A stretch of 27,804 bases of DNA from Verrucomicrobiota bacterium (GTDB taxonomy: Bacteria > Verrucomicrobiota > Verrucomicrobiia > Verrucomicrobiales > DEV007). Positions within the stretch are counted from its first letter, which is position 1. Every line of letters starts with the position of its first letter. Below the pieces are notes generated by a model. It worked only from the letters and a program-made list of their open reading frames with translations. It ran no database searches and had not been told where the DNA came from. Where the stretch lies: the NCBI GenBank assembly GCA_045046875.1, contig JASFYY010000145.1:1-27804 (forward strand). The letters are read 5' to 3'. Positions 1 to 27,804 of this stretch are shown here, piece after piece. A program made the translations under genes and the position numbers.

Positions 1-3000
1 GAGATGCCTGCAAAAATTTCATCGATCAGAATGTCACCGGAGGTGTTGTGAATCACCACATCATTCGCATCATCATCAGTGAGACTACGCAGACTGCCAA
101 TCGTGATCTGCCCTCCCGCATCCACCGTGATCGAACCATCTGCGGTATCCACCAACTGCAGATCAATCGCATCAAACTCATTCAGATCGATCGCACCATT
201 ATTGTTCGAGTGCGCCTCCAGGCTGTTCAGTCGGATCTCAATCGGGCGAAGCCCTCCAATCGATCCAAAGGCATTGATAATAGCATGATCAGCCACCAAA
301 TCGATACCGCTGTTATCCGGAGCAACAAAACCATCCGGCGCATCCTGTGGATTCACCTCATTGATACTACCCAAATCGGCGGTGAGGGTCACATCATTAA
401 AATTACCACCAGCATCTATCCGGTCGATTAAAATATCACCGGCAGTCGCGCGAAGGTTGATATCGAAAGTATTCGTCTGATCAATATCGTTAATTGATTC
501 CACATAATCAGCGACGATCGTTCCTCCTGCCGTGAGATCAATTGATCCGGAAGTGGACACCAGGCGCTGCACATTCACCGCGTCATCTTCCACGATAGTC
601 ATGTTGCCGATAGTGAAATTTTCAGCAATGAGAGTCGCCACATTGGTGATCAAATCAAGCGCCCCGTAGGAAGTGGCTGTAAACAGCGCTCCATGAATCT
701 TACCTCCATTGACTGGCAAAAGAGTGGTAACCGGCTGTCCTGCAGTGCGTAGGGTGCCATAAGCGGTGAGTGTAACATCATCTGCACCGCCAGCACCTGC
801 TCTCACCAAATCCGCTTGAATACTTCCTCCTTTAGTGATCACTCCTGCGGCAAACTCCCCTGAGGTAATATCAATGTCCCCGACATTGGTTGTGATGCTC
901 CGTAACAAAACACTATCGCTTTCAGTAATCGTCAAATCGCCCGCCACTGTCGAGTCAGCGGTGATACCATCGACGGTTGTATCCATCACAATGTCCCCCG
1001 TCGCCAGAGCAGTCAGCTCCCGACCAAATATTTTCTGGAACGTATCGCCATTAATATCATTGCTGAGTATCGATCCTCCGGTGGAGGTAAGAAAAATGTC
1101 ACGGTTGGGTGCACGCACCGAGTCATGGGTGATGGTTCCTCCCGCGGTCACCGTGATATCACCAAGGAAAGTTTCCAGCTCAACCAGACCGATCGCGTCG
1201 GTTTCATCAATGCGAATACCTACCGCGGAATTCGCCTCGGCCGGATTACCTGCTGTGAAAGTTTTTGCGGAAACATTATTGACCGTCGTTCTCAGATCAA
1301 TCCCCAGATCGAAAGTATCAACAAACACCGGATAGCCCCGTGCATTCACAATAAGATTATTCGCCGTGATTCTCCCTGTCGTCGACGAATCGGAAAGCAC
1401 CGTGCCACCGGATGGCAACGAGCCCAAAGTAAAACCACCCGCATCAATCGTCACATCCCCCGTATTGCCGGCATCAATCACATCGAGTAAAATTGCTCCA
1501 CCAAATAGATCACGGGTACGCAGCACAATCGTATTGGCAGCGGCGTCAGTCTGAGAACGCACCAAACGTGCATTCATGCTGCCCTCGGTATCCACTTGAA
1601 TCGCCCCGTCATTGGTCAAAATTCGATTAATCAGCAAAGGGCTCGCCTGGCCGTTAACATTATTGATGGCCACATCCCCCTTGCCCACCGTGTTCAGCGC
1701 CCGGATGTCCAGAGAATTGACCGCTGTATCCAATGTCACACCACCCAAAGCCGTCACCACCAAAGCATCACCTACCACGTTGGCCTCTCCTGGATTTGGC
1801 ACCACACGAGTCAGGGCACCCCCTTGCGCATCAAGCGTCACATCAAACAGACTCGGCAGAGTCCCTCCGATCACCTTATCCACCACGATGGCTCCGCCAG
1901 CAGTCACATCAACCGTTCCTGCATCAGTCTCCAACAGGGTCAGCGTCAAGCCATCCAATTCATCAATCGTCAAATCAGCCGCTCCCCCCAAAGTTCCATT
2001 GATGATACGACCCGAAATGATATCATCCACCGCTGTCCTCAGAACACTCGACAAGGCCGCCTCAAAATTCAACTTGCTAGAACTCAACCGCGCCGGAGCA
2101 TTCACCGTGACGCCTCCGCCCAGCGCCTCGAGGGTAATACGATCGTCCGCGGTCACGTTACCGGAAATACTCATCGCGCCTCCGGCGGCCCCACTCTTCA
2201 AAATCACATTGGAATTCAAACCCGTCGCTTGCACCGAACCCACTGCACCCACATTGAGATCACCTGTATTGTCTGCAGCTCCCGTTGTCGAAGCCCCGCT
2301 TCCGGCAATCAGCCTGATCAATCCGTTATCAGGAGTAGAGCTTAACAGAGTGTTCACACTAATGTCCCGAAATGCGGTCGCAAAGATAGACGGCGCGACC
2401 ACCGAGCTGCTTCCATTGGCATTATTAAAATGAATCCCTCCGTCACCAGCTCCCTCGTAAGCATGAAGCTCGAAAAAGTTAGTCGAGGTGAGCGCACTTG
2501 TTCCTGGAACAGCATCCTGCCCCAGAATGTTAATCTGCGCCCCTTTCAATATTAATGATGTATCAAAATCATAGTTTAGAATCGATACTACTCCACTATT
2601 GAGCGTTTCAGCCTCATCACGACCAATGATAATCGCTTTAGCCTGATTAGTAATCGTATTCAACACGGACTGGGTCACATTCAAAGTATTCGCTTGGGGC
2701 ACCACATCAGCGACGCGAATATCATAATCATCCGTGACGTTGCGAATGTAAACATCGCCAGACGTATCGATGATCCCACCACCTGGTATTGGAGGAATGG
2801 TATAGGCGACCTGAACATCCCGATAAGCTGTAACGTAGTAGGTATAAGAAGAGTAAATCGTTATTTGCTCCCAGTAGTAATAAGTCCAAAACCAGACGGG
2901 AACCGTCCTCTGCTCCCATATCTGATAACTGTAATTGACCGTCACTGGCTGCAAATAGGATTCCACTTCCGGGCGCCATTCAGTGCGGCCCGCCACATCC

Positions 3001-6000
3001 AGAGTCACCTCGTCAGCTTCCAAAATAACATCGCGCCCGCCACCTGCCACTAACCGTCCCAGAACAATCTTCTGTCCAGGTGCCACCGCTAGGCGAATCG
3101 CGCCACTGATTGTGCTCAAACCATCAATATCCCGGATCTTGGTGATTTTGATATCGCGGTCGGAAATTATGTTTATCCCCTGCGCCAAAGTCGCCAGCGA
3201 GGTGGTGGTTTTTGCCGCCAACCAAGTGGCATTGATCTTAACCGGATCAGTGTCGAAGCCGATAGTATCACGAACAGCAATCGCAACTTCTCCGTTAGCT
3301 CCCAACGCTTCAATCACTCCGGTTGCAATGGATGAAACATTAAAAAGAGATCCGGTAGGCAAGTTGATATCGATATAACCACTTCCGTTACCATTCCATG
3401 AGCTTGGATCGTAGGAGCCGTCAAAAACAGCCGTATCTGAGCTGTAAATCCCTACGGTACCCTCCGGGCTTTGACTCAGAGGCGCTGGACCGATGAACAA
3501 ACTGGAATCACCGAGCGGATCAATGTTCTGAATGTTAAGCTGGAGATTGCTATTATTTCGCATCACCAAACGCTCCGTCACTGAAAAACTTCGTTTGAGA
3601 TTGAGAGTCAAACCTTCAGCTTCAACACTGCTGCGCATTTCAATCGTTCCAGCCGTAACGGTGGAGCCTATGCCGAGATCAAGCCACTCGGTCGCAAGGT
3701 CCCCCCACACCACGGTCGCATTTCCAGCATCGAGATCAACACGGTTGATTCCGCTCATCACCGCCTGCTCCCGACCATTATTAATACCGTTAACCGAATA
3801 GCTAATCCTTTCAGGAAAGGTTTGTTTGATTAATACCCACCCATCATTTGATAAATCATTAATGTTGATATGCCCAATGTTCCGCGGATCCATCTGGCCG
3901 AGCAAAGTTGATGCACCCGGATTGGTGTCGGCAAAATATCGTTTGGTCGGATTTCCCAGAGTCACCGCATAAAAATCAGCTCCAGCACCGCCTTCCAAAT
4001 TCAAGGTTTTGTCAGGTGCAAAAAAGAAAGTATTAAAACGATCATCACCTGATCCACCAATCCACGAATCTATACTGTTGCTACCAGAAGCATCCGGCGC
4101 AAAAAAGACCGTATTCAATCCAGTCTTGGCACTTTGCACCAAGCGCCCTAGATCAAAAGTCAGATCACTCGTAACTCCACTGAAATCCGCGGTATTTCCC
4201 AGACCTGTTACAATCAGTCGATCACGACCAAAACCATTCTCGAAATAATAAGTGTCTCCACCGCCGCCGCCATCCAACACATCCGAGCGTTGACCTGAAT
4301 AAATATCATCAGCCGCCGTGCCACCGATAATGGTCGTATTTGCCTGACCCGCTCTTAATATCGATGAACGATTCACCGACCCAAACAAAGTCGCGGTGCC
4401 CTCACCTCCGGTCAATCTGTTTTTTCCACCTCCGGAATTCCCCTTCCCTGCGTAAAGTGTAGAATTGCCGCTACCTCCATTCAGATCAACCAGCGCCCTG
4501 GTAAGTGCCGATGCGTCAATGATCGACTCACCCGAACCAAGCGAACCTCTGACCAAACTGATACCCGTAAAGCTCTGTGTGTAAGTTACGCCATTGAGAA
4601 TTGCGGTGACCGTGATGTTTTCCGTTGATCCGGAAACTCCGTCACTGGTCAAGGTATAAACTTCATTCACTGCCCGGGTATCATTAAAAATACGCAGAGC
4701 AGCTCTTGAACCTGTATTTAAATCAAGCGTACTACCCGAAACTGTAGCCAATTGAATGCCAGGCTTTTCCGCGAAGAAAGTCACCTGGAAAAGATCCATG
4801 GCAAAAGTCTTCTCCAAGATACGCTTGGTAATCGGACCTACAAATGGAACCGGAATCGTAAGGTCGACATAAAAAGTCAATCCAATCCGACCGGTCAAAG
4901 TGACATCGAACAGATTGCCCATTTTCAAATCCGCCCCCGGCAGATTTTTCAAATAATCAATCTGACTGTTACGCAACTTCCCATAACCCGGAGTTCCAGG
5001 ATCACCAAAGCTCGGAGGAAAGGGGTAGGCTTCCGTATCAACAGGCTGGAACGAAGAAACTGCATTCGCCTTGTTTTTATCGACCGTCACATCGTTCCAA
5101 TTAAAATCTACCTGCAGCTCGAAAAAGGCCTCGATGCCCGCCTCGATCAGACCAAGACTTAAAGCGACCCCCACGTTGAACCGGGCCAGTATGCCGAAAG
5201 CTGGCGAAGGCTGGCCATCTAGGTTAAGGGTGCTCCAATAAAAACCTTCGGTATCCCAGCCGAACTTCAGATTGATATTGACCGAAATCGAAAATCCAAC
5301 CGTGGCAATCAGGGGGGGGAATGCAGGTAGCGGAAAGCTTTTAGTAACAGCCACACCAACCTCAACCCGTGGCAGCTCGAGGAAAGTCAAATTAGCTTCC
5401 TGCCCCATTAAAATCTTAACGACATTCTCCTGCTTGGCAAAATCCAATCTGAATCCGCCGCCCGTGATGCCAAAAATAGGTGATTTTTTCGCTTTTGCTG
5501 AATCGTTATTCAGGGTCAGGGCCTCGTTCGACTTCTTTTTTACGTAAGCTTTGAGTTTTCCGTCATTTTCATTTTTTGCAAAACCGTCGTTCCTGAATTT
5601 CTCAAATCGCTTGCTAAATTTATTTGGAGTCGTTGCCTTTTCATTCAACGAATCTTTCATTCTCTTCAGTGCCGACCGGTCATCAGTCTCTCCATCAAGA
5701 ACAAACCTTATACCTCTGCCAACTTCGTCATCTTCTCGATTCTGGCGAGCTTTCTCTCGAGCGGTATCTCTCTCGTTCTTATATTTTTCAATATTATTTC
5801 GCTCCTTGGTCAAACGGCTATCCTTCCCAGCTGTCGTTTTGATTTTATTCCATATACTGCCACCAATACCCATGCGAACGCGGGGCTTCGCCCATGAGGG
5901 TTTGGGATCAGCACTGCTACCCACACCGATTCCCCGAACCATATCGTCCAGACGCACAATGGTAGAAGCAAAAGAAGTGAAGCCACTGCCAAGGAAGTCG

Positions 6001-9000
6001 CCTAACACAAAGGGGCTCGCCATCCACTCAGTGCCTGGCAAGGGCTCCAGCAGAAAATCGATAAGCGGGCGGATGGGTTTGATACCATCCGAAAATTTCA
6101 GCAAACTCTCAAAAATCGTGCCCTGCAAAAACCCTTCAACATCAACTTGAATGTTGTAAAAATCAAAGGCTGCACCGTCAATCAATTGACGATTGTAACG
6201 GAAAACCTGTGCTGAGAGTTCAAGTTGATCGTCTGTTGCATTACTAGTCCCATTACTCTGGTCGGCCAATACCACGTTGTAAGCAGCCATCGACGCCACC
6301 GCCAGACTTGTCACTCCGTCAGGTGCCAATACTCCCAAGTAATTCAACTGACTGGCACCAATTCCATAACGAATCTGCAAAGTAAACTCCGTCTGGATAT
6401 CAGGAATCCCTTGACCTCCTCCAAAAGAAGTCCCCGGTTTACCGCCCTCGATAAAAAGATGCAGATCCAGATCGCCATCTGTTTCAAAACTAAGCACCCC
6501 GAATTGGAAACTGCCAATCTGGCTTTGACCTGCCACCGGCAAAGCCGGATCAAGACCCAGAGTATTTCGACCCTGCATATCCTGAATCGTTGTGCGATTC
6601 AAATTAGTTCCGCCCGATCCCTGGTTAAGAAAAAAGTCAAAAGTCCCGTAAAAACCGGAAGCACTCAAAAAATCAGTCCCCAGCGAATACGGTCCCGGAG
6701 TGTCCCCCGCGTCCGCCACCTGTACCTGTAATTGATTCAAAGTGCTGCTTCGGGTGGACTGTTCGAATATCTGAACTCCAGCGGTATTGATATCTCCATC
6801 AAGCACCGCTTCGATATCAACTGACATCAGCGGGGTATCAACCCCATCCGTTGGATCATCCGCCGGATTGTAAAGATAAAACCCTTCCTGCAAGTCCACC
6901 CCGAAACCAAGATGCAAAGTAAAGGCCCGGCGCAAATTAATACCGCCTGTTGTCGGCGTATTAGTGACCGTCTGACCACTGATGGTTTGAGATACGGTAG
7001 CGGTATCAATGACCAACCCGGTTCCCGTCTGCGAGAGGTCAATGCGGTTAATATTGATTTCCGGCAAATCACTGAAGGTTTTAACCAGGTCCAGCGAAAA
7101 TTGCAAACTAACCGCGCTGCCAGGCACCACTTCAAATTCCTCATTCGCCGGGGTCAGGTCATAATTGCTCGCCGCATTGGGATCCCAAATCGTTGCCACT
7201 TCAGCTGCATCCAGCGTCTCGATTACGATTTCAGACTTAGTCGTCAAATATCCCTCACCGCCGGGCCCAAGGATCGCATACAAGGAATCAATAATCGCAT
7301 TGATCGGCTTGAGCTTGTTATTACGAAGCTCATCGCGAACCCGGTTGGTAAAATCACTGCGCCAGGTCTCAATGAAAACCGTTGAACTCGGCAAGTCGGT
7401 TCCCAACAGCGGAATATAGTTTCCCAGCGCCTGATCAATCGCAAACTGAAGATTAAACAATGCCAGGTCAAGAGCTTCTCCCATGATGAAGGGATCCCGG
7501 AGAATGTTCAACACGTCGACCGGTGGAATATTGCGACCCAGCGGCGGCAACTCGTCCCACGGCATGGTCGGATCGGTAAAGAAAACCGCGGGTGCCGGCA
7601 CCCCTGGTGTATTTGCCGGAACGGTCACATCAAAAAAGCGATCAAGTCCGGTACGAACACCTGTACCGTCATCGTAATTCAACACCCGAATATTGACCGG
7701 ATCAAAATCTGGCAGTGTCGCCACAAAAGCCGAATCCGCTTTTTGCGCGTCGGATAACTGGGAGGTATCCTTGGTGATCAAAATCTCATTGCCATTTTCA
7801 TCGGTAATGACAATAATCATCGGCAATAAGGCCTGCCCCTGACCATTGGGGTTCACGATGGCCCAGGAATTAAAACCTCCGGATCCATCTGCGTTCGAAT
7901 AAACCCGCTCCAAACTATTACTAAAATTAACGCTCACCCCGGCCGACAGCGCCGGCACGTTGTTATCCTGAATAAAACGAAATCCCCCATTGTCACGGCC
8001 TTCAGCTACCGCCACCCTCAGTTCGTCAAACTCAGCCCCGGTATCCGCAAACCCCACCCGAACCAGCTCCCACTTTTCGGAGGCATTGCCCACCGTTTTC
8101 ACCCGATAGATCCCATTCTGAAATTCAATGTTCGAGCTGCTATTCTGATCTTTCACCAGAATTAAATCATTCACCGCAATATCCGGCACGCCATCGATAC
8201 CCACCACTTGCCGTCCGTTCGCGAGGGTCGACAGAATCGAGTTCAGCGATTGGTTGGTTTTGGATTGCAAGCCCGGCTTACCATCAATGGTAGCAAAATC
8301 AGCAATCAATTCCCCCGTAGTAGCAACACGAACCAGATAAGGTAAAATCTGGTCGCCCTGTAAATTAATTTCAAAAGTTGCAGGATCAATAAAACGGGCA
8401 AAACGAACCGCATCCACTCCCAGATTCACAGGATCCTGCACCTGGATAAAATCCCTGCCAGCATAGGTACTGCCACCTGTCACCGATACAAATAGATCGT
8501 CCAGTTCTGCTGCAGTATTAGCAGCACTCACTCGCCTTAAGCGCCAGTTGGCATTGACGCCAGCACCACTGCCGTCACGTATAACAGAATAAACTCCATT
8601 GTAAGCGACATTGCCCTGATGGTTCACCAGTACGAGGTCGCCAATACTCACAGAAACTCCATCGATGACCAACTGCCCGCTTACATCTGCATCCAAACGA
8701 CCATTGGCAAGGGTCGGGTTGGTAAAAGTGCCTCCAAGATCCGCTGTCGTCGCCACGTCCACCGTCAAACCCGCAGGCTGCACATAACCTGCCTGCAGCA
8801 TTGCCTGATTATAAATCCCCGGAGTTCCATTGGCATCATCCACCGCCACTTCCCCATGTTTATTGACCGCCACCATGCCGTTCGACAAACGAAAACGTGC
8901 ATTTCCAACTGGCAGATCACCATTAAAATTTTCGCCAGCCAGGTTAACCAGAGTCGTGATCTGTGAAGTCTGGTAAAGCACCGCCCTCGGCTCCCTACTG

Positions 9001-12000
9001 ATTCCTCCGCGCACCACTTGAATCCCCAAATCAAGATCCAGATCCGCCAAAATACTCAGCTCCACCTCCATCGGGTTCGCCCCCGTGCTCGCTAGCGCGG
9101 AAAGTCCCGCCAGATAGTCATCCACAATCTCCGGATCACTAGAGCGATTGCGTAACTGGGCAAGGTCAACAAACAACGGCAAACTCGTCGCAAAGGCCTG
9201 CACAAAAGGCAGACTCAAATCAATGCTCGCTGACTCCAGAGCACCTGCATTATAAGTAGTGGAAAGTGATAAGCCGATATCAGCCAGATTCAGCTGAAAA
9301 ATCCCCGCCATCACATTTTTCAACTCCTGTAAGCTAGCGGGCTGAGCACTTTCAAGCCGCAGGATATACTGCTCTAACTCATATCCCAGATCAAACACAT
9401 CCACCAAACCGGACTTCACAAACAGCAACTTTGACTGAAAGGCATTCACCCCCGCCGCCGCCCCGTCTGGATCAATACGCATCTGATCCGAAATGTATTC
9501 CGCAGTTCGCAACAAGCCTTCAATGATATCCTCAAAACCCACCGTGTAGAGCATTTCCATGCCCAAGGTGTTATTATAAACCAAGTCAGGTGCTGGAAGG
9601 TTGGCAAAATCTGAAATCTTGCTGGCAGAAGGTCCCGCCATTCCAGTCAAGTCATGCTTCAATGTGATGGTAGCTCCTGGTCCGAAAGCCAGCCCGACAA
9701 AAGCTTCGCCCGTATCGGGATCCACAGGGAAACTCAGGTTACGTAACTCCAAGGTAGCGAAAGTCGTCGGATCCACCACCTGGGTGGATATCGAAGTCAG
9801 GTTGTTCGTGGCAGCGGCTGTATTCAGATCCACCAAGGTGAGGCGTCCGCCAAAACTGGTCGTCTCTTTGGCGACCAGATCCAAACGGCCGTCCCCTGCT
9901 TCGAAAGCGACAAAACCAAAGTGCCCTTTGGCACTCACCTGCTGATTCGTCACCGATGCAGTTCCCGTCAAAGCAATATTATTCAAGAAAACCTCACCAC
10001 CACGAGCCCCGATTCTTTGCTCTTCAGTTAGAAAGCCCAAAGTCGTGGTCGCGGTATTGGTCGGGATCGAATCGTCCGGCACAAATCGGAAAGTCCGCAC
10101 AATGGGATTACTATTCAGTGGATCCGAATTATCGAGTGAAAAAATTGCCACTCGCGAACCGCCTCCAAAGGTGCCCGCACGTAGAAAATCACTCAAATCA
10201 TAAGTCGCCCCGATGATAACCGGAGTCGCCGCCAATGCCGCATTGATATCACTGATCAAGTTCGCCATCGTCGGTGTTCCCACTCCCCCCGGTACCGTCA
10301 CTGTCACATAATCACTGCCATTGATCGAAATTTCGAACACCGCAGGGTTGCTCAACAAAAAGGGATTTGGTCCTTCAAGTGGTCGGGAAATGATCGACAA
10401 GCGAACATCCGTGATCGCCGAAGTTGCCGTTATTTCTTTAACGTAGAGTTCGGTGGAAACTGCATTCGGCTGTGGCTCGAAATAATTAGCCACTACCTCG
10501 AACGTCCAGGCTTCCGTAACATAAGATCCGTCATCCGGGAACACATTGGCATTCAGCCTGAATCCCACTTTCCCGCTATCATCGAAAGCTTCGATTTTGC
10601 CTTCGAACTCGGTGCTCAACTCCGCACTCTGCTGAATAGCAAAATTCAAGTCATCCAACAAATCCTGCATCGACGCATTACCCACCGTCTCACTGGCGTT
10701 GAGCACAAAGTCTCCGCTGTTACCATCAAAAAGATCAAAGTGAAAAAGCGCACGCGTCCCTGCATTCAAGCTAAATGACGGCAAATTGGTAGCCGTTACC
10801 GTATCAATCACTGTCGTTAGATTCGTCGAGCTGGCAACAAATCCCAAGTTGGTAATCGCTTCGTTAGGAGTCACAATTGAACTGGAGATCCTTTCCGGAA
10901 CCAGCACCTGGAACATTCTCGTATTCGTGATTGCCGGGTCTGCGGTGAACACCAATACCGAATAACGGCTGTCAGCACCAGCCTGAGCTGTCACACTGAC
11001 CTTGCCAATCAATCCCGCATCTGCATTGATCGCGGCCTGCACATCCGCGGCAAAATCAGAAGCGTCAGTATTGTCCGTCGTATCAATCGCATCGACTCGC
11101 AAATCGTGAATCACCCCGTCATCCAGAATCACCCGGATCAACCCGTCCGCTTGGATCTGCCCATCCCAGTCAGCAACCCCTACAGGAACCTCGAGCGTCA
11201 ACACTTCAGCCACAGAGGTATCAGGAACTAATCCCACTTCAAAACCAAAAGATGAATTGGTGGTGCGATCCACATCAACGCTGCTGTCGGTTGCCAGTTG
11301 GGAAATTTCCCCATATTTAGCCTCAAGCAACACATCCACCGCAGCCACCCCTGTCAGGCTGGTCGGGGTATAATCAAATTCGATCGGAAAAGTAATGCTC
11401 AAGCGAGAAGTATCAAAAACAGGCTGAGCAGCCCCTGCCAGTGGTCCCGCCGCTATGACCGCTGCAAACTCTTGCAAGCTGGTGAAGTCGGGCGAAATGA
11501 AACGCTTACTCAAAGCGAAAGAAGCTGATAGCCCATTGGTCGCCGGAGTGGTTCCAAAAGCCAAGTGCCCCAATCCTCCACTGATAGCCTGAATGGCAAT
11601 TTGGGAAATTTTTCCGGTAGCCTCACCAGGATTACGAGCGAAAAATTGCAAAGCCCCTGAATTGTCACCTCGCACATCAATCCCAGTGCCAGCAGCCTGA
11701 TCCAAGAGCGGGGTCAACACCCCAGCTGAAAATGTTGTATTTTTCAGACCATAACGAATATCATCAGCCAAATCCGACATCGCCACATTAGACGTGCCGG
11801 CAAGTCCAGTGGTGCGATTACCACTGAGGTAAGTTCGATAAGAGGTGGCCGTTCCATCAACAGTGATACTGAAGTCAATGTAATTGGAGGCCTGCAGGCT
11901 CGGTGTAAGTTTTAACTGGCTCAGACCCGTGCCAGCAATGCTCAGTCCGTAAATTTCTCCCGTCCCATAGACTCGAATTCCCTGCCCGCCACCGGCGAGA

Positions 12001-14201
12001 TCAAGCACATCCACCACCACCCCTTCCCCGGTCGCCCCATTGAACAATCCCTCTGCCTCCAGCACATCCCGCATCCGGGCAACCAGAGCGCCCACCCCAG
12101 AGTAACTTTGAATCGGGATCGTCACTGTCACCGCAGCAGCTCCGTTCACAGCAATATCGAAAGTCCTTACCGTGCTGAAATCAGTCACATCAATCGCCGA
12201 ACTTGAATCAAAAACTATTCCCCCTAGTTGGTATTCTGTCCCAGCAGCTACACCGTTGCCAAAATTCACACTGTCATTGGCCAGCACCACTTCCCCATAA
12301 GCATTGATCCCGATATCCAAAACCCCGTCACCAGCTGCCTGGAATCCGATAAAAGCAAACTGCCCGGGATCAGCGGCAAAAAACTCAATTCTAGGAGAGT
12401 CTGTATCCGTCACCCGGGCCTGCACCCCCGTCGCACCCCCCACCGATGCCGCAATCAGAGCCGTATTAATATCATCAACAATATCCTGCAGACTCGTGCG
12501 GGTCAGATCCTCGTTCACAAGTATCGTCGTCCATGTCCCACCGTTGACTGAAGTAGAAAAAGCCGTTCCCCCGGTATAATCGAGAGGATCCCTGACAAAA
12601 CCACCGCTCCCGTCATCACGCCAGGTGGAAGGCGCATTCACTGAAGTCAGCACCTGCTCAGCACTCTGCAATTGAGCCAGAAAAACCTGCCTAAAAGCTT
12701 CGCCAAAAGCAAAGGCATCCCCTTCATCGAGATTCAGGAAAGGCAACTGGTCGCGAAACAGCTCACTGTTATCCAAAGCCTCCGCCCAGGCCACAGTGGA
12801 GTCCACCATGTTAAGCAAATCTTTCGGAGCAATCCGCGAAAAAGCCGAAAGAGTCGCGTCCGTATTCACCAAGGGTGCCCGGTCATCAAATAGATTGTCG
12901 TCACTGAACTGCAACTGTCCGGTCACCCCATCCAAACCGCCGATGAAGGTATCGCCGGCCGGATTGGCCACCTCCACCTGAAAAATGGCGTCCACCGTAT
13001 TGGTCTGGAAACCACCACCGATCACACTCGCCTGACCCGTAGGGGTCTGTAAATCGTAAGCTATGGTCCAATCCGGAGTCCCTGCCCCCGAAATCAATTT
13101 GAACTCCGCGAGGTCAAATTTCGAATCCGCCGTGATCAGACTCTCGCCCCCGGAAAAATCAATCAGAGTCGTCACATCGAGCAGAAACTGCGCACTCGGC
13201 CCTGCTCCACCAGCGCCATCCGATGCGTCCACCCAAGCTCCCGCTCCCGTGCCGCCTTGTTGACCTCCGAGAATGCCAATCTGAATCCCAAAGTCATCCA
13301 ACCCGCCATAAGTTGTCGTCGTATGCTGGGCGATTGAGGTGGCATCGTAATTACCAAAATCCACCCAGTAGTTGCCGTCCTTACCCAATTCGGTCAGTTT
13401 TTCCGCGGTAGTAGGCGTGGCGGGGGGCCCTCCTACCAGGGTCGTCGGGTCAAGAATCGATAAATCCGCCCCGATGGAGAAGGACACCGAACGGTTGTTG
13501 GTAATGTTGATCGAAGTTCCGTCCTCAAGTCTCAAATTAAATTCTTCCGCCGCTTCACCCAGTTTCAAATTGGCTACTGACACCGTATCCGGCAAACCGA
13601 TCACCACATCCAATTGAAGGTTAAAAGCAGTCGAATTATCCGTTATCGTACCGATCATCCCAGAACCGAACAACGAACTATCCAGAGCCGTCTGCAAGCG
13701 CAACGCCAGTCCCGCTGAATCCGGACGATCATCCATCGTCACATCAGTGTCGCCATAGTTGGACAAATAAGCATTTATGTCGAGCTGCTCACCCACTTCG
13801 TCAGCCCAATTAAAATAACGCCCCACGTCATCACCCAGCACGTCTCTAAGGGTCTGGTCCAGCAAAGGGATACCCGAGCTGTCCAAAGTATTATTCAACG
13901 AACCATCGCTATTGAGAGCCTCGCCCAACTGCCCCAAATTAGTCAGTGTAGCGATAAACTGAGTCTTGATCGCATCCTGGGCCCCGCGAGCATCAGCCAC
14001 ATCATTAGCGCTATCCGCTTCGCTTACTGAAGCATCATACAGTGCTGCATTGAGCAGTAACCTCGGCTCCAAGGGCTCCACCGTAAAACCACCACTACCA
14101 CGTCGCCCGCCACTCTGTCGACCACGGAAACCACCATTGGATTTACCTCCCATTAAGAAGCGCTTCCATCCATCACGGGTACGATTAGCTTTACGAGACA
14201 T
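1..14201 (-). CDS. Giant LEPR-XLL leader-containing secreted/surface protein (>=4733 aa, 3' end beyond the window)
   Basis: ATG at 14199-14201 (minus) directly follows an in-frame TAG. It reads MSRKANRTRDGWKRFLMGGKSNGGFRGRQSGGRRGSGGFTVEPLEPRLLLNAALYD. The same frame is still open at base 3 (...DVVIHNTSGDILIDEIFAGI). Every segment I translated by hand is open, and the ORF track lists no minus-strand ORF ending in this frame, as expected if there is no internal stop. Composition is rich in G/D/T/V/N/S. An alternative start is M17 at 14153. Confidence 0.95.
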   Translation of the reverse strand, partial: MSRKANRTRDGWKRFLMGGKSNGGFRGRQSGGRRGSGGFTVEPLEPRLLLNAALYDASVSEADSANDVADARGAQDAIKTQFIATLTNLGQLGEALNSDGSLNNTLDSSGIPLLDQTLRDVLGDDVGRYFNWADEVGEQLDINAYLSNYGDTDVTMDDRPDSAGLALRLQTALDSSLFGSGMIGTITDNSTAFNLQLDVVIGLPDTVSVANLKLGEAAEEFNLRLEDGTSINITNNRSVSFSIGADLSILDPTTLVGGPPATPTTAEKLTELGKDGNYWVDFGNYDATSIAQHTTTTYGGLDDFGIQIGILGGQQGGTGAGAWVDASDGAGGAGPSAQFLLDVTTLIDFSGGESLITADSKFDLAEFKLISGAGTPDWTIAYDLQTPTGQASVIGGGFQTNTVDAIFQVEVANPAGDTFIGGLDGVTGQLQFSDDNLFDDRAPLVNTDATLSAFSRIAPKDLLNMVDSTVAWAEALDNSELFRDQLPFLNLDEGDAFAFGEAFRQVFLAQLQSAEQVLTSVNAPSTWRDDGSGGFVRDPLDYTGGTAFSTSVNGGTWTTILVNEDLTRTSLQDIVDDINTALIAASVGGATGVQARVTDTDSPRIEFFAADPGQFAFIGFQAAGDGVLDIGINAYGEVVLANDSVNFGNGVAAGTEYQLGGIVFDSSSAIDVTDFSTVRTFDIAVNGAAAVTVTIPIQSYSGVGALVARMRDVLEAEGLFNGATGEGVVVDVLDLAGGGQGIRVYGTGEIYGLSIAGTGLSQLKLTPSLQASNYIDFSITVDGTATSYRTYLSGNRTTGLAGTSNVAMSDLADDIRYGLKNTTFSAGVLTPLLDQAAGTGIDVRGDNSGALQFFARNPGEATGKISQIAIQAISGGLGHLAFGTTPATNGLSASFALSKRFISPDFTSLQEFAAVIAAGPLAGAAQPVFDTSRLSITFPIEFDYTPTSLTGVAAVDVLLEAKYGEISQLATDSSVDVDRTTNSSFGFEVGLVPDTSVAEVLTLEVPVGVADWDGQIQADGLIRVILDDGVIHDLRVDAIDTTDNTDASDFAADVQAAINADAGLIGKVSVTAQAGADSRYSVLVFTADPAITNTRMFQVLVPERISSSIVTPNEAITNLGFVASSTNLTTVIDTVTATNLPSFSLNAGTRALFHFDLFDGNSGDFVLNASETVGNASMQDLLDDLNFAIQQSAELSTEFEGKIEAFDDSGKVGFRLNANVFPDDGSYVTEAWTFEVVANYFEPQPNAVSTELYVKEITATSAITDVRLSIISRPLEGPNPFLLSNPAVFEISINGSDYVTVTVPGGVGTPTMANLISDINAALAATPVIIGATYDLSDFLRAGTFGGGSRVAIFSLDNSDPLNSNPIVRTFRFVPDDSIPTNTATTTLGFLTEEQRIGARGGEVFLNNIALTGTASVTNQQVSAKGHFGFVAFEAGDGRLDLVAKETTSFGGRLTLVDLNTAAATNNLTSISTQVVDPTTFATLELRNLSFPVDPDTGEAFVGLAFGPGATITLKHDLTGMAGPSASKISDFANLPAPDLVYNNTLGMEMLYTVGFEDIIEGLLRTAEYISDQMRIDPDGAAAGVNAFQSKLLFVKSGLVDVFDLGYELEQYILRLESAQPASLQELKNVMAGIFQLNLADIGLSLSTTYNAGALESASIDLSLPFVQAFATSLPLFVDLAQLRNRSSDPEIVDDYLAGLSALASTGANPMEVELSILADLDLDLGIQVVRGGISREPRAVLYQTSQITTLVNLAGENFNGDLPVGNARFRLSNGMVAVNKHGEVAVDDANGTPGIYNQAMLQAGYVQPAGLTVDVATTADLGGTFTNPTLANGRLDADVSGQLVIDGVSVSIGDLVLVNHQGNVAYNGVYSVIRDGSGAGVNANWRLRRVSAANTAAELDDLFVSVTGGSTYAGRDFIQVQDPVNLGVDAVRFARFIDPATFEINLQGDQILPYLVRVATTGELIADFATIDGKPGLQSKTNQSLNSILSTLANGRQVVGIDGVPDIAVNDLILVKDQNSSSNIEFQNGIYRVKTVGNASEKWELVRVGFADTGAEFDELRVAVAEGRDNGGFRFIQDNNVPALSAGVSVNFSNSLERVYSNADGSGGFNSWAIVNPNGQGQALLPMIIVITDENGNEILITKDTSQLSDAQKADSAFVATLPDFDPVNIRVLNYDDGTGVRTGLDRFFDVTVPANTPGVPAPAVFFTDPTMPWDELPPLGRNIPPVDVLNILRDPFIMGEALDLALFNLQFAIDQALGNYIPLLGTDLPSSTVFIETWRSDFTNRVRDELRNNKLKPINAIIDSLYAILGPGGEGYLTTKSEIVIETLDAAEVATIWDPNAASNYDLTPANEEFEVVPGSAVSLQFSLDLVKTFSDLPEININRIDLSQTGTGLVIDTATVSQTISGQTVTNTPTTGGINLRRAFTLHLGFGVDLQEGFYLYNPADDPTDGVDTPLMSVDIEAVLDGDINTAGVQIFEQSTRSSTLNQLQVQVADAGDTPGPYSLGTDFLSASGFYGTFDFFLNQGSGGTNLNRTTIQDMQGRNTLGLDPALPVAGQSQIGSFQFGVLSFETDGDLDLHLFIEGGKPGTSFGGGQGIPDIQTEFTLQIRYGIGASQLNYLGVLAPDGVTSLAVASMAAYNVVLADQSNGTSNATDDQLELSAQVFRYNRQLIDGAAFDFYNIQVDVEGFLQGTIFESLLKFSDGIKPIRPLIDFLLEPLPGTEWMASPFVLGDFLGSGFTSFASTIVRLDDMVRGIGVGSSADPKPSWAKPRVRMGIGGSIWNKIKTTAGKDSRLTKERNNIEKYKNERDTAREKARQNREDDEVGRGIRFVLDGETDDRSALKRMKDSLNEKATTPNKFSKRFEKFRNDGFAKNENDGKLKAYVKKKSNEALTLNNDSAKAKKSPIFGITGGGFRLDFAKQENVVKILMGQEANLTFLELPRVEVGVAVTKSFPLPAFPPLIATVGFSISVNINLKFGWDTEGFYWSTLNLDGQPSPAFGILARFNVGVALSLGLIEAGIEAFFELQVDFNWNDVTVDKNKANAVSSFQPVDTEAYPFPPSFGDPGTPGYGKLRNSQIDYLKNLPGADLKMGNLFDVTLTGRIGLTFYVDLTIPVPFVGPITKRILEKTFAMDLFQVTFFAEKPGIQLATVSGSTLDLNTGSRAALRIFNDTRAVNEVYTLTSDGVSGSTENITVTAILNGVTYTQSFTGISLVRGSLGSGESIIDASALTRALVDLNGGSGNSTLYAGKGNSGGGKNRLTGGEGTATLFGSVNRSSILRAGQANTTIIGGTAADDIYSGQRSDVLDGGGGGDTYYFENGFGRDRLIVTGLGNTADFSGVTSDLTFDLGRLVQSAKTGLNTVFFAPDASGSNSIDSWIGGSGDDRFNTFFFAPDKTLNLEGGAGADFYAVTLGNPTKRYFADTNPGASTLLGQMDPRNIGHININDLSNDGWVLIKQTFPERISYSVNGINNGREQAVMSGINRVDLDAGNATVVWGDLATEWLDLGIGSTVTAGTIEMRSSVEAEGLTLNLKRSFSVTERLVMRNNSNLQLNIQNIDPLGDSSLFIGPAPLSQSPEGTVGIYSSDTAVFDGSYDPSSWNGNGSGYIDINLPTGSLFNVSSIATGVIEALGANGEVAIAVRDTIGFDTDPVKINATWLAAKTTTSLATLAQGINIISDRDIKITKIRDIDGLSTISGAIRLAVAPGQKIVLGRLVAGGGRDVILEADEVTLDVAGRTEWRPEVESYLQPVTVNYSYQIWEQRTVPVWFWTYYYWEQITIYSSYTYYVTAYRDVQVAYTIPPIPGGGIIDTSGDVYIRNVTDDYDIRVADVVPQANTLNVTQSVLNTITNQAKAIIIGRDEAETLNSGVVSILNYDFDTSLILKGAQINILGQDAVPGTSALTSTNFFELHAYEGAGDGGIHFNNANGSSSVVAPSIFATAFRDISVNTLLSSTPDNGLIRLIAGSGASTTGAADNTGDLNVGAVGSVQATGLNSNVILKSGAAGGAMSISGNVTADDRITLEALGGGVTVNAPARLSSSKLNFEAALSSVLRTAVDDIISGRIINGTLGGAADLTIDELDGLTLTLLETDAGTVDVTAGGAIVVDKVIGGTLPSLFDVTLDAQGGALTRVVPNPGEANVVGDALVVTALGGVTLDTAVNSLDIRALNTVGKGDVAINNVNGQASPLLINRILTNDGAIQVDTEGSMNARLVRSQTDAAANTIVLRTRDLFGGAILLDVIDAGNTGDVTIDAGGFTLGSLPSGGTVLSDSSTTGRITANNLIVNARGYPVFVDTFDLGIDLRTTVNNVSAKTFTAGNPAEANSAVGIRIDETDAIGLVELETFLGDITVTAGGTITHDSVRAPNRDIFLTSTGGSILSNDINGDTFQKIFGRELTALATGDIVMDTTVDGITADSTVAGDLTITESDSVLLRSITTNVGDIDITSGEFAAGVITKGGSIQADLVRAGAGGADDVTLTAYGTLRTAGQPVTTLLPVNGGKIHGALFTATSYGALDLITNVATLIAENFTIGNMTIVEDDAVNVQRLVSTSGSIDLTAGGTIVADYVESINDIDQTNTFDINLRATAGDILIDRIDAGGNFNDVTLTADLGSINEVNPQDAPDGFVAPDNSGIDLVADHAIINAFGSIGGLRPIEIRLNSLEAHSNNNGAIDLNEFDAIDLQLVDTADGSITVDAGGQITIGSLRSLTDDDANDVVIHNTSGDILIDEIFAGI
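3..1300 (-). repeat. Beta-helix-type repeats (~105-135 aa), at least four copies, filamentous-haemagglutinin-like
   Basis: Copies read LRTTVNNVSA..IRIDETDAIGLVELETFLGDITVTAG, MDTTVDGITA..GDLTITESDSVLLRSITTNVGDIDITSG, LITNVATLIA..GNMTIVEDDAVNVQRLVSTSGSIDLTAGG and IEIRLNSLEA..GAIDLNEFDAIDLQLVDTADGSITVDAGG. Looser beta-rich sequence extends to ~3700. Confidence 0.8.
3969..4484 (-). repeat. Degenerate RTX-like (GGxGxD) nonapeptide cluster, probable Ca2+-binding beta-roll
   Basis: LNGGSGNSTL, LTGGEGTATL, IGGTAADDI, LDGGGGGDTYYFENGFGRDRL, IGGSGDDRF and LEGGAGADFY. Confidence 0.8.
7923..8762 (-). repeat. Two tandem ~120-135 aa repeats of the VxVATT...IDGV...LVKDQ...NGIY...W-x-L-x-R type
   Basis: Copy 1 (8762-8400): VDVATTADL..IDGVSVSIGDLVLVNHQGNVAYNGVYSV..WRLRRVSAANTAAELDDLFVSVTGGSTYAGRDFIQ. 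Copy 2 (8333-7923): VRVATTGEL..IDGVPDIAVNDLILVKDQ..QNGIYRV..WELVRVGFADTGAEFDELRVAVAEGRDNGGFRFIQ. Confidence 0.85.
10140..12570 (-). repeat. About six degenerate 70-90 aa protein repeats, consensus F-x-I-x-V-N/D-G ... D-L-x-x-D-I-N-x-A-L/I (flagellin hook IN-like)
   Basis: Copies read FSTSVNGG..SLQDIVDDINTAL (~12570-12375), FDIAVNGA..GALVARMRDVL (~12165-11960), FSITVDGT..MSDLADDIRYGL (~11880-11640), IRVILDDG..ASDFAADVQAAINA (~11160-10940), FHFDLFDG..MQDLLDDLNFAI (~10760-10555) and FEISINGS..MANLISDINAAL (~10345-10140). Confidence 0.75.
14052..14081 (-). other. LEPR-XLL (planctomycete extracellular-type) N-terminal motif, VEPLEPRLLL
   Basis: Direct translation FTVEPLEPRLLLNA, preceded by an R/G-rich segment with no hydrophobic h-region. 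Confidence 0.92.
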
Positions 14202-14226
14202 CTATGGTGGTAGAAAAATTAGAGTT

Positions 14227-14261
14227 ACAGACAAACAGACAAATCAGAAATCAGAAATCAG
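14227..14261. repeat. Short tandem repeats (ACAGACAA)x2 + (AAATCAG)x3 just upstream of the giant gene
   Basis: Read directly: acagacaa acagacaa, overlapping aaatcag aaatcag aaatcag at 14241-14261. Confidence 0.85.
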
Positions 14262-14420
14262 GGGAATGTACCATTAAACTGCACTAATGCATCCATTTTT
14301 TCCCAATTCACTACGGGAAGTCAAAGGAATTTCTAACTTTATTCGATAACGCCACGAAGCCCATTAGACAGAGCCTTTCATATACGCATTCAAGTAGTTG
14401 TATTAGAAAGGGTTACAAAC

Positions 14421-16415
14421 CTACATCCTTCTCGATTCTGGCACAAAACTGAGATGCTCATCGACCCAGGTATCCATCTTGAGCACCGATTTACGTTGAC
14501 TGGCCCCCAAGCGATCTGACGCCTTTTGAGCATGACGTATACAGGACAGGGCAAGTCTTTGATAACCAACAGATTGAGCCATGGAAGCCAACTTAAGACG
14601 TTTTTTCATAAATTTCGGCAAAAATCGCGCTATCAGCTCGTCATCCACACTGAGATATGCCCTTACACTGCCCGGATCTCCCTGACGTGCCGTCCGCCCC
14701 ATCAGTTGCCGATCAATACGCCCGGAGAAATTTGGATCGACCAGGATCACATGCATGCCCCCTATTTCCAGCTCCGGACCAGCTATCTTCACATCGGTTC
14801 CACGTCCCGCCATGTTCGTGGCAATGGTCACCGCCCCCTTTTTTCCAGCTCGCGCAACAACATCGGCTTCATCCTTGTGGCGAACGGCATTGAGCACATC
14901 ACAGACCACACCCCGGTCCTTCAACATCTCCGCCAGGATTTCACTTTCTTCCACGGTCCGAGTGCCTACCAGCACCGGCCGCCCCTGCGCGTGAAGCTCT
15001 TCGATGTCATGGATGATTGCTTCCCGCTTTGAGTCACTGCTACCAAATACCGCCATCGGTTCAACATGGCGCAAACAAGGTCGGTGCGTGGGAATTTTCA
15101 CCACCGCCAATCGATACAAAGTCCAAAGCTCGCCCGCAGCTTCCCAAGCTGTTCCTGACACCCCGGAGATATGCCGGAACATTCTAAAAAAACGCTGGAA
15201 ACTCATGCTTGCCAAAGTCTCCGTAGGATCTGTCGACGTGATTCCTTCTTTCGCTTCAATCGCCTGGTGCAGGCCCTGCTTCCAGGTTCGCCCCGGCATC
15301 AGACGACCGGTGAATTCATCAATGATCTCCACCTTTCCTTCTAAAATCGTGTAGTGGGAGTCCCTATCAAAAAACTCCTCCGCCACCAGCGCTTGTCGAA
15401 CCAACTCCTCACGCCTGTCGGGACTCCTCCAAATGGGAGACAACCGATGCCGCTGACGGTCAATCTGGTATTCTCCCGATGTTCGAAACACAATTTCATT
15501 ACGCGCATGATCAATGGAAAAATCACGCCCCGCCTTTAGGGACATGGCAATCTCCCGTGCGACACGACAACATTCAGCAAAATCATCCGCCTGGTGTTTT
15601 CTACTGATTATCAAAGGAGTTACCGCCTCGTCAATGAGCACACTGTCCGCTTCATCAACTATCACCGTATGAATCCCGCGCATCACCTGCTCACTGCCCC
15701 GCTCTCCCATCTGGCTACTGAACAAGTGTCTCACCAACTGCTGGGACGGAGCCTGGTCCTCACCGACCTTCAAGCGATCTCTCAAGTAGTCAGCCAATAG
15801 CTCCTGACTGGTGGTATAGACCACCCCGCATGCGTAAGCATCACGACGCCCATCAGGCTCCATCTTACCCGTTACAAACCCAACTTCCACGCCGGCAAAT
15901 CGATAAAAATCCCGCAAACTTTCCGCATCCCGTTCAGCCAGATAATCATTCACCGTGATGACATGCACGGGATAACCGGACCATGCGAGGATCAGGCTTC
16001 CCAGCGCAATCGTTAACGTCTTCCCCTCACCGGTTGCCATCTCAGCAAACAAACCTTGCTGAATAGCCAACGCTCCCATGACCTGCTCTTCATAGGGAGT
16101 CATGCCAAGCACTCGTTCGGAGATAACCACCAGACAAGCCATCGCCTCCCTGGCTCCCCCCACATCCAGGGATCCGCGTCTCGCGTCTCCATGAAGACGA
16201 ATCACCTCCTCTCTGAGCTCCTTTTCGTCGAGCCCCTTGAAACGTTGCGCGGAAATTTTGAGCACCTTGCGCGCTTCACGCCGCAGACGCCGCTTAACAC
16301 CTGCACGCCGTCTCCAGCGCCCAATGGTCGACAATACAAGCCTATCCATCCCCTCTGGAATGGATACCGTCTTGCGTGCCGCATTGCGATAGTAGCGCTG
16401 ACTAGGTGTGATCAT
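14421..16415 (-). CDS. SecA-like DEAD-motor ATPase, short accessory paralogue (664 aa) lacking most of the C-terminal scaffold/wing region
   Basis: SecA motifs present: MATGEGKT (Walker A), VHVITVNDYLAERD, IVDEADSVLIDEAVTPLIIS, GLHQAIEAKEG, GRPVLVGT, IATNMAGRGTD and RIDRQLMGRTARQGDPG. Only about 80 aa follow the last motif, and there is no C-terminal Cys/His zinc site. Confidence 0.93.
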   Translation of the reverse strand: MITPSQRYYRNAARKTVSIPEGMDRLVLSTIGRWRRRAGVKRRLRREARKVLKISAQRFKGLDEKELREEVIRLHGDARRGSLDVGGAREAMACLVVISERVLGMTPYEEQVMGALAIQQGLFAEMATGEGKTLTIALGSLILAWSGYPVHVITVNDYLAERDAESLRDFYRFAGVEVGFVTGKMEPDGRRDAYACGVVYTTSQELLADYLRDRLKVGEDQAPSQQLVRHLFSSQMGERGSEQVMRGIHTVIVDEADSVLIDEAVTPLIISRKHQADDFAECCRVAREIAMSLKAGRDFSIDHARNEIVFRTSGEYQIDRQRHRLSPIWRSPDRREELVRQALVAEEFFDRDSHYTILEGKVEIIDEFTGRLMPGRTWKQGLHQAIEAKEGITSTDPTETLASMSFQRFFRMFRHISGVSGTAWEAAGELWTLYRLAVVKIPTHRPCLRHVEPMAVFGSSDSKREAIIHDIEELHAQGRPVLVGTRTVEESEILAEMLKDRGVVCDVLNAVRHKDEADVVARAGKKGAVTIATNMAGRGTDVKIAGPELEIGGMHVILVDPNFSGRIDRQLMGRTARQGDPGSVRAYLSVDDELIARFLPKFMKKRLKLASMAQSVGYQRLALSCIRHAQKASDRLGASQRKSVLKMDTWVDEHLSFVPESRRM

Positions 16416-16416
16416 T

Positions 16417-18588
16417 TCAGGTTTGATTGAGATCCTTTTGAATCACTTGCCGGAACAAACGCCACCACTGGATGAAAAAGGGTTCTGGCTGAAGTTCAAA
16501 ACGGATTTGTCCGGAAGCATTTTCGTACAGGGTCATGTCGGCAATCTGGTCAGCATTCAATTCGGCCGTCACCTGGTAAAACCCTTCCTTAACCGCCGTT
16601 CCACTGTCATCCTTTTTATCCACTTCCAGCTCCCCCCCAGCACTCCACGCCAAAGCCGCCGTCGACAGTTTCTCCAAATCGGCTTGCAGAATATCCTGCG
16701 ATATCACCTCGATCTCCTGTCCCGCCTGGCCGCGTAATCGAACACTCGATCGCTGGATTTCCTTGGTGAACAGATCAGCTGCCCCGCGTTGATTCACCAC
16801 CGCAATAAATTGATAAGAGCCCGGGTCAATCACCTGACCTACCTCGGTGCCCCGGGGCACCCAGGTGCCCACCATTTCCCGACTGGAGGGAGCCACCCAG
16901 ATGCCTGCGTGCGGAGCCGATACCTTCAGCTCGGTGCGCTGACGTTCCAGTTCTTCGAGATAGGTCACTGCCGCCTTGAACTCACGCTGCAAGGGTCGCA
17001 GAATCGAAGTGTATTTCTGCTGCCTGGCCAGCTCAACCTGTTGCCGGAGTTGATCCAGACGTGATTTCATCGAATCAATTTCCATCGCAAGTTCCGGATT
17101 TTCCAATACCACCAGCAAGTCCCCCTTGGCGATCGTCTTTGTCGAATGTTGATGGACTTCTGCAATATAACCCGAGGTGTTGACAAAAACTCCCGTTCTC
17201 TCTTCAGCACTGATCACTCCAGAAGCCCGCAAGCTCCGGGGCGCAGGCAAATAACCTAACAGAGCAATGGCAATCAGAAGAAAAAATGCCACCACAACCA
17301 AAGCTCGCCTGCGCACCCGCAGCAAACGATCACTGGTGAATAAATAACGAACGAATTTCCCCGCCGGCAAAATGAAATACATGAACACACAAAAACCGGC
17401 GATCGCCAACCCGACTCCCAAAAAACTCTGCGCCACATAAAATGTGATCACCGCCAACAACACAATGCGATAACAAAAGGCCGCCACCCCATAAGTCGTC
17501 AGCCACCAGGCTTCTGAAGCACTGTCAGCCGGACTGAAAGCCGCACGCACTCCGAGTAGATATTTTTCCGCCAGAAAACGGATCTGGTTTTGTGCCCGTT
17601 GATACAGATTGGGTATTTCAAAATAATCACTAAACAAATAATAACCATCAAAACGCAGCAAGGGGTTGATGTTAAATATCAAAGTCGACACCGAGGCGAT
17701 GAACATGACATTGTAAGCCAACTTGTTCACAAAAGGATCCCCGGAATTCGCCCAGAGAAGAGCCGCCAAACTAGCAATAAAAAACTCTACCCCCATCCCT
17801 GCACCGTCCACCAACAGCCGTTGCCACTTTTTTCTAAAACTCCAGCTCCAGGTCGCATCGACAAACGGAAGCGGTGTAAAAATCATCAGCATCACTCCAA
17901 ATTTGTGAACCTCTCCGCCAAATTGTTTGCAAGCCACCGCATGCCCGGTCTCGTGAATCAACTTTAGGAAAACCATGCACAAGTACATGTAGATAAGATT
18001 GGACGGAGCCAACACACCCGCACTCTGGTCCACCAGGGCATCAAAATTGGAAATCGCCGTTTTGCCACCCCAGGCGACAACAAGCAGCCATAACAACACC
18101 CCCAGTGGCGTGAACAATAATCGTGTTACCGGTCGTATCGCATCCAGAAAACGATTCGGATCGAAGATCGGAATCTGCATGAAAAGAAAGTTCAAGGCCT
18201 GGCCGCGGAACTTTTTACGCCAGCCTTTACGGTATCTCTCAAACAATTGCTGACTGTCAGGAGCAAAAGAGGAACTCAGTAAATTGGCTTTATACAACTG
18301 GGACAAAACCTGGATCACCTCTTCTTGTCCCGGCGCATCTTCAGGATAAAGCGCCAGACACTCCCGCCAAACTTCTTCAAGGGTGCGGTCACCTCTCAGT
18401 CGTCCGATCAATGCGTAAGCAGCGGGTGATACCCGGTAAAATTCATTGTTTAATGGATCTCTCAACAAGAACCACCGCTGCCCGCGGAACACCTGGCGAG
18501 TCACCTCAACCGATGGGCTCAACCGGACTCGCTCCTGGGCAATCCGGTGCCACGAGTCGCTGAACATCTGTTGTTCTTGTTTAGCCAT
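16417..18588 (-). CDS. PqqD/RRE-like domain + M50 (site-2) zinc metallopeptidase + HlyD-type membrane fusion domain (723 aa)
   Basis: HETGH zinc motif at 17941-17955 and NINPLLRFDG at ~17644-17673 lie among multiple TM segments. The N-terminal ~100 aa has the 3-strand/3-helix PqqD-like pattern (WFLLRDPLNNEFYRVSPAAYALIGRLRGDRTLEEVW...VLSQLYKANLL). The C-terminal half has lipoyl half-motifs (VFVNTSGYIAEV..IAKGDLLVVLEN; VSAPHAGIW..VPRGTEVGQV) around a coiled coil. Its stop is 1 nt from the secA-like ATG. Confidence 0.9.
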   Translation of the reverse strand: MAKQEQQMFSDSWHRIAQERVRLSPSVEVTRQVFRGQRWFLLRDPLNNEFYRVSPAAYALIGRLRGDRTLEEVWRECLALYPEDAPGQEEVIQVLSQLYKANLLSSSFAPDSQQLFERYRKGWRKKFRGQALNFLFMQIPIFDPNRFLDAIRPVTRLLFTPLGVLLWLLVVAWGGKTAISNFDALVDQSAGVLAPSNLIYMYLCMVFLKLIHETGHAVACKQFGGEVHKFGVMLMIFTPLPFVDATWSWSFRKKWQRLLVDGAGMGVEFFIASLAALLWANSGDPFVNKLAYNVMFIASVSTLIFNINPLLRFDGYYLFSDYFEIPNLYQRAQNQIRFLAEKYLLGVRAAFSPADSASEAWWLTTYGVAAFCYRIVLLAVITFYVAQSFLGVGLAIAGFCVFMYFILPAGKFVRYLFTSDRLLRVRRRALVVVAFFLLIAIALLGYLPAPRSLRASGVISAEERTGVFVNTSGYIAEVHQHSTKTIAKGDLLVVLENPELAMEIDSMKSRLDQLRQQVELARQQKYTSILRPLQREFKAAVTYLEELERQRTELKVSAPHAGIWVAPSSREMVGTWVPRGTEVGQVIDPGSYQFIAVVNQRGAADLFTKEIQRSSVRLRGQAGQEIEVISQDILQADLEKLSTAALAWSAGGELEVDKKDDSGTAVKEGFYQVTAELNADQIADMTLYENASGQIRFELQPEPFFIQWWRLFRQVIQKDLNQT

Positions 18589-18629
18589 TCTGAATTCTAA
18601 CTTCTAACTCCTGACGCCTGACGCCTGAC
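18588..18629. repeat. Degenerate heptamer tandem array, 6 units
   Basis: TTCTGAA TTCTAAC TTCTAAC TCCTGAC GCCTGAC GCCTGAC fills most of the 49-bp gap between the two HlyD-type genes. Confidence 0.85.
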
Positions 18630-18637
18630 ATCTTCCC

Positions 18638-20539
18638 TCAAAGCCACAGTTTTAATCGCAAAAAGTCGATTGCCCTATGGGTGAATATCCACAAAGGACT
18701 GCGGATCCCTGCGTCAATTTTTGCCAAACCACTCATCCCTGGTCGCCACCAGCCCGACTCAGCGCCTTCCCGTGAAACCTCCACACGCATAATGAAACGG
18801 TTTCCCTCCTGATCAGGAATAGCAACCGGCTCGATCTCCTTGATCACAAACTTAAACCGGATTCCAGGTCGACTGGCAAACGACAGTTCCCCTGTTGCTC
18901 CTACATTCACATCGGCAATATTCCGCTCGTGCACCTTGAACTCGGCATACATGTCCTCAATTTTCCCCACCTTGAATAGAGCCTCTCCTTTCTCCACCGG
19001 ATAACCCAAACGCTCCTTCAAGTCACCCTCCACCACCACCCCTGCGATTGGTGAAAGCACTTCCGCCTTGCTCAGCGAGTACTGGACCTTCATCAATTGA
19101 GCGCGTGATTCCTCAACCTTGGCCAGGGCAATCTGCATCTCACCAATCCGTGAATCTGATTTTGCCAGCTTAGCCTCACTCAAATTACGCTCCACCGCAG
19201 CACTCAATTCCGCCACATGCAGCGTCAGCTCCGCATCATCCAACTTGGCTAGTTTCTGCCCCGCTTCAACCGCATCCCCAGGCTCAACTTCAACCGTATT
19301 CAAATAACCCACATAAGGCGCCGGCACATGATACATCTCTTCGACCCGCAGTTGAAACGGAGCCTCGATTTTATATTGCCAAGGATAATAAGACAAAAAA
19401 CCCAGTAAAGTCACCAGCAAGATCACTAAGAGTTTTGTCCAGGTGTGTTCAACTCCAAATACCCAGCTCAACGCTCGCCGCGCCCCTGAAACAATTTTTG
19501 CCCCAATCCACCGATCTCGCCTTTTGAGATCATCCAAACGGCGGATCACTAAATCCGAGATCAGTCGCAAACCATCCAAATCCTCCTCCACAAAATCCAC
19601 CGAACCTCTCTCCAAAGTGATCACCGCCACCGCCTCGTCATCCACCCGCAGAGGAATCGATGCCAGTCGCGACACCGCCTCTCGACGCGAATACGCCTCA
19701 TGATCCCGGTCGATCGATTGCAAGCCACCCGCAGGCGGCCAGACGATTTCATCATTCTGCTCCAGACATTCTTCCATAGCAGCGGACAAGTAACGACCCA
19801 ACTCCGACTTTCTGGAAACACGATCCACATGACTCGTCGCGATCAAACGAATCGTATCTCCCTGACGCCAGCCAATCGAAACCCGATCAGCATGGCATCC
19901 CGAAGCCAACTCATTACAAACCGTCATCGCTGCCGCTAAAAAGCGCTCTTCTTCATTTAGCCGTAAAGATAAATTGATCGCCAAAGCCGAAGCCTCGCGG
20001 TCGGAATGGTGCCCATCACCTTCACCATCAGCTCCCGCCACCAAGTTCACCAAAGGGTTTGCCCCCCATATCAATGGGGTGTCCCGCATCAACTGGGCAT
20101 TTCTAGTTGGAGGATGAAAAAAATCATCTTCTCCATAACGCAGAAAAACCGCCACACAAATCTCATCCGGACGCTCCAAACATAGTGAAAGCGCCGCCAT
20201 CCTAACCCCTTCTTCCTCTCCAAAAACCACCCCCCCTCTACTGCCCTGCTCTAAACTTTTTTCCCAACTCCTCTTCGCCAGGTCAAGCAATATCTCACGC
20301 TGACTGTAAAGGCGCTGACGAGTTTCCTCAGCCTCCGGCCAGTGAGCAATCGGCAACCATTCACCCTCACCCTCTCCATTATCCGCATCAGATCCTTGGG
20401 AAAAAAAAACTACCCCACTGGCAGCGTCGAGTTGACTAGCAAATATCCGCAAAAGCTCATTCCAGAAAACACCCTCTTCCCCGGAAAAACTCCACAACTC
20501 TTCCAGCGGCTCACGTTTTTTCGAATTCAACAACGACAT
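18638..20539 (-). CDS. GAF-domain-containing HlyD/efflux-RND periplasmic adaptor (membrane fusion protein, 633 aa)
   Basis: GAF-like region (ADRVSIGW..AAMEECLEQ..LASIPLRVDDEAVAVITLER) with a probable second degenerate GAF N-terminal to it. One TM (LLVILLVTLLGFLSYYPW). Lipoyl halves (VPAPYVGYLNTVEVEPGDAVEAGQKLAKL; VLSPIAGVV..VEKGEALFKV) flank a helical hairpin, followed by an RPGMSG motif. Confidence 0.9.
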   Translation of the reverse strand: MSLLNSKKREPLEELWSFSGEEGVFWNELLRIFASQLDAASGVVFFSQGSDADNGEGEGEWLPIAHWPEAEETRQRLYSQREILLDLAKRSWEKSLEQGSRGGVVFGEEEGVRMAALSLCLERPDEICVAVFLRYGEDDFFHPPTRNAQLMRDTPLIWGANPLVNLVAGADGEGDGHHSDREASALAINLSLRLNEEERFLAAAMTVCNELASGCHADRVSIGWRQGDTIRLIATSHVDRVSRKSELGRYLSAAMEECLEQNDEIVWPPAGGLQSIDRDHEAYSRREAVSRLASIPLRVDDEAVAVITLERGSVDFVEEDLDGLRLISDLVIRRLDDLKRRDRWIGAKIVSGARRALSWVFGVEHTWTKLLVILLVTLLGFLSYYPWQYKIEAPFQLRVEEMYHVPAPYVGYLNTVEVEPGDAVEAGQKLAKLDDAELTLHVAELSAAVERNLSEAKLAKSDSRIGEMQIALAKVEESRAQLMKVQYSLSKAEVLSPIAGVVVEGDLKERLGYPVEKGEALFKVGKIEDMYAEFKVHERNIADVNVGATGELSFASRPGIRFKFVIKEIEPVAIPDQEGNRFIMRVEVSREGAESGWWRPGMSGLAKIDAGIRSPLWIFTHRAIDFLRLKLWL

Positions 20540-20705
20540 TTGTTCAGATCAATAACAATAAGGGTAAATCCAGACAGTGAGTCCATTAAGCTATTCATTC
20601 AAGTCTATTCCATTTTCAATCTTCAATTCGTTTTCATCCATGTTTATGAATTTTATAAATATTTTATGAGATTTTGTAATCCACCCCGTGTTTATTGAAT
20701 CCATT
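20540..20705. promoter_or_regulatory. AT-rich divergent intergenic region, likely holding the promoters for the export operon and the hydrolase gene
   Basis: The flanking genes diverge and the region is visibly AT-rich. Imperfect palindrome TTTATGAA-T-TTTATAAA at 20643-20659; TTTATGA recurs at 20643 and 20663. Confidence 0.5.
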
Positions 20706-22172
20706 ATGACCTCACCCCGAATTTTCAAAAACCCTTTTCCCGCGCTCTTCTTATTCACCCTCATCGGCAGTCTTCCCTACCAAGCCTCGGCCGAACTGCT
20801 CATTGGTCAGGCCACCACTGACATCACCCCACCTCTACCCGTCGCTCTTGCCGGCCAGATGCACACCCGCATCGCCAAGGAAATCGAAACACCCGTCACT
20901 GCCTCTGTCGTGGTTCTGGAAAAAACGGTCGAGGGGAAAAAGAGCGAACAAACCATCCTCATCTCCTGCGATCTGGTCGCCATCCGCGAAGGAGTCCTGG
21001 AAGGCTTTCGCGCCAAACTCAAAGAAGTCGAACCTGAAATCGACCTCGACAAAATCGTCATCAACGCCACCCACACCCACACCGCTCCGGTGATGAATGA
21101 AGGCACTTACAACATCCCCGAAAACATCATCCAACCCACTGCCTACCGCGAATTCCTCTACGACAAACTCACCAAAATGACTGCCGAAGCCTGGAAAAAC
21201 CGCAAACCCGGCGGCGTCAGCTGGGGACTCGGACATGCTGTCGTTGCCCATAACCGACGTATTGTCTATACTGACGGTCACGCCCAGATGTATGGCAAGA
21301 CCGCCCTGCCCAGTTTCAAAAAACTCGAGGGCGCCGAGGATCATGGTGTAGAAGTGTTGTTCTTTTTTGACGCCGATAAGAAGCTCACTGCCGCCGCTGT
21401 CAATGTCGCCTGCCCCGGCCAGGAAGTCGAAAGCCGCTCTGCAGTCAATTCTGATTACTGGCATGAAGTGCGCGAACAACTACGCCAAGTCCACGGCAAG
21501 GATCTGGTGGTGCTGAGCTGGGTGGGCGCCGCCGGCGACCAGTCACCTCATCTGATGCTGCGCAAAGCCGCCGAGGGCCGCATGATCGTTGCCGCCAAAC
21601 GCACCCGCCTGCAGGAAATCGGACGACGCATCGCTCGCGCTGTCGATGACGCCTGGCAAGTCGCCAAAAACGACATCCACTTCGATGCCCCGATGGAACA
21701 CAGCGTGCGCCAGCTCGACCTGCCCATGCGCAAAGTCACCAAAAAGGAACTGGCTCAGGCAAAAGCGGCTATCGCAGGATTAAAAGAACAAGCCAAAAAA
21801 AGCGGTTCCGACACCGGATGGAAACAACGCTGGAACCAAAAGACCATCGATCGTTTTGCCCAACAGAACGACAAACCCTATCTGCCGATGGAACTCCACG
21901 TGATCAAAATCGGTGACATCGCCATCGCCACCAACCCCTTCGAACTGTTCACCGAATTCGGCCTGCGCATGAAAGCCCGCAGCAAGGCTCTGCAAACCTT
22001 CGTCATCCAACTCAGCCAAAACACCGGAGCCTACCTCGCCACCGACGACGCCACCCGGGGAGGCAGCTACAGCGCCATCATCAACTCCTGCCTGGTCGGC
22101 CCCGAAGGCGGCGACCTGCTCACCGACGAAACCGTCAAAGACATCAACGCGATGTGGCCTAAAAAAGAGTAA
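20706..22172 (+). CDS. Secreted neutral/alkaline ceramidase-like hydrolase (substrate unknown)
   Basis: Motifs DITPPLPVALAG, ISCDL, NATHTHTAP, GAAGDQSP and PFELFTEFG match the ceramidase-like family that is expanded in PVC bacteria. Signal peptide (LFLFTLIGSLPYQASA). ATG at 20706 is preferred over GTG at 20688. Confidence 0.75.
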   Translation: MTSPRIFKNPFPALFLFTLIGSLPYQASAELLIGQATTDITPPLPVALAGQMHTRIAKEIETPVTASVVVLEKTVEGKKSEQTILISCDLVAIREGVLEGFRAKLKEVEPEIDLDKIVINATHTHTAPVMNEGTYNIPENIIQPTAYREFLYDKLTKMTAEAWKNRKPGGVSWGLGHAVVAHNRRIVYTDGHAQMYGKTALPSFKKLEGAEDHGVEVLFFFDADKKLTAAAVNVACPGQEVESRSAVNSDYWHEVREQLRQVHGKDLVVLSWVGAAGDQSPHLMLRKAAEGRMIVAAKRTRLQEIGRRIARAVDDAWQVAKNDIHFDAPMEHSVRQLDLPMRKVTKKELAQAKAAIAGLKEQAKKSGSDTGWKQRWNQKTIDRFAQQNDKPYLPMELHVIKIGDIAIATNPFELFTEFGLRMKARSKALQTFVIQLSQNTGAYLATDDATRGGSYSAIINSCLVGPEGGDLLTDETVKDINAMWPKKE

Positions 22173-22194
22173 GGCAAAATTGCATCGTGGCATC

Positions 22195-22239
22195 GATTGC
22201 TTGGCGCGCCATAGCCCTTGGGGCGAAGGCGGGGCAATC
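22195..22239. repeat. Nested GC-rich hairpin between convergent genes (REP-like element and/or bidirectional terminator)
   Basis: GATTGC-ttggcg-CGCC-ata-GCCC-ttg-GGGC-gaa-GGCG-gg-GCAATC gives three nested complementary stems. No U-tract follows. Confidence 0.6.
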
Positions 22240-22260
22240 CGTGGATCCCCGCGAACCATC

Positions 22261-23229
22261 CTAGGCATGGGTCTTCCCCTGACACTGCCTCAAATACTCA
22301 ATACTCTCCTTCGCCAATCTCTCAGGCCCGGGCTTGTAATTGAACACCTCCAGCGAGATCCAACCTTTGTAATCAATATCGCGCAAAGCTTGCAGGATCG
22401 GCACAAAATCCAAATCACCAAATCCCGGCCCCTGGGCATTCGGGTCGTTCACCTGGAAGTGAACCAACAAGTCCTTGTTTTTTTTGATAATCTCCGTTAT
22501 CGGCGTTTTCTCCGTAGACATCGCCAGACAATCGAGAATCAAGCGGCAACGTGGATCATTCACCTTTTCAATCAGCTCCACCGCCCCCGCAGCGGTATCC
22601 ATGAAATTGGTTATCCTCGGAGACAGCGGTTCAAAAGCCAATACCACGCCCGCTTTTTCCAAATCCGGCAAAGCCTCGTCCACCACTTCGGCAGCATATT
22701 GCAAACCTTTCTCCTTGGAAACCCCGTCTCGCAAATTACGCTGTTTAGGTGATCCGAAAATCAGCTTATCCCCGCCCAAATCTGCACAAAATCGAGCAAG
22801 GTCACCCAGATACGCCGCCGTGCGCTTACGCTCATCGCGATCCGCACTGGTCAGGTGCAACCCCTTGGTCTTCGACAACAACCAATGCAAGCCCATGATC
22901 TCCAAACCCGCCGCCTCGGCCTGAGCCTTTACCTTTTTCCGTTGCGCAGCGGTAACATCACGCACATCATTCGCCACCGTGAACGGAGCTACTTCCAGTG
23001 CTTTATATCCACACTCCGCAGCAAAAGCAAAAGCCTTGTCAAAAGGCCAGTCACGAAAAGTCTCATTGCAAATCGAAAATTGTTGATCAAAAATGCCTGA
23101 CCTTGATTTTTTCGTTTGAGAAAAAGCCTGACTTGGTGAAAACATAGTCCCGCCTACCATGCTGGCGATGCCGGCGGAAAATTGACGACGATTCAACGAA
23201 TGCTCGGTGGTTTGCTCAGGGGTATTCAT
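22261..23229 (-). CDS. Sugar phosphate isomerase/epimerase (xylose isomerase-like TIM barrel, D-tagatose/psicose 3-epimerase-like) with a Tat-like signal
   Basis: Motifs AAECGYKALEVAPF, IFGSPKQR, LAFEPL, LILDCLAM, HFQVNDPN..GPGFGDLDF and YKGWISLEVF. N-terminal LNRRQFSAG followed by a hydrophobic stretch. Start placed at MNTPEQ (23229) to avoid overlapping the divergent gene. Confidence 0.85.
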   Translation of the reverse strand: MNTPEQTTEHSLNRRQFSAGIASMVGGTMFSPSQAFSQTKKSRSGIFDQQFSICNETFRDWPFDKAFAFAAECGYKALEVAPFTVANDVRDVTAAQRKKVKAQAEAAGLEIMGLHWLLSKTKGLHLTSADRDERKRTAAYLGDLARFCADLGGDKLIFGSPKQRNLRDGVSKEKGLQYAAEVVDEALPDLEKAGVVLAFEPLSPRITNFMDTAAGAVELIEKVNDPRCRLILDCLAMSTEKTPITEIIKKNKDLLVHFQVNDPNAQGPGFGDLDFVPILQALRDIDYKGWISLEVFNYKPGPERLAKESIEYLRQCQGKTHA

Positions 23230-23258
23230 GGCAAAAAGATAAACTTCATTCCGGCCCG

Positions 23259-23738
23259 ATGGCAAACTTTAACTCAAACGTCAAATCTGCGATCATCGCC
23301 GCGATCCGCGCCGCCTTGAAAAAAGACTTCGAAAGCTTCCAACAAGCCTCTCAACAGACCCGTCAAAGCGGTAATGACGAACAAAGTCAACCGGACGGAA
23401 AATACGACACCCAATCCACCGAGGCCAACTACCTTGCCGACGGCCAAGCTCGACAAGCCGAAGAAATCGCCCAGGCTGCCGCCTGTTTCGAGACCATGGA
23501 AGCCCGTGATTTCAAAACCTATCACCCCATCGACCTCGGTGCCCTGGTCGAAATGGAAATCAATCAACAATCCCAATGGTTTTTCCTCGCCCCCGCATCC
23601 GGAGGTCTGGAGATCCAAGTAAAAGATCAAGAGATCACCCTCATCACCCCCGATTCCCCACTCGGCAAACAAATCATCGGCCAATACCAAGGCGAGCAGA
23701 TTTCCTCCCCCGTCGCAAAAATCCTCTCCATCCTATAA
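23259..23738 (+). CDS. GreA/GreB-family transcription elongation factor-like protein
   Basis: N-terminal helical hairpin containing GKYDTQSTEANYLA, and a Gre C-terminal domain pattern (IDLGALV..ITLITPDSPLGKQIIG). Confidence 0.8.
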   Translation: MANFNSNVKSAIIAAIRAALKKDFESFQQASQQTRQSGNDEQSQPDGKYDTQSTEANYLADGQARQAEEIAQAAACFETMEARDFKTYHPIDLGALVEMEINQQSQWFFLAPASGGLEIQVKDQEITLITPDSPLGKQIIGQYQGEQISSPVAKILSIL

Positions 23739-23910
23739 AAATCCCCCTATCCCAATTCCAATTCTTATTCGTGTCTCTTCGTGTGCATCTTGACTCCCCT
23801 TAGCTGTAGCGGCGGCGGTTCGTGGTTCCAGCTATCCCAATTTAGTCCCCCCCTCCTCTCAATTCCATCTCACCACTTGCATTCTTTCCCCTTCAACCGC
23901 ATCTATCCAC

Positions 23911-24522
23911 ATGACTATCGCCTGCCTCGATCTCGAAGGAGTCCTCGTTCCCGAAATATGGATCAACTTTGCTGAACGCACTGGCATCGACGCCTTGCGC
24001 GCCACCACCCGCGACATCCCTGATTACGACGAGCTCATGCAGCAACGCCTGCTCATCCTCGATGAAAACCAGCTCGGCCTGCCCGACGTGCAAGCCGTCA
24101 TCGCTGAAATGAGCCCGCTTGACGGCGCCAAGGATTTCCTCGACTGGCTGAAATCGGAATTCCAAGTCGTGATTCTATCCGACACCTTTTACGAGTTCGC
24201 CGCACCACTGATGAAACAGCTCGACTACCCAACCTTGTTCTGTCACCAATTGGAGATCGATTCCGCCAGTGGAAAAATCGTCAATTACGCCCTGCGCCAA
24301 AAAGATCAAAAACGCGAAGCAGTGAAAGCCTTCCACAGCCTCAACTTCAAAACCATCGCCGCCGGGGATTCCTACAACGATACCACCATGCTCGGCGAAG
24401 CCGATGCCGGCATCCTCTTCTGCCCACCCGACAACGTCATCGCCGAGTTTCCCCAATTTCCCGTGACCAAAAACTATCAGGAAATGAAAACCGCATTTGA
24501 GAATGCCGCCGCCAGCTTCTAA
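23911..24522 (+). CDS. thrH: Bifunctional phosphoserine phosphatase / homoserine phosphotransferase (HAD family)
   Basis: ACLDLEGVLVPEIW, ATTRDIPDYDELM, ILSDTFYEFA and AAGDSYNDTTML; 203 aa. Confidence 0.95.
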   Translation: MTIACLDLEGVLVPEIWINFAERTGIDALRATTRDIPDYDELMQQRLLILDENQLGLPDVQAVIAEMSPLDGAKDFLDWLKSEFQVVILSDTFYEFAAPLMKQLDYPTLFCHQLEIDSASGKIVNYALRQKDQKREAVKAFHSLNFKTIAAGDSYNDTTMLGEADAGILFCPPDNVIAEFPQFPVTKNYQEMKTAFENAAASF

Positions 24523-24534
24523 ACTTCTCATCTT

Positions 24535-25308
24535 ATGAAAAAACTCCTAGTCCTCACTCTTCTTTTATTCGCCCCCTTGCTCACTGAAGCCGCGGAGCCC
24601 GAGCAAAAAAAAACCACTGGCCCGCACATCCTCTTCCTCATCGGCGAGCGTGAATACTTCACCGAAAAAAGTCTCACCAATTTTTACCAGAGCGATCTCA
24701 AACCGCTCGGCTACACCGCCACCTTCATCAAAGCTAAGTCCGACGAAGGCCCTGACCGCAATGATTTTCCCGGCCTGCTCAAAGCGATCAAATCCACCGA
24801 CATTCTCTTTGTCAGCGCCCGGCGGCGGGCTCCAAAAAAAGCCCAACTCGAAGCCATCCGCCGCCATCTCGATTCCGGCAAAGCTCTGCTCGGCATCCGC
24901 ACCACCTCGCACGCTTTTTCCCTGCGTGGCAAACCCACTCCCGAAGGCTGCGCCGTATGGGAAAATTTTGATCCCGAAGTCATCGGTGGCAATTACAACG
25001 GCCACTTCAACGACGACCCTTTTGACATCGTTCTCGGGCCGGGCAAGGATCACCCTATTCTCAAAGGCGTGAAACTCACCCAATCCGCCCGCCTCTACCG
25101 ATCCGGTCCGCTGAAATCAGGAACCACCAACCTACTGGTCAGCGTCGCCAAAAAAGACCAGCCCTCCGAACCGCTGGCGTGGACCCATCACTACGGAAAA
25201 AACCAAGCCAAAGTTTTTTACACCTCGCTGGGCATTGTCGAAGACTTCAAAAACCCCGCCTTCCGCAAGCTACTGACCAACGCCGTAGCCTGGGCTTCCA
25301 AGCCATGA
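24535..25308 (+). CDS. Secreted ThuA-like domain protein (class I glutamine amidotransferase-like fold)
   Basis: Signal peptide MKKLLVLTLLLFAPLLTEA; motifs GIRTTSHAF, GGNYNGH, HPILKGV, EPLAWT and VFYTSLG..DF. Confidence 0.85.
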   Translation: MKKLLVLTLLLFAPLLTEAAEPEQKKTTGPHILFLIGEREYFTEKSLTNFYQSDLKPLGYTATFIKAKSDEGPDRNDFPGLLKAIKSTDILFVSARRRAPKKAQLEAIRRHLDSGKALLGIRTTSHAFSLRGKPTPEGCAVWENFDPEVIGGNYNGHFNDDPFDIVLGPGKDHPILKGVKLTQSARLYRSGPLKSGTTNLLVSVAKKDQPSEPLAWTHHYGKNQAKVFYTSLGIVEDFKNPAFRKLLTNAVAWASKP

Positions 25309-25322
25309 ATCCCAGCTCCCCT

Positions 25323-25961
25323 TTACGGAGATAATCGCTCAATCCCCCAGTCCCCCGTTTCACCCTTTGTATATAAAAAGCGATCGTGGATCCGGCTCTC
25401 CCCCCCCTGCCAGAATTCCAACGACTGCGGCTCGATGCGAAACCCGCCCCAGAACGGTGGCAACGAGATATCCCCCTTGGTGAAACGTGCTTTGATCTCA
25501 GCCAGTTTACTCTCCAGAACCTGACGCGATGAAATCACCGAACTCTGCCGTGATATCCACGCCCCTAATTGACTGTCCTTCGGGCGCTTGAGAAAATATT
25601 TCAATGACTCCGCCGCCGATACCTTGACGGCCTCACCTTTGATAATCACCTGCCGCTGCAATGTCAGCCAGGGAAACAACATGCTCACTTTATTATTGGC
25701 AGAGATCTCCATCGCCTTGTTACTCTCGTAATTGGTGAAAAACACCAGGCCGTTCTGATCAAAATATTTCAATAACACCGTGCGCAAAGAAGGCTGACCG
25801 TCTGCGTTGACCGTCGCCAGACTAAAGGCATTGGGCTCATGCACATCCGCTTCGCAAGCCTGGTCAAACCAAAGCGAAAACTGTTCCCAGGCATCATCTT
25901 TCAGCGAAAAACGGCGCAGCTCCCCCTCACTGTAATCCAACCGCATATCTGATAAATCCAT
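25323..25961 (-). CDS. pdxH: Pyridoxine/pyridoxamine 5'-phosphate oxidase
   Basis: EPNAFSLAT, RTVLLK, FFTNYESNKA, YFLKRPKDSQLGAW, WGGFRI and EFWQG..RIHDRFLY..W..ERLSP. The start at 25961 follows GGAGGTG and overlaps the upstream stop (TGATG). Confidence 0.96.
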   Translation of the reverse strand: MDLSDMRLDYSEGELRRFSLKDDAWEQFSLWFDQACEADVHEPNAFSLATVNADGQPSLRTVLLKYFDQNGLVFFTNYESNKAMEISANNKVSMLFPWLTLQRQVIIKGEAVKVSAAESLKYFLKRPKDSQLGAWISRQSSVISSRQVLESKLAEIKARFTKGDISLPPFWGGFRIEPQSLEFWQGGESRIHDRFLYTKGETGDWGIERLSP

Positions 25962-27202
25962 CACTTCACCTCCTTTTTCCCGATACAATACAAGTGTTTA
26001 TCCCCACGCAGATAAAACTTCCCATCATAGACCGCAGGGGAAGCGTTGCTTGCTTCACCCAATTGATTCTGTGCAACCTGTTGATAACTCTTGCCCGGTT
26101 TCACCACCGTCATGATGCCTTTGTCCGAAAGAAAATACGCCAAACCATTGGCTGAGAGTAATGACGCACTGTGACGTTTGGGTAACTTTTTTTTCCACAA
26201 TTTCTCCCCACTGTCAGCGAGAAAACAACTCGCCACCCCCTTGTCGGATACCATCAATAAATACTCACCGACCAGCACCGGGCTCGGCACATAAGAACAA
26301 TCATCACTCGTTCTCCAGCTCACATGCGTAGCGGTTACATTGCCACTGCCGCGTGGATCGATGGACAACAAATGGCGCTCGGGGAAACCGCAGGTCATGA
26401 ACAGATTTTTGCCGTTATAAACCAGCGACGCCACATACTGCTCCGTCGGCCCGTCAATCACCCAATGCTGCTTACCACTATCAGGATCATAACTGGCCAC
26501 CGATTTGCTGCCAGACAGGATCAACTGGTTGCGCCCGTCGATGTTCCGGATAATCGGCGTGCAATAACTGCGGGTTTTATTCGGACGAGATGTTTTCCAA
26601 AGAATCTCGCCCGTGACTCGATCGAGAGCCACAATGTAAGCCTCTCCATCATGATCCCCATTGATGATCACCTTGTCCTTCCACAGCACTGGACTGGCGC
26701 AGTAGCCGTGCACACTGGAAAAGACCCCGGGATGTTTTTTCCAGAGCTGATTACCATCAAAATCATAAGCCGCGACAAACATTTTTTTATCATCCAAAAA
26801 ACTCACATAGACCCGTTCCCCGTCCGTCGCCGGAGTGCTCGACGCATAACTGTTAAGCGGATGGATGTGTTCGATGGGAGCCTTGATCACCGTCTTCTGC
26901 CATAACACCTTACCATCGCGCCGATCCAGACTGATCAATACCCGTTGTTCCGTTTCCTTCACCGCTTCGACTAGAAAAATCCGATCCTGCCAAATCACCG
27001 GCGACGCATGCCCCTTGCCCGGCAGCGCCGTTTTCCAAATCACATTTTCCGGCACACTCCATTTCACTGGAAGATCGGAACTCTCCTCCACCGTACCATC
27101 TCCCCTCGGCCCACGCCAGCCCGGCCAGTTCTCCGCCGCCGCAGGGAAAAACATCGCAACCCCACAAACCAGCTGAACAAGCAAAAACAAATATCTCTTC
27201 AT
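25961..27202 (-). CDS. PQQ-binding-like beta-propeller repeat protein, secreted
   Basis: Signal peptide MKRYLFLL..PAAA, then ENWPGWRGPRGDG, WKTALPGKGHASPV, YASSTPATDGERVY and repeated D..G...W tryptophan-docking motifs. The start at 27202 is preferred because the track start (27388) lies inside a terminator. Confidence 0.9.
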   Translation of the reverse strand: MKRYLFLLVQLVCGVAMFFPAAAENWPGWRGPRGDGTVEESSDLPVKWSVPENVIWKTALPGKGHASPVIWQDRIFLVEAVKETEQRVLISLDRRDGKVLWQKTVIKAPIEHIHPLNSYASSTPATDGERVYVSFLDDKKMFVAAYDFDGNQLWKKHPGVFSSVHGYCASPVLWKDKVIINGDHDGEAYIVALDRVTGEILWKTSRPNKTRSYCTPIIRNIDGRNQLILSGSKSVASYDPDSGKQHWVIDGPTEQYVASLVYNGKNLFMTCGFPERHLLSIDPRGSGNVTATHVSWRTSDDCSYVPSPVLVGEYLLMVSDKGVASCFLADSGEKLWKKKLPKRHSASLLSANGLAYFLSDKGIMTVVKPGKSYQQVAQNQLGEASNASPAVYDGKFYLRGDKHLYCIGKKEVK

Positions 27203-27241
27203 AATACAGGGAAAAAACATCATTATTTCAATAGAAGCAAC

Positions 27242-27277
27242 CACAATCACCGCCACCGCCACCGCCACCGCCATCGA
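27242..27277. repeat. Hexamer microsatellite (CACCGC)x4 with degenerate flanking units
   Basis: CACAAT, then CACCGC x4 (27248-27271), then CATCGA. Confidence 0.85.
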
Positions 27278-27366
27278 AGTCATAAGCCCCACCGAAACGT
27301 GACGTTCATTCCACCCAAAGAAATAACTACAATTTTGTCTTCCAAGGAACTCACTTGAGCCGTAGC

Positions 27367-27399
27367 AAAAAAAATCCGCAATATTCAAAAATATTGCGG
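27367..27399 (-). terminator. Rho-independent terminator downstream of the transposase-like gene
   Basis: The minus strand reads CCGCAATATT-TTTG-AATATTGCGG-A-TTTTTTTT: a perfect 10-bp stem plus U8, beginning 8 nt after the TAA stop. Confidence 0.88.
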
Positions 27400-27407
27400 T
27401 TTGCCAT

Positions 27408-27804
27408 TTAGTCTTGCCCGCGATATTCCACCACCTTATTCCTCAAATCCCGCAACACCCGTAACTCTCCCCACTGCGCCCCGTGCATCTTCCTACCCCC
27501 GTCCTTGCGTCGCTCTCCAAAAGACTCCCGTCTCCCCGCAAAAAACTCATCCACAAAGCCCTGACTCCCCAACACCGCCCCATCAGTAAAATACCGCACC
27601 CGACAGCGCAAAGCCGCCGCCAAAGGCAACTTGCCCCCCGCCTGCAACACCTCATCAATCTCCTCCCGCGTAAATCCCCCCTTCCGCCGATCCACTCCAT
27701 CCGGCGTAACCCCACCCAAGCGCTCCTCCCCCGTCCCATACAACAAACACCGATATTCCGCCTCCACCGTCCGCCAAGCCACCCTTTGCCGCCCCATCAC
27801 CGCA
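27408..27804 (-). mobile_element. C-terminal part of a probable REP-associated/IS200-like (Y1 HUH) transposase; 5' end outside the window
   Basis: LRCRVRYFTDGAVLGSQGFVDEFF..RESFGERRKDGGRKM..LRDLR matches my recollection of the C-terminus of verrucomicrobial Y1 transposases. The frame is open to the window edge. The catalytic HUH/Tyr motifs are not visible here. Confidence 0.65.

Follow-up and report, generated by a model that had tools for sequence, protein, structure and literature searches.

The window, by which we mean the whole stretch of 27,804 nucleotides that was analysed, is an entire contig (C145) of a Verrucomicrobiota bacterium and carries four co-directional open reading frames on its minus strand. 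These encode a GAF-HlyD protein, an RRE-M50-HlyD fusion, a short SecA paralogue, and a giant protein. The ORF listing agrees with the preliminary description in the coordinates of the four genes, in the gaps of 49, 1, and 219 bp that separate them (in the order from GAF-HlyD to the giant), and in the divergent gene upstream. The features are as follows.

18638..20539, minus strand: GAF-HlyD gene, ORF of 633 aa
16417..18588, minus strand: RRE-M50-HlyD fusion gene, ORF of 723 aa
14421..16415, minus strand: short SecA paralogue, ORF of 664 aa
14202..14420, minus strand: spacer of 219 bp from the SecA-like gene to the giant gene, with one promoter-like site at 14295-14324
14031..14087, minus strand: LEPR-XLL leader motif from the genome search with NF012209 (LEPRLLL is bases 14052-14072)
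3..14201, minus strand: 5´ part of the giant, putative cargo gene, ORF of 4733 codons running off the contig end
20688-22172, plus strand: divergent ORF of 494 aa bounding the cluster

Because the window is the whole contig, the giant gene is cut by the assembly and not by the choice of window. Judged by sequence identity, it probably continues on contig C54, which starts with a 5´-cut ORF whose first 122 aa are 64% identical to residues 4612-4733 of the giant. The TolC gene of the locus probably also lies on C54, directly 3´ of the giant's stop codon. The cluster as drawn is without this gene and without a third, short HlyD adaptor, both of which are usual parts, and this limits the interpretation in the preliminary description. 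The site at 14295-14324 is only a possible internal promoter, since the count of promoter-like sites in the spacer region is not above that in shuffled sequence.

In the RRE-M50-HlyD protein, a RiPP-recognition-element fold (residues ~14-109, predicted to be cytoplasmic) is followed by a site-2-protease-type membrane domain (~145-447) and a HlyD-type periplasmic adaptor (452-723), within which residues 452-524 match RND_mfp. Pfam scores for PqqD (20.1 bits, cut-off 23.4) and Peptidase_M50 (24.8 bits, cut-off 27.2) are both just under the cut-offs. Over its first 410 residues, the protein is similar to M50 maturation proteases of the daptide and epipeptide types (E 1.3e-49 and 5e-9, respectively), both below the NCBIfam cut-offs (daptide_HExxH, 169 bits against 300). 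AF2 models (pLDDT 83.9 and 82.3) show a predicted RiPP-recognition fold and a predicted site-2-protease fold with invariant catalytic motifs. When compared by VIA-align, the N-terminal domain matches the lasso B1 RRE with leader (Z 8.7), TbiB1 (Z 8.5), and PqqD (Z 7.7), and the protease domain matches SpoIVFB (SpoIVFB:pro-sigma-K; structure entry 8vjl; Z 9.9) and RseP (Z 9.8). Foldseek with the whole model returned MacA, AcrA, and MexA at around E 1e-12. The M50 motifs are HETGH at 212-216 and NINPLLRFDG at 306-315, and the catalytic residues H212, E213, H216, N306, N308, P309, and D314 are the same in all 31 sequences of alignment A1.

The GAF-HlyD protein has a predicted cytoplasmic part (1-365) with a GAF domain at ~203-331 (28.2 bits, cut-off 22.4), a membrane helix at 366-384 that is its single hydrophobic segment, and a HlyD-type periplasmic adaptor at ~400-614 (HlyD_D23, 62.7 bits, E 4e-17; HlyD_3, E 4e-13). 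The short SecA contains NBD1, the preprotein cross-linking domain, NBD2, and the start of the scaffold helix (SecA_DEAD, E 7.7e-86; SecA_PP_bind, E 7.4e-24; P-loop_SecA, E 2.4e-49), with Walker A as GEGKT (K132) and DEAD at 254. Its residues 41-651 align to B. subtilis SecA 13-603, and it lacks the C-terminal third that forms the wing domain, two-helix finger, and C-terminal tail of the B. subtilis protein. Orthologous ORFs are mostly 655-690 aa long, and all SecA and SecA2 equivalogs score below cut-off on the window's protein (e.g. 539.7 against 814). As anticipated in the preliminary description, the genome has a separate full-length secA.

The giant (>4733 aa) has its LEPR-XLL motif, LEPRLLL, at residues 44-50, where the sequence reads ...FTVEPLEPRLLLNAAL...; a 40-residue Arg/Gly-rich N-terminus precedes the motif. 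NF012209 (LEPR-8K) matches residues 39-54 with 19.1 bits (cut-off 17), or 26.1 bits in the genome search, where this is the only match in 5.6 Mb. With 0 of 14 control genomes above the cut-off, the motif is, by this control, not a chance match. Among 44 aligned leaders (alignment A2), E45 and R47 never vary, and conservation of E42 and L44 is 90% or higher; the conserved leader core is F-x-hydrophobic-E-x-L-E-x-R-hydrophobic-L-L-S-A. A profile search of the 4733 aa matched no Pfam family, and no RTX match was found in them or in the probable C-terminal piece on C54. The protein contains no cysteine (versus ~0.94% in long open frames of the same genome), is acidic (D+E 572, K+R 285), and has no N-terminal hydrophobic (Sec-type) signal; these traits fit transport as an unfolded chain.

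The machine and leader-tagged giants occur together across two bacterial phyla. Among 301 genomes of the window's phylum, 25 have an M50-HlyD orthologue (full length, E<1e-100). Short SecA (E<=1e-125) is present in 24 of the 25 versus 0/276 others, and NF012209 matches (E<=0.01) in 23 of the 25 versus 5/276, counts that, like those for the second phylum below, overstate independence because the sampled genomes are related to one another. In the 25th genome the short SecA gene is interrupted by a contig end. The two cassette genomes with no LEPR match above cut-off (G281 and G169) are in 270 and 370 contigs, and in the five non-cassette genomes the matches are without exception weak, at 18.7-22.2 bits, with open frame lengths of 38-636 aa. 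Within families, all three features fall in identical genomes (3/21 in f6 and 8/26 in f7), and copy numbers agree in that G180, G062, and G289 have two M50-HlyD and two short SecA genes each. In cassette genomes, 40 of the 44 places with the motif are in open frames of at least 1000 aa, the longest having 20,466 aa.

The second phylum was sampled as 151 Fibrobacterota genomes, 21 of which have the cassette. LEPR occurs in frames of at least 1000 aa in 14 of these 21 versus 0/130 others, by a frame filter picked after the data were seen. In 10 genomes, the end of the giant directly adjoins M50-HlyD, and the gene order (giant, M50-HlyD, SecA) is unlike that of the window. Cassette-free Fibrobacterota give NF012209 matches (E<=0.01) in 14/130 genomes, in short frames of 27-572 aa with real-looking leaders, and the leader can thus persist without the machine. 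Taken over both samples, the linkage among short SecA, M50-HlyD, GAF-HlyD, and LEPR-XLL giants that the preliminary description proposed to test is borne out.

At 27 other loci, a GAF-HlyD orthologue is directly upstream of M50-HlyD in 25. A LEPR giant abuts the genes or lies within 9 kb at 13 loci; at the remaining 14, none is that close, the giant being encoded elsewhere or on a different contig. TolC, a suggested partner, proved a frequent neighbour, with a TolC-type gene at most 8 kb away at 20 loci, and a short HlyD gene is found within the same distance at 13. Within 8 kb, none of the 27 loci has a type I ABC exporter, and an ABC transporter was thus not found as a constant partner.

These neighbourhoods bear on two other explanations. 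In the first, the system would mature and export a RiPP-like peptide, the true substrate being small and leader-bearing and the giant a mere frequent neighbour. The RRE fold, the likeness to daptide and epipeptide proteases, and the genuine-looking leaders on short Fibrobacterota ORFs speak for this, but the short LEPR frames come mostly from cassette-free genomes and look like remnants, while the motif in cassette genomes sits mainly in long frames. Since, moreover, the protease scores are under both NCBIfam cut-offs and neither a modifying enzyme nor a small precursor gene is a constant neighbour in the window or at the 27 loci, we consider this explanation quite improbable. In the second, the genes would encode a conventional tripartite pump for efflux or envelope maintenance that has an odd inner-membrane partner, is functionally unrelated to the giant, and is linked to it by co-transfer on a mobile island. 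The adaptors do resemble MacA, AcrA, and MexA, and Kamneva et al. (PMC4452313) concluded that the locus was laterally transferred between phyla. Against this, the association with LEPR giants holds in two phyla whose gene orders differ and is seen for unlinked genes too, the 27 loci have no constant RND, MFS, or ABC pump partner, and the leader-recognition fold and preprotein clamp point to a polypeptide substrate, which leaves a pump of this kind with hardly any credibility.

A paralogous M50-HlyD clade has neighbours with related LExR-type N-terminal motifs, so the link between leader and M50-HlyD is older than the window's clade. No short SecA was found anywhere in the genomes of this clade that were tested, 5/5 having one canonical SecA_DEAD match only. 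The SecA-like motor is thus clade-specific, and ATP-driven SecA-like feeding is not needed by the wider family. It does not replace the ABC pump in general. The checks suggested in the preliminary description that were run all turned out in favour of its interpretation, which on the whole is partly supported.

The SecA-less clade is also in line with the cassette being a retention-and-release or maturation device and not a translocase, such that the giant crosses by another route, e.g. classical type I secretion via a C-terminal signal, and the cassette cuts or holds its N-terminal tag under GAF control. An analogous case is the giant adhesin LapA, on whose N-terminus LapD and LapG act. In favour of such a device, an N-terminal motif is combined here with a protease and a sensor domain in the cytoplasm; contig C73 of the same genome has a classical type I locus (C39-ABC, HlyD, and OEP); and RTX repeats are present in a Fibrobacter LEPR giant, as is a C-terminal RTX region in a published Vibrio LEPR-XLL giant (PMC10868602). 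However, the C73 locus has its own adjacent RTX protein, the window's giant has no RTX match, and the RRE, predicted to be cytoplasmic, would meet the leader before export. Such a device also fails to account for three TolC-docking adaptors and a dedicated TolC gene (at 20 of the 27 loci) in the absence of any pump, and for a SecA motor with a retained preprotein clamp that co-occurs strictly with M50-HlyD and matches it in copy number. We regard it as unlikely.

The reading that we prefer, at a probability of roughly 60%, is that the three genes encode the core, in the inner membrane, of a dedicated, TolC-linked machine without an ABC transporter, by which the adjacent giant is recognised, processed, and exported via its N-terminal LEPR-XLL leader. 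Binding, cleavage, and transport are steps that we infer from the sequences, folds, and co-occurrence presented above. First, the cytoplasmic RRE of M50-HlyD would bind the leader core as an added strand, in the way RiPP recognition elements bind leader peptides. Second, the site-2-protease domain, with its intact HExxH...NxxPxxxxDG centre, would cut the leader at the cytoplasmic face, comparable to SpoIVFB acting on pro-sigma-K. The short SecA, having kept the ATPase motor and preprotein clamp and lacking the parts by which canonical SecA works on SecYEG, could hold the unfolded, cysteine-free chain and feed it into a passage through the inner membrane formed by the site-2-protease domain and the membrane helices of the adaptors. 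The M50-fused and GAF-fused adaptors, with the third, short HlyD in most genomes, would form the periplasmic duct to a TolC-type channel, here probably the product of the C54 gene, and the cytoplasmic GAF domain may gate the machine on ligand binding.

Several known systems share parts of this design. Type I secretion (HlyB-HlyD-TolC, and LapB-LapC-LapE for giant adhesins) has similar HlyD-type adaptors, a TolC-type channel, and giant, acidic, cysteine-poor cargo encoded beside the machine, and a one-step, envelope-spanning design is likely for both. In contrast, the loci described here are without an ABC transporter, their system type has three distinct adaptors, of which two carry fused cytoplasmic modules, and the conserved signal of LEPR giants is N-terminal and not C-terminal, with no RTX repeats in the window's cargo. 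RiPP processing (lasso peptide B1/B2, the daptide protease NF041824, EpeP/YydH, and peptidase-containing ABC exporters) likewise places an RRE fold before a protease and recognises a short N-terminal leader. Here, however, the putative substrate is a protein of >5000 residues and not a peptide, modifying enzymes are absent, and what is new is the fusion to a periplasmic adaptor and the combination with a SecA-like ATPase and TolC. For the M50 class, a dual role in cleavage and export has a precedent in EpeP, which has been suggested to do both with a peptide (PMC10885120).

SpoIVFB and RseP are the best structural matches of the M50 membrane domain, and the two zinc-site motifs are identical. 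From a protein that does not span the membrane, SpoIVFB cleaves off a short pro-sequence at the N-terminus. The window's M50 protein differs in having no PDZ or CBS domains, in its fusion to an RRE and a HlyD adaptor, and in standing outside a signalling cascade. Gram-positive accessory SecA2 and the SecA domains of Omnitrophota are likewise second SecA-type motors for special, often very large cargo. The short SecA is unlike SecA2 in scoring under every SecA2 equivalog cut-off, and the window shows neither SecY2 nor Asp partners. Omnitrophota giants have fused SecA motor and clamp domains, likewise without scaffold and wing, that are suggested to export them (West-Roberts et al., bioRxiv 10.1101/2023.11.21.568195), whereas the motor in the window has a gene of its own, coupled to adaptors and TolC, and is not a domain of the cargo.

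The closest relative is the locus of secondary SecA_DEAD, Peptidase_M50, HlyD, and GAF-HlyD, with or without OEP, reported by Kamneva, Poudel and Ward (PLoS One 2015; PMC4452313), the comparative-genomic study to which the preliminary description alludes. The window is a member of this locus type, sharing the gene set, the proposal that SecA_DEAD is the ATPase and M50 a membrane pore replacing the ABC transporter, and the patchy spread across phyla. The accessible text of that paper gives no substrate and does not commit itself to a biological role, and a term search of it gave no mention of giant, cargo, large protein, or PqqD. Relative to this text, only the link to cargo and leader is new; what we add to it is the LEPR-XLL leader at the N-terminus, the RRE fold, an intact protease centre, the point at which SecA is truncated, and a sister clade without short SecA.

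Four genes on the minus strand of C145, the complete 27,804-bp contig that forms the window, make up the cluster. The draft genome to which it belongs (G000) comprises 5.59 Mb in 163 contigs and is 94.7% complete.

18638-20539, minus strand, GAF-HlyD gene, an ORF of 633 aa
16417-18588, minus strand, RRE-M50-HlyD gene (RRE, RiPP recognition element), an ORF of 723 aa
14421-16415, minus strand, short SecA gene, an ORF of 664 aa
3-14201, minus strand, giant, an ORF of 4733 codons that runs off the contig

The intergenic gaps are 49, 1 and 219 bp, and a divergent ORF at 20688-22172 forms the cluster boundary; the ORF listing reproduces the coordinates and gaps of the preliminary description exactly. 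The nearest public relatives are metagenome-assembled Verrucomicrobia records in which all four genes recur in unchanged order, with M50-HlyD identities of 96% and 87%. Scanning 13800-20900 gave 7 promoter sites (5.5 in shuffled sequence) and 6 terminator sites (7.7 in shuffled sequence), which neither supports nor opposes an operon structure. The remainder of the window holds genes that are ordinary by Pfam.

20688-27804, a weak ceramidase-like ORF, a xylose-isomerase-like TIM barrel and a HAD hydrolase
20688-27804, continued, a ThuA-like protein, a pyridoxamine-phosphate oxidase and a PQQ_2 beta-propeller protein

No DUF3467 was found in G000, at its completeness of 94.7%.

The 633-aa protein combines a GAF domain (28.2 bits, over the Pfam cut-off) with the adaptor domains HlyD_D23 and HlyD_3, and a membrane fusion protein of the HlyD type is thereby present at the locus. 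A basic stretch leads into the single hydrophobic helix (366-384), which predicts a topology in which the GAF part is cytoplasmic and the adaptor periplasmic. In the 723-aa protein, adaptor models match from residue 452 onward. Upstream of these, Peptidase_M50 scores 24.8 bits against a Pfam cut-off of 27.2 (paralogues reach up to 45 bits), and PqqD scores 20.1 bits, or 23.1 bits with the isolated domain, against a cut-off of 23.4. When the RRE domain was isolated from the 31 orthologues, 12 matched PqqD at E<=0.01 and there were no matches to any other family. The model for the daptide M50 protease (NF041824) aligns with residues 22-410 at E 1.3e-49 and 169.4 bits, not reaching its equivalog cut-off of 300. 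The catalytic motifs are intact: HETGH (212-216) and NINPLLRFDG (306-315) lie within membrane helices, and H212, E213, H216, N306, N308, P309 and D314 are invariant in 31/31 M50-HlyD orthologues. The family is large, with 4187 clusters at 50% identity (E<=1e-30).

AlphaFold2 models of M50-HlyD reached a pLDDT of 83.9 at full length and 82.3 for residues 1-450. Foldseek matched the full-length model to MacA, AcrA and MexA at about E 1e-12; because these matches were adaptor proteins only, residues 1-450 were folded separately and compared with about 48,000 solved chains. Residues of about 136-390 aligned with site-2 proteases, namely SpoIVFB:pro-sigma-K (Z 9.9), RseP (Z 9.8 and 8.7) and M. jannaschii S2P (Z 8.4), and residues of about 14-109 with many RiPP recognition elements, namely lasso peptide B1 with its leader (6jx3_B; Z 8.7, 83/85 residues, rmsd 2.9), TbiB1 (5v1u; Z 8.5) and PqqD (5sxy; Z 7.7), followed by TigE, ThcOx, PbtF, MibB, MccB and NisB at Z 5.2-7.6. 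Foldseek returned the same families for the 1-450 model with weak E values (0.01-0.4) but probabilities of 0.99-1.00, e.g., E 0.01 and probability 1.00 for 3b4r. A profile of the RRE domain run against PDB sequences gave nothing meaningful (best E 1.7, a pectinesterase). As modelled, the N-terminal region is an RRE-like fold, in which a three-stranded sheet (28-34, 37-44 and 49-53) and a three-helix winged helix (55-62, 70-80 and 88-100) resemble known RREs.

The short SecA contains SecA_DEAD (E 7.7e-86), the preprotein cross-linking domain (E 7.4e-24) and a second P-loop domain (E 2.4e-49), and thus keeps the DEAD motor (NBD1 and NBD2) with Walker A K132 and the DEAD motif at 254. Its alignment to B. 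subtilis SecA is confined to residues 13-603 of the 778-841-aa chain. In canonical SecA, the stretch beyond this point comprises the wing domain, two-helix finger and C-terminal tail, and the helical scaffold of the short protein is likewise incomplete. The protein falls below every SecA and SecA2 equivalog cut-off: 539.7 bits against 814 for canonical SecA and, for the SecA2 models, 457 against 930 (TIGR03714), 407 against 725 (TIGR04221), 355 against 1100 (NF012136) and 482 against 1085 (TIGR04397). The orthologues are of equal length (ORFs mostly of 655-690 aa). A SecA_DEAD search of G000 found the short gene on C145 (290 bits) and a canonical one on contig C66 (open frame of 1076 aa, 380 bits), so that the separate full-length secA anticipated for this genome is present.

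No Pfam family covers the 4733 aa of the giant, the putative cargo; neither RTX repeats nor other Pfam domains were found in them or in an 824-aa piece from contig C54 considered below, and a self-BLAST returned no internal repeats at E<=1e-5. Cysteine is absent from all 4733 residues, compared with about 0.94% in the long open frames of G000; the three cassette proteins (GAF-HlyD, RRE-M50-HlyD and short SecA) have 17 in 2020 residues. The giant is also acidic (D+E 572 vs K+R 285). A hydrophobic segment was not found at its N-terminus, where a 40-residue Arg/Gly-rich stretch is followed by FTVEPLEPRLLLNAAL. The NCBIfam LEPR-XLL model (NF012209) matches this protein of more than 4733 aa with 19.1 and 26.1 bits (cut-off 17); it has no other match in G000 and exceeds the cut-off in 0/14 control genomes.

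An alignment of 44 N-termini, taken from the window, adjacent giants and unlinked LEPR proteins of both phyla, gives the anatomy of the leader. A short basic N-terminus is followed by the core F-x-(L/I/V)-E-x-L-E-x-R-(I/L/V)-(L/M)-(L/M)-S-A and an acidic low-complexity stretch; E45 and R47 are invariant, and E42 and L44 recur in 90% or more of the sequences. A Sec signal peptide would need a longer hydrophobic run than the leader has. Many but not all of these leaders also have a loose motif, (D/G/S)-L-F-(D/E/A), about 45-60 residues past the LEPR core. This LF(D/E)-type motif could be a second recognition or cleavage site.

The linkage of leader, protease and motor was assessed in an even sample of 301 genomes of the phylum, including that of the window, which was searched with three queries. 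Cassette genomes (n=25) were defined by a full-length M50-HlyD orthologue at E<1e-100; among the other 276, none has a strong match and 43 have weaker paralogues only (E 1e-13 to 1e-72, 24-31% identity). The short SecA (E<=1e-125) occurs in 24/25 cassette genomes vs 0/276 others, and in the 25th (G004) its gene is cut by a contig end. NF012209 matches at E<=0.01 in 23/25 vs 5/276, the five outside matches all being weak (18.7-22.2 bits) and on open frames of 38-636 aa. Within cassette genomes, 40 of the 44 LEPR places are on open frames of 1000 aa or longer, with a maximum of 20,466 aa. The two cassette genomes below threshold are the drafts G281 (270 contigs) and G169 (370 contigs), which have NF012209 matches at E<=1 only. 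The distribution is patchy yet concordant: the same 3/21 genomes of family f6 and the same 8/26 of family f7 have all three features, and in genus g26 one genome in three has them all and the other two have a paralogue only. Copy numbers match as well, with two M50-HlyD and two short SecA genes each in G180, G062 and G289. In G289 and G169, a short SecA is present but unlinked from the rest. The sampled genomes are related, and these counts are therefore not independent trials.

Gene order was compared at 27 strong loci outside the window, with about 9 kb fetched per side; a neighbourhood search with the M50-HlyD protein alone yielded 4 loci, and the comparison is based on the genome searches. 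A Pfam scan covered 184 flanking ORFs, 178 from the 27 loci and 6 from a Fibrobacter locus (L006). GAF-HlyD, M50-HlyD and short SecA follow one another in this order on one strand at 23/27 loci. A large LEPR ORF comes directly after the SecA gene at seven loci, after one intervening gene at two and divergently upstream at one; at three more, a giant ends next to the cluster and its LEPR start was placed by coordinates, giving 13/27 loci with a LEPR giant near the cassette. A gene for a TolC-type outer membrane factor (OEP) lies within 8 kb at 20/27 loci and one for a short HlyD adaptor (244-310 aa) is nearby at 13/27. An exporter with ABC_membrane is found neither in the window nor within 8 kb at any of the 27 loci. 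The preliminary description had proposed that an M50 membrane domain and a SecA motor replace the ABC transporter in a dedicated system for the giant, and had named a lack of conserved linkage or a constant ABC partner as outcomes that would speak against it; neither is seen at these loci.

Other ABC components do occur in the neighbourhoods, namely small ATPases in a divergent operon (L048 and L049), an ABC-F protein (L058) and an FtsX/MacB permease (L053). The operon at L048 and L049 (G060 and G099) is divergent from the cassette and combines a gene for a small ABC ATPase (209-212 aa) with a TolC-type gene and with unassigned ORFs of membrane-protein size; it was seen only in these two related genomes. 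A gene for an FGE-sulfatase (sulfatase-modifying-factor-like) lies near the cassette or its TolC gene at L037, L040 and L055 and in G000 (C54:5715-6602).

The association extends to a second phylum. In two Fibrobacter records, an M50-HlyD gene (37% identity) is followed by a short SecA gene (42-43%). Ahead of it lies a giant ORF that contains RTX repeats and has a LEPR match at its start, 22.8 kb upstream. Among 151 Fibrobacterota genomes (21 with the cassette and 130 others), NF012209 matches at E<=0.01 in 16/21 vs 14/130; in frames of at least 1000 aa, a filter set for this phylum after the data were seen, the figures are 14/21 and 0/130. By coordinate arithmetic, the giant runs right up to the M50-HlyD start at 11 loci in 10 genomes. 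The matches in the 14 cassette-free genomes are on frames of 27-572 aa. Five short-frame regions (L098-L102, from G366, G396, G435, G319 and G324) were read, four of them from cassette-free genomes and that of G396 from a genome with the cassette. They contain genuine-looking leaders, with a Lys-rich start and then ..nykieaLEPRLMMDA.., on frames of 36-164 aa that are in some cases clustered (three within 8 kb in G366). Frameshifted giants were ruled out in these five regions, as no frame was continued in another. The short LEPR frames may be remnants of lost giant genes or small tagged proteins. Their presence in cassette-free genomes is the main observation against a strict dependence of leader on cassette.

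A sister clade is represented by six weaker M50-HlyD loci (L103-L108, from G139, G189, G005, G006, G274 and G226), chosen by score and completeness and not at random. At each of the six, one or two more HlyD-type genes are neighbours, and an OEP gene is in view at three. None of the six has a SecA-like ORF nearby, and in the five genomes tested there is no second SecA, the sole SecA_DEAD match being the canonical one. Four of the six adjoin proteins with N-termini MYQLEDRILFDGAA.. (three with DUF4347), ..LEALEQRQLLAGG.. or ..IEALETRTLLAGA... As motifs, these neighbours have MYQLEDRILFDGAA starts with DUF4347, or LEALEQRQLL / IEALETRTLL. Given the LExR-type motifs beside sister M50-HlyD genes, the pairing of motif and machine must predate the clade of the window, and on this comparison the short SecA is a part added in the clade with NF012209-type giants. 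The existence of a clade without it further implies that the inner-membrane core may run on another energy source. One possibility is that the short SecA may act as a holdase or unfoldase for very long chains rather than as the translocation motor itself.

The window contains no TolC-type gene. A candidate for it, and an alternative route out of the cell, are found elsewhere in G000.

C54:1-4785 (locus L109), 5´-cut ORF of 824 aa and, at 2527-4785, TolC-type OEP of 752 aa, the single clear G000 orthologue of the cassette-linked OEPs
C73:24000-42000 (locus L110), classical type I locus with an RTX protein of 694 aa, an OEP of 624 aa, a C39-ABC protein of 729 aa and a HlyD of 409 aa

The OEP on contig C54 is 40% identical to that of the nearest outside relative. 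The contig starts with a 5´-cut ORF of 824 aa that has no cysteine, is acidic (D+E 128, K+R 38) and is separated from the downstream OEP gene by 52 bp. Residues 1-122 of this ORF align at 64% identity with the final 122 residues of the window giant, and the two share another match, offset from this one, as is typical of tandem repeats. Downstream of the OEP gene are a 266-aa ORF with no Pfam match, the FGE-sulfatase gene and a PQQ_2 gene. The C54 ORF probably supplies the 3´ end that the giant lacks in the window, and the C54 OEP is probably the outer-membrane channel of the system, the join of C145 and C54 being drawn from shared-repeat similarity and not from overlapping sequence. The likely layout would then be GAF-HlyD, M50-HlyD, short SecA, a giant (about 5,550 aa or more) and TolC, with the assembly broken in the repeat. 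For the short HlyD adaptor, the best match in G000 is on contig C37, at 31% identity and unlinked to relevant genes, and its orthology is uncertain. It is possible that the giant is instead exported by a route that reads a C-terminal signal, since the same genome encodes the classical type I locus on contig C73; that locus, however, has RTX cargo of its own as a neighbour. A MacB-type ABC/FtsX pair lies beside it.

The best-supported reading of the cassette is a dedicated export-and-processing machine for LEPR-tagged giants, and its support is at the comparative level, where gene set, folds and cargo traits go together with a three-way co-occurrence at matching copy numbers in two phyla. In such a machine, the RRE would read and bind the short N-terminal LEPR-type leader, and the intramembrane M50 protease would cut it off at a presumptive site. 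In the clade with giant cargo, the truncated SecA, instead of an ABC transporter, would provide an ATP-driven feed, and the chain would pass, N-terminus first, through a duct built from TolC and the three HlyD adaptors. A part for the GAF domain in this machine is putative. The SecA-less sister clade, with its LEDRILFD / DUF4347 cargo, would represent the ancestral form of the same pathway. Taken jointly, i.e. as a distinct pathway, spread widely among Gram-negative phyla, for some of the largest bacterial proteins known, with RiPP-style leader reading, the three-HlyD and TolC duct, a short-SecA feed, N-terminus-first exit and a SecA-less ancestor, we give this proposal a probability of roughly one in three (about 0.35).

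The core is already known as a comparative-genomic locus. PMC4452313 describes a secondary SecA_DEAD protein beside M50-like, HlyD and GAF-HlyD genes, sometimes with an OEP, and proposes that SecA is the ATPase while M50 forms the pore, the biological role being stated there as unknown. Carriers of the locus named there include Methylobacterium extorquens AM1 (META1p2399-2402). On a term search, giant, cargo, large protein and PqqD are absent from that text. In the papers that a full-text search returned for it, LEPR-XLL is used as an annotation name only, and among the papers listed, titles and abstract openings reveal none that links the tag to a SecA/M50/HlyD machine. New relative to this literature are the cargo tag, the anatomy of RRE and site-2 protease, the truncation of SecA, the sister clade that has no short SecA and the strict co-occurrence of the three features. 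Related arrangements are reported in preprints: a SecA motor and clamp without scaffold and wing lies inside Omnitrophota giants, for which self-export was suggested (West-Roberts et al., bioRxiv 2023), and green sulfur bacterial consortia have an acquired secA and giants “lacking known signals” (bioRxiv 10.64898/2026.03.19.712371).

These observations bear on how proteins of 5,000-20,000 residues are exported when they have no Sec signal and no ABC exporter nearby, and may bear on giant symbiosis or adhesion proteins, e.g., in green sulfur bacterial consortia. The link between leader and cassette offers a concrete machine, a tag and testable residues (K132 of Walker A, E213 of the protease, E45 and R47 of the leader). 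If the proposal is true, it would add a separate secretion route that has an unusual motor, it would join the fields of RiPP leader recognition and protein secretion, and it would provide a portable tag to export very large cysteine-free proteins.

Compared with known systems, the window shares with the Kamneva locus (PMC4452313) a second SecA_DEAD protein besides the canonical SecA, together with adjacent M50-like/HlyD and GAF-HlyD genes. With type I secretion it has the HlyD adaptor in common; the window, however, is without an ABC exporter, and the exit direction of classical type I secretion is opposite to the N-terminus-first export proposed here. In terms of class, the system is placed here with tripartite, TolC-linked, type-I-like export.

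Follow-up and report, generated by a model that had tools for sequence, protein, structure and literature searches.

The window, i.e. the whole 27,804-nucleotide stretch of DNA analysed here, carries on its minus strand part of the gene for a giant protein of the LEPR-XLL family, preceded by genes of a putative export module. Taken overall, the data are best explained by an intact gene split by the assembly, whose cysteine-free LEPR-XLL product is most likely exported by the adjacent module and would form a long fibre, and we regard this reading as probable.

Extent and integrity of the giant gene

The open reading frame spans positions 3..14201 of the window on the minus strand; according to the ORF listing and its translation, it starts with ATG and runs for 4733 codons with no stop before the window ends. 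A preliminary description of this DNA had proposed a single open minus-strand frame of at least 4733 amino acids running past base 1, and is confirmed in this respect, the translation being free of in-frame stops. As the window is the whole of contig C145 (JASFYY010000145.1) and the ORF overruns the contig end, the gene has been cut by an assembly break, which falls inside the C-terminal repeat array. A stop-free run of 4733 codons has a chance probability of log10 P = -94 (51% GC), which excludes a chance origin of the frame. The protein database entry for the window's own giant product has 4734 aa. None of the six plus-strand ORFs (157-273 aa) inside the giant frame has a Pfam match, which fits their earlier interpretation as antisense shadows, a fit that falls short of proof.

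The remaining 824 aa and the stop codon are located on contig C54 (bases 1-2475), as had been sought in the earlier suggestion that the contig be extended to the stop. In a 5480-aa relative, the 4733-aa part aligns to residues 13-4684 and the C54 fragment to residues 4702-5422. The loose end of C145 is in phase with C54, but with only 21 of 30 letters matching, and the number of repeat units between the two contigs is not fixed. Contigs of 93-95%-identical relatives (three runs) continue beyond base 1 and enter another copy of the repeat. Judged by sequence, the gene is intact and has been split by the assembly, the complete giant having a predicted length of at least ~5,570 aa.

Compared with the 79%-identical relative L054 over 2254 aligned codons, the giant differs at 432, 252 and 1138 sites of codon positions 1, 2 and 3, respectively, with 855 synonymous vs 470 non-synonymous changes among the changed codons. 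The giant ORF is under purifying selection, and the signs of decay that the preliminary description had allowed for are absent from this third-position-dominated, mainly synonymous divergence. Colinear full-length relatives of 5,200-5,700 aa are found at 45-53% identity. That the contig end cuts the gene within a repeat array would be in keeping with a decaying pseudogene or an assembly artefact; however, the length of the stop-free frame, the divergence pattern, the colinear relatives and the independent contigs of relatives that span the C145 end and run beyond it all speak against such an origin, which is extremely improbable. This candidate was ruled out on the stop-free frame and the codon-position pattern. 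A metagenome scan for DNA orthologous to the giant returned a single locus. Close relatives of the host Verrucomicrobiales bacterium are present in hydrothermal-vent metagenomes.

The LEPR-XLL leader and protein architecture

A basic, Gly/Arg-rich N-terminus precedes the leader motif FTVEPLEPRLLLNA (14031..14087, minus strand, aa ~39-57), which is matched by NF012209 with 19.1 bits against a cutoff of 17 (hmmscan, aa 39-54) and with 26.1 bits (E 5.8e-5) in a six-frame genome scan, bearing out the leader claimed earlier at this end of the protein. NF012209 (model name LEPR-8K) is a curated model of only 24 positions, and the family is defined by the leader alone. Six residues (E, L, E, R, L, L) do not vary among the 13 aligned leaders, and this ORF alone was matched by the leader HMM among the genome's 2,615 ORFs of at least 300 aa. 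With an above-cutoff score and an N-terminal motif in a very large protein, the giant is, on sequence, a member of the LEPR-XLL family and the sole one in its genome. It resembles other LEPR-XLL proteins in the N-terminal motif and in very large size, whereas its body is unrelated to those of the other leader-bearing giants examined. The literature search found no paper describing the LEPR-XLL family, nor any export route for its giants in print.

The giant is a cysteine-free, acidic protein that is almost entirely beta or repeat-built. There is no Cys in 5,557 residues, D+E make up 12.6% vs 5.8% for K+R, and nine of eleven orthologues likewise contain no Cys. With Pfam, neither the whole protein nor any of 31 overlapping 300-aa segments reached the cutoff of a family. 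All features that follow are on the minus strand. The N-terminal region (12732..14030, aa ~58-490) is conserved in orthologues and lacks Pfam matches in its 300-aa segments. It is followed by six ~120-aa units (10116..12731; aa 491-612, 627-748, 743-858, 976-1089, 1103-1228 and 1230-1362), beyond which no further copies were found. They follow a common strand-helix-strand pattern, with a helix L-x-D-L-x-x-D-I-N-x-A-L. The six repeats described earlier are thus present, but the label "IN-like" given to them is weak: PF07196 (Flagellin_IN) matched one unit of six, at 20.1 bits (E 7.5e-4), below the gathering score of 22.7, and the Atlas lead to Flagellin_IN is a weak one (score 0.94, 142-148 shared features).

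Two phage-virion/tail-fibre-like units (7968..8714, aa 1830-1920 and 1992-2078) had been recognised as virus-like repeats, correctly so: they are 41% identical to each other and match phage families by profile, phrog_30390 in two stretches (5.9e-16) and eight families at E <= 0.01, including head-decoration, virion-structural and tail-fibre families. Compact BFVD matches to them cover 111-129 columns at an rmsd of 3.1-4.2 and 27-34% identity. The fold predicted for aa 1781-2980 is mostly unusable (mean pLDDT 45.5); this includes aa ~2080-2766, a stretch of helical and beta regions.

The region described earlier as amphipathic beta with a basic insert resolves into two parts. The basic insert (5439..5903, aa 2767-2921) was found; it is predicted to be helical at low confidence, has motifs conserved in the consensus and, unlike the acidic remainder of the protein, is rich in K+R (26 per 100 residues at aa 2801-2900). 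The long strands that adjoin it are predicted at modest confidence only: this module (4752..5438, aa ~2922-3150) has strands of 12-22 residues at pLDDT 45-67. It holds the two most conserved 50-aa blocks within aa 2901-4100 (identity 0.70-0.79), and it also directly precedes RTX repeats in smaller RTX proteins, 8 of the 21 smaller relatives having PF00353 above cutoff.

Next come an RTX-type beta-roll and a right-handed beta-helix, for which segment-wise structure prediction and profile searches, the checks proposed in the preliminary description, gave support, as they did for the six repeats (under a weak label), the phage-like units and the basic insert. The roll (3612..4751, aa ~3151-3530) carries GGxGxD-like motifs at aa 3293, 3311, 3382 and 3404, and its predicted fold matches the RTX structures of CyaA (7rah_E, Z 16.6, rmsd 3.9, 230 aligned; RTX block 6sus_A, Z 14.1, rmsd 3.2, 208 aligned). 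The RTX segment reported earlier is therefore matched in fold, while PF00353 scores 19.8 bits on the giant, below its cutoff of 23. The beta-helix (2052..3611, aa ~3531-4050; pLDDT mostly 75-93) has structural matches to HxuA (4i84_B, Z 14.5) and FHA (1rwr_A, Z 13.6). Its aromatic segment, also noticed previously, is predicted to be an inserted beta-hairpin of two 30-residue strands (2796..2987, aa 3739-3802; pLDDT 60-71). The hairpin is hypervariable, with 15% identity vs 39-48% in the flanks; it measures 78-85 aa in 8 of 12 sequences, with 13-18 aromatic residues where present, and is absent from the other four. The clear folds in aa 2901-4100 came only from a Foldseek-independent structure search, Foldseek of this model vs PDB giving no matches at E <= 0.001.

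The C-terminal array of ~110-145-aa repeats (3..2042, aa 4054-4733) continues on C54. At the C-terminus itself are a short hydrophobic stretch and a basic cluster, conserved in orthologues. For the C-terminal 424 aa, there are weak Atlas leads only (<=0.85; DUF5649, haemagglutinin repeat), and every match to PDB sequences has E >= 0.28.

The putative export module and its association with leader-bearing giants

The genes for GAF-HlyD, M50-HlyD and short SecA lie upstream of the giant on the minus strand, and a TolC-like gene lies downstream of it. The first of these is a GAF-HlyD periplasmic adaptor of 633 aa (18638..20539). The M50-HlyD fusion (16417..18588, 723 aa) combines an M50/S2P-type HExxH intramembrane protease with an HlyD-type adaptor that matches MacA, MexJ and EmrA; HExxH and NPLLRFDGYY are invariant in 18 of 18 such proteins. 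The PqqD-like call at its N-terminus is weak (20.1 bits, below the 23.4 cutoff), and a PDB profile search with 18 M50-HlyD proteins gave no PqqD/RRE structure. The short "wingless" SecA paralogue (14421..16415, 664 aa) has the DEAD motor, preprotein cross-linking domain and NBD2, and is without SecA_SW and SEC-C; it is present in one copy, the canonical SecA of the genome (1071 aa) being encoded on contig C66. The TolC-like gene (C54, 2527-4785; PF02321, 1.3e-25) starts 52 bases after the stop of the giant. The genes of the window and of the first 12 kb of C54 encode neither an ABC transporter domain nor a further HlyD/biotin-lipoyl adaptor. Promoters and terminators over 13900-21000 occur at chance level (7 found vs 5.8 expected, and 6 vs 7.5). 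A predicted complex of M50-HlyD aa 1-140 with leader aa 1-75 scored 0.01 in a run without controls, which is uninformative either way. The preliminary description had overlooked the curated leader family, the stop on the other contig and the adjoining export module.

Of the 20 Verrucomicrobiota loci that were retrieved, 17 preserve the three-gene module. Directly after it, 7 of these 17 carry a leader-bearing giant that has no BLASTP similarity to the present one except in the leader. The other ten have no giant within ~13 kb; a leader protein is encoded elsewhere in the genome in four of five tested genomes without an adjacent giant. Across 80 loci from several phyla, the short SecA is directly downstream in 57 of the 64 with room for it, GAF-HlyD is upstream in 62 of 63, and a TolC-like gene is found in 36 of 80. 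The same module-giant arrangement is seen in the cultured Vreelandella aquamarina, Pseudomaricurvus alkylphenolicus and Verrucomicrobia bacterium IMCC26134.

Co-occurrence was counted in samples of two phyla that include related genomes, so the counts are not independent. In Verrucomicrobiota, a strong leader match, a criterion chosen after the data had been seen, is found in 22 of 24 genomes with a short SecA (the exceptions being G281 and G169) vs none of 276 without one. In Planctomycetota, the leader is found in 22 of 56 genomes with M50-HlyD vs none of 145 without it; the 34 M50-HlyD genomes without a leader match mostly have weaker-scoring subfamilies. No control genome (0/14) has a leader above the cutoff. 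Since the leader family is found only in module-bearing genomes in the two phylum samples, the giant is most likely cargo of the surrounding module, as far as sequence comparison can tell. Among papers outside subscription journals, none that links leader or giant proteins to the module locus was found.

A putative ABC-free export route and its alternatives

RTX proteins and giant adhesins are exported by type I secretion systems, e.g. HlyB-HlyD-TolC, and LapB-LapC-LapE with LapA. The present locus shares with these the HlyD-type adaptors and the TolC-type channel, and the giant resembles their cargo in its acidic cysteine-free repeats and RTX-type beta-roll and in being a large, fibre-like product. 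Unlike type I systems, the locus is without an ABC transporter in the window and the first 12 kb of C54, and it has a SecA-like ATPase, a conserved signal at the N-terminus instead of the C-terminus, and an intramembrane protease fused to an adaptor. With two-partner-secretion exoproteins (FHA, HxuA) and autotransporter passengers the giant shares the right-handed beta-helix, as a fold only; membership of either group was rejected, as Pfam scans of the 31 giant segments and the neighbouring genes gave no TPS domain or TpsB-type partner.

A locus of a secondary SecA_DEAD protein with Peptidase_M50/HlyD and GAF/HlyD proteins, with or without OEP, was described by Kamneva, Poudel and Ward (2015, PMC4452313), who proposed a role in type I-like secretion, with the SecA-like protein as the ATPase. 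No substrate is named in that paper, which uses none of the words giant, leader and cargo and calls the broader biological role completely unknown. The locus has the gene set and order of ours, where a second SecA_DEAD protein, adjacent M50/HlyD and GAF/HlyD proteins and an OEP/TolC-type protein are present and the further HlyD/biotin-lipoyl adaptor is missing from the window and the first 12 kb of C54; what is added here is a leader-bearing giant, linked to the locus through its position next to it and through co-occurrence. Omnitrophota giants with fused wingless SecA domains (bioRxiv 10.1101/2023.11.21.568195) have in common with the present case a SecA motor without wing and scaffold domain that is associated with giant proteins; there, the SecA domains are within the giant, whereas here SecA is a separate 664-aa protein, and the main text of that preprint has no occurrences of M50, HlyD or LEPR.

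A secreted or surface location of the giant has good support from the leader, the adjacent TolC/HlyD-type genes, the lack of Cys, the acidity, the beta-roll, the beta-helix and the tail-fibre-like units. This part of the earlier proposal of a giant adhesin or surface filament stands; the adhesin or filament itself, judged from fold resemblance only, is the most plausible function. The alternative of a contact-dependent effector carrier finds no support: Pfam, PDB sequence search and Atlas yielded neither a toxin nor an enzyme domain over the 4733 + 824 residues.

What the data show directly are the gene and its completeness, the leader family, the module genes and their co-occurrence with the leader, and the folds; from these we infer the cargo status of the giant, the direction of transport, the cleavage of the leader and the adhesin function. 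The unfolded chain would be recognised via its N-terminal leader and driven by the wingless SecA ATPase, N-terminus first, into an export duct made of the M50-HlyD fusion, the GAF-HlyD adaptor and the TolC-like outer-membrane channel, with no ABC transporter. The M50 intramembrane metalloprotease would remove the leader; once outside the cell, the RTX-type beta-roll and the beta-helices would fold in a calcium-dependent manner and so keep the chain from back-sliding. This would yield a long fibre on the cell surface or in the medium. Binding would be a task of the tail-fibre-like units and of the hypervariable aromatic hairpin, and the C-terminal hydrophobic-plus-basic tail may hold the fibre on the cell. 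We lean slightly towards the view that leader, wingless SecA, M50-HlyD, GAF-HlyD and TolC-like protein constitute a one-step, ABC-free secretion route across the Gram-negative envelope that has not been described before, is directed by an N-terminal signal and takes the largest proteins of bacteria; in this genome it would have a single cargo, the ~5,570-aa giant, moved N-terminus first, with the leader cleaved by the intramembrane protease and the product tethered C-terminally.

The module might instead export or mature another product, such as a small RiPP-like leader peptide, with the giant using Sec and LEPR-XLL acting as an unusual signal peptide or as a tag by which another machine sorts the protein. 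The protease part of M50-HlyD does resemble RiPP maturation proteases (daptide_HExxH, 1.3e-49, below cutoff; also YydH/LiaK type, and NHLP-type HlyD), and the weak PqqD-like match, the ten module loci without an adjacent giant and the canonical SecA in the genome point the same way. However, the confinement of the leader family to module-bearing genomes in both phylum samples, and the unrelated cargo bodies adjoining the module that have only the leader in common, argue against this reading, as does the hydrophobic run of the leader, which by inspection is 3-4 residues long and presumably too short for the core of a Sec signal peptide. We consider it quite unlikely.

That the giant acts chiefly as a membrane-active toxin or delivers effectors, rather than being an adhesin, is likewise unlikely; in this reading, its conserved basic helices and the long amphipathic hairpins that precede the RTX block would insert in the target or outer membrane as RTX pore-forming regions do. 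Such a role could be read into the strong conservation of the basic insert and long-strand module, into the position of that module immediately before the RTX-type roll, an arrangement also seen in smaller RTX proteins, and into weak Foldseek matches (probability <=0.2) to long-hairpin pore-formers; yet there is no significant structure or sequence match to any pore-former or toxin, the long strands are predicted at low pLDDT, and most of the chain is adhesin-type repeat or solenoid.

Giant surface proteins rank among the largest bacterial gene products. If the link between module and giant is true, the cargo of the "secondary SecA" locus of 2015 and the export route of LEPR-XLL giants would answer each other, and there would be a secretion system in which a SecA-type motor and an intramembrane protease take the place of the type I ABC transporter. 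The present locus is a simple case, with one machine, one cargo and a TolC-like gene directly behind the cargo, and the cultured carriers of the same arrangement would make it genetically testable.

The giant reading frame and its end

The preliminary description had proposed one huge open frame on the minus strand through half of the window, and translation of positions 3..14201 confirms it: 4733 codons run from an ATG start to the window edge without the in-frame stop that would have spoken against a gene. The chance of so long an open frame is about 1e-94 at the window's base composition. Compared with L054, a relative with 79% amino acid identity, differences at codon positions 1, 2 and 3 number 432, 252 and 1138, and the changed codons comprise 855 synonymous and 470 non-synonymous cases. 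Open-frame probability, codon-position pattern and synonymous excess thus identify the frame as coding and under constraint. None of the six plus-strand ORFs lying inside it (157–273 aa) has a Pfam match.

As the window is an entire contig, one of 163 in a 5.59-Mb genome, the gene is truncated by an assembly break. Of the 70 frames left open at a contig end, the one on a second contig of the genome, C54 (locus L004), is alone in resembling the giant's last part; it begins with 824 codons followed by a stop, which supplies the missing end. The window's product is colinear with residues 13–4684 of a relative that is complete at 5480 aa (48% identity), and the C54 fragment aligns to residues 4702–5422 of the same protein (E 1e-108). 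The break sits within an array of ~134–145-aa repeats. Contigs of 93–95%-identical relatives, drawn from three public runs in two studies, span window 19–3000 and then go on with 48 more letters and another repeat copy, one of them extending ~5.5 kb further. A reported loose end falls in the repeat phase expected for a match to C54 but agrees with it at just 21 of 30 letters. The gene is genuine, and its end has been traced. It encodes at least ~5,570 aa, and the gap may hold additional repeat units; full-length relatives (14 clusters, Verrucomicrobiales and Kiritimatiellaeota assemblies) measure 5,220–5,734 aa.

Leader and mosaic body of the giant

Residues 39–54, numbered from the ATG, match NF012209 (“LEPR-XLL domain-containing protein”, NCBIfam) above cutoff, and leader positions E, L, E, R, L and L are invariant in all 13 aligned leaders. 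Between start and motif, a Gly/Arg-rich insertion of ~24 residues (aa 11–38; window 13977–14201) occurs in the giant and in the relative closest to it but is absent from the other 11. The protein is acidic (D+E 12.6% vs K+R 5.8%), and its 5,557 residues include no cysteine; nine of 11 orthologues are cysteine-free too. Pfam searches with the whole giant and 31 overlapping segments returned nothing above cutoff. The giant is a new LEPR-XLL family member with a distinctive mosaic body.

Most of the parts anticipated along the chain were recovered, some under a weaker label. The six IN-like repeats are present as ~120-aa units with a common strand-helix-strand pattern (aa 491–1362), but their Flagellin_IN identity is weak, with a below-cutoff match in one of the six and a weak lead from the Atlas search. 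The two virus-like repeats (aa 1830–2078) are homologous to phage virion or tail-fibre proteins (phrog_30390 at 5.9e-16; compact BFVD matches, 27–34% identity). The amphipathic beta region with a basic insert corresponds to a basic, probably helical stretch (aa 2767–2921) followed by a predicted long-strand beta module (aa ~2922–3150). Of the 50-aa blocks measured within aa 2901–4100, the two with the highest conservation lie in this module. A query spanning insert and module (aa 2740–3260) was found again in 83 representative clusters, many of them giants with the region at a similar position. True RTX repeats occur in eight of 21 smaller relatives scanned and, in those compared, start at or just after the long-strand module. 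In the giant itself, aa ~3151–3530 are modelled as an RTX-type beta-roll that matches the RTX blocks of CyaA in fold (Z 14.1–16.6), although the RTX Pfam score stays below cutoff.

A right-handed beta-helix follows (aa ~3531–4050; HxuA Z 14.5, FHA Z 13.6; mean pLDDT of the model 71.2), resembling TPS exoproteins and adhesins. It encloses the predicted aromatic segment, a hairpin of 2 x 30 residues (aa 3739–3802; window 2796–2987) that is present in eight of 12 sequences, missing in four, and 15% identical among relatives against 39–48% in its flanks; this hypervariable, present-or-absent hairpin may be a specificity element. Beyond the helix lie the C-terminal repeat array and a non-repeat end, in which a short hydrophobic stretch and then a basic cluster (last ~40 residues, C54 1–2472) are common to orthologues. 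Upstream of the hydrophobic stretch, most orthologues additionally bear an “RGEAP...W” motif, which the giant lacks. An adhesin or fibre role is plausible, in line with the earlier suggestion of an adhesin or surface filament; the proposed contact-dependent effector carrier is unsupported, as searches of the whole giant, C54 part included (Pfam, PDB sequence search, Atlas), revealed neither toxin nor enzyme domains.

Neighbouring genes and co-occurrence with the leader

Three genes lie upstream on the same strand: a GAF-HlyD adaptor (18638–20539), a 723-aa fusion of a weakly PqqD-like domain, an M50/S2P-type protease and an HlyD adaptor (16417–18588), and a 664-aa SecA paralogue (14421–16415). 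All 18 relatives compared keep the protease motifs HExxH and NPLLRFDGYY unchanged. The short SecA retains the motor, preprotein cross-linking domain and NBD2, but not the wing/scaffold domain and SEC-C motif of the genome's canonical SecA. A TolC-like gene (C54 2527–4785) starts 52 bases past the giant's stop; its product is long (752 aa), with an OEP match spanning aa 379–560 only and a ~370-aa N-terminal part without explanation. Neither the window nor the first 12 kb of C54 shows an ABC transporter. Flanking genes (window 20688–27803; L004 4875–11737) look ordinary: ceramidase-like (below cutoff), xylose-isomerase-like TIM barrel, HAD, ThuA, pyridoxamine-phosphate oxidase, PQQ-type beta-propellers, FGE-sulfatase and glycerol-3-phosphate dehydrogenase.

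The source genome encodes a single short SecA and a single LEPR-XLL protein. The three-gene module is kept in 17 of 20 Verrucomicrobiota loci fetched around short SecA genes, and in seven of the 17 a leader-bearing giant ORF follows directly, sharing only the leader with the window's giant (BLASTP E <= 1e-4). Leader proteins occur elsewhere in four of five tested module genomes without an adjacent giant, in frames up to 20,466 aa. Among 300 further Verrucomicrobiota genomes, a leader (E <= 2e-3 in a frame of at least 849 aa, a criterion set after the data were seen) is found in 22 of the 24 with a short SecA and in none of the 276 without, counts whose statistical weight, like that of the Planctomycetota counts below, is overstated because related genomes are not independent. 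The 11 sub-criterion hits among the 276 all have E >= 9.6e-4, nine in frames below 840 aa. Individual leader-bearing frames reach 20,466 (G035:C142:82006), 19,216 (G060:C1:3411911), 19,033 (G044:C5:26177) and 18,984 aa (G180:C1:3960295). Short SecA paralogues that are further removed (~40% identity) and lack the two HlyD genes nearby occur at L051, L052 and L053 (genomes G289, twice, and G169).

In 201 Planctomycetota genomes, an M50-HlyD relative is present in 56 and the leader in 22, all within the 56 (0/145 others); in the closest M50-HlyD subfamily the leader accompanies 20 of 24. Weaker-scoring relatives (E 1e-152 to 1e-60; 32 genomes) have an NF012209 match in only two; these subfamilies may work with another leader. 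The planctomycete genomes G303 and G301 have 22 and seven leader hits, mostly in proteins of 300–2,000 aa, so the leader is not confined to giants. A search over all species genomes gives at least 596 relatives of the fusion, spread over Verrucomicrobiota, Planctomycetota, Desulfobacterota, Beta- and Gammaproteobacteria, Chloroflexota and Campylobacterota. In the best 80 of these loci, short SecA comes directly after M50-HlyD in 57 of the 64 with room for it, and GAF-HlyD lies ahead of M50-HlyD in 62 of 63; 36 of the 80 include a TolC-like gene. In the cultured gammaproteobacterium Vreelandella aquamarina QJJ-865 (NZ_CP085210.1), a 20,892-aa frame (G302:C1:1418719) bearing that genome's sole LEPR-XLL hit comes after the module (L121 15153–22127).

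A putative type-I-like machine

The reading with the best support, inferred wherever it goes further than gene content, co-occurrence and folds, is that an ABC-less, type-I-like machine encoded beside the giant has it as its cargo. Comparative genomics brought this secondary-SecA locus type to light in 2015 (PMC4452313), in an account whose available text proposes a type-I-like role, names no substrate and calls the broader role completely unknown; we found no paper that connects this locus type with the LEPR-XLL leader or with giant proteins. In Omnitrophota, according to the available text of bioRxiv 10.1101/2023.11.21.568195, wingless SecA domains are fused inside giant proteins, whereas here SecA is a separate protein. 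Relative to type I secretion, the giant and its neighbours would form a variant arrangement in which no ABC transporter is seen at the locus. The locus would be a clean example of a new type I secretion variant.

Follow-up and report, generated by a model that had tools for sequence, protein, structure and literature searches.

On balance, we judge that three adjacent genes in a genome of the Verrucomicrobiota probably encode a machine dedicated to proteins whose N-terminus bears a LEPR-XLL leader. The components would be a protein in which an RRE domain, an M50 intramembrane metalloprotease and an HlyD-like adaptor are fused, a GAF-HlyD protein, and a SecA-type ATPase devoid of the wing and scaffold, with the RRE acting as the cytoplasmic reader of the leader. 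We propose that the substrate of the machine here is the product of the adjacent gene, a giant protein of more than 4733 residues. The genes and features concerned lie as follows in the window (the whole stretch of 27,804 nucleotides that was analysed):

3..14201, minus strand: giant protein, the proposed substrate, 4733 aa or more, its ORF continuing past the end of the contig
14043..14087, minus strand: LEPR-XLL leader motif FTVEPLEPRLLLNAA, residues 39-53 of the giant protein
14421..16415, minus strand: short SecA paralogue of 664 aa that has the DEAD motor, the domain for preprotein cross-linking and a second P-loop domain
16417..18588, minus strand: RRE (PqqD-like)-M50 intramembrane metalloprotease-HlyD-like fusion, 723 aa, middle gene of the trio
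16420..17247, minus strand: predicted periplasmic HlyD-like adaptor domain, residues 448-723 of the fusion, after the last TM helix (429-447)
17644..17667, minus strand: NPLLRFDG motif, residues 308-315 of the fusion
17941..17955, minus strand: HETGH, putative zinc-binding and catalytic motif, residues 212-216 of the fusion
18274..18531, minus strand: RRE/PqqD-like winged-helix domain, residues 20-105 of the fusion
18638..20539, minus strand: GAF domain, single TM helix and predicted periplasmic adaptor of HlyD type, 633 aa in all, encoded by the trio's first gene

As we envisage its working, the RRE would bind, in the cytoplasm, the leader core F-x-[LV]-E-x-L-E-P-R-x-L-L; the M50 active site would receive the leader and then either remove it or hold it at the membrane; the SecA-like motor would push the long polypeptide across the inner membrane; and the two HlyD-type domains would join an outer-membrane duct encoded elsewhere. 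In this scheme we infer that the RRE binds the motif and that the leader is cleaved, as well as the direction in which transport runs and what serves as the channel. An earlier note on this DNA had suggested that leader recognition in the style of RiPPs was repurposed here for a giant protein, which the M50 domain would cleave or gate; as a whole this reading is partly supported, as detailed below.

The RRE-M50-HlyD fusion

The span that had drawn attention (18270-18540, minus strand) corresponds to residues 17-107 of the 723-residue protein, and the proposal that a PqqD-like N-terminal domain is fused there to an M50 peptidase was borne out by profile matches and by the predicted fold. The Pfam PqqD model (PF05402) scored 20.1 bits (E 8e-4) against the whole protein, below its cut-off of 23.4 bits, and 23.4 bits, equal to the cut-off, against the isolated N-terminal 135 residues. 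A PqqD match at E ≤ 0.01 was found for 30 of 44 homologous N-terminal domains, the best being 4.6e-7, and other PqqD-family NCBIfam models matched 11, 6, 5, 2 and 2 of the same 44 domains. Among 2360 representative proteins, 149 of the 150 best matches had this RRE subtype at the N-terminus, the full-length proteins being ~700–750 residues long.

An AlphaFold2 model of the domain (mean pLDDT 77.7) showed strands at residues 28-34, 37-44 and 49-53 followed by helices at 55-61, 70-80 and 88-100, i.e., the three-stranded antiparallel sheet and three succeeding helices of a winged-helix domain. RREs take up a precursor leader as an extra strand alongside strand 3 and helix 3, and these were the two best-conserved elements here (3.38 and 3.25 bits, respectively, vs 2.92 overall). 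When we compared the model by VIA-align with 48,161 chains, a search in which a Z of 7-8 is the typical best score, five solved RREs fell within the top nine: the lasso B1 protein 6jx3_B (Z 8.8, 83 aligned of 85), TbiB1 5v1u_A (8.5), TigE (8.0), PqqD 5sxy (7.9) and the PbtF RRE 8t19 (7.2). The RRE fold postulated by the earlier note thus stands as regards its strands, its helices and its solved relatives; however, unrelated winged-helix proteins scored equally high (NovN 8.9, Rv2067c 8.6), and Foldseek E-values against RRE structures were weak (0.014 to 0.1), nothing in the PDB matching the model at E ≤ 0.001. A search of the domain profile against the sequences of solved structures returned nothing but two chance-level pectinesterase matches (E ~2). 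Its sequence and predicted fold together support an RRE/PqqD-like identity for the domain. In a co-fold of residues 1-125 with residues 1-70 of the giant protein, run without controls, the scores were 0.12 and 0.15 against a mark of 0.32, values that count neither for nor against binding.

Judging from its sequence, the remainder of the protein makes it a divergent member of peptidase family M50: Pfam Peptidase_M50 (PF02163) scored 24.8 bits, below the gathering cut-off of 27.2, and many homologues carry a precomputed PF02163 label. The full-length AlphaFold2 model (pLDDT 77.0) assigned residues 20-105 to the RRE, 110-131 to a linker helix and 144-446 to the membrane helices, with HETGH within model helix 195-222 and NPLLRFDG, which we take to be the third zinc ligand region of site-2 proteases, within model helix 285-311. 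A loop with seven K/R (408-428) lies just ahead of the last TM helix, and beyond that helix the model formed a beta-rich domain with a coiled-coil hairpin (448-722), the helical hairpin being at 498-552. In NCBIfam this C-terminal HlyD-like domain matched RND_mfp (6.8e-9) and NHLM_micro_HlyD (1e-5), both far below the respective cut-offs.

That the M50 motifs are intact, as had been claimed, was confirmed across 21 of 21 aligned homologues, in which H212, E213, H216, N308, P309, D314 and G315 are all unchanged. This bears on an alternative in which the trio does export LEPR-XLL proteins with the M50 protein as a conduit or gate, the RRE only docking the substrate and the leader either staying on or being removed by another enzyme. 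Kamneva et al. proposed the M50 protein of this kind of locus as a transmembrane pore candidate (section 17 of PMC4452313), and the operon encodes no other polytopic membrane protein; but the invariance of the HExxH and NPxxxxDG residues is expected of an active protease rather than of a mere conduit, and the daptide homologue, as far as the text of its report goes, is described as a leader peptidase (10.1101/2023.03.08.531785), and we regard this alternative as unlikely.

The LEPR-XLL leader and its link to the protease-adaptor

No Pfam family was found across the 4733 residues of the giant protein, no tandem repeats were found in the DNA of its gene, and its sole NCBIfam match was to LEPR-XLL, a curated domain (NF012209) that matched residues 39-54 with 22 bits when the first 500 residues were searched and 19.1 bits when all 4733 were (cut-off 17). 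The motif singled out in the earlier note, FTVEPLEPRLLL at 14052-14087, corresponds to residues 39-50 of this ORF, and the N-terminus ahead of it is basic, with 11 K/R vs 1 D/E in residues 1-38. As there is no hydrophobic segment resembling a signal peptide in the first 500 residues, and hence no classical signal peptide, some other export route is needed for the giant protein.

The Pfam matches of the GAF-HlyD protein were to HlyD_D23 (4e-17), HlyD_3 (4e-13) and GAF (3.1e-6), and it has one hydrophobic segment (366-384); of 80 related loci, 76 have a homologue of it upstream of the M50 gene. The short SecA matched SecA_DEAD (7.7e-86), SecA_PP_bind (7.4e-24) and P-loop_SecA (2.4e-49), with GEGKT at 129, DEAD at 254 and TNMAGRGTD at 533, and neither SecA_SW (wing/scaffold) nor SEC-C was found in it by the Pfam search. 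Its scores against canonical SecA models (TIGR00963 and NF009538), 535-540 bits, place it outside that family, the equivalog cut-offs being 800-814 bits and the score against the 814-bit one 539.7, and the housekeeping SecA of this genome (1071 aa) is encoded on another contig and has both SecA_SW (1.2e-56) and SEC-C. Directly downstream of the M50 gene a SecA-like gene was present in 63 of the 80 loci, and 11 of the 17 loci lacking one have 302 or fewer bases left downstream; the complete trio was found in 60 loci from several phyla. Promoter-like and terminator-like sites in 14000-20800 were not above the level of shuffled sequences (7 vs 6.1 and 6 vs 7.4, respectively).

A large ORF with the motif at its N-terminus was found in 24 of the 80 loci (25 matches to a strict regular expression), and a control with the same 80 loci reversed gave no match. 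In the other 56 loci there was no motif ORF within the flanking DNA available; counting only the loci flanked by 6 kb or more, 42 of 62 had none. Together with that of the window, the 25 matches gave 26 leaders with the consensus F-[EQ]-[LV]-E-x-L-E-[PQ]-R-[LVI]-L-L-S-[AG]-D; most of their ORFs exceed 1000 residues and 21 run off the end of the locus. In two small genomes the motif is on ORFs of only 114-220 codons. Over the whole 5.59-Mb genome to which the window belongs, the strict expression matched once, at the giant gene beside the protease. These leaders do not uphold the resemblance that had been noted to the YxxPxL motif of lasso peptides: in FTVEPL the Pro is at i+4, not i+3, and it is not conserved, its column holding A in nine, P in four and G in three of the 26 leaders, with other residues in the rest. 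We therefore rejected a lasso-type reading of the leader on both spacing and conservation.

The association extends to whole genomes. We defined an orthologue as a match to the 723-residue protein at E ≤ 1e-100, a limit set after a bimodal distribution of E-values had been seen in Verrucomicrobiota, the bimodality being less clean in Planctomycetota. Among 401 Verrucomicrobiota genomes NF012209 was matched in 29 and an orthologue was present in 30, with both in 27, the motif only in two, the orthologue only in three and neither in 369; in 16 of the 27 genomes with both, motif and orthologue are at most 25 kb apart on one contig. Of the ‘motif only’ genomes, G398 carries a 4660-residue motif ORF with a divergent trio immediately behind it; of the ‘orthologue only’ genomes, G222 has an ORF with a LEAR variant that the HMM missed. 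Among 301 Planctomycetota genomes NF012209 was matched in 27, of which 23 have an orthologue at E ≤ 1e-100 and the other four weaker matches (1e-75 to 1e-83, one cut by a contig end); at E ≤ 1e-30, a match to the 723-residue protein occurs in 79 of the 301. An orthologue with no NF012209 match was seen in two to three Verrucomicrobiota and six Planctomycetota genomes. Since relatedness among the genomes makes them non-independent, these co-occurrence tables overstate significance. A tight link between the LEPR-type motif and this protease family is supported both by adjacency and by their joint occurrence across genomes.

Which member of the trio reads the motif is bound up with a second alternative, in which the preprotein cross-linking domain of the short SecA reads LEPR-XLL and the RRE binds a partner protein, a regulatory peptide or some other part of the substrate. 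SecA_PP_bind is retained (7.4e-24), and the basic start of the leader, with a short hydrophobic stretch after it, is faintly reminiscent of signal peptides. However, in a distant class of M50-HlyD proteins (24–31% identity), leaders of the form [FL]-x-[LIV]-E-x-L-E-[TQS]-R-x-L are borne by neighbours in four of 18 loci, the other 14 having no such neighbour, and these four genomes have only the housekeeping SecA; likewise, three planctomycete loci with motif ORFs (L047, L056 and L069) have no SecA-like gene within at least 7.6 kb downstream. That the motif tracks RRE-M50-HlyD proteins even without a short SecA favours the protease-adaptor as its reader, and the conserved acidic residues and hydrophobic i, i+3 pattern are like those of an RRE-read leader and unlike a signal peptide. 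We consider reading by the SecA quite unlikely.

M50 enzymes are best known for signalling by regulated intramembrane proteolysis, and here too the protease might free a membrane-tethered factor on a signal sensed by the GAF domain, the giant gene being merely a co-regulated neighbour. While this best-known role and the fusion of a GAF sensor to the first adaptor fit such a scheme, the operon has neither a sigma nor an anti-sigma factor gene, the HlyD-type fusions and SecA-type motor point to transport, and a genome-wide co-occurrence with one specific N-terminal motif would be left unexplained, making it highly unlikely.

The gaps around the operon genes (49 nt, an overlap and 219 nt) contain no plausible small ORF and a search of the window gave no family of RiPP-modifying enzymes, in agreement with the earlier remark that no small precursor or RiPP enzyme is evident nearby. 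We find it barely credible that what the trio matures and exports is a small ribosomal peptide (daptide- or YydF-like) from another part of the genome, the giant gene being a coincidental neighbour: the best NCBIfam matches are to RiPP proteases (daptide 1.3e-49, YydH/LiaK 5e-9) and there are the 114-220-codon motif ORFs of the two small genomes, but no short precursor or modifying enzyme is in the window, the one motif carrier of the genome is the neighbour itself, and most motif ORFs are large, 21 of the 26 running off their loci.

Comparison with known systems

The gene set itself has been known since 2015, when Kamneva, Poudel & Ward (PLoS One, PMC4452313) described in silico the locus of a ‘secondary’ protein with a SecA_DEAD domain in Planctomycetes, Verrucomicrobia, Proteobacteria and further groups, and read it as related to type I secretion. 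Genes META1p2399-2402 of Methylobacterium extorquens AM1 are named there as an example of the locus. The GAF-HlyD protein, the Peptidase_M50/HlyD protein and the SecA_DEAD protein without SecA_SW of that locus are all present here; PqqD, LEPR, leader and giant each have zero occurrences in the main text, which names no substrate (PMC4452313). The present analysis contributes the RRE domain, the candidate LEPR-XLL substrates and the counts of co-occurrence. In the literature outside subscription journals and supplements, nothing was found that unites a site-2 protease, HlyD, SecA and a RiPP recognition element, and among papers in the same scope on a ‘secondary SecA’ with Peptidase_M50 or HlyD only PMC4452313 was relevant; mentions of LEPR-XLL, judging by titles, were not about an RRE-protease/SecA system.

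A relative of the protease is known from daptide clusters, in which, according to the portion of the report available, an intramembrane site-2 protease has an RRE fused to its N-terminus and leaders contain ELExMEAP; a different RRE in that pathway cannot do without Leu(-7) and Met(-4) (10.1101/2023.03.08.531785). The model of the daptide protease MpaP (NF041824), which shares the RRE N-terminal to an M50-type protease, matched residues 22-410 of our protein (1.3e-49) with 169.4 bits against a cut-off of 300, which makes the latter a relative and not a member; the model has 379 positions and no HlyD domain, unlike the 723-residue protein. In daptide systems, as there described, short peptides are the substrates and have modifying enzymes and ABC transporters of their own; nothing of this is in the window here, and of the daptide context (Thr-ending precursors, aminotransferase, methyltransferase) the window likewise has none. 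ELExMEAP resembles E-[LV]-E-x-L-E-P-R and is a better precedent for the leader than the lasso YxxPxL; if the motifs are aligned as we infer, the hydrophobic residues of E-[LV]-E-x-L-E in LEPR-XLL leaders are spaced i, i+3 as they are in ELExMEAP.

RTX-type substrates of type I secretion carry a C-terminal signal. With the C39 peptidase-containing ABC transporters (PCAT) that work with HlyD and TolC, and with type I export of giant adhesins, the system here would share a leader-guided logic, a built-in protease, HlyD-type adaptors and very large substrates; it differs in having a SecA-like ATPase and an M50 metalloprotease, with neither an ABC transporter nor a C39 domain found in the operon by Pfam and NCBIfam, an N-terminal signal, and no TolC gene in the window. 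Nor was any membrane channel or ABC transporter gene found in the window as a whole, and the ~15 OEP-family genes of the genome are all elsewhere than on this contig. The adaptors are thus those of type I secretion, whereas the ABC transporter is lacking from the operon and the OEP gene from the contig, placing the system outside that type.

Two further comparisons concern the motor. Like the accessory SecA2 of Gram-positives and mycobacteria, it would be a second SecA dedicated to few special substrates; it differs in the absence of wing/scaffold and SEC-C, in the lack of SecY2/Asp genes, and in having a protease and adaptors as partners. It matched TIGR04397, TIGR03714 and TIGR04221 with E-values of 1e-121 to 1e-144, the scores all being below the family cut-offs. 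In giant proteins of Omnitrophota, as reported in the text available, SecA DEAD and preprotein-binding domains without scaffold or wing are thought to serve the protein's own export, and M50, HlyD and PqqD have zero occurrences in that text (10.1101/2023.11.21.568195); the SecA part there, as far as described, is embedded in the giant protein, whereas here it is a separate 664-residue gene product of an operon with an RRE-protease.

There is also a broader reading that we hold tentatively, as somewhat short of probable: that the trio represents an undescribed class of envelope-spanning secretion, in which an RRE-site-2 protease-adaptor and a wing-less SecA replace the type I ABC transporter, and in which an N-terminal E-L-E-x-L-E-P-R leader, related by evolution to daptide-type RiPP leaders, sends proteins ranging from a few hundred residues to frames of more than 17,000 codons for export and clipping.

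Implications for very large proteins

In two phyla the N-terminal tag and the operon are found together in genomes, and this points to a possible export and processing route for very large proteins. The proposed binding pair is small, a 125-residue domain and a peptide of ~20 residues, and is directly testable, and motif and trio together would make a simple rule for predicting substrates. If the reading is true, a leader recognition of the small-RiPP type would have been recruited to route proteins that are among the largest in bacteria to an exporter of their own. This would explain how, in Verrucomicrobiota, Planctomycetota and other phyla, giant proteins that lack a signal peptide get out of the cytoplasm; it would also give a purpose to the ‘secondary SecA’ known from Gram-negative bacteria and a role to LEPR-XLL, a curated domain with no assigned function.

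Gene layout and the partners of the protease

Four genes are packed tightly on the minus strand, the successive junctions being a 49-nt gap, an overlap and a 219-nt gap:

20539-18638, minus strand: GAF-HlyD protein, 633 residues, first of the four
18588-16417, minus strand: RRE-M50-HlyD protein, 723 residues, the gene of the finding (RRE, RiPP recognition element)
16415-14421, minus strand: SecA paralogue, 664 residues
14201-3, minus strand: giant open frame, at least 4733 codons long, continuing past the contig end

There is no plausible small gene in the gaps between these genes, and elsewhere the window codes for ordinary enzymes (ceramidase-like, xylose-isomerase-like TIM barrel, HAD hydrolase, ThuA-like, pyridoxamine-phosphate oxidase and BamB-like propeller products) with no RiPP-modifying enzyme among them; the claim of the earlier note that neither a small precursor nor a modifying enzyme lies nearby thus held for both the operon gaps and the remaining window. 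Two ORFs had no Pfam family at E ≤ 0.001:

23259-23738, plus strand: ORF of 159 residues
27408-27800, minus strand: ORF of 130 residues

The first three genes form a trio. The 633-residue protein combines a GAF domain, one membrane helix and an HlyD-type adaptor, and the 664-residue SecA paralogue has a DEAD motor, a preprotein cross-linking domain and a second P-loop domain with intact Walker motifs; it lacks the wing/scaffold domain and SEC-C, both of which are carried by the housekeeping SecA (1071 residues) on another contig of the same genome. A protease profile search of one-genome-per-species contigs collected 80 loci, from Verrucomicrobiota, Planctomycetota, Desulfobacterota, Spirochaetota and other labelled groups, of which 60 have the complete trio and 63 a SecA-like gene directly after the protease gene. 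Eleven of the other 17 end within 302 bases past the protease gene, and six have room and still no downstream SecA-like gene (L025, L039, L047, L055, L056 and L069; blastp at 1e-10, at least 5.8 kb available); these may do without the paralogue or carry its gene at another place in the genome. Three planctomycete loci in this group (L047, L056 and L069) have motif ORFs of the kind described below nearby, although they have no downstream SecA-like gene.

The N-terminal domain and M50 core of the 723-residue protein

The earlier note had proposed a PqqD/RRE-like domain at the N-terminus of this protein, encoded by 18270-18540 (residues 17-107), and sequence comparison bore this out: Pfam PqqD scored 20.1 bits against the full-length protein, below the cut-off of 23.4, and 23.4 bits against the N-terminal 135 residues in isolation, while the N-termini of 44 homologues gave 30 PqqD matches at E ≤ 0.01, the best at 4.6e-7. 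Other PqqD-family NCBIfam models matched among the same 44 (PQQ PqqD 11, ApyI 6, ScmD 5, lasso PqqD 2 and daptide protease 2). An AlphaFold2 model of the domain (44-row alignment, pLDDT 77.7) has three strands followed by three helices, and comparison with 48,161 PDB representatives gave a divided result. Five RREs stood among the top nine matches, i.e., leader-bound lasso B1 (Z 8.8, 83 of 85 residues aligned), TbiB1 with leader (8.5), TigE (8.0), PqqD (7.9) and the PbtF RRE (7.2), but Foldseek E-values were weak and unrelated winged-helix domains reached equal structural scores; a profile search of the domain against PDB sequences found no match. The structural scores would not suffice by themselves; we accept a predicted RRE fold on the sequence matches combined with the overrepresentation of RREs among the structural matches. 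The best-conserved elements are strand 3 (3.38 bits) and helix 3 (3.25 bits), against 2.92 bits overall, and these two elements form the leader-binding groove in known RREs. Ahead of the fold lies a conserved FS[DE]SW[YH]R stretch (residues 9-15; 18544-18564, minus strand), with F9, S12 and W13 at 98–100% and R15 at 93% in the 44 homologues, this being one of the two peptide patterns used to retrieve the family; model confidence is low over it.

The HETGH (212-216) and NPLLRFDG (308-315) motifs, the latter of the NPxxxxDG form, which the earlier note had described as intact, are invariant in all 21 homologues compared. The best family match of the protein was to the daptide intramembrane metalloprotease NF041824 (1.3e-49, residues 22-410), but it scored 169 bits where the cut-off is 300. 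In the model of the whole protein (pLDDT 77.0) the RRE occupies residues 20-105 and is followed by a basic linker helix (110-131), by membrane helices that lie within 144-446, and by a beta-rich domain (448-722) that includes a helical hairpin. The loop ahead of the last membrane helix contains seven K/R residues, which would suit an RRE in the cytoplasm and an HlyD-like domain in the periplasm.

The giant protein, its leader and the distribution of the motif

The giant protein has no Pfam family over 4733 residues and its gene no DNA tandem repeats; it is no ordinary repeat-built adhesin, and its C-terminus falls past the contig end. It opens with 38 residues rich in basic side chains (11 K/R), after which comes FTVEPLEPRLLLNAA, a match to the curated NCBIfam domain LEPR-XLL (NF012209; 22 bits, cut-off 17), and no hydrophobic signal-peptide-like segment was found within residues 1-500. 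This is the only motif hit in the whole 5.59-Mb genome. A large ORF beside the trio opens with a LEPR-type motif in 24 of the 80 loci (25 hits), with no hits in the reversed sequences of the same loci. Twenty-six leaders give the consensus F-[EQ]-[LV]-E-x-L-E-[PQ]-R-[LVI]-L-L-S-[AG]-D, in which positions left free by the search pattern are also conserved (S in 18, A or G in all 26, D in 14), and 21 of the 26 frames extend past the 10-kb flank. Locus L004 has two tandem motif ORFs behind one trio (14324-15118, 273 codons; 15307-21215, at least 1970 codons), both with FEFE(A/C)LEQRVLLSAD; a single machine may serve several substrates. In G402, the genome of locus L010, a LEPR-XLL match (contig C80, 51858-51929) opens a 17,246-codon frame on a contig other than that of the trio; therefore loci without an adjacent motif ORF can have a carrier elsewhere.

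Motif and protease co-occurrence in 401 Verrucomicrobiota genomes (related genomes are not independent and many assemblies are fragmented; the 1e-100 boundary was set after this distribution had been seen)
NF012209 present: 29
Protease match at E ≤ 1e-100: 30
Motif and orthologue both: 27
Motif alone: 2
Orthologue alone: 3
Neither: 369

In 16 of these 27 double carriers, motif and protease share a contig and are no more than 25 kb apart. Among the exceptions, G398 has a 4660-residue motif ORF with a divergent trio directly behind it, G222 has a LEAR variant missed by the NF012209 model, G231 has a weak 22-bit hit only, and G281 and G169 have no motif in the 14.9–18.9 kb examined. In Planctomycetota (301 genomes) the motif was found in 27, of which 23 have a protease match at E ≤ 1e-100 and the remaining four have weaker matches (1e-75 to 1e-83), one being truncated by the end of its contig; six genomes have a protease match at E ≤ 1e-100 and no motif, and 79 of the 301 have a protease match at E ≤ 1e-30. 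The proposed link between the protease family and the LEPR leader is therefore borne out by adjacency (24 of 80 loci) and co-occurrence (27 of the 29 Verrucomicrobiota genomes with the motif), and we consider a functional link between the trio and LEPR-XLL proteins very probable.

Which component reads the leader, and precedents

On which component reads the motif, comparative data bear only indirectly. About 60 further Verrucomicrobiota genomes carry a more distant class of RRE-M50-HlyD proteins (24–31% identity). At four of 18 inspected loci of this class, neighbours have N-termini of the form [FL]-x-[LIV]-E-x-L-E-[TQS]-R-x-L, with no such neighbour found at the other 14 by the pattern used; two of the four proteases have weak PqqD matches. 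As these four genomes have a housekeeping SecA only, the motif travels with the protease-adaptor and not with the SecA paralogue. In two of the four, small genomes of about 2.3 Mb with no short SecA, pairs of short ORFs (114-220 codons; L098 18062-19020 in G132, L102 2044-2872 in G093) with N-termini FEIEALESRxLFAAAA(I/V)PHH lie about 7–9 kb from the distant RRE-M50-HlyD gene, and may be a variant of the same recognition system for small substrates. We lean modestly towards the RRE as the reader of the motif; removal of the leader by the M50 core is a tentative proposal that we hold slightly short of even. The outcome is probably envelope export via an outer-membrane duct encoded elsewhere; there are about 15 OEP-family genes elsewhere in the genome and none on the window's contig.

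Among experimental systems, the daptide pathway is the closest precedent. According to the daptide preprint (10.1101/2023.03.08.531785), RRE domains fused N-terminally to an intramembrane site-2 protease led to the discovery of daptides, the precursors have ELExMEAP immediately ahead of the core, and a different RRE of the pathway requires Leu(-7) and Met(-4) for recognition. In our alignment this leader would share with E-[LV]-E-x-L-E the same acidic/hydrophobic i, i+3 pattern. The likeness to lasso YxxPxL drawn in the earlier note failed, as the spacing differs and the proline is not conserved; the RRE assignment and the association with the LEPR leader stand.

The trio locus is exactly that of Kamneva, Poudel & Ward 2015 (PMC4452313), whose comparative genomics placed 'secondary SecA_DEAD domain proteins' without SecA_SW beside GAF, Peptidase_M50 and HlyD proteins, proposed a role in type-I-like secretion in which the M50 protein might be the pore, and called the biological role of the locus completely unknown; its main text has no mention of PqqD, LEPR, leader or giant. 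A 2023 preprint on giant Omnitrophota genes (10.1101/2023.11.21.568195) describes giant proteins that contain the DEAD and preprotein-binding domains of SecA with no scaffold or wing. Our search, outside of which most subscription journals lay, found no publication joining LEPR-XLL, the RRE and the trio locus. The window thus adds one more example of a locus first described in silico in 2015, and it is read here, from sequence, as a candidate leader-guided exporter of giant proteins around a RiPP-type RRE-protease with putative binding and cleavage activities, a reading that is directly testable.
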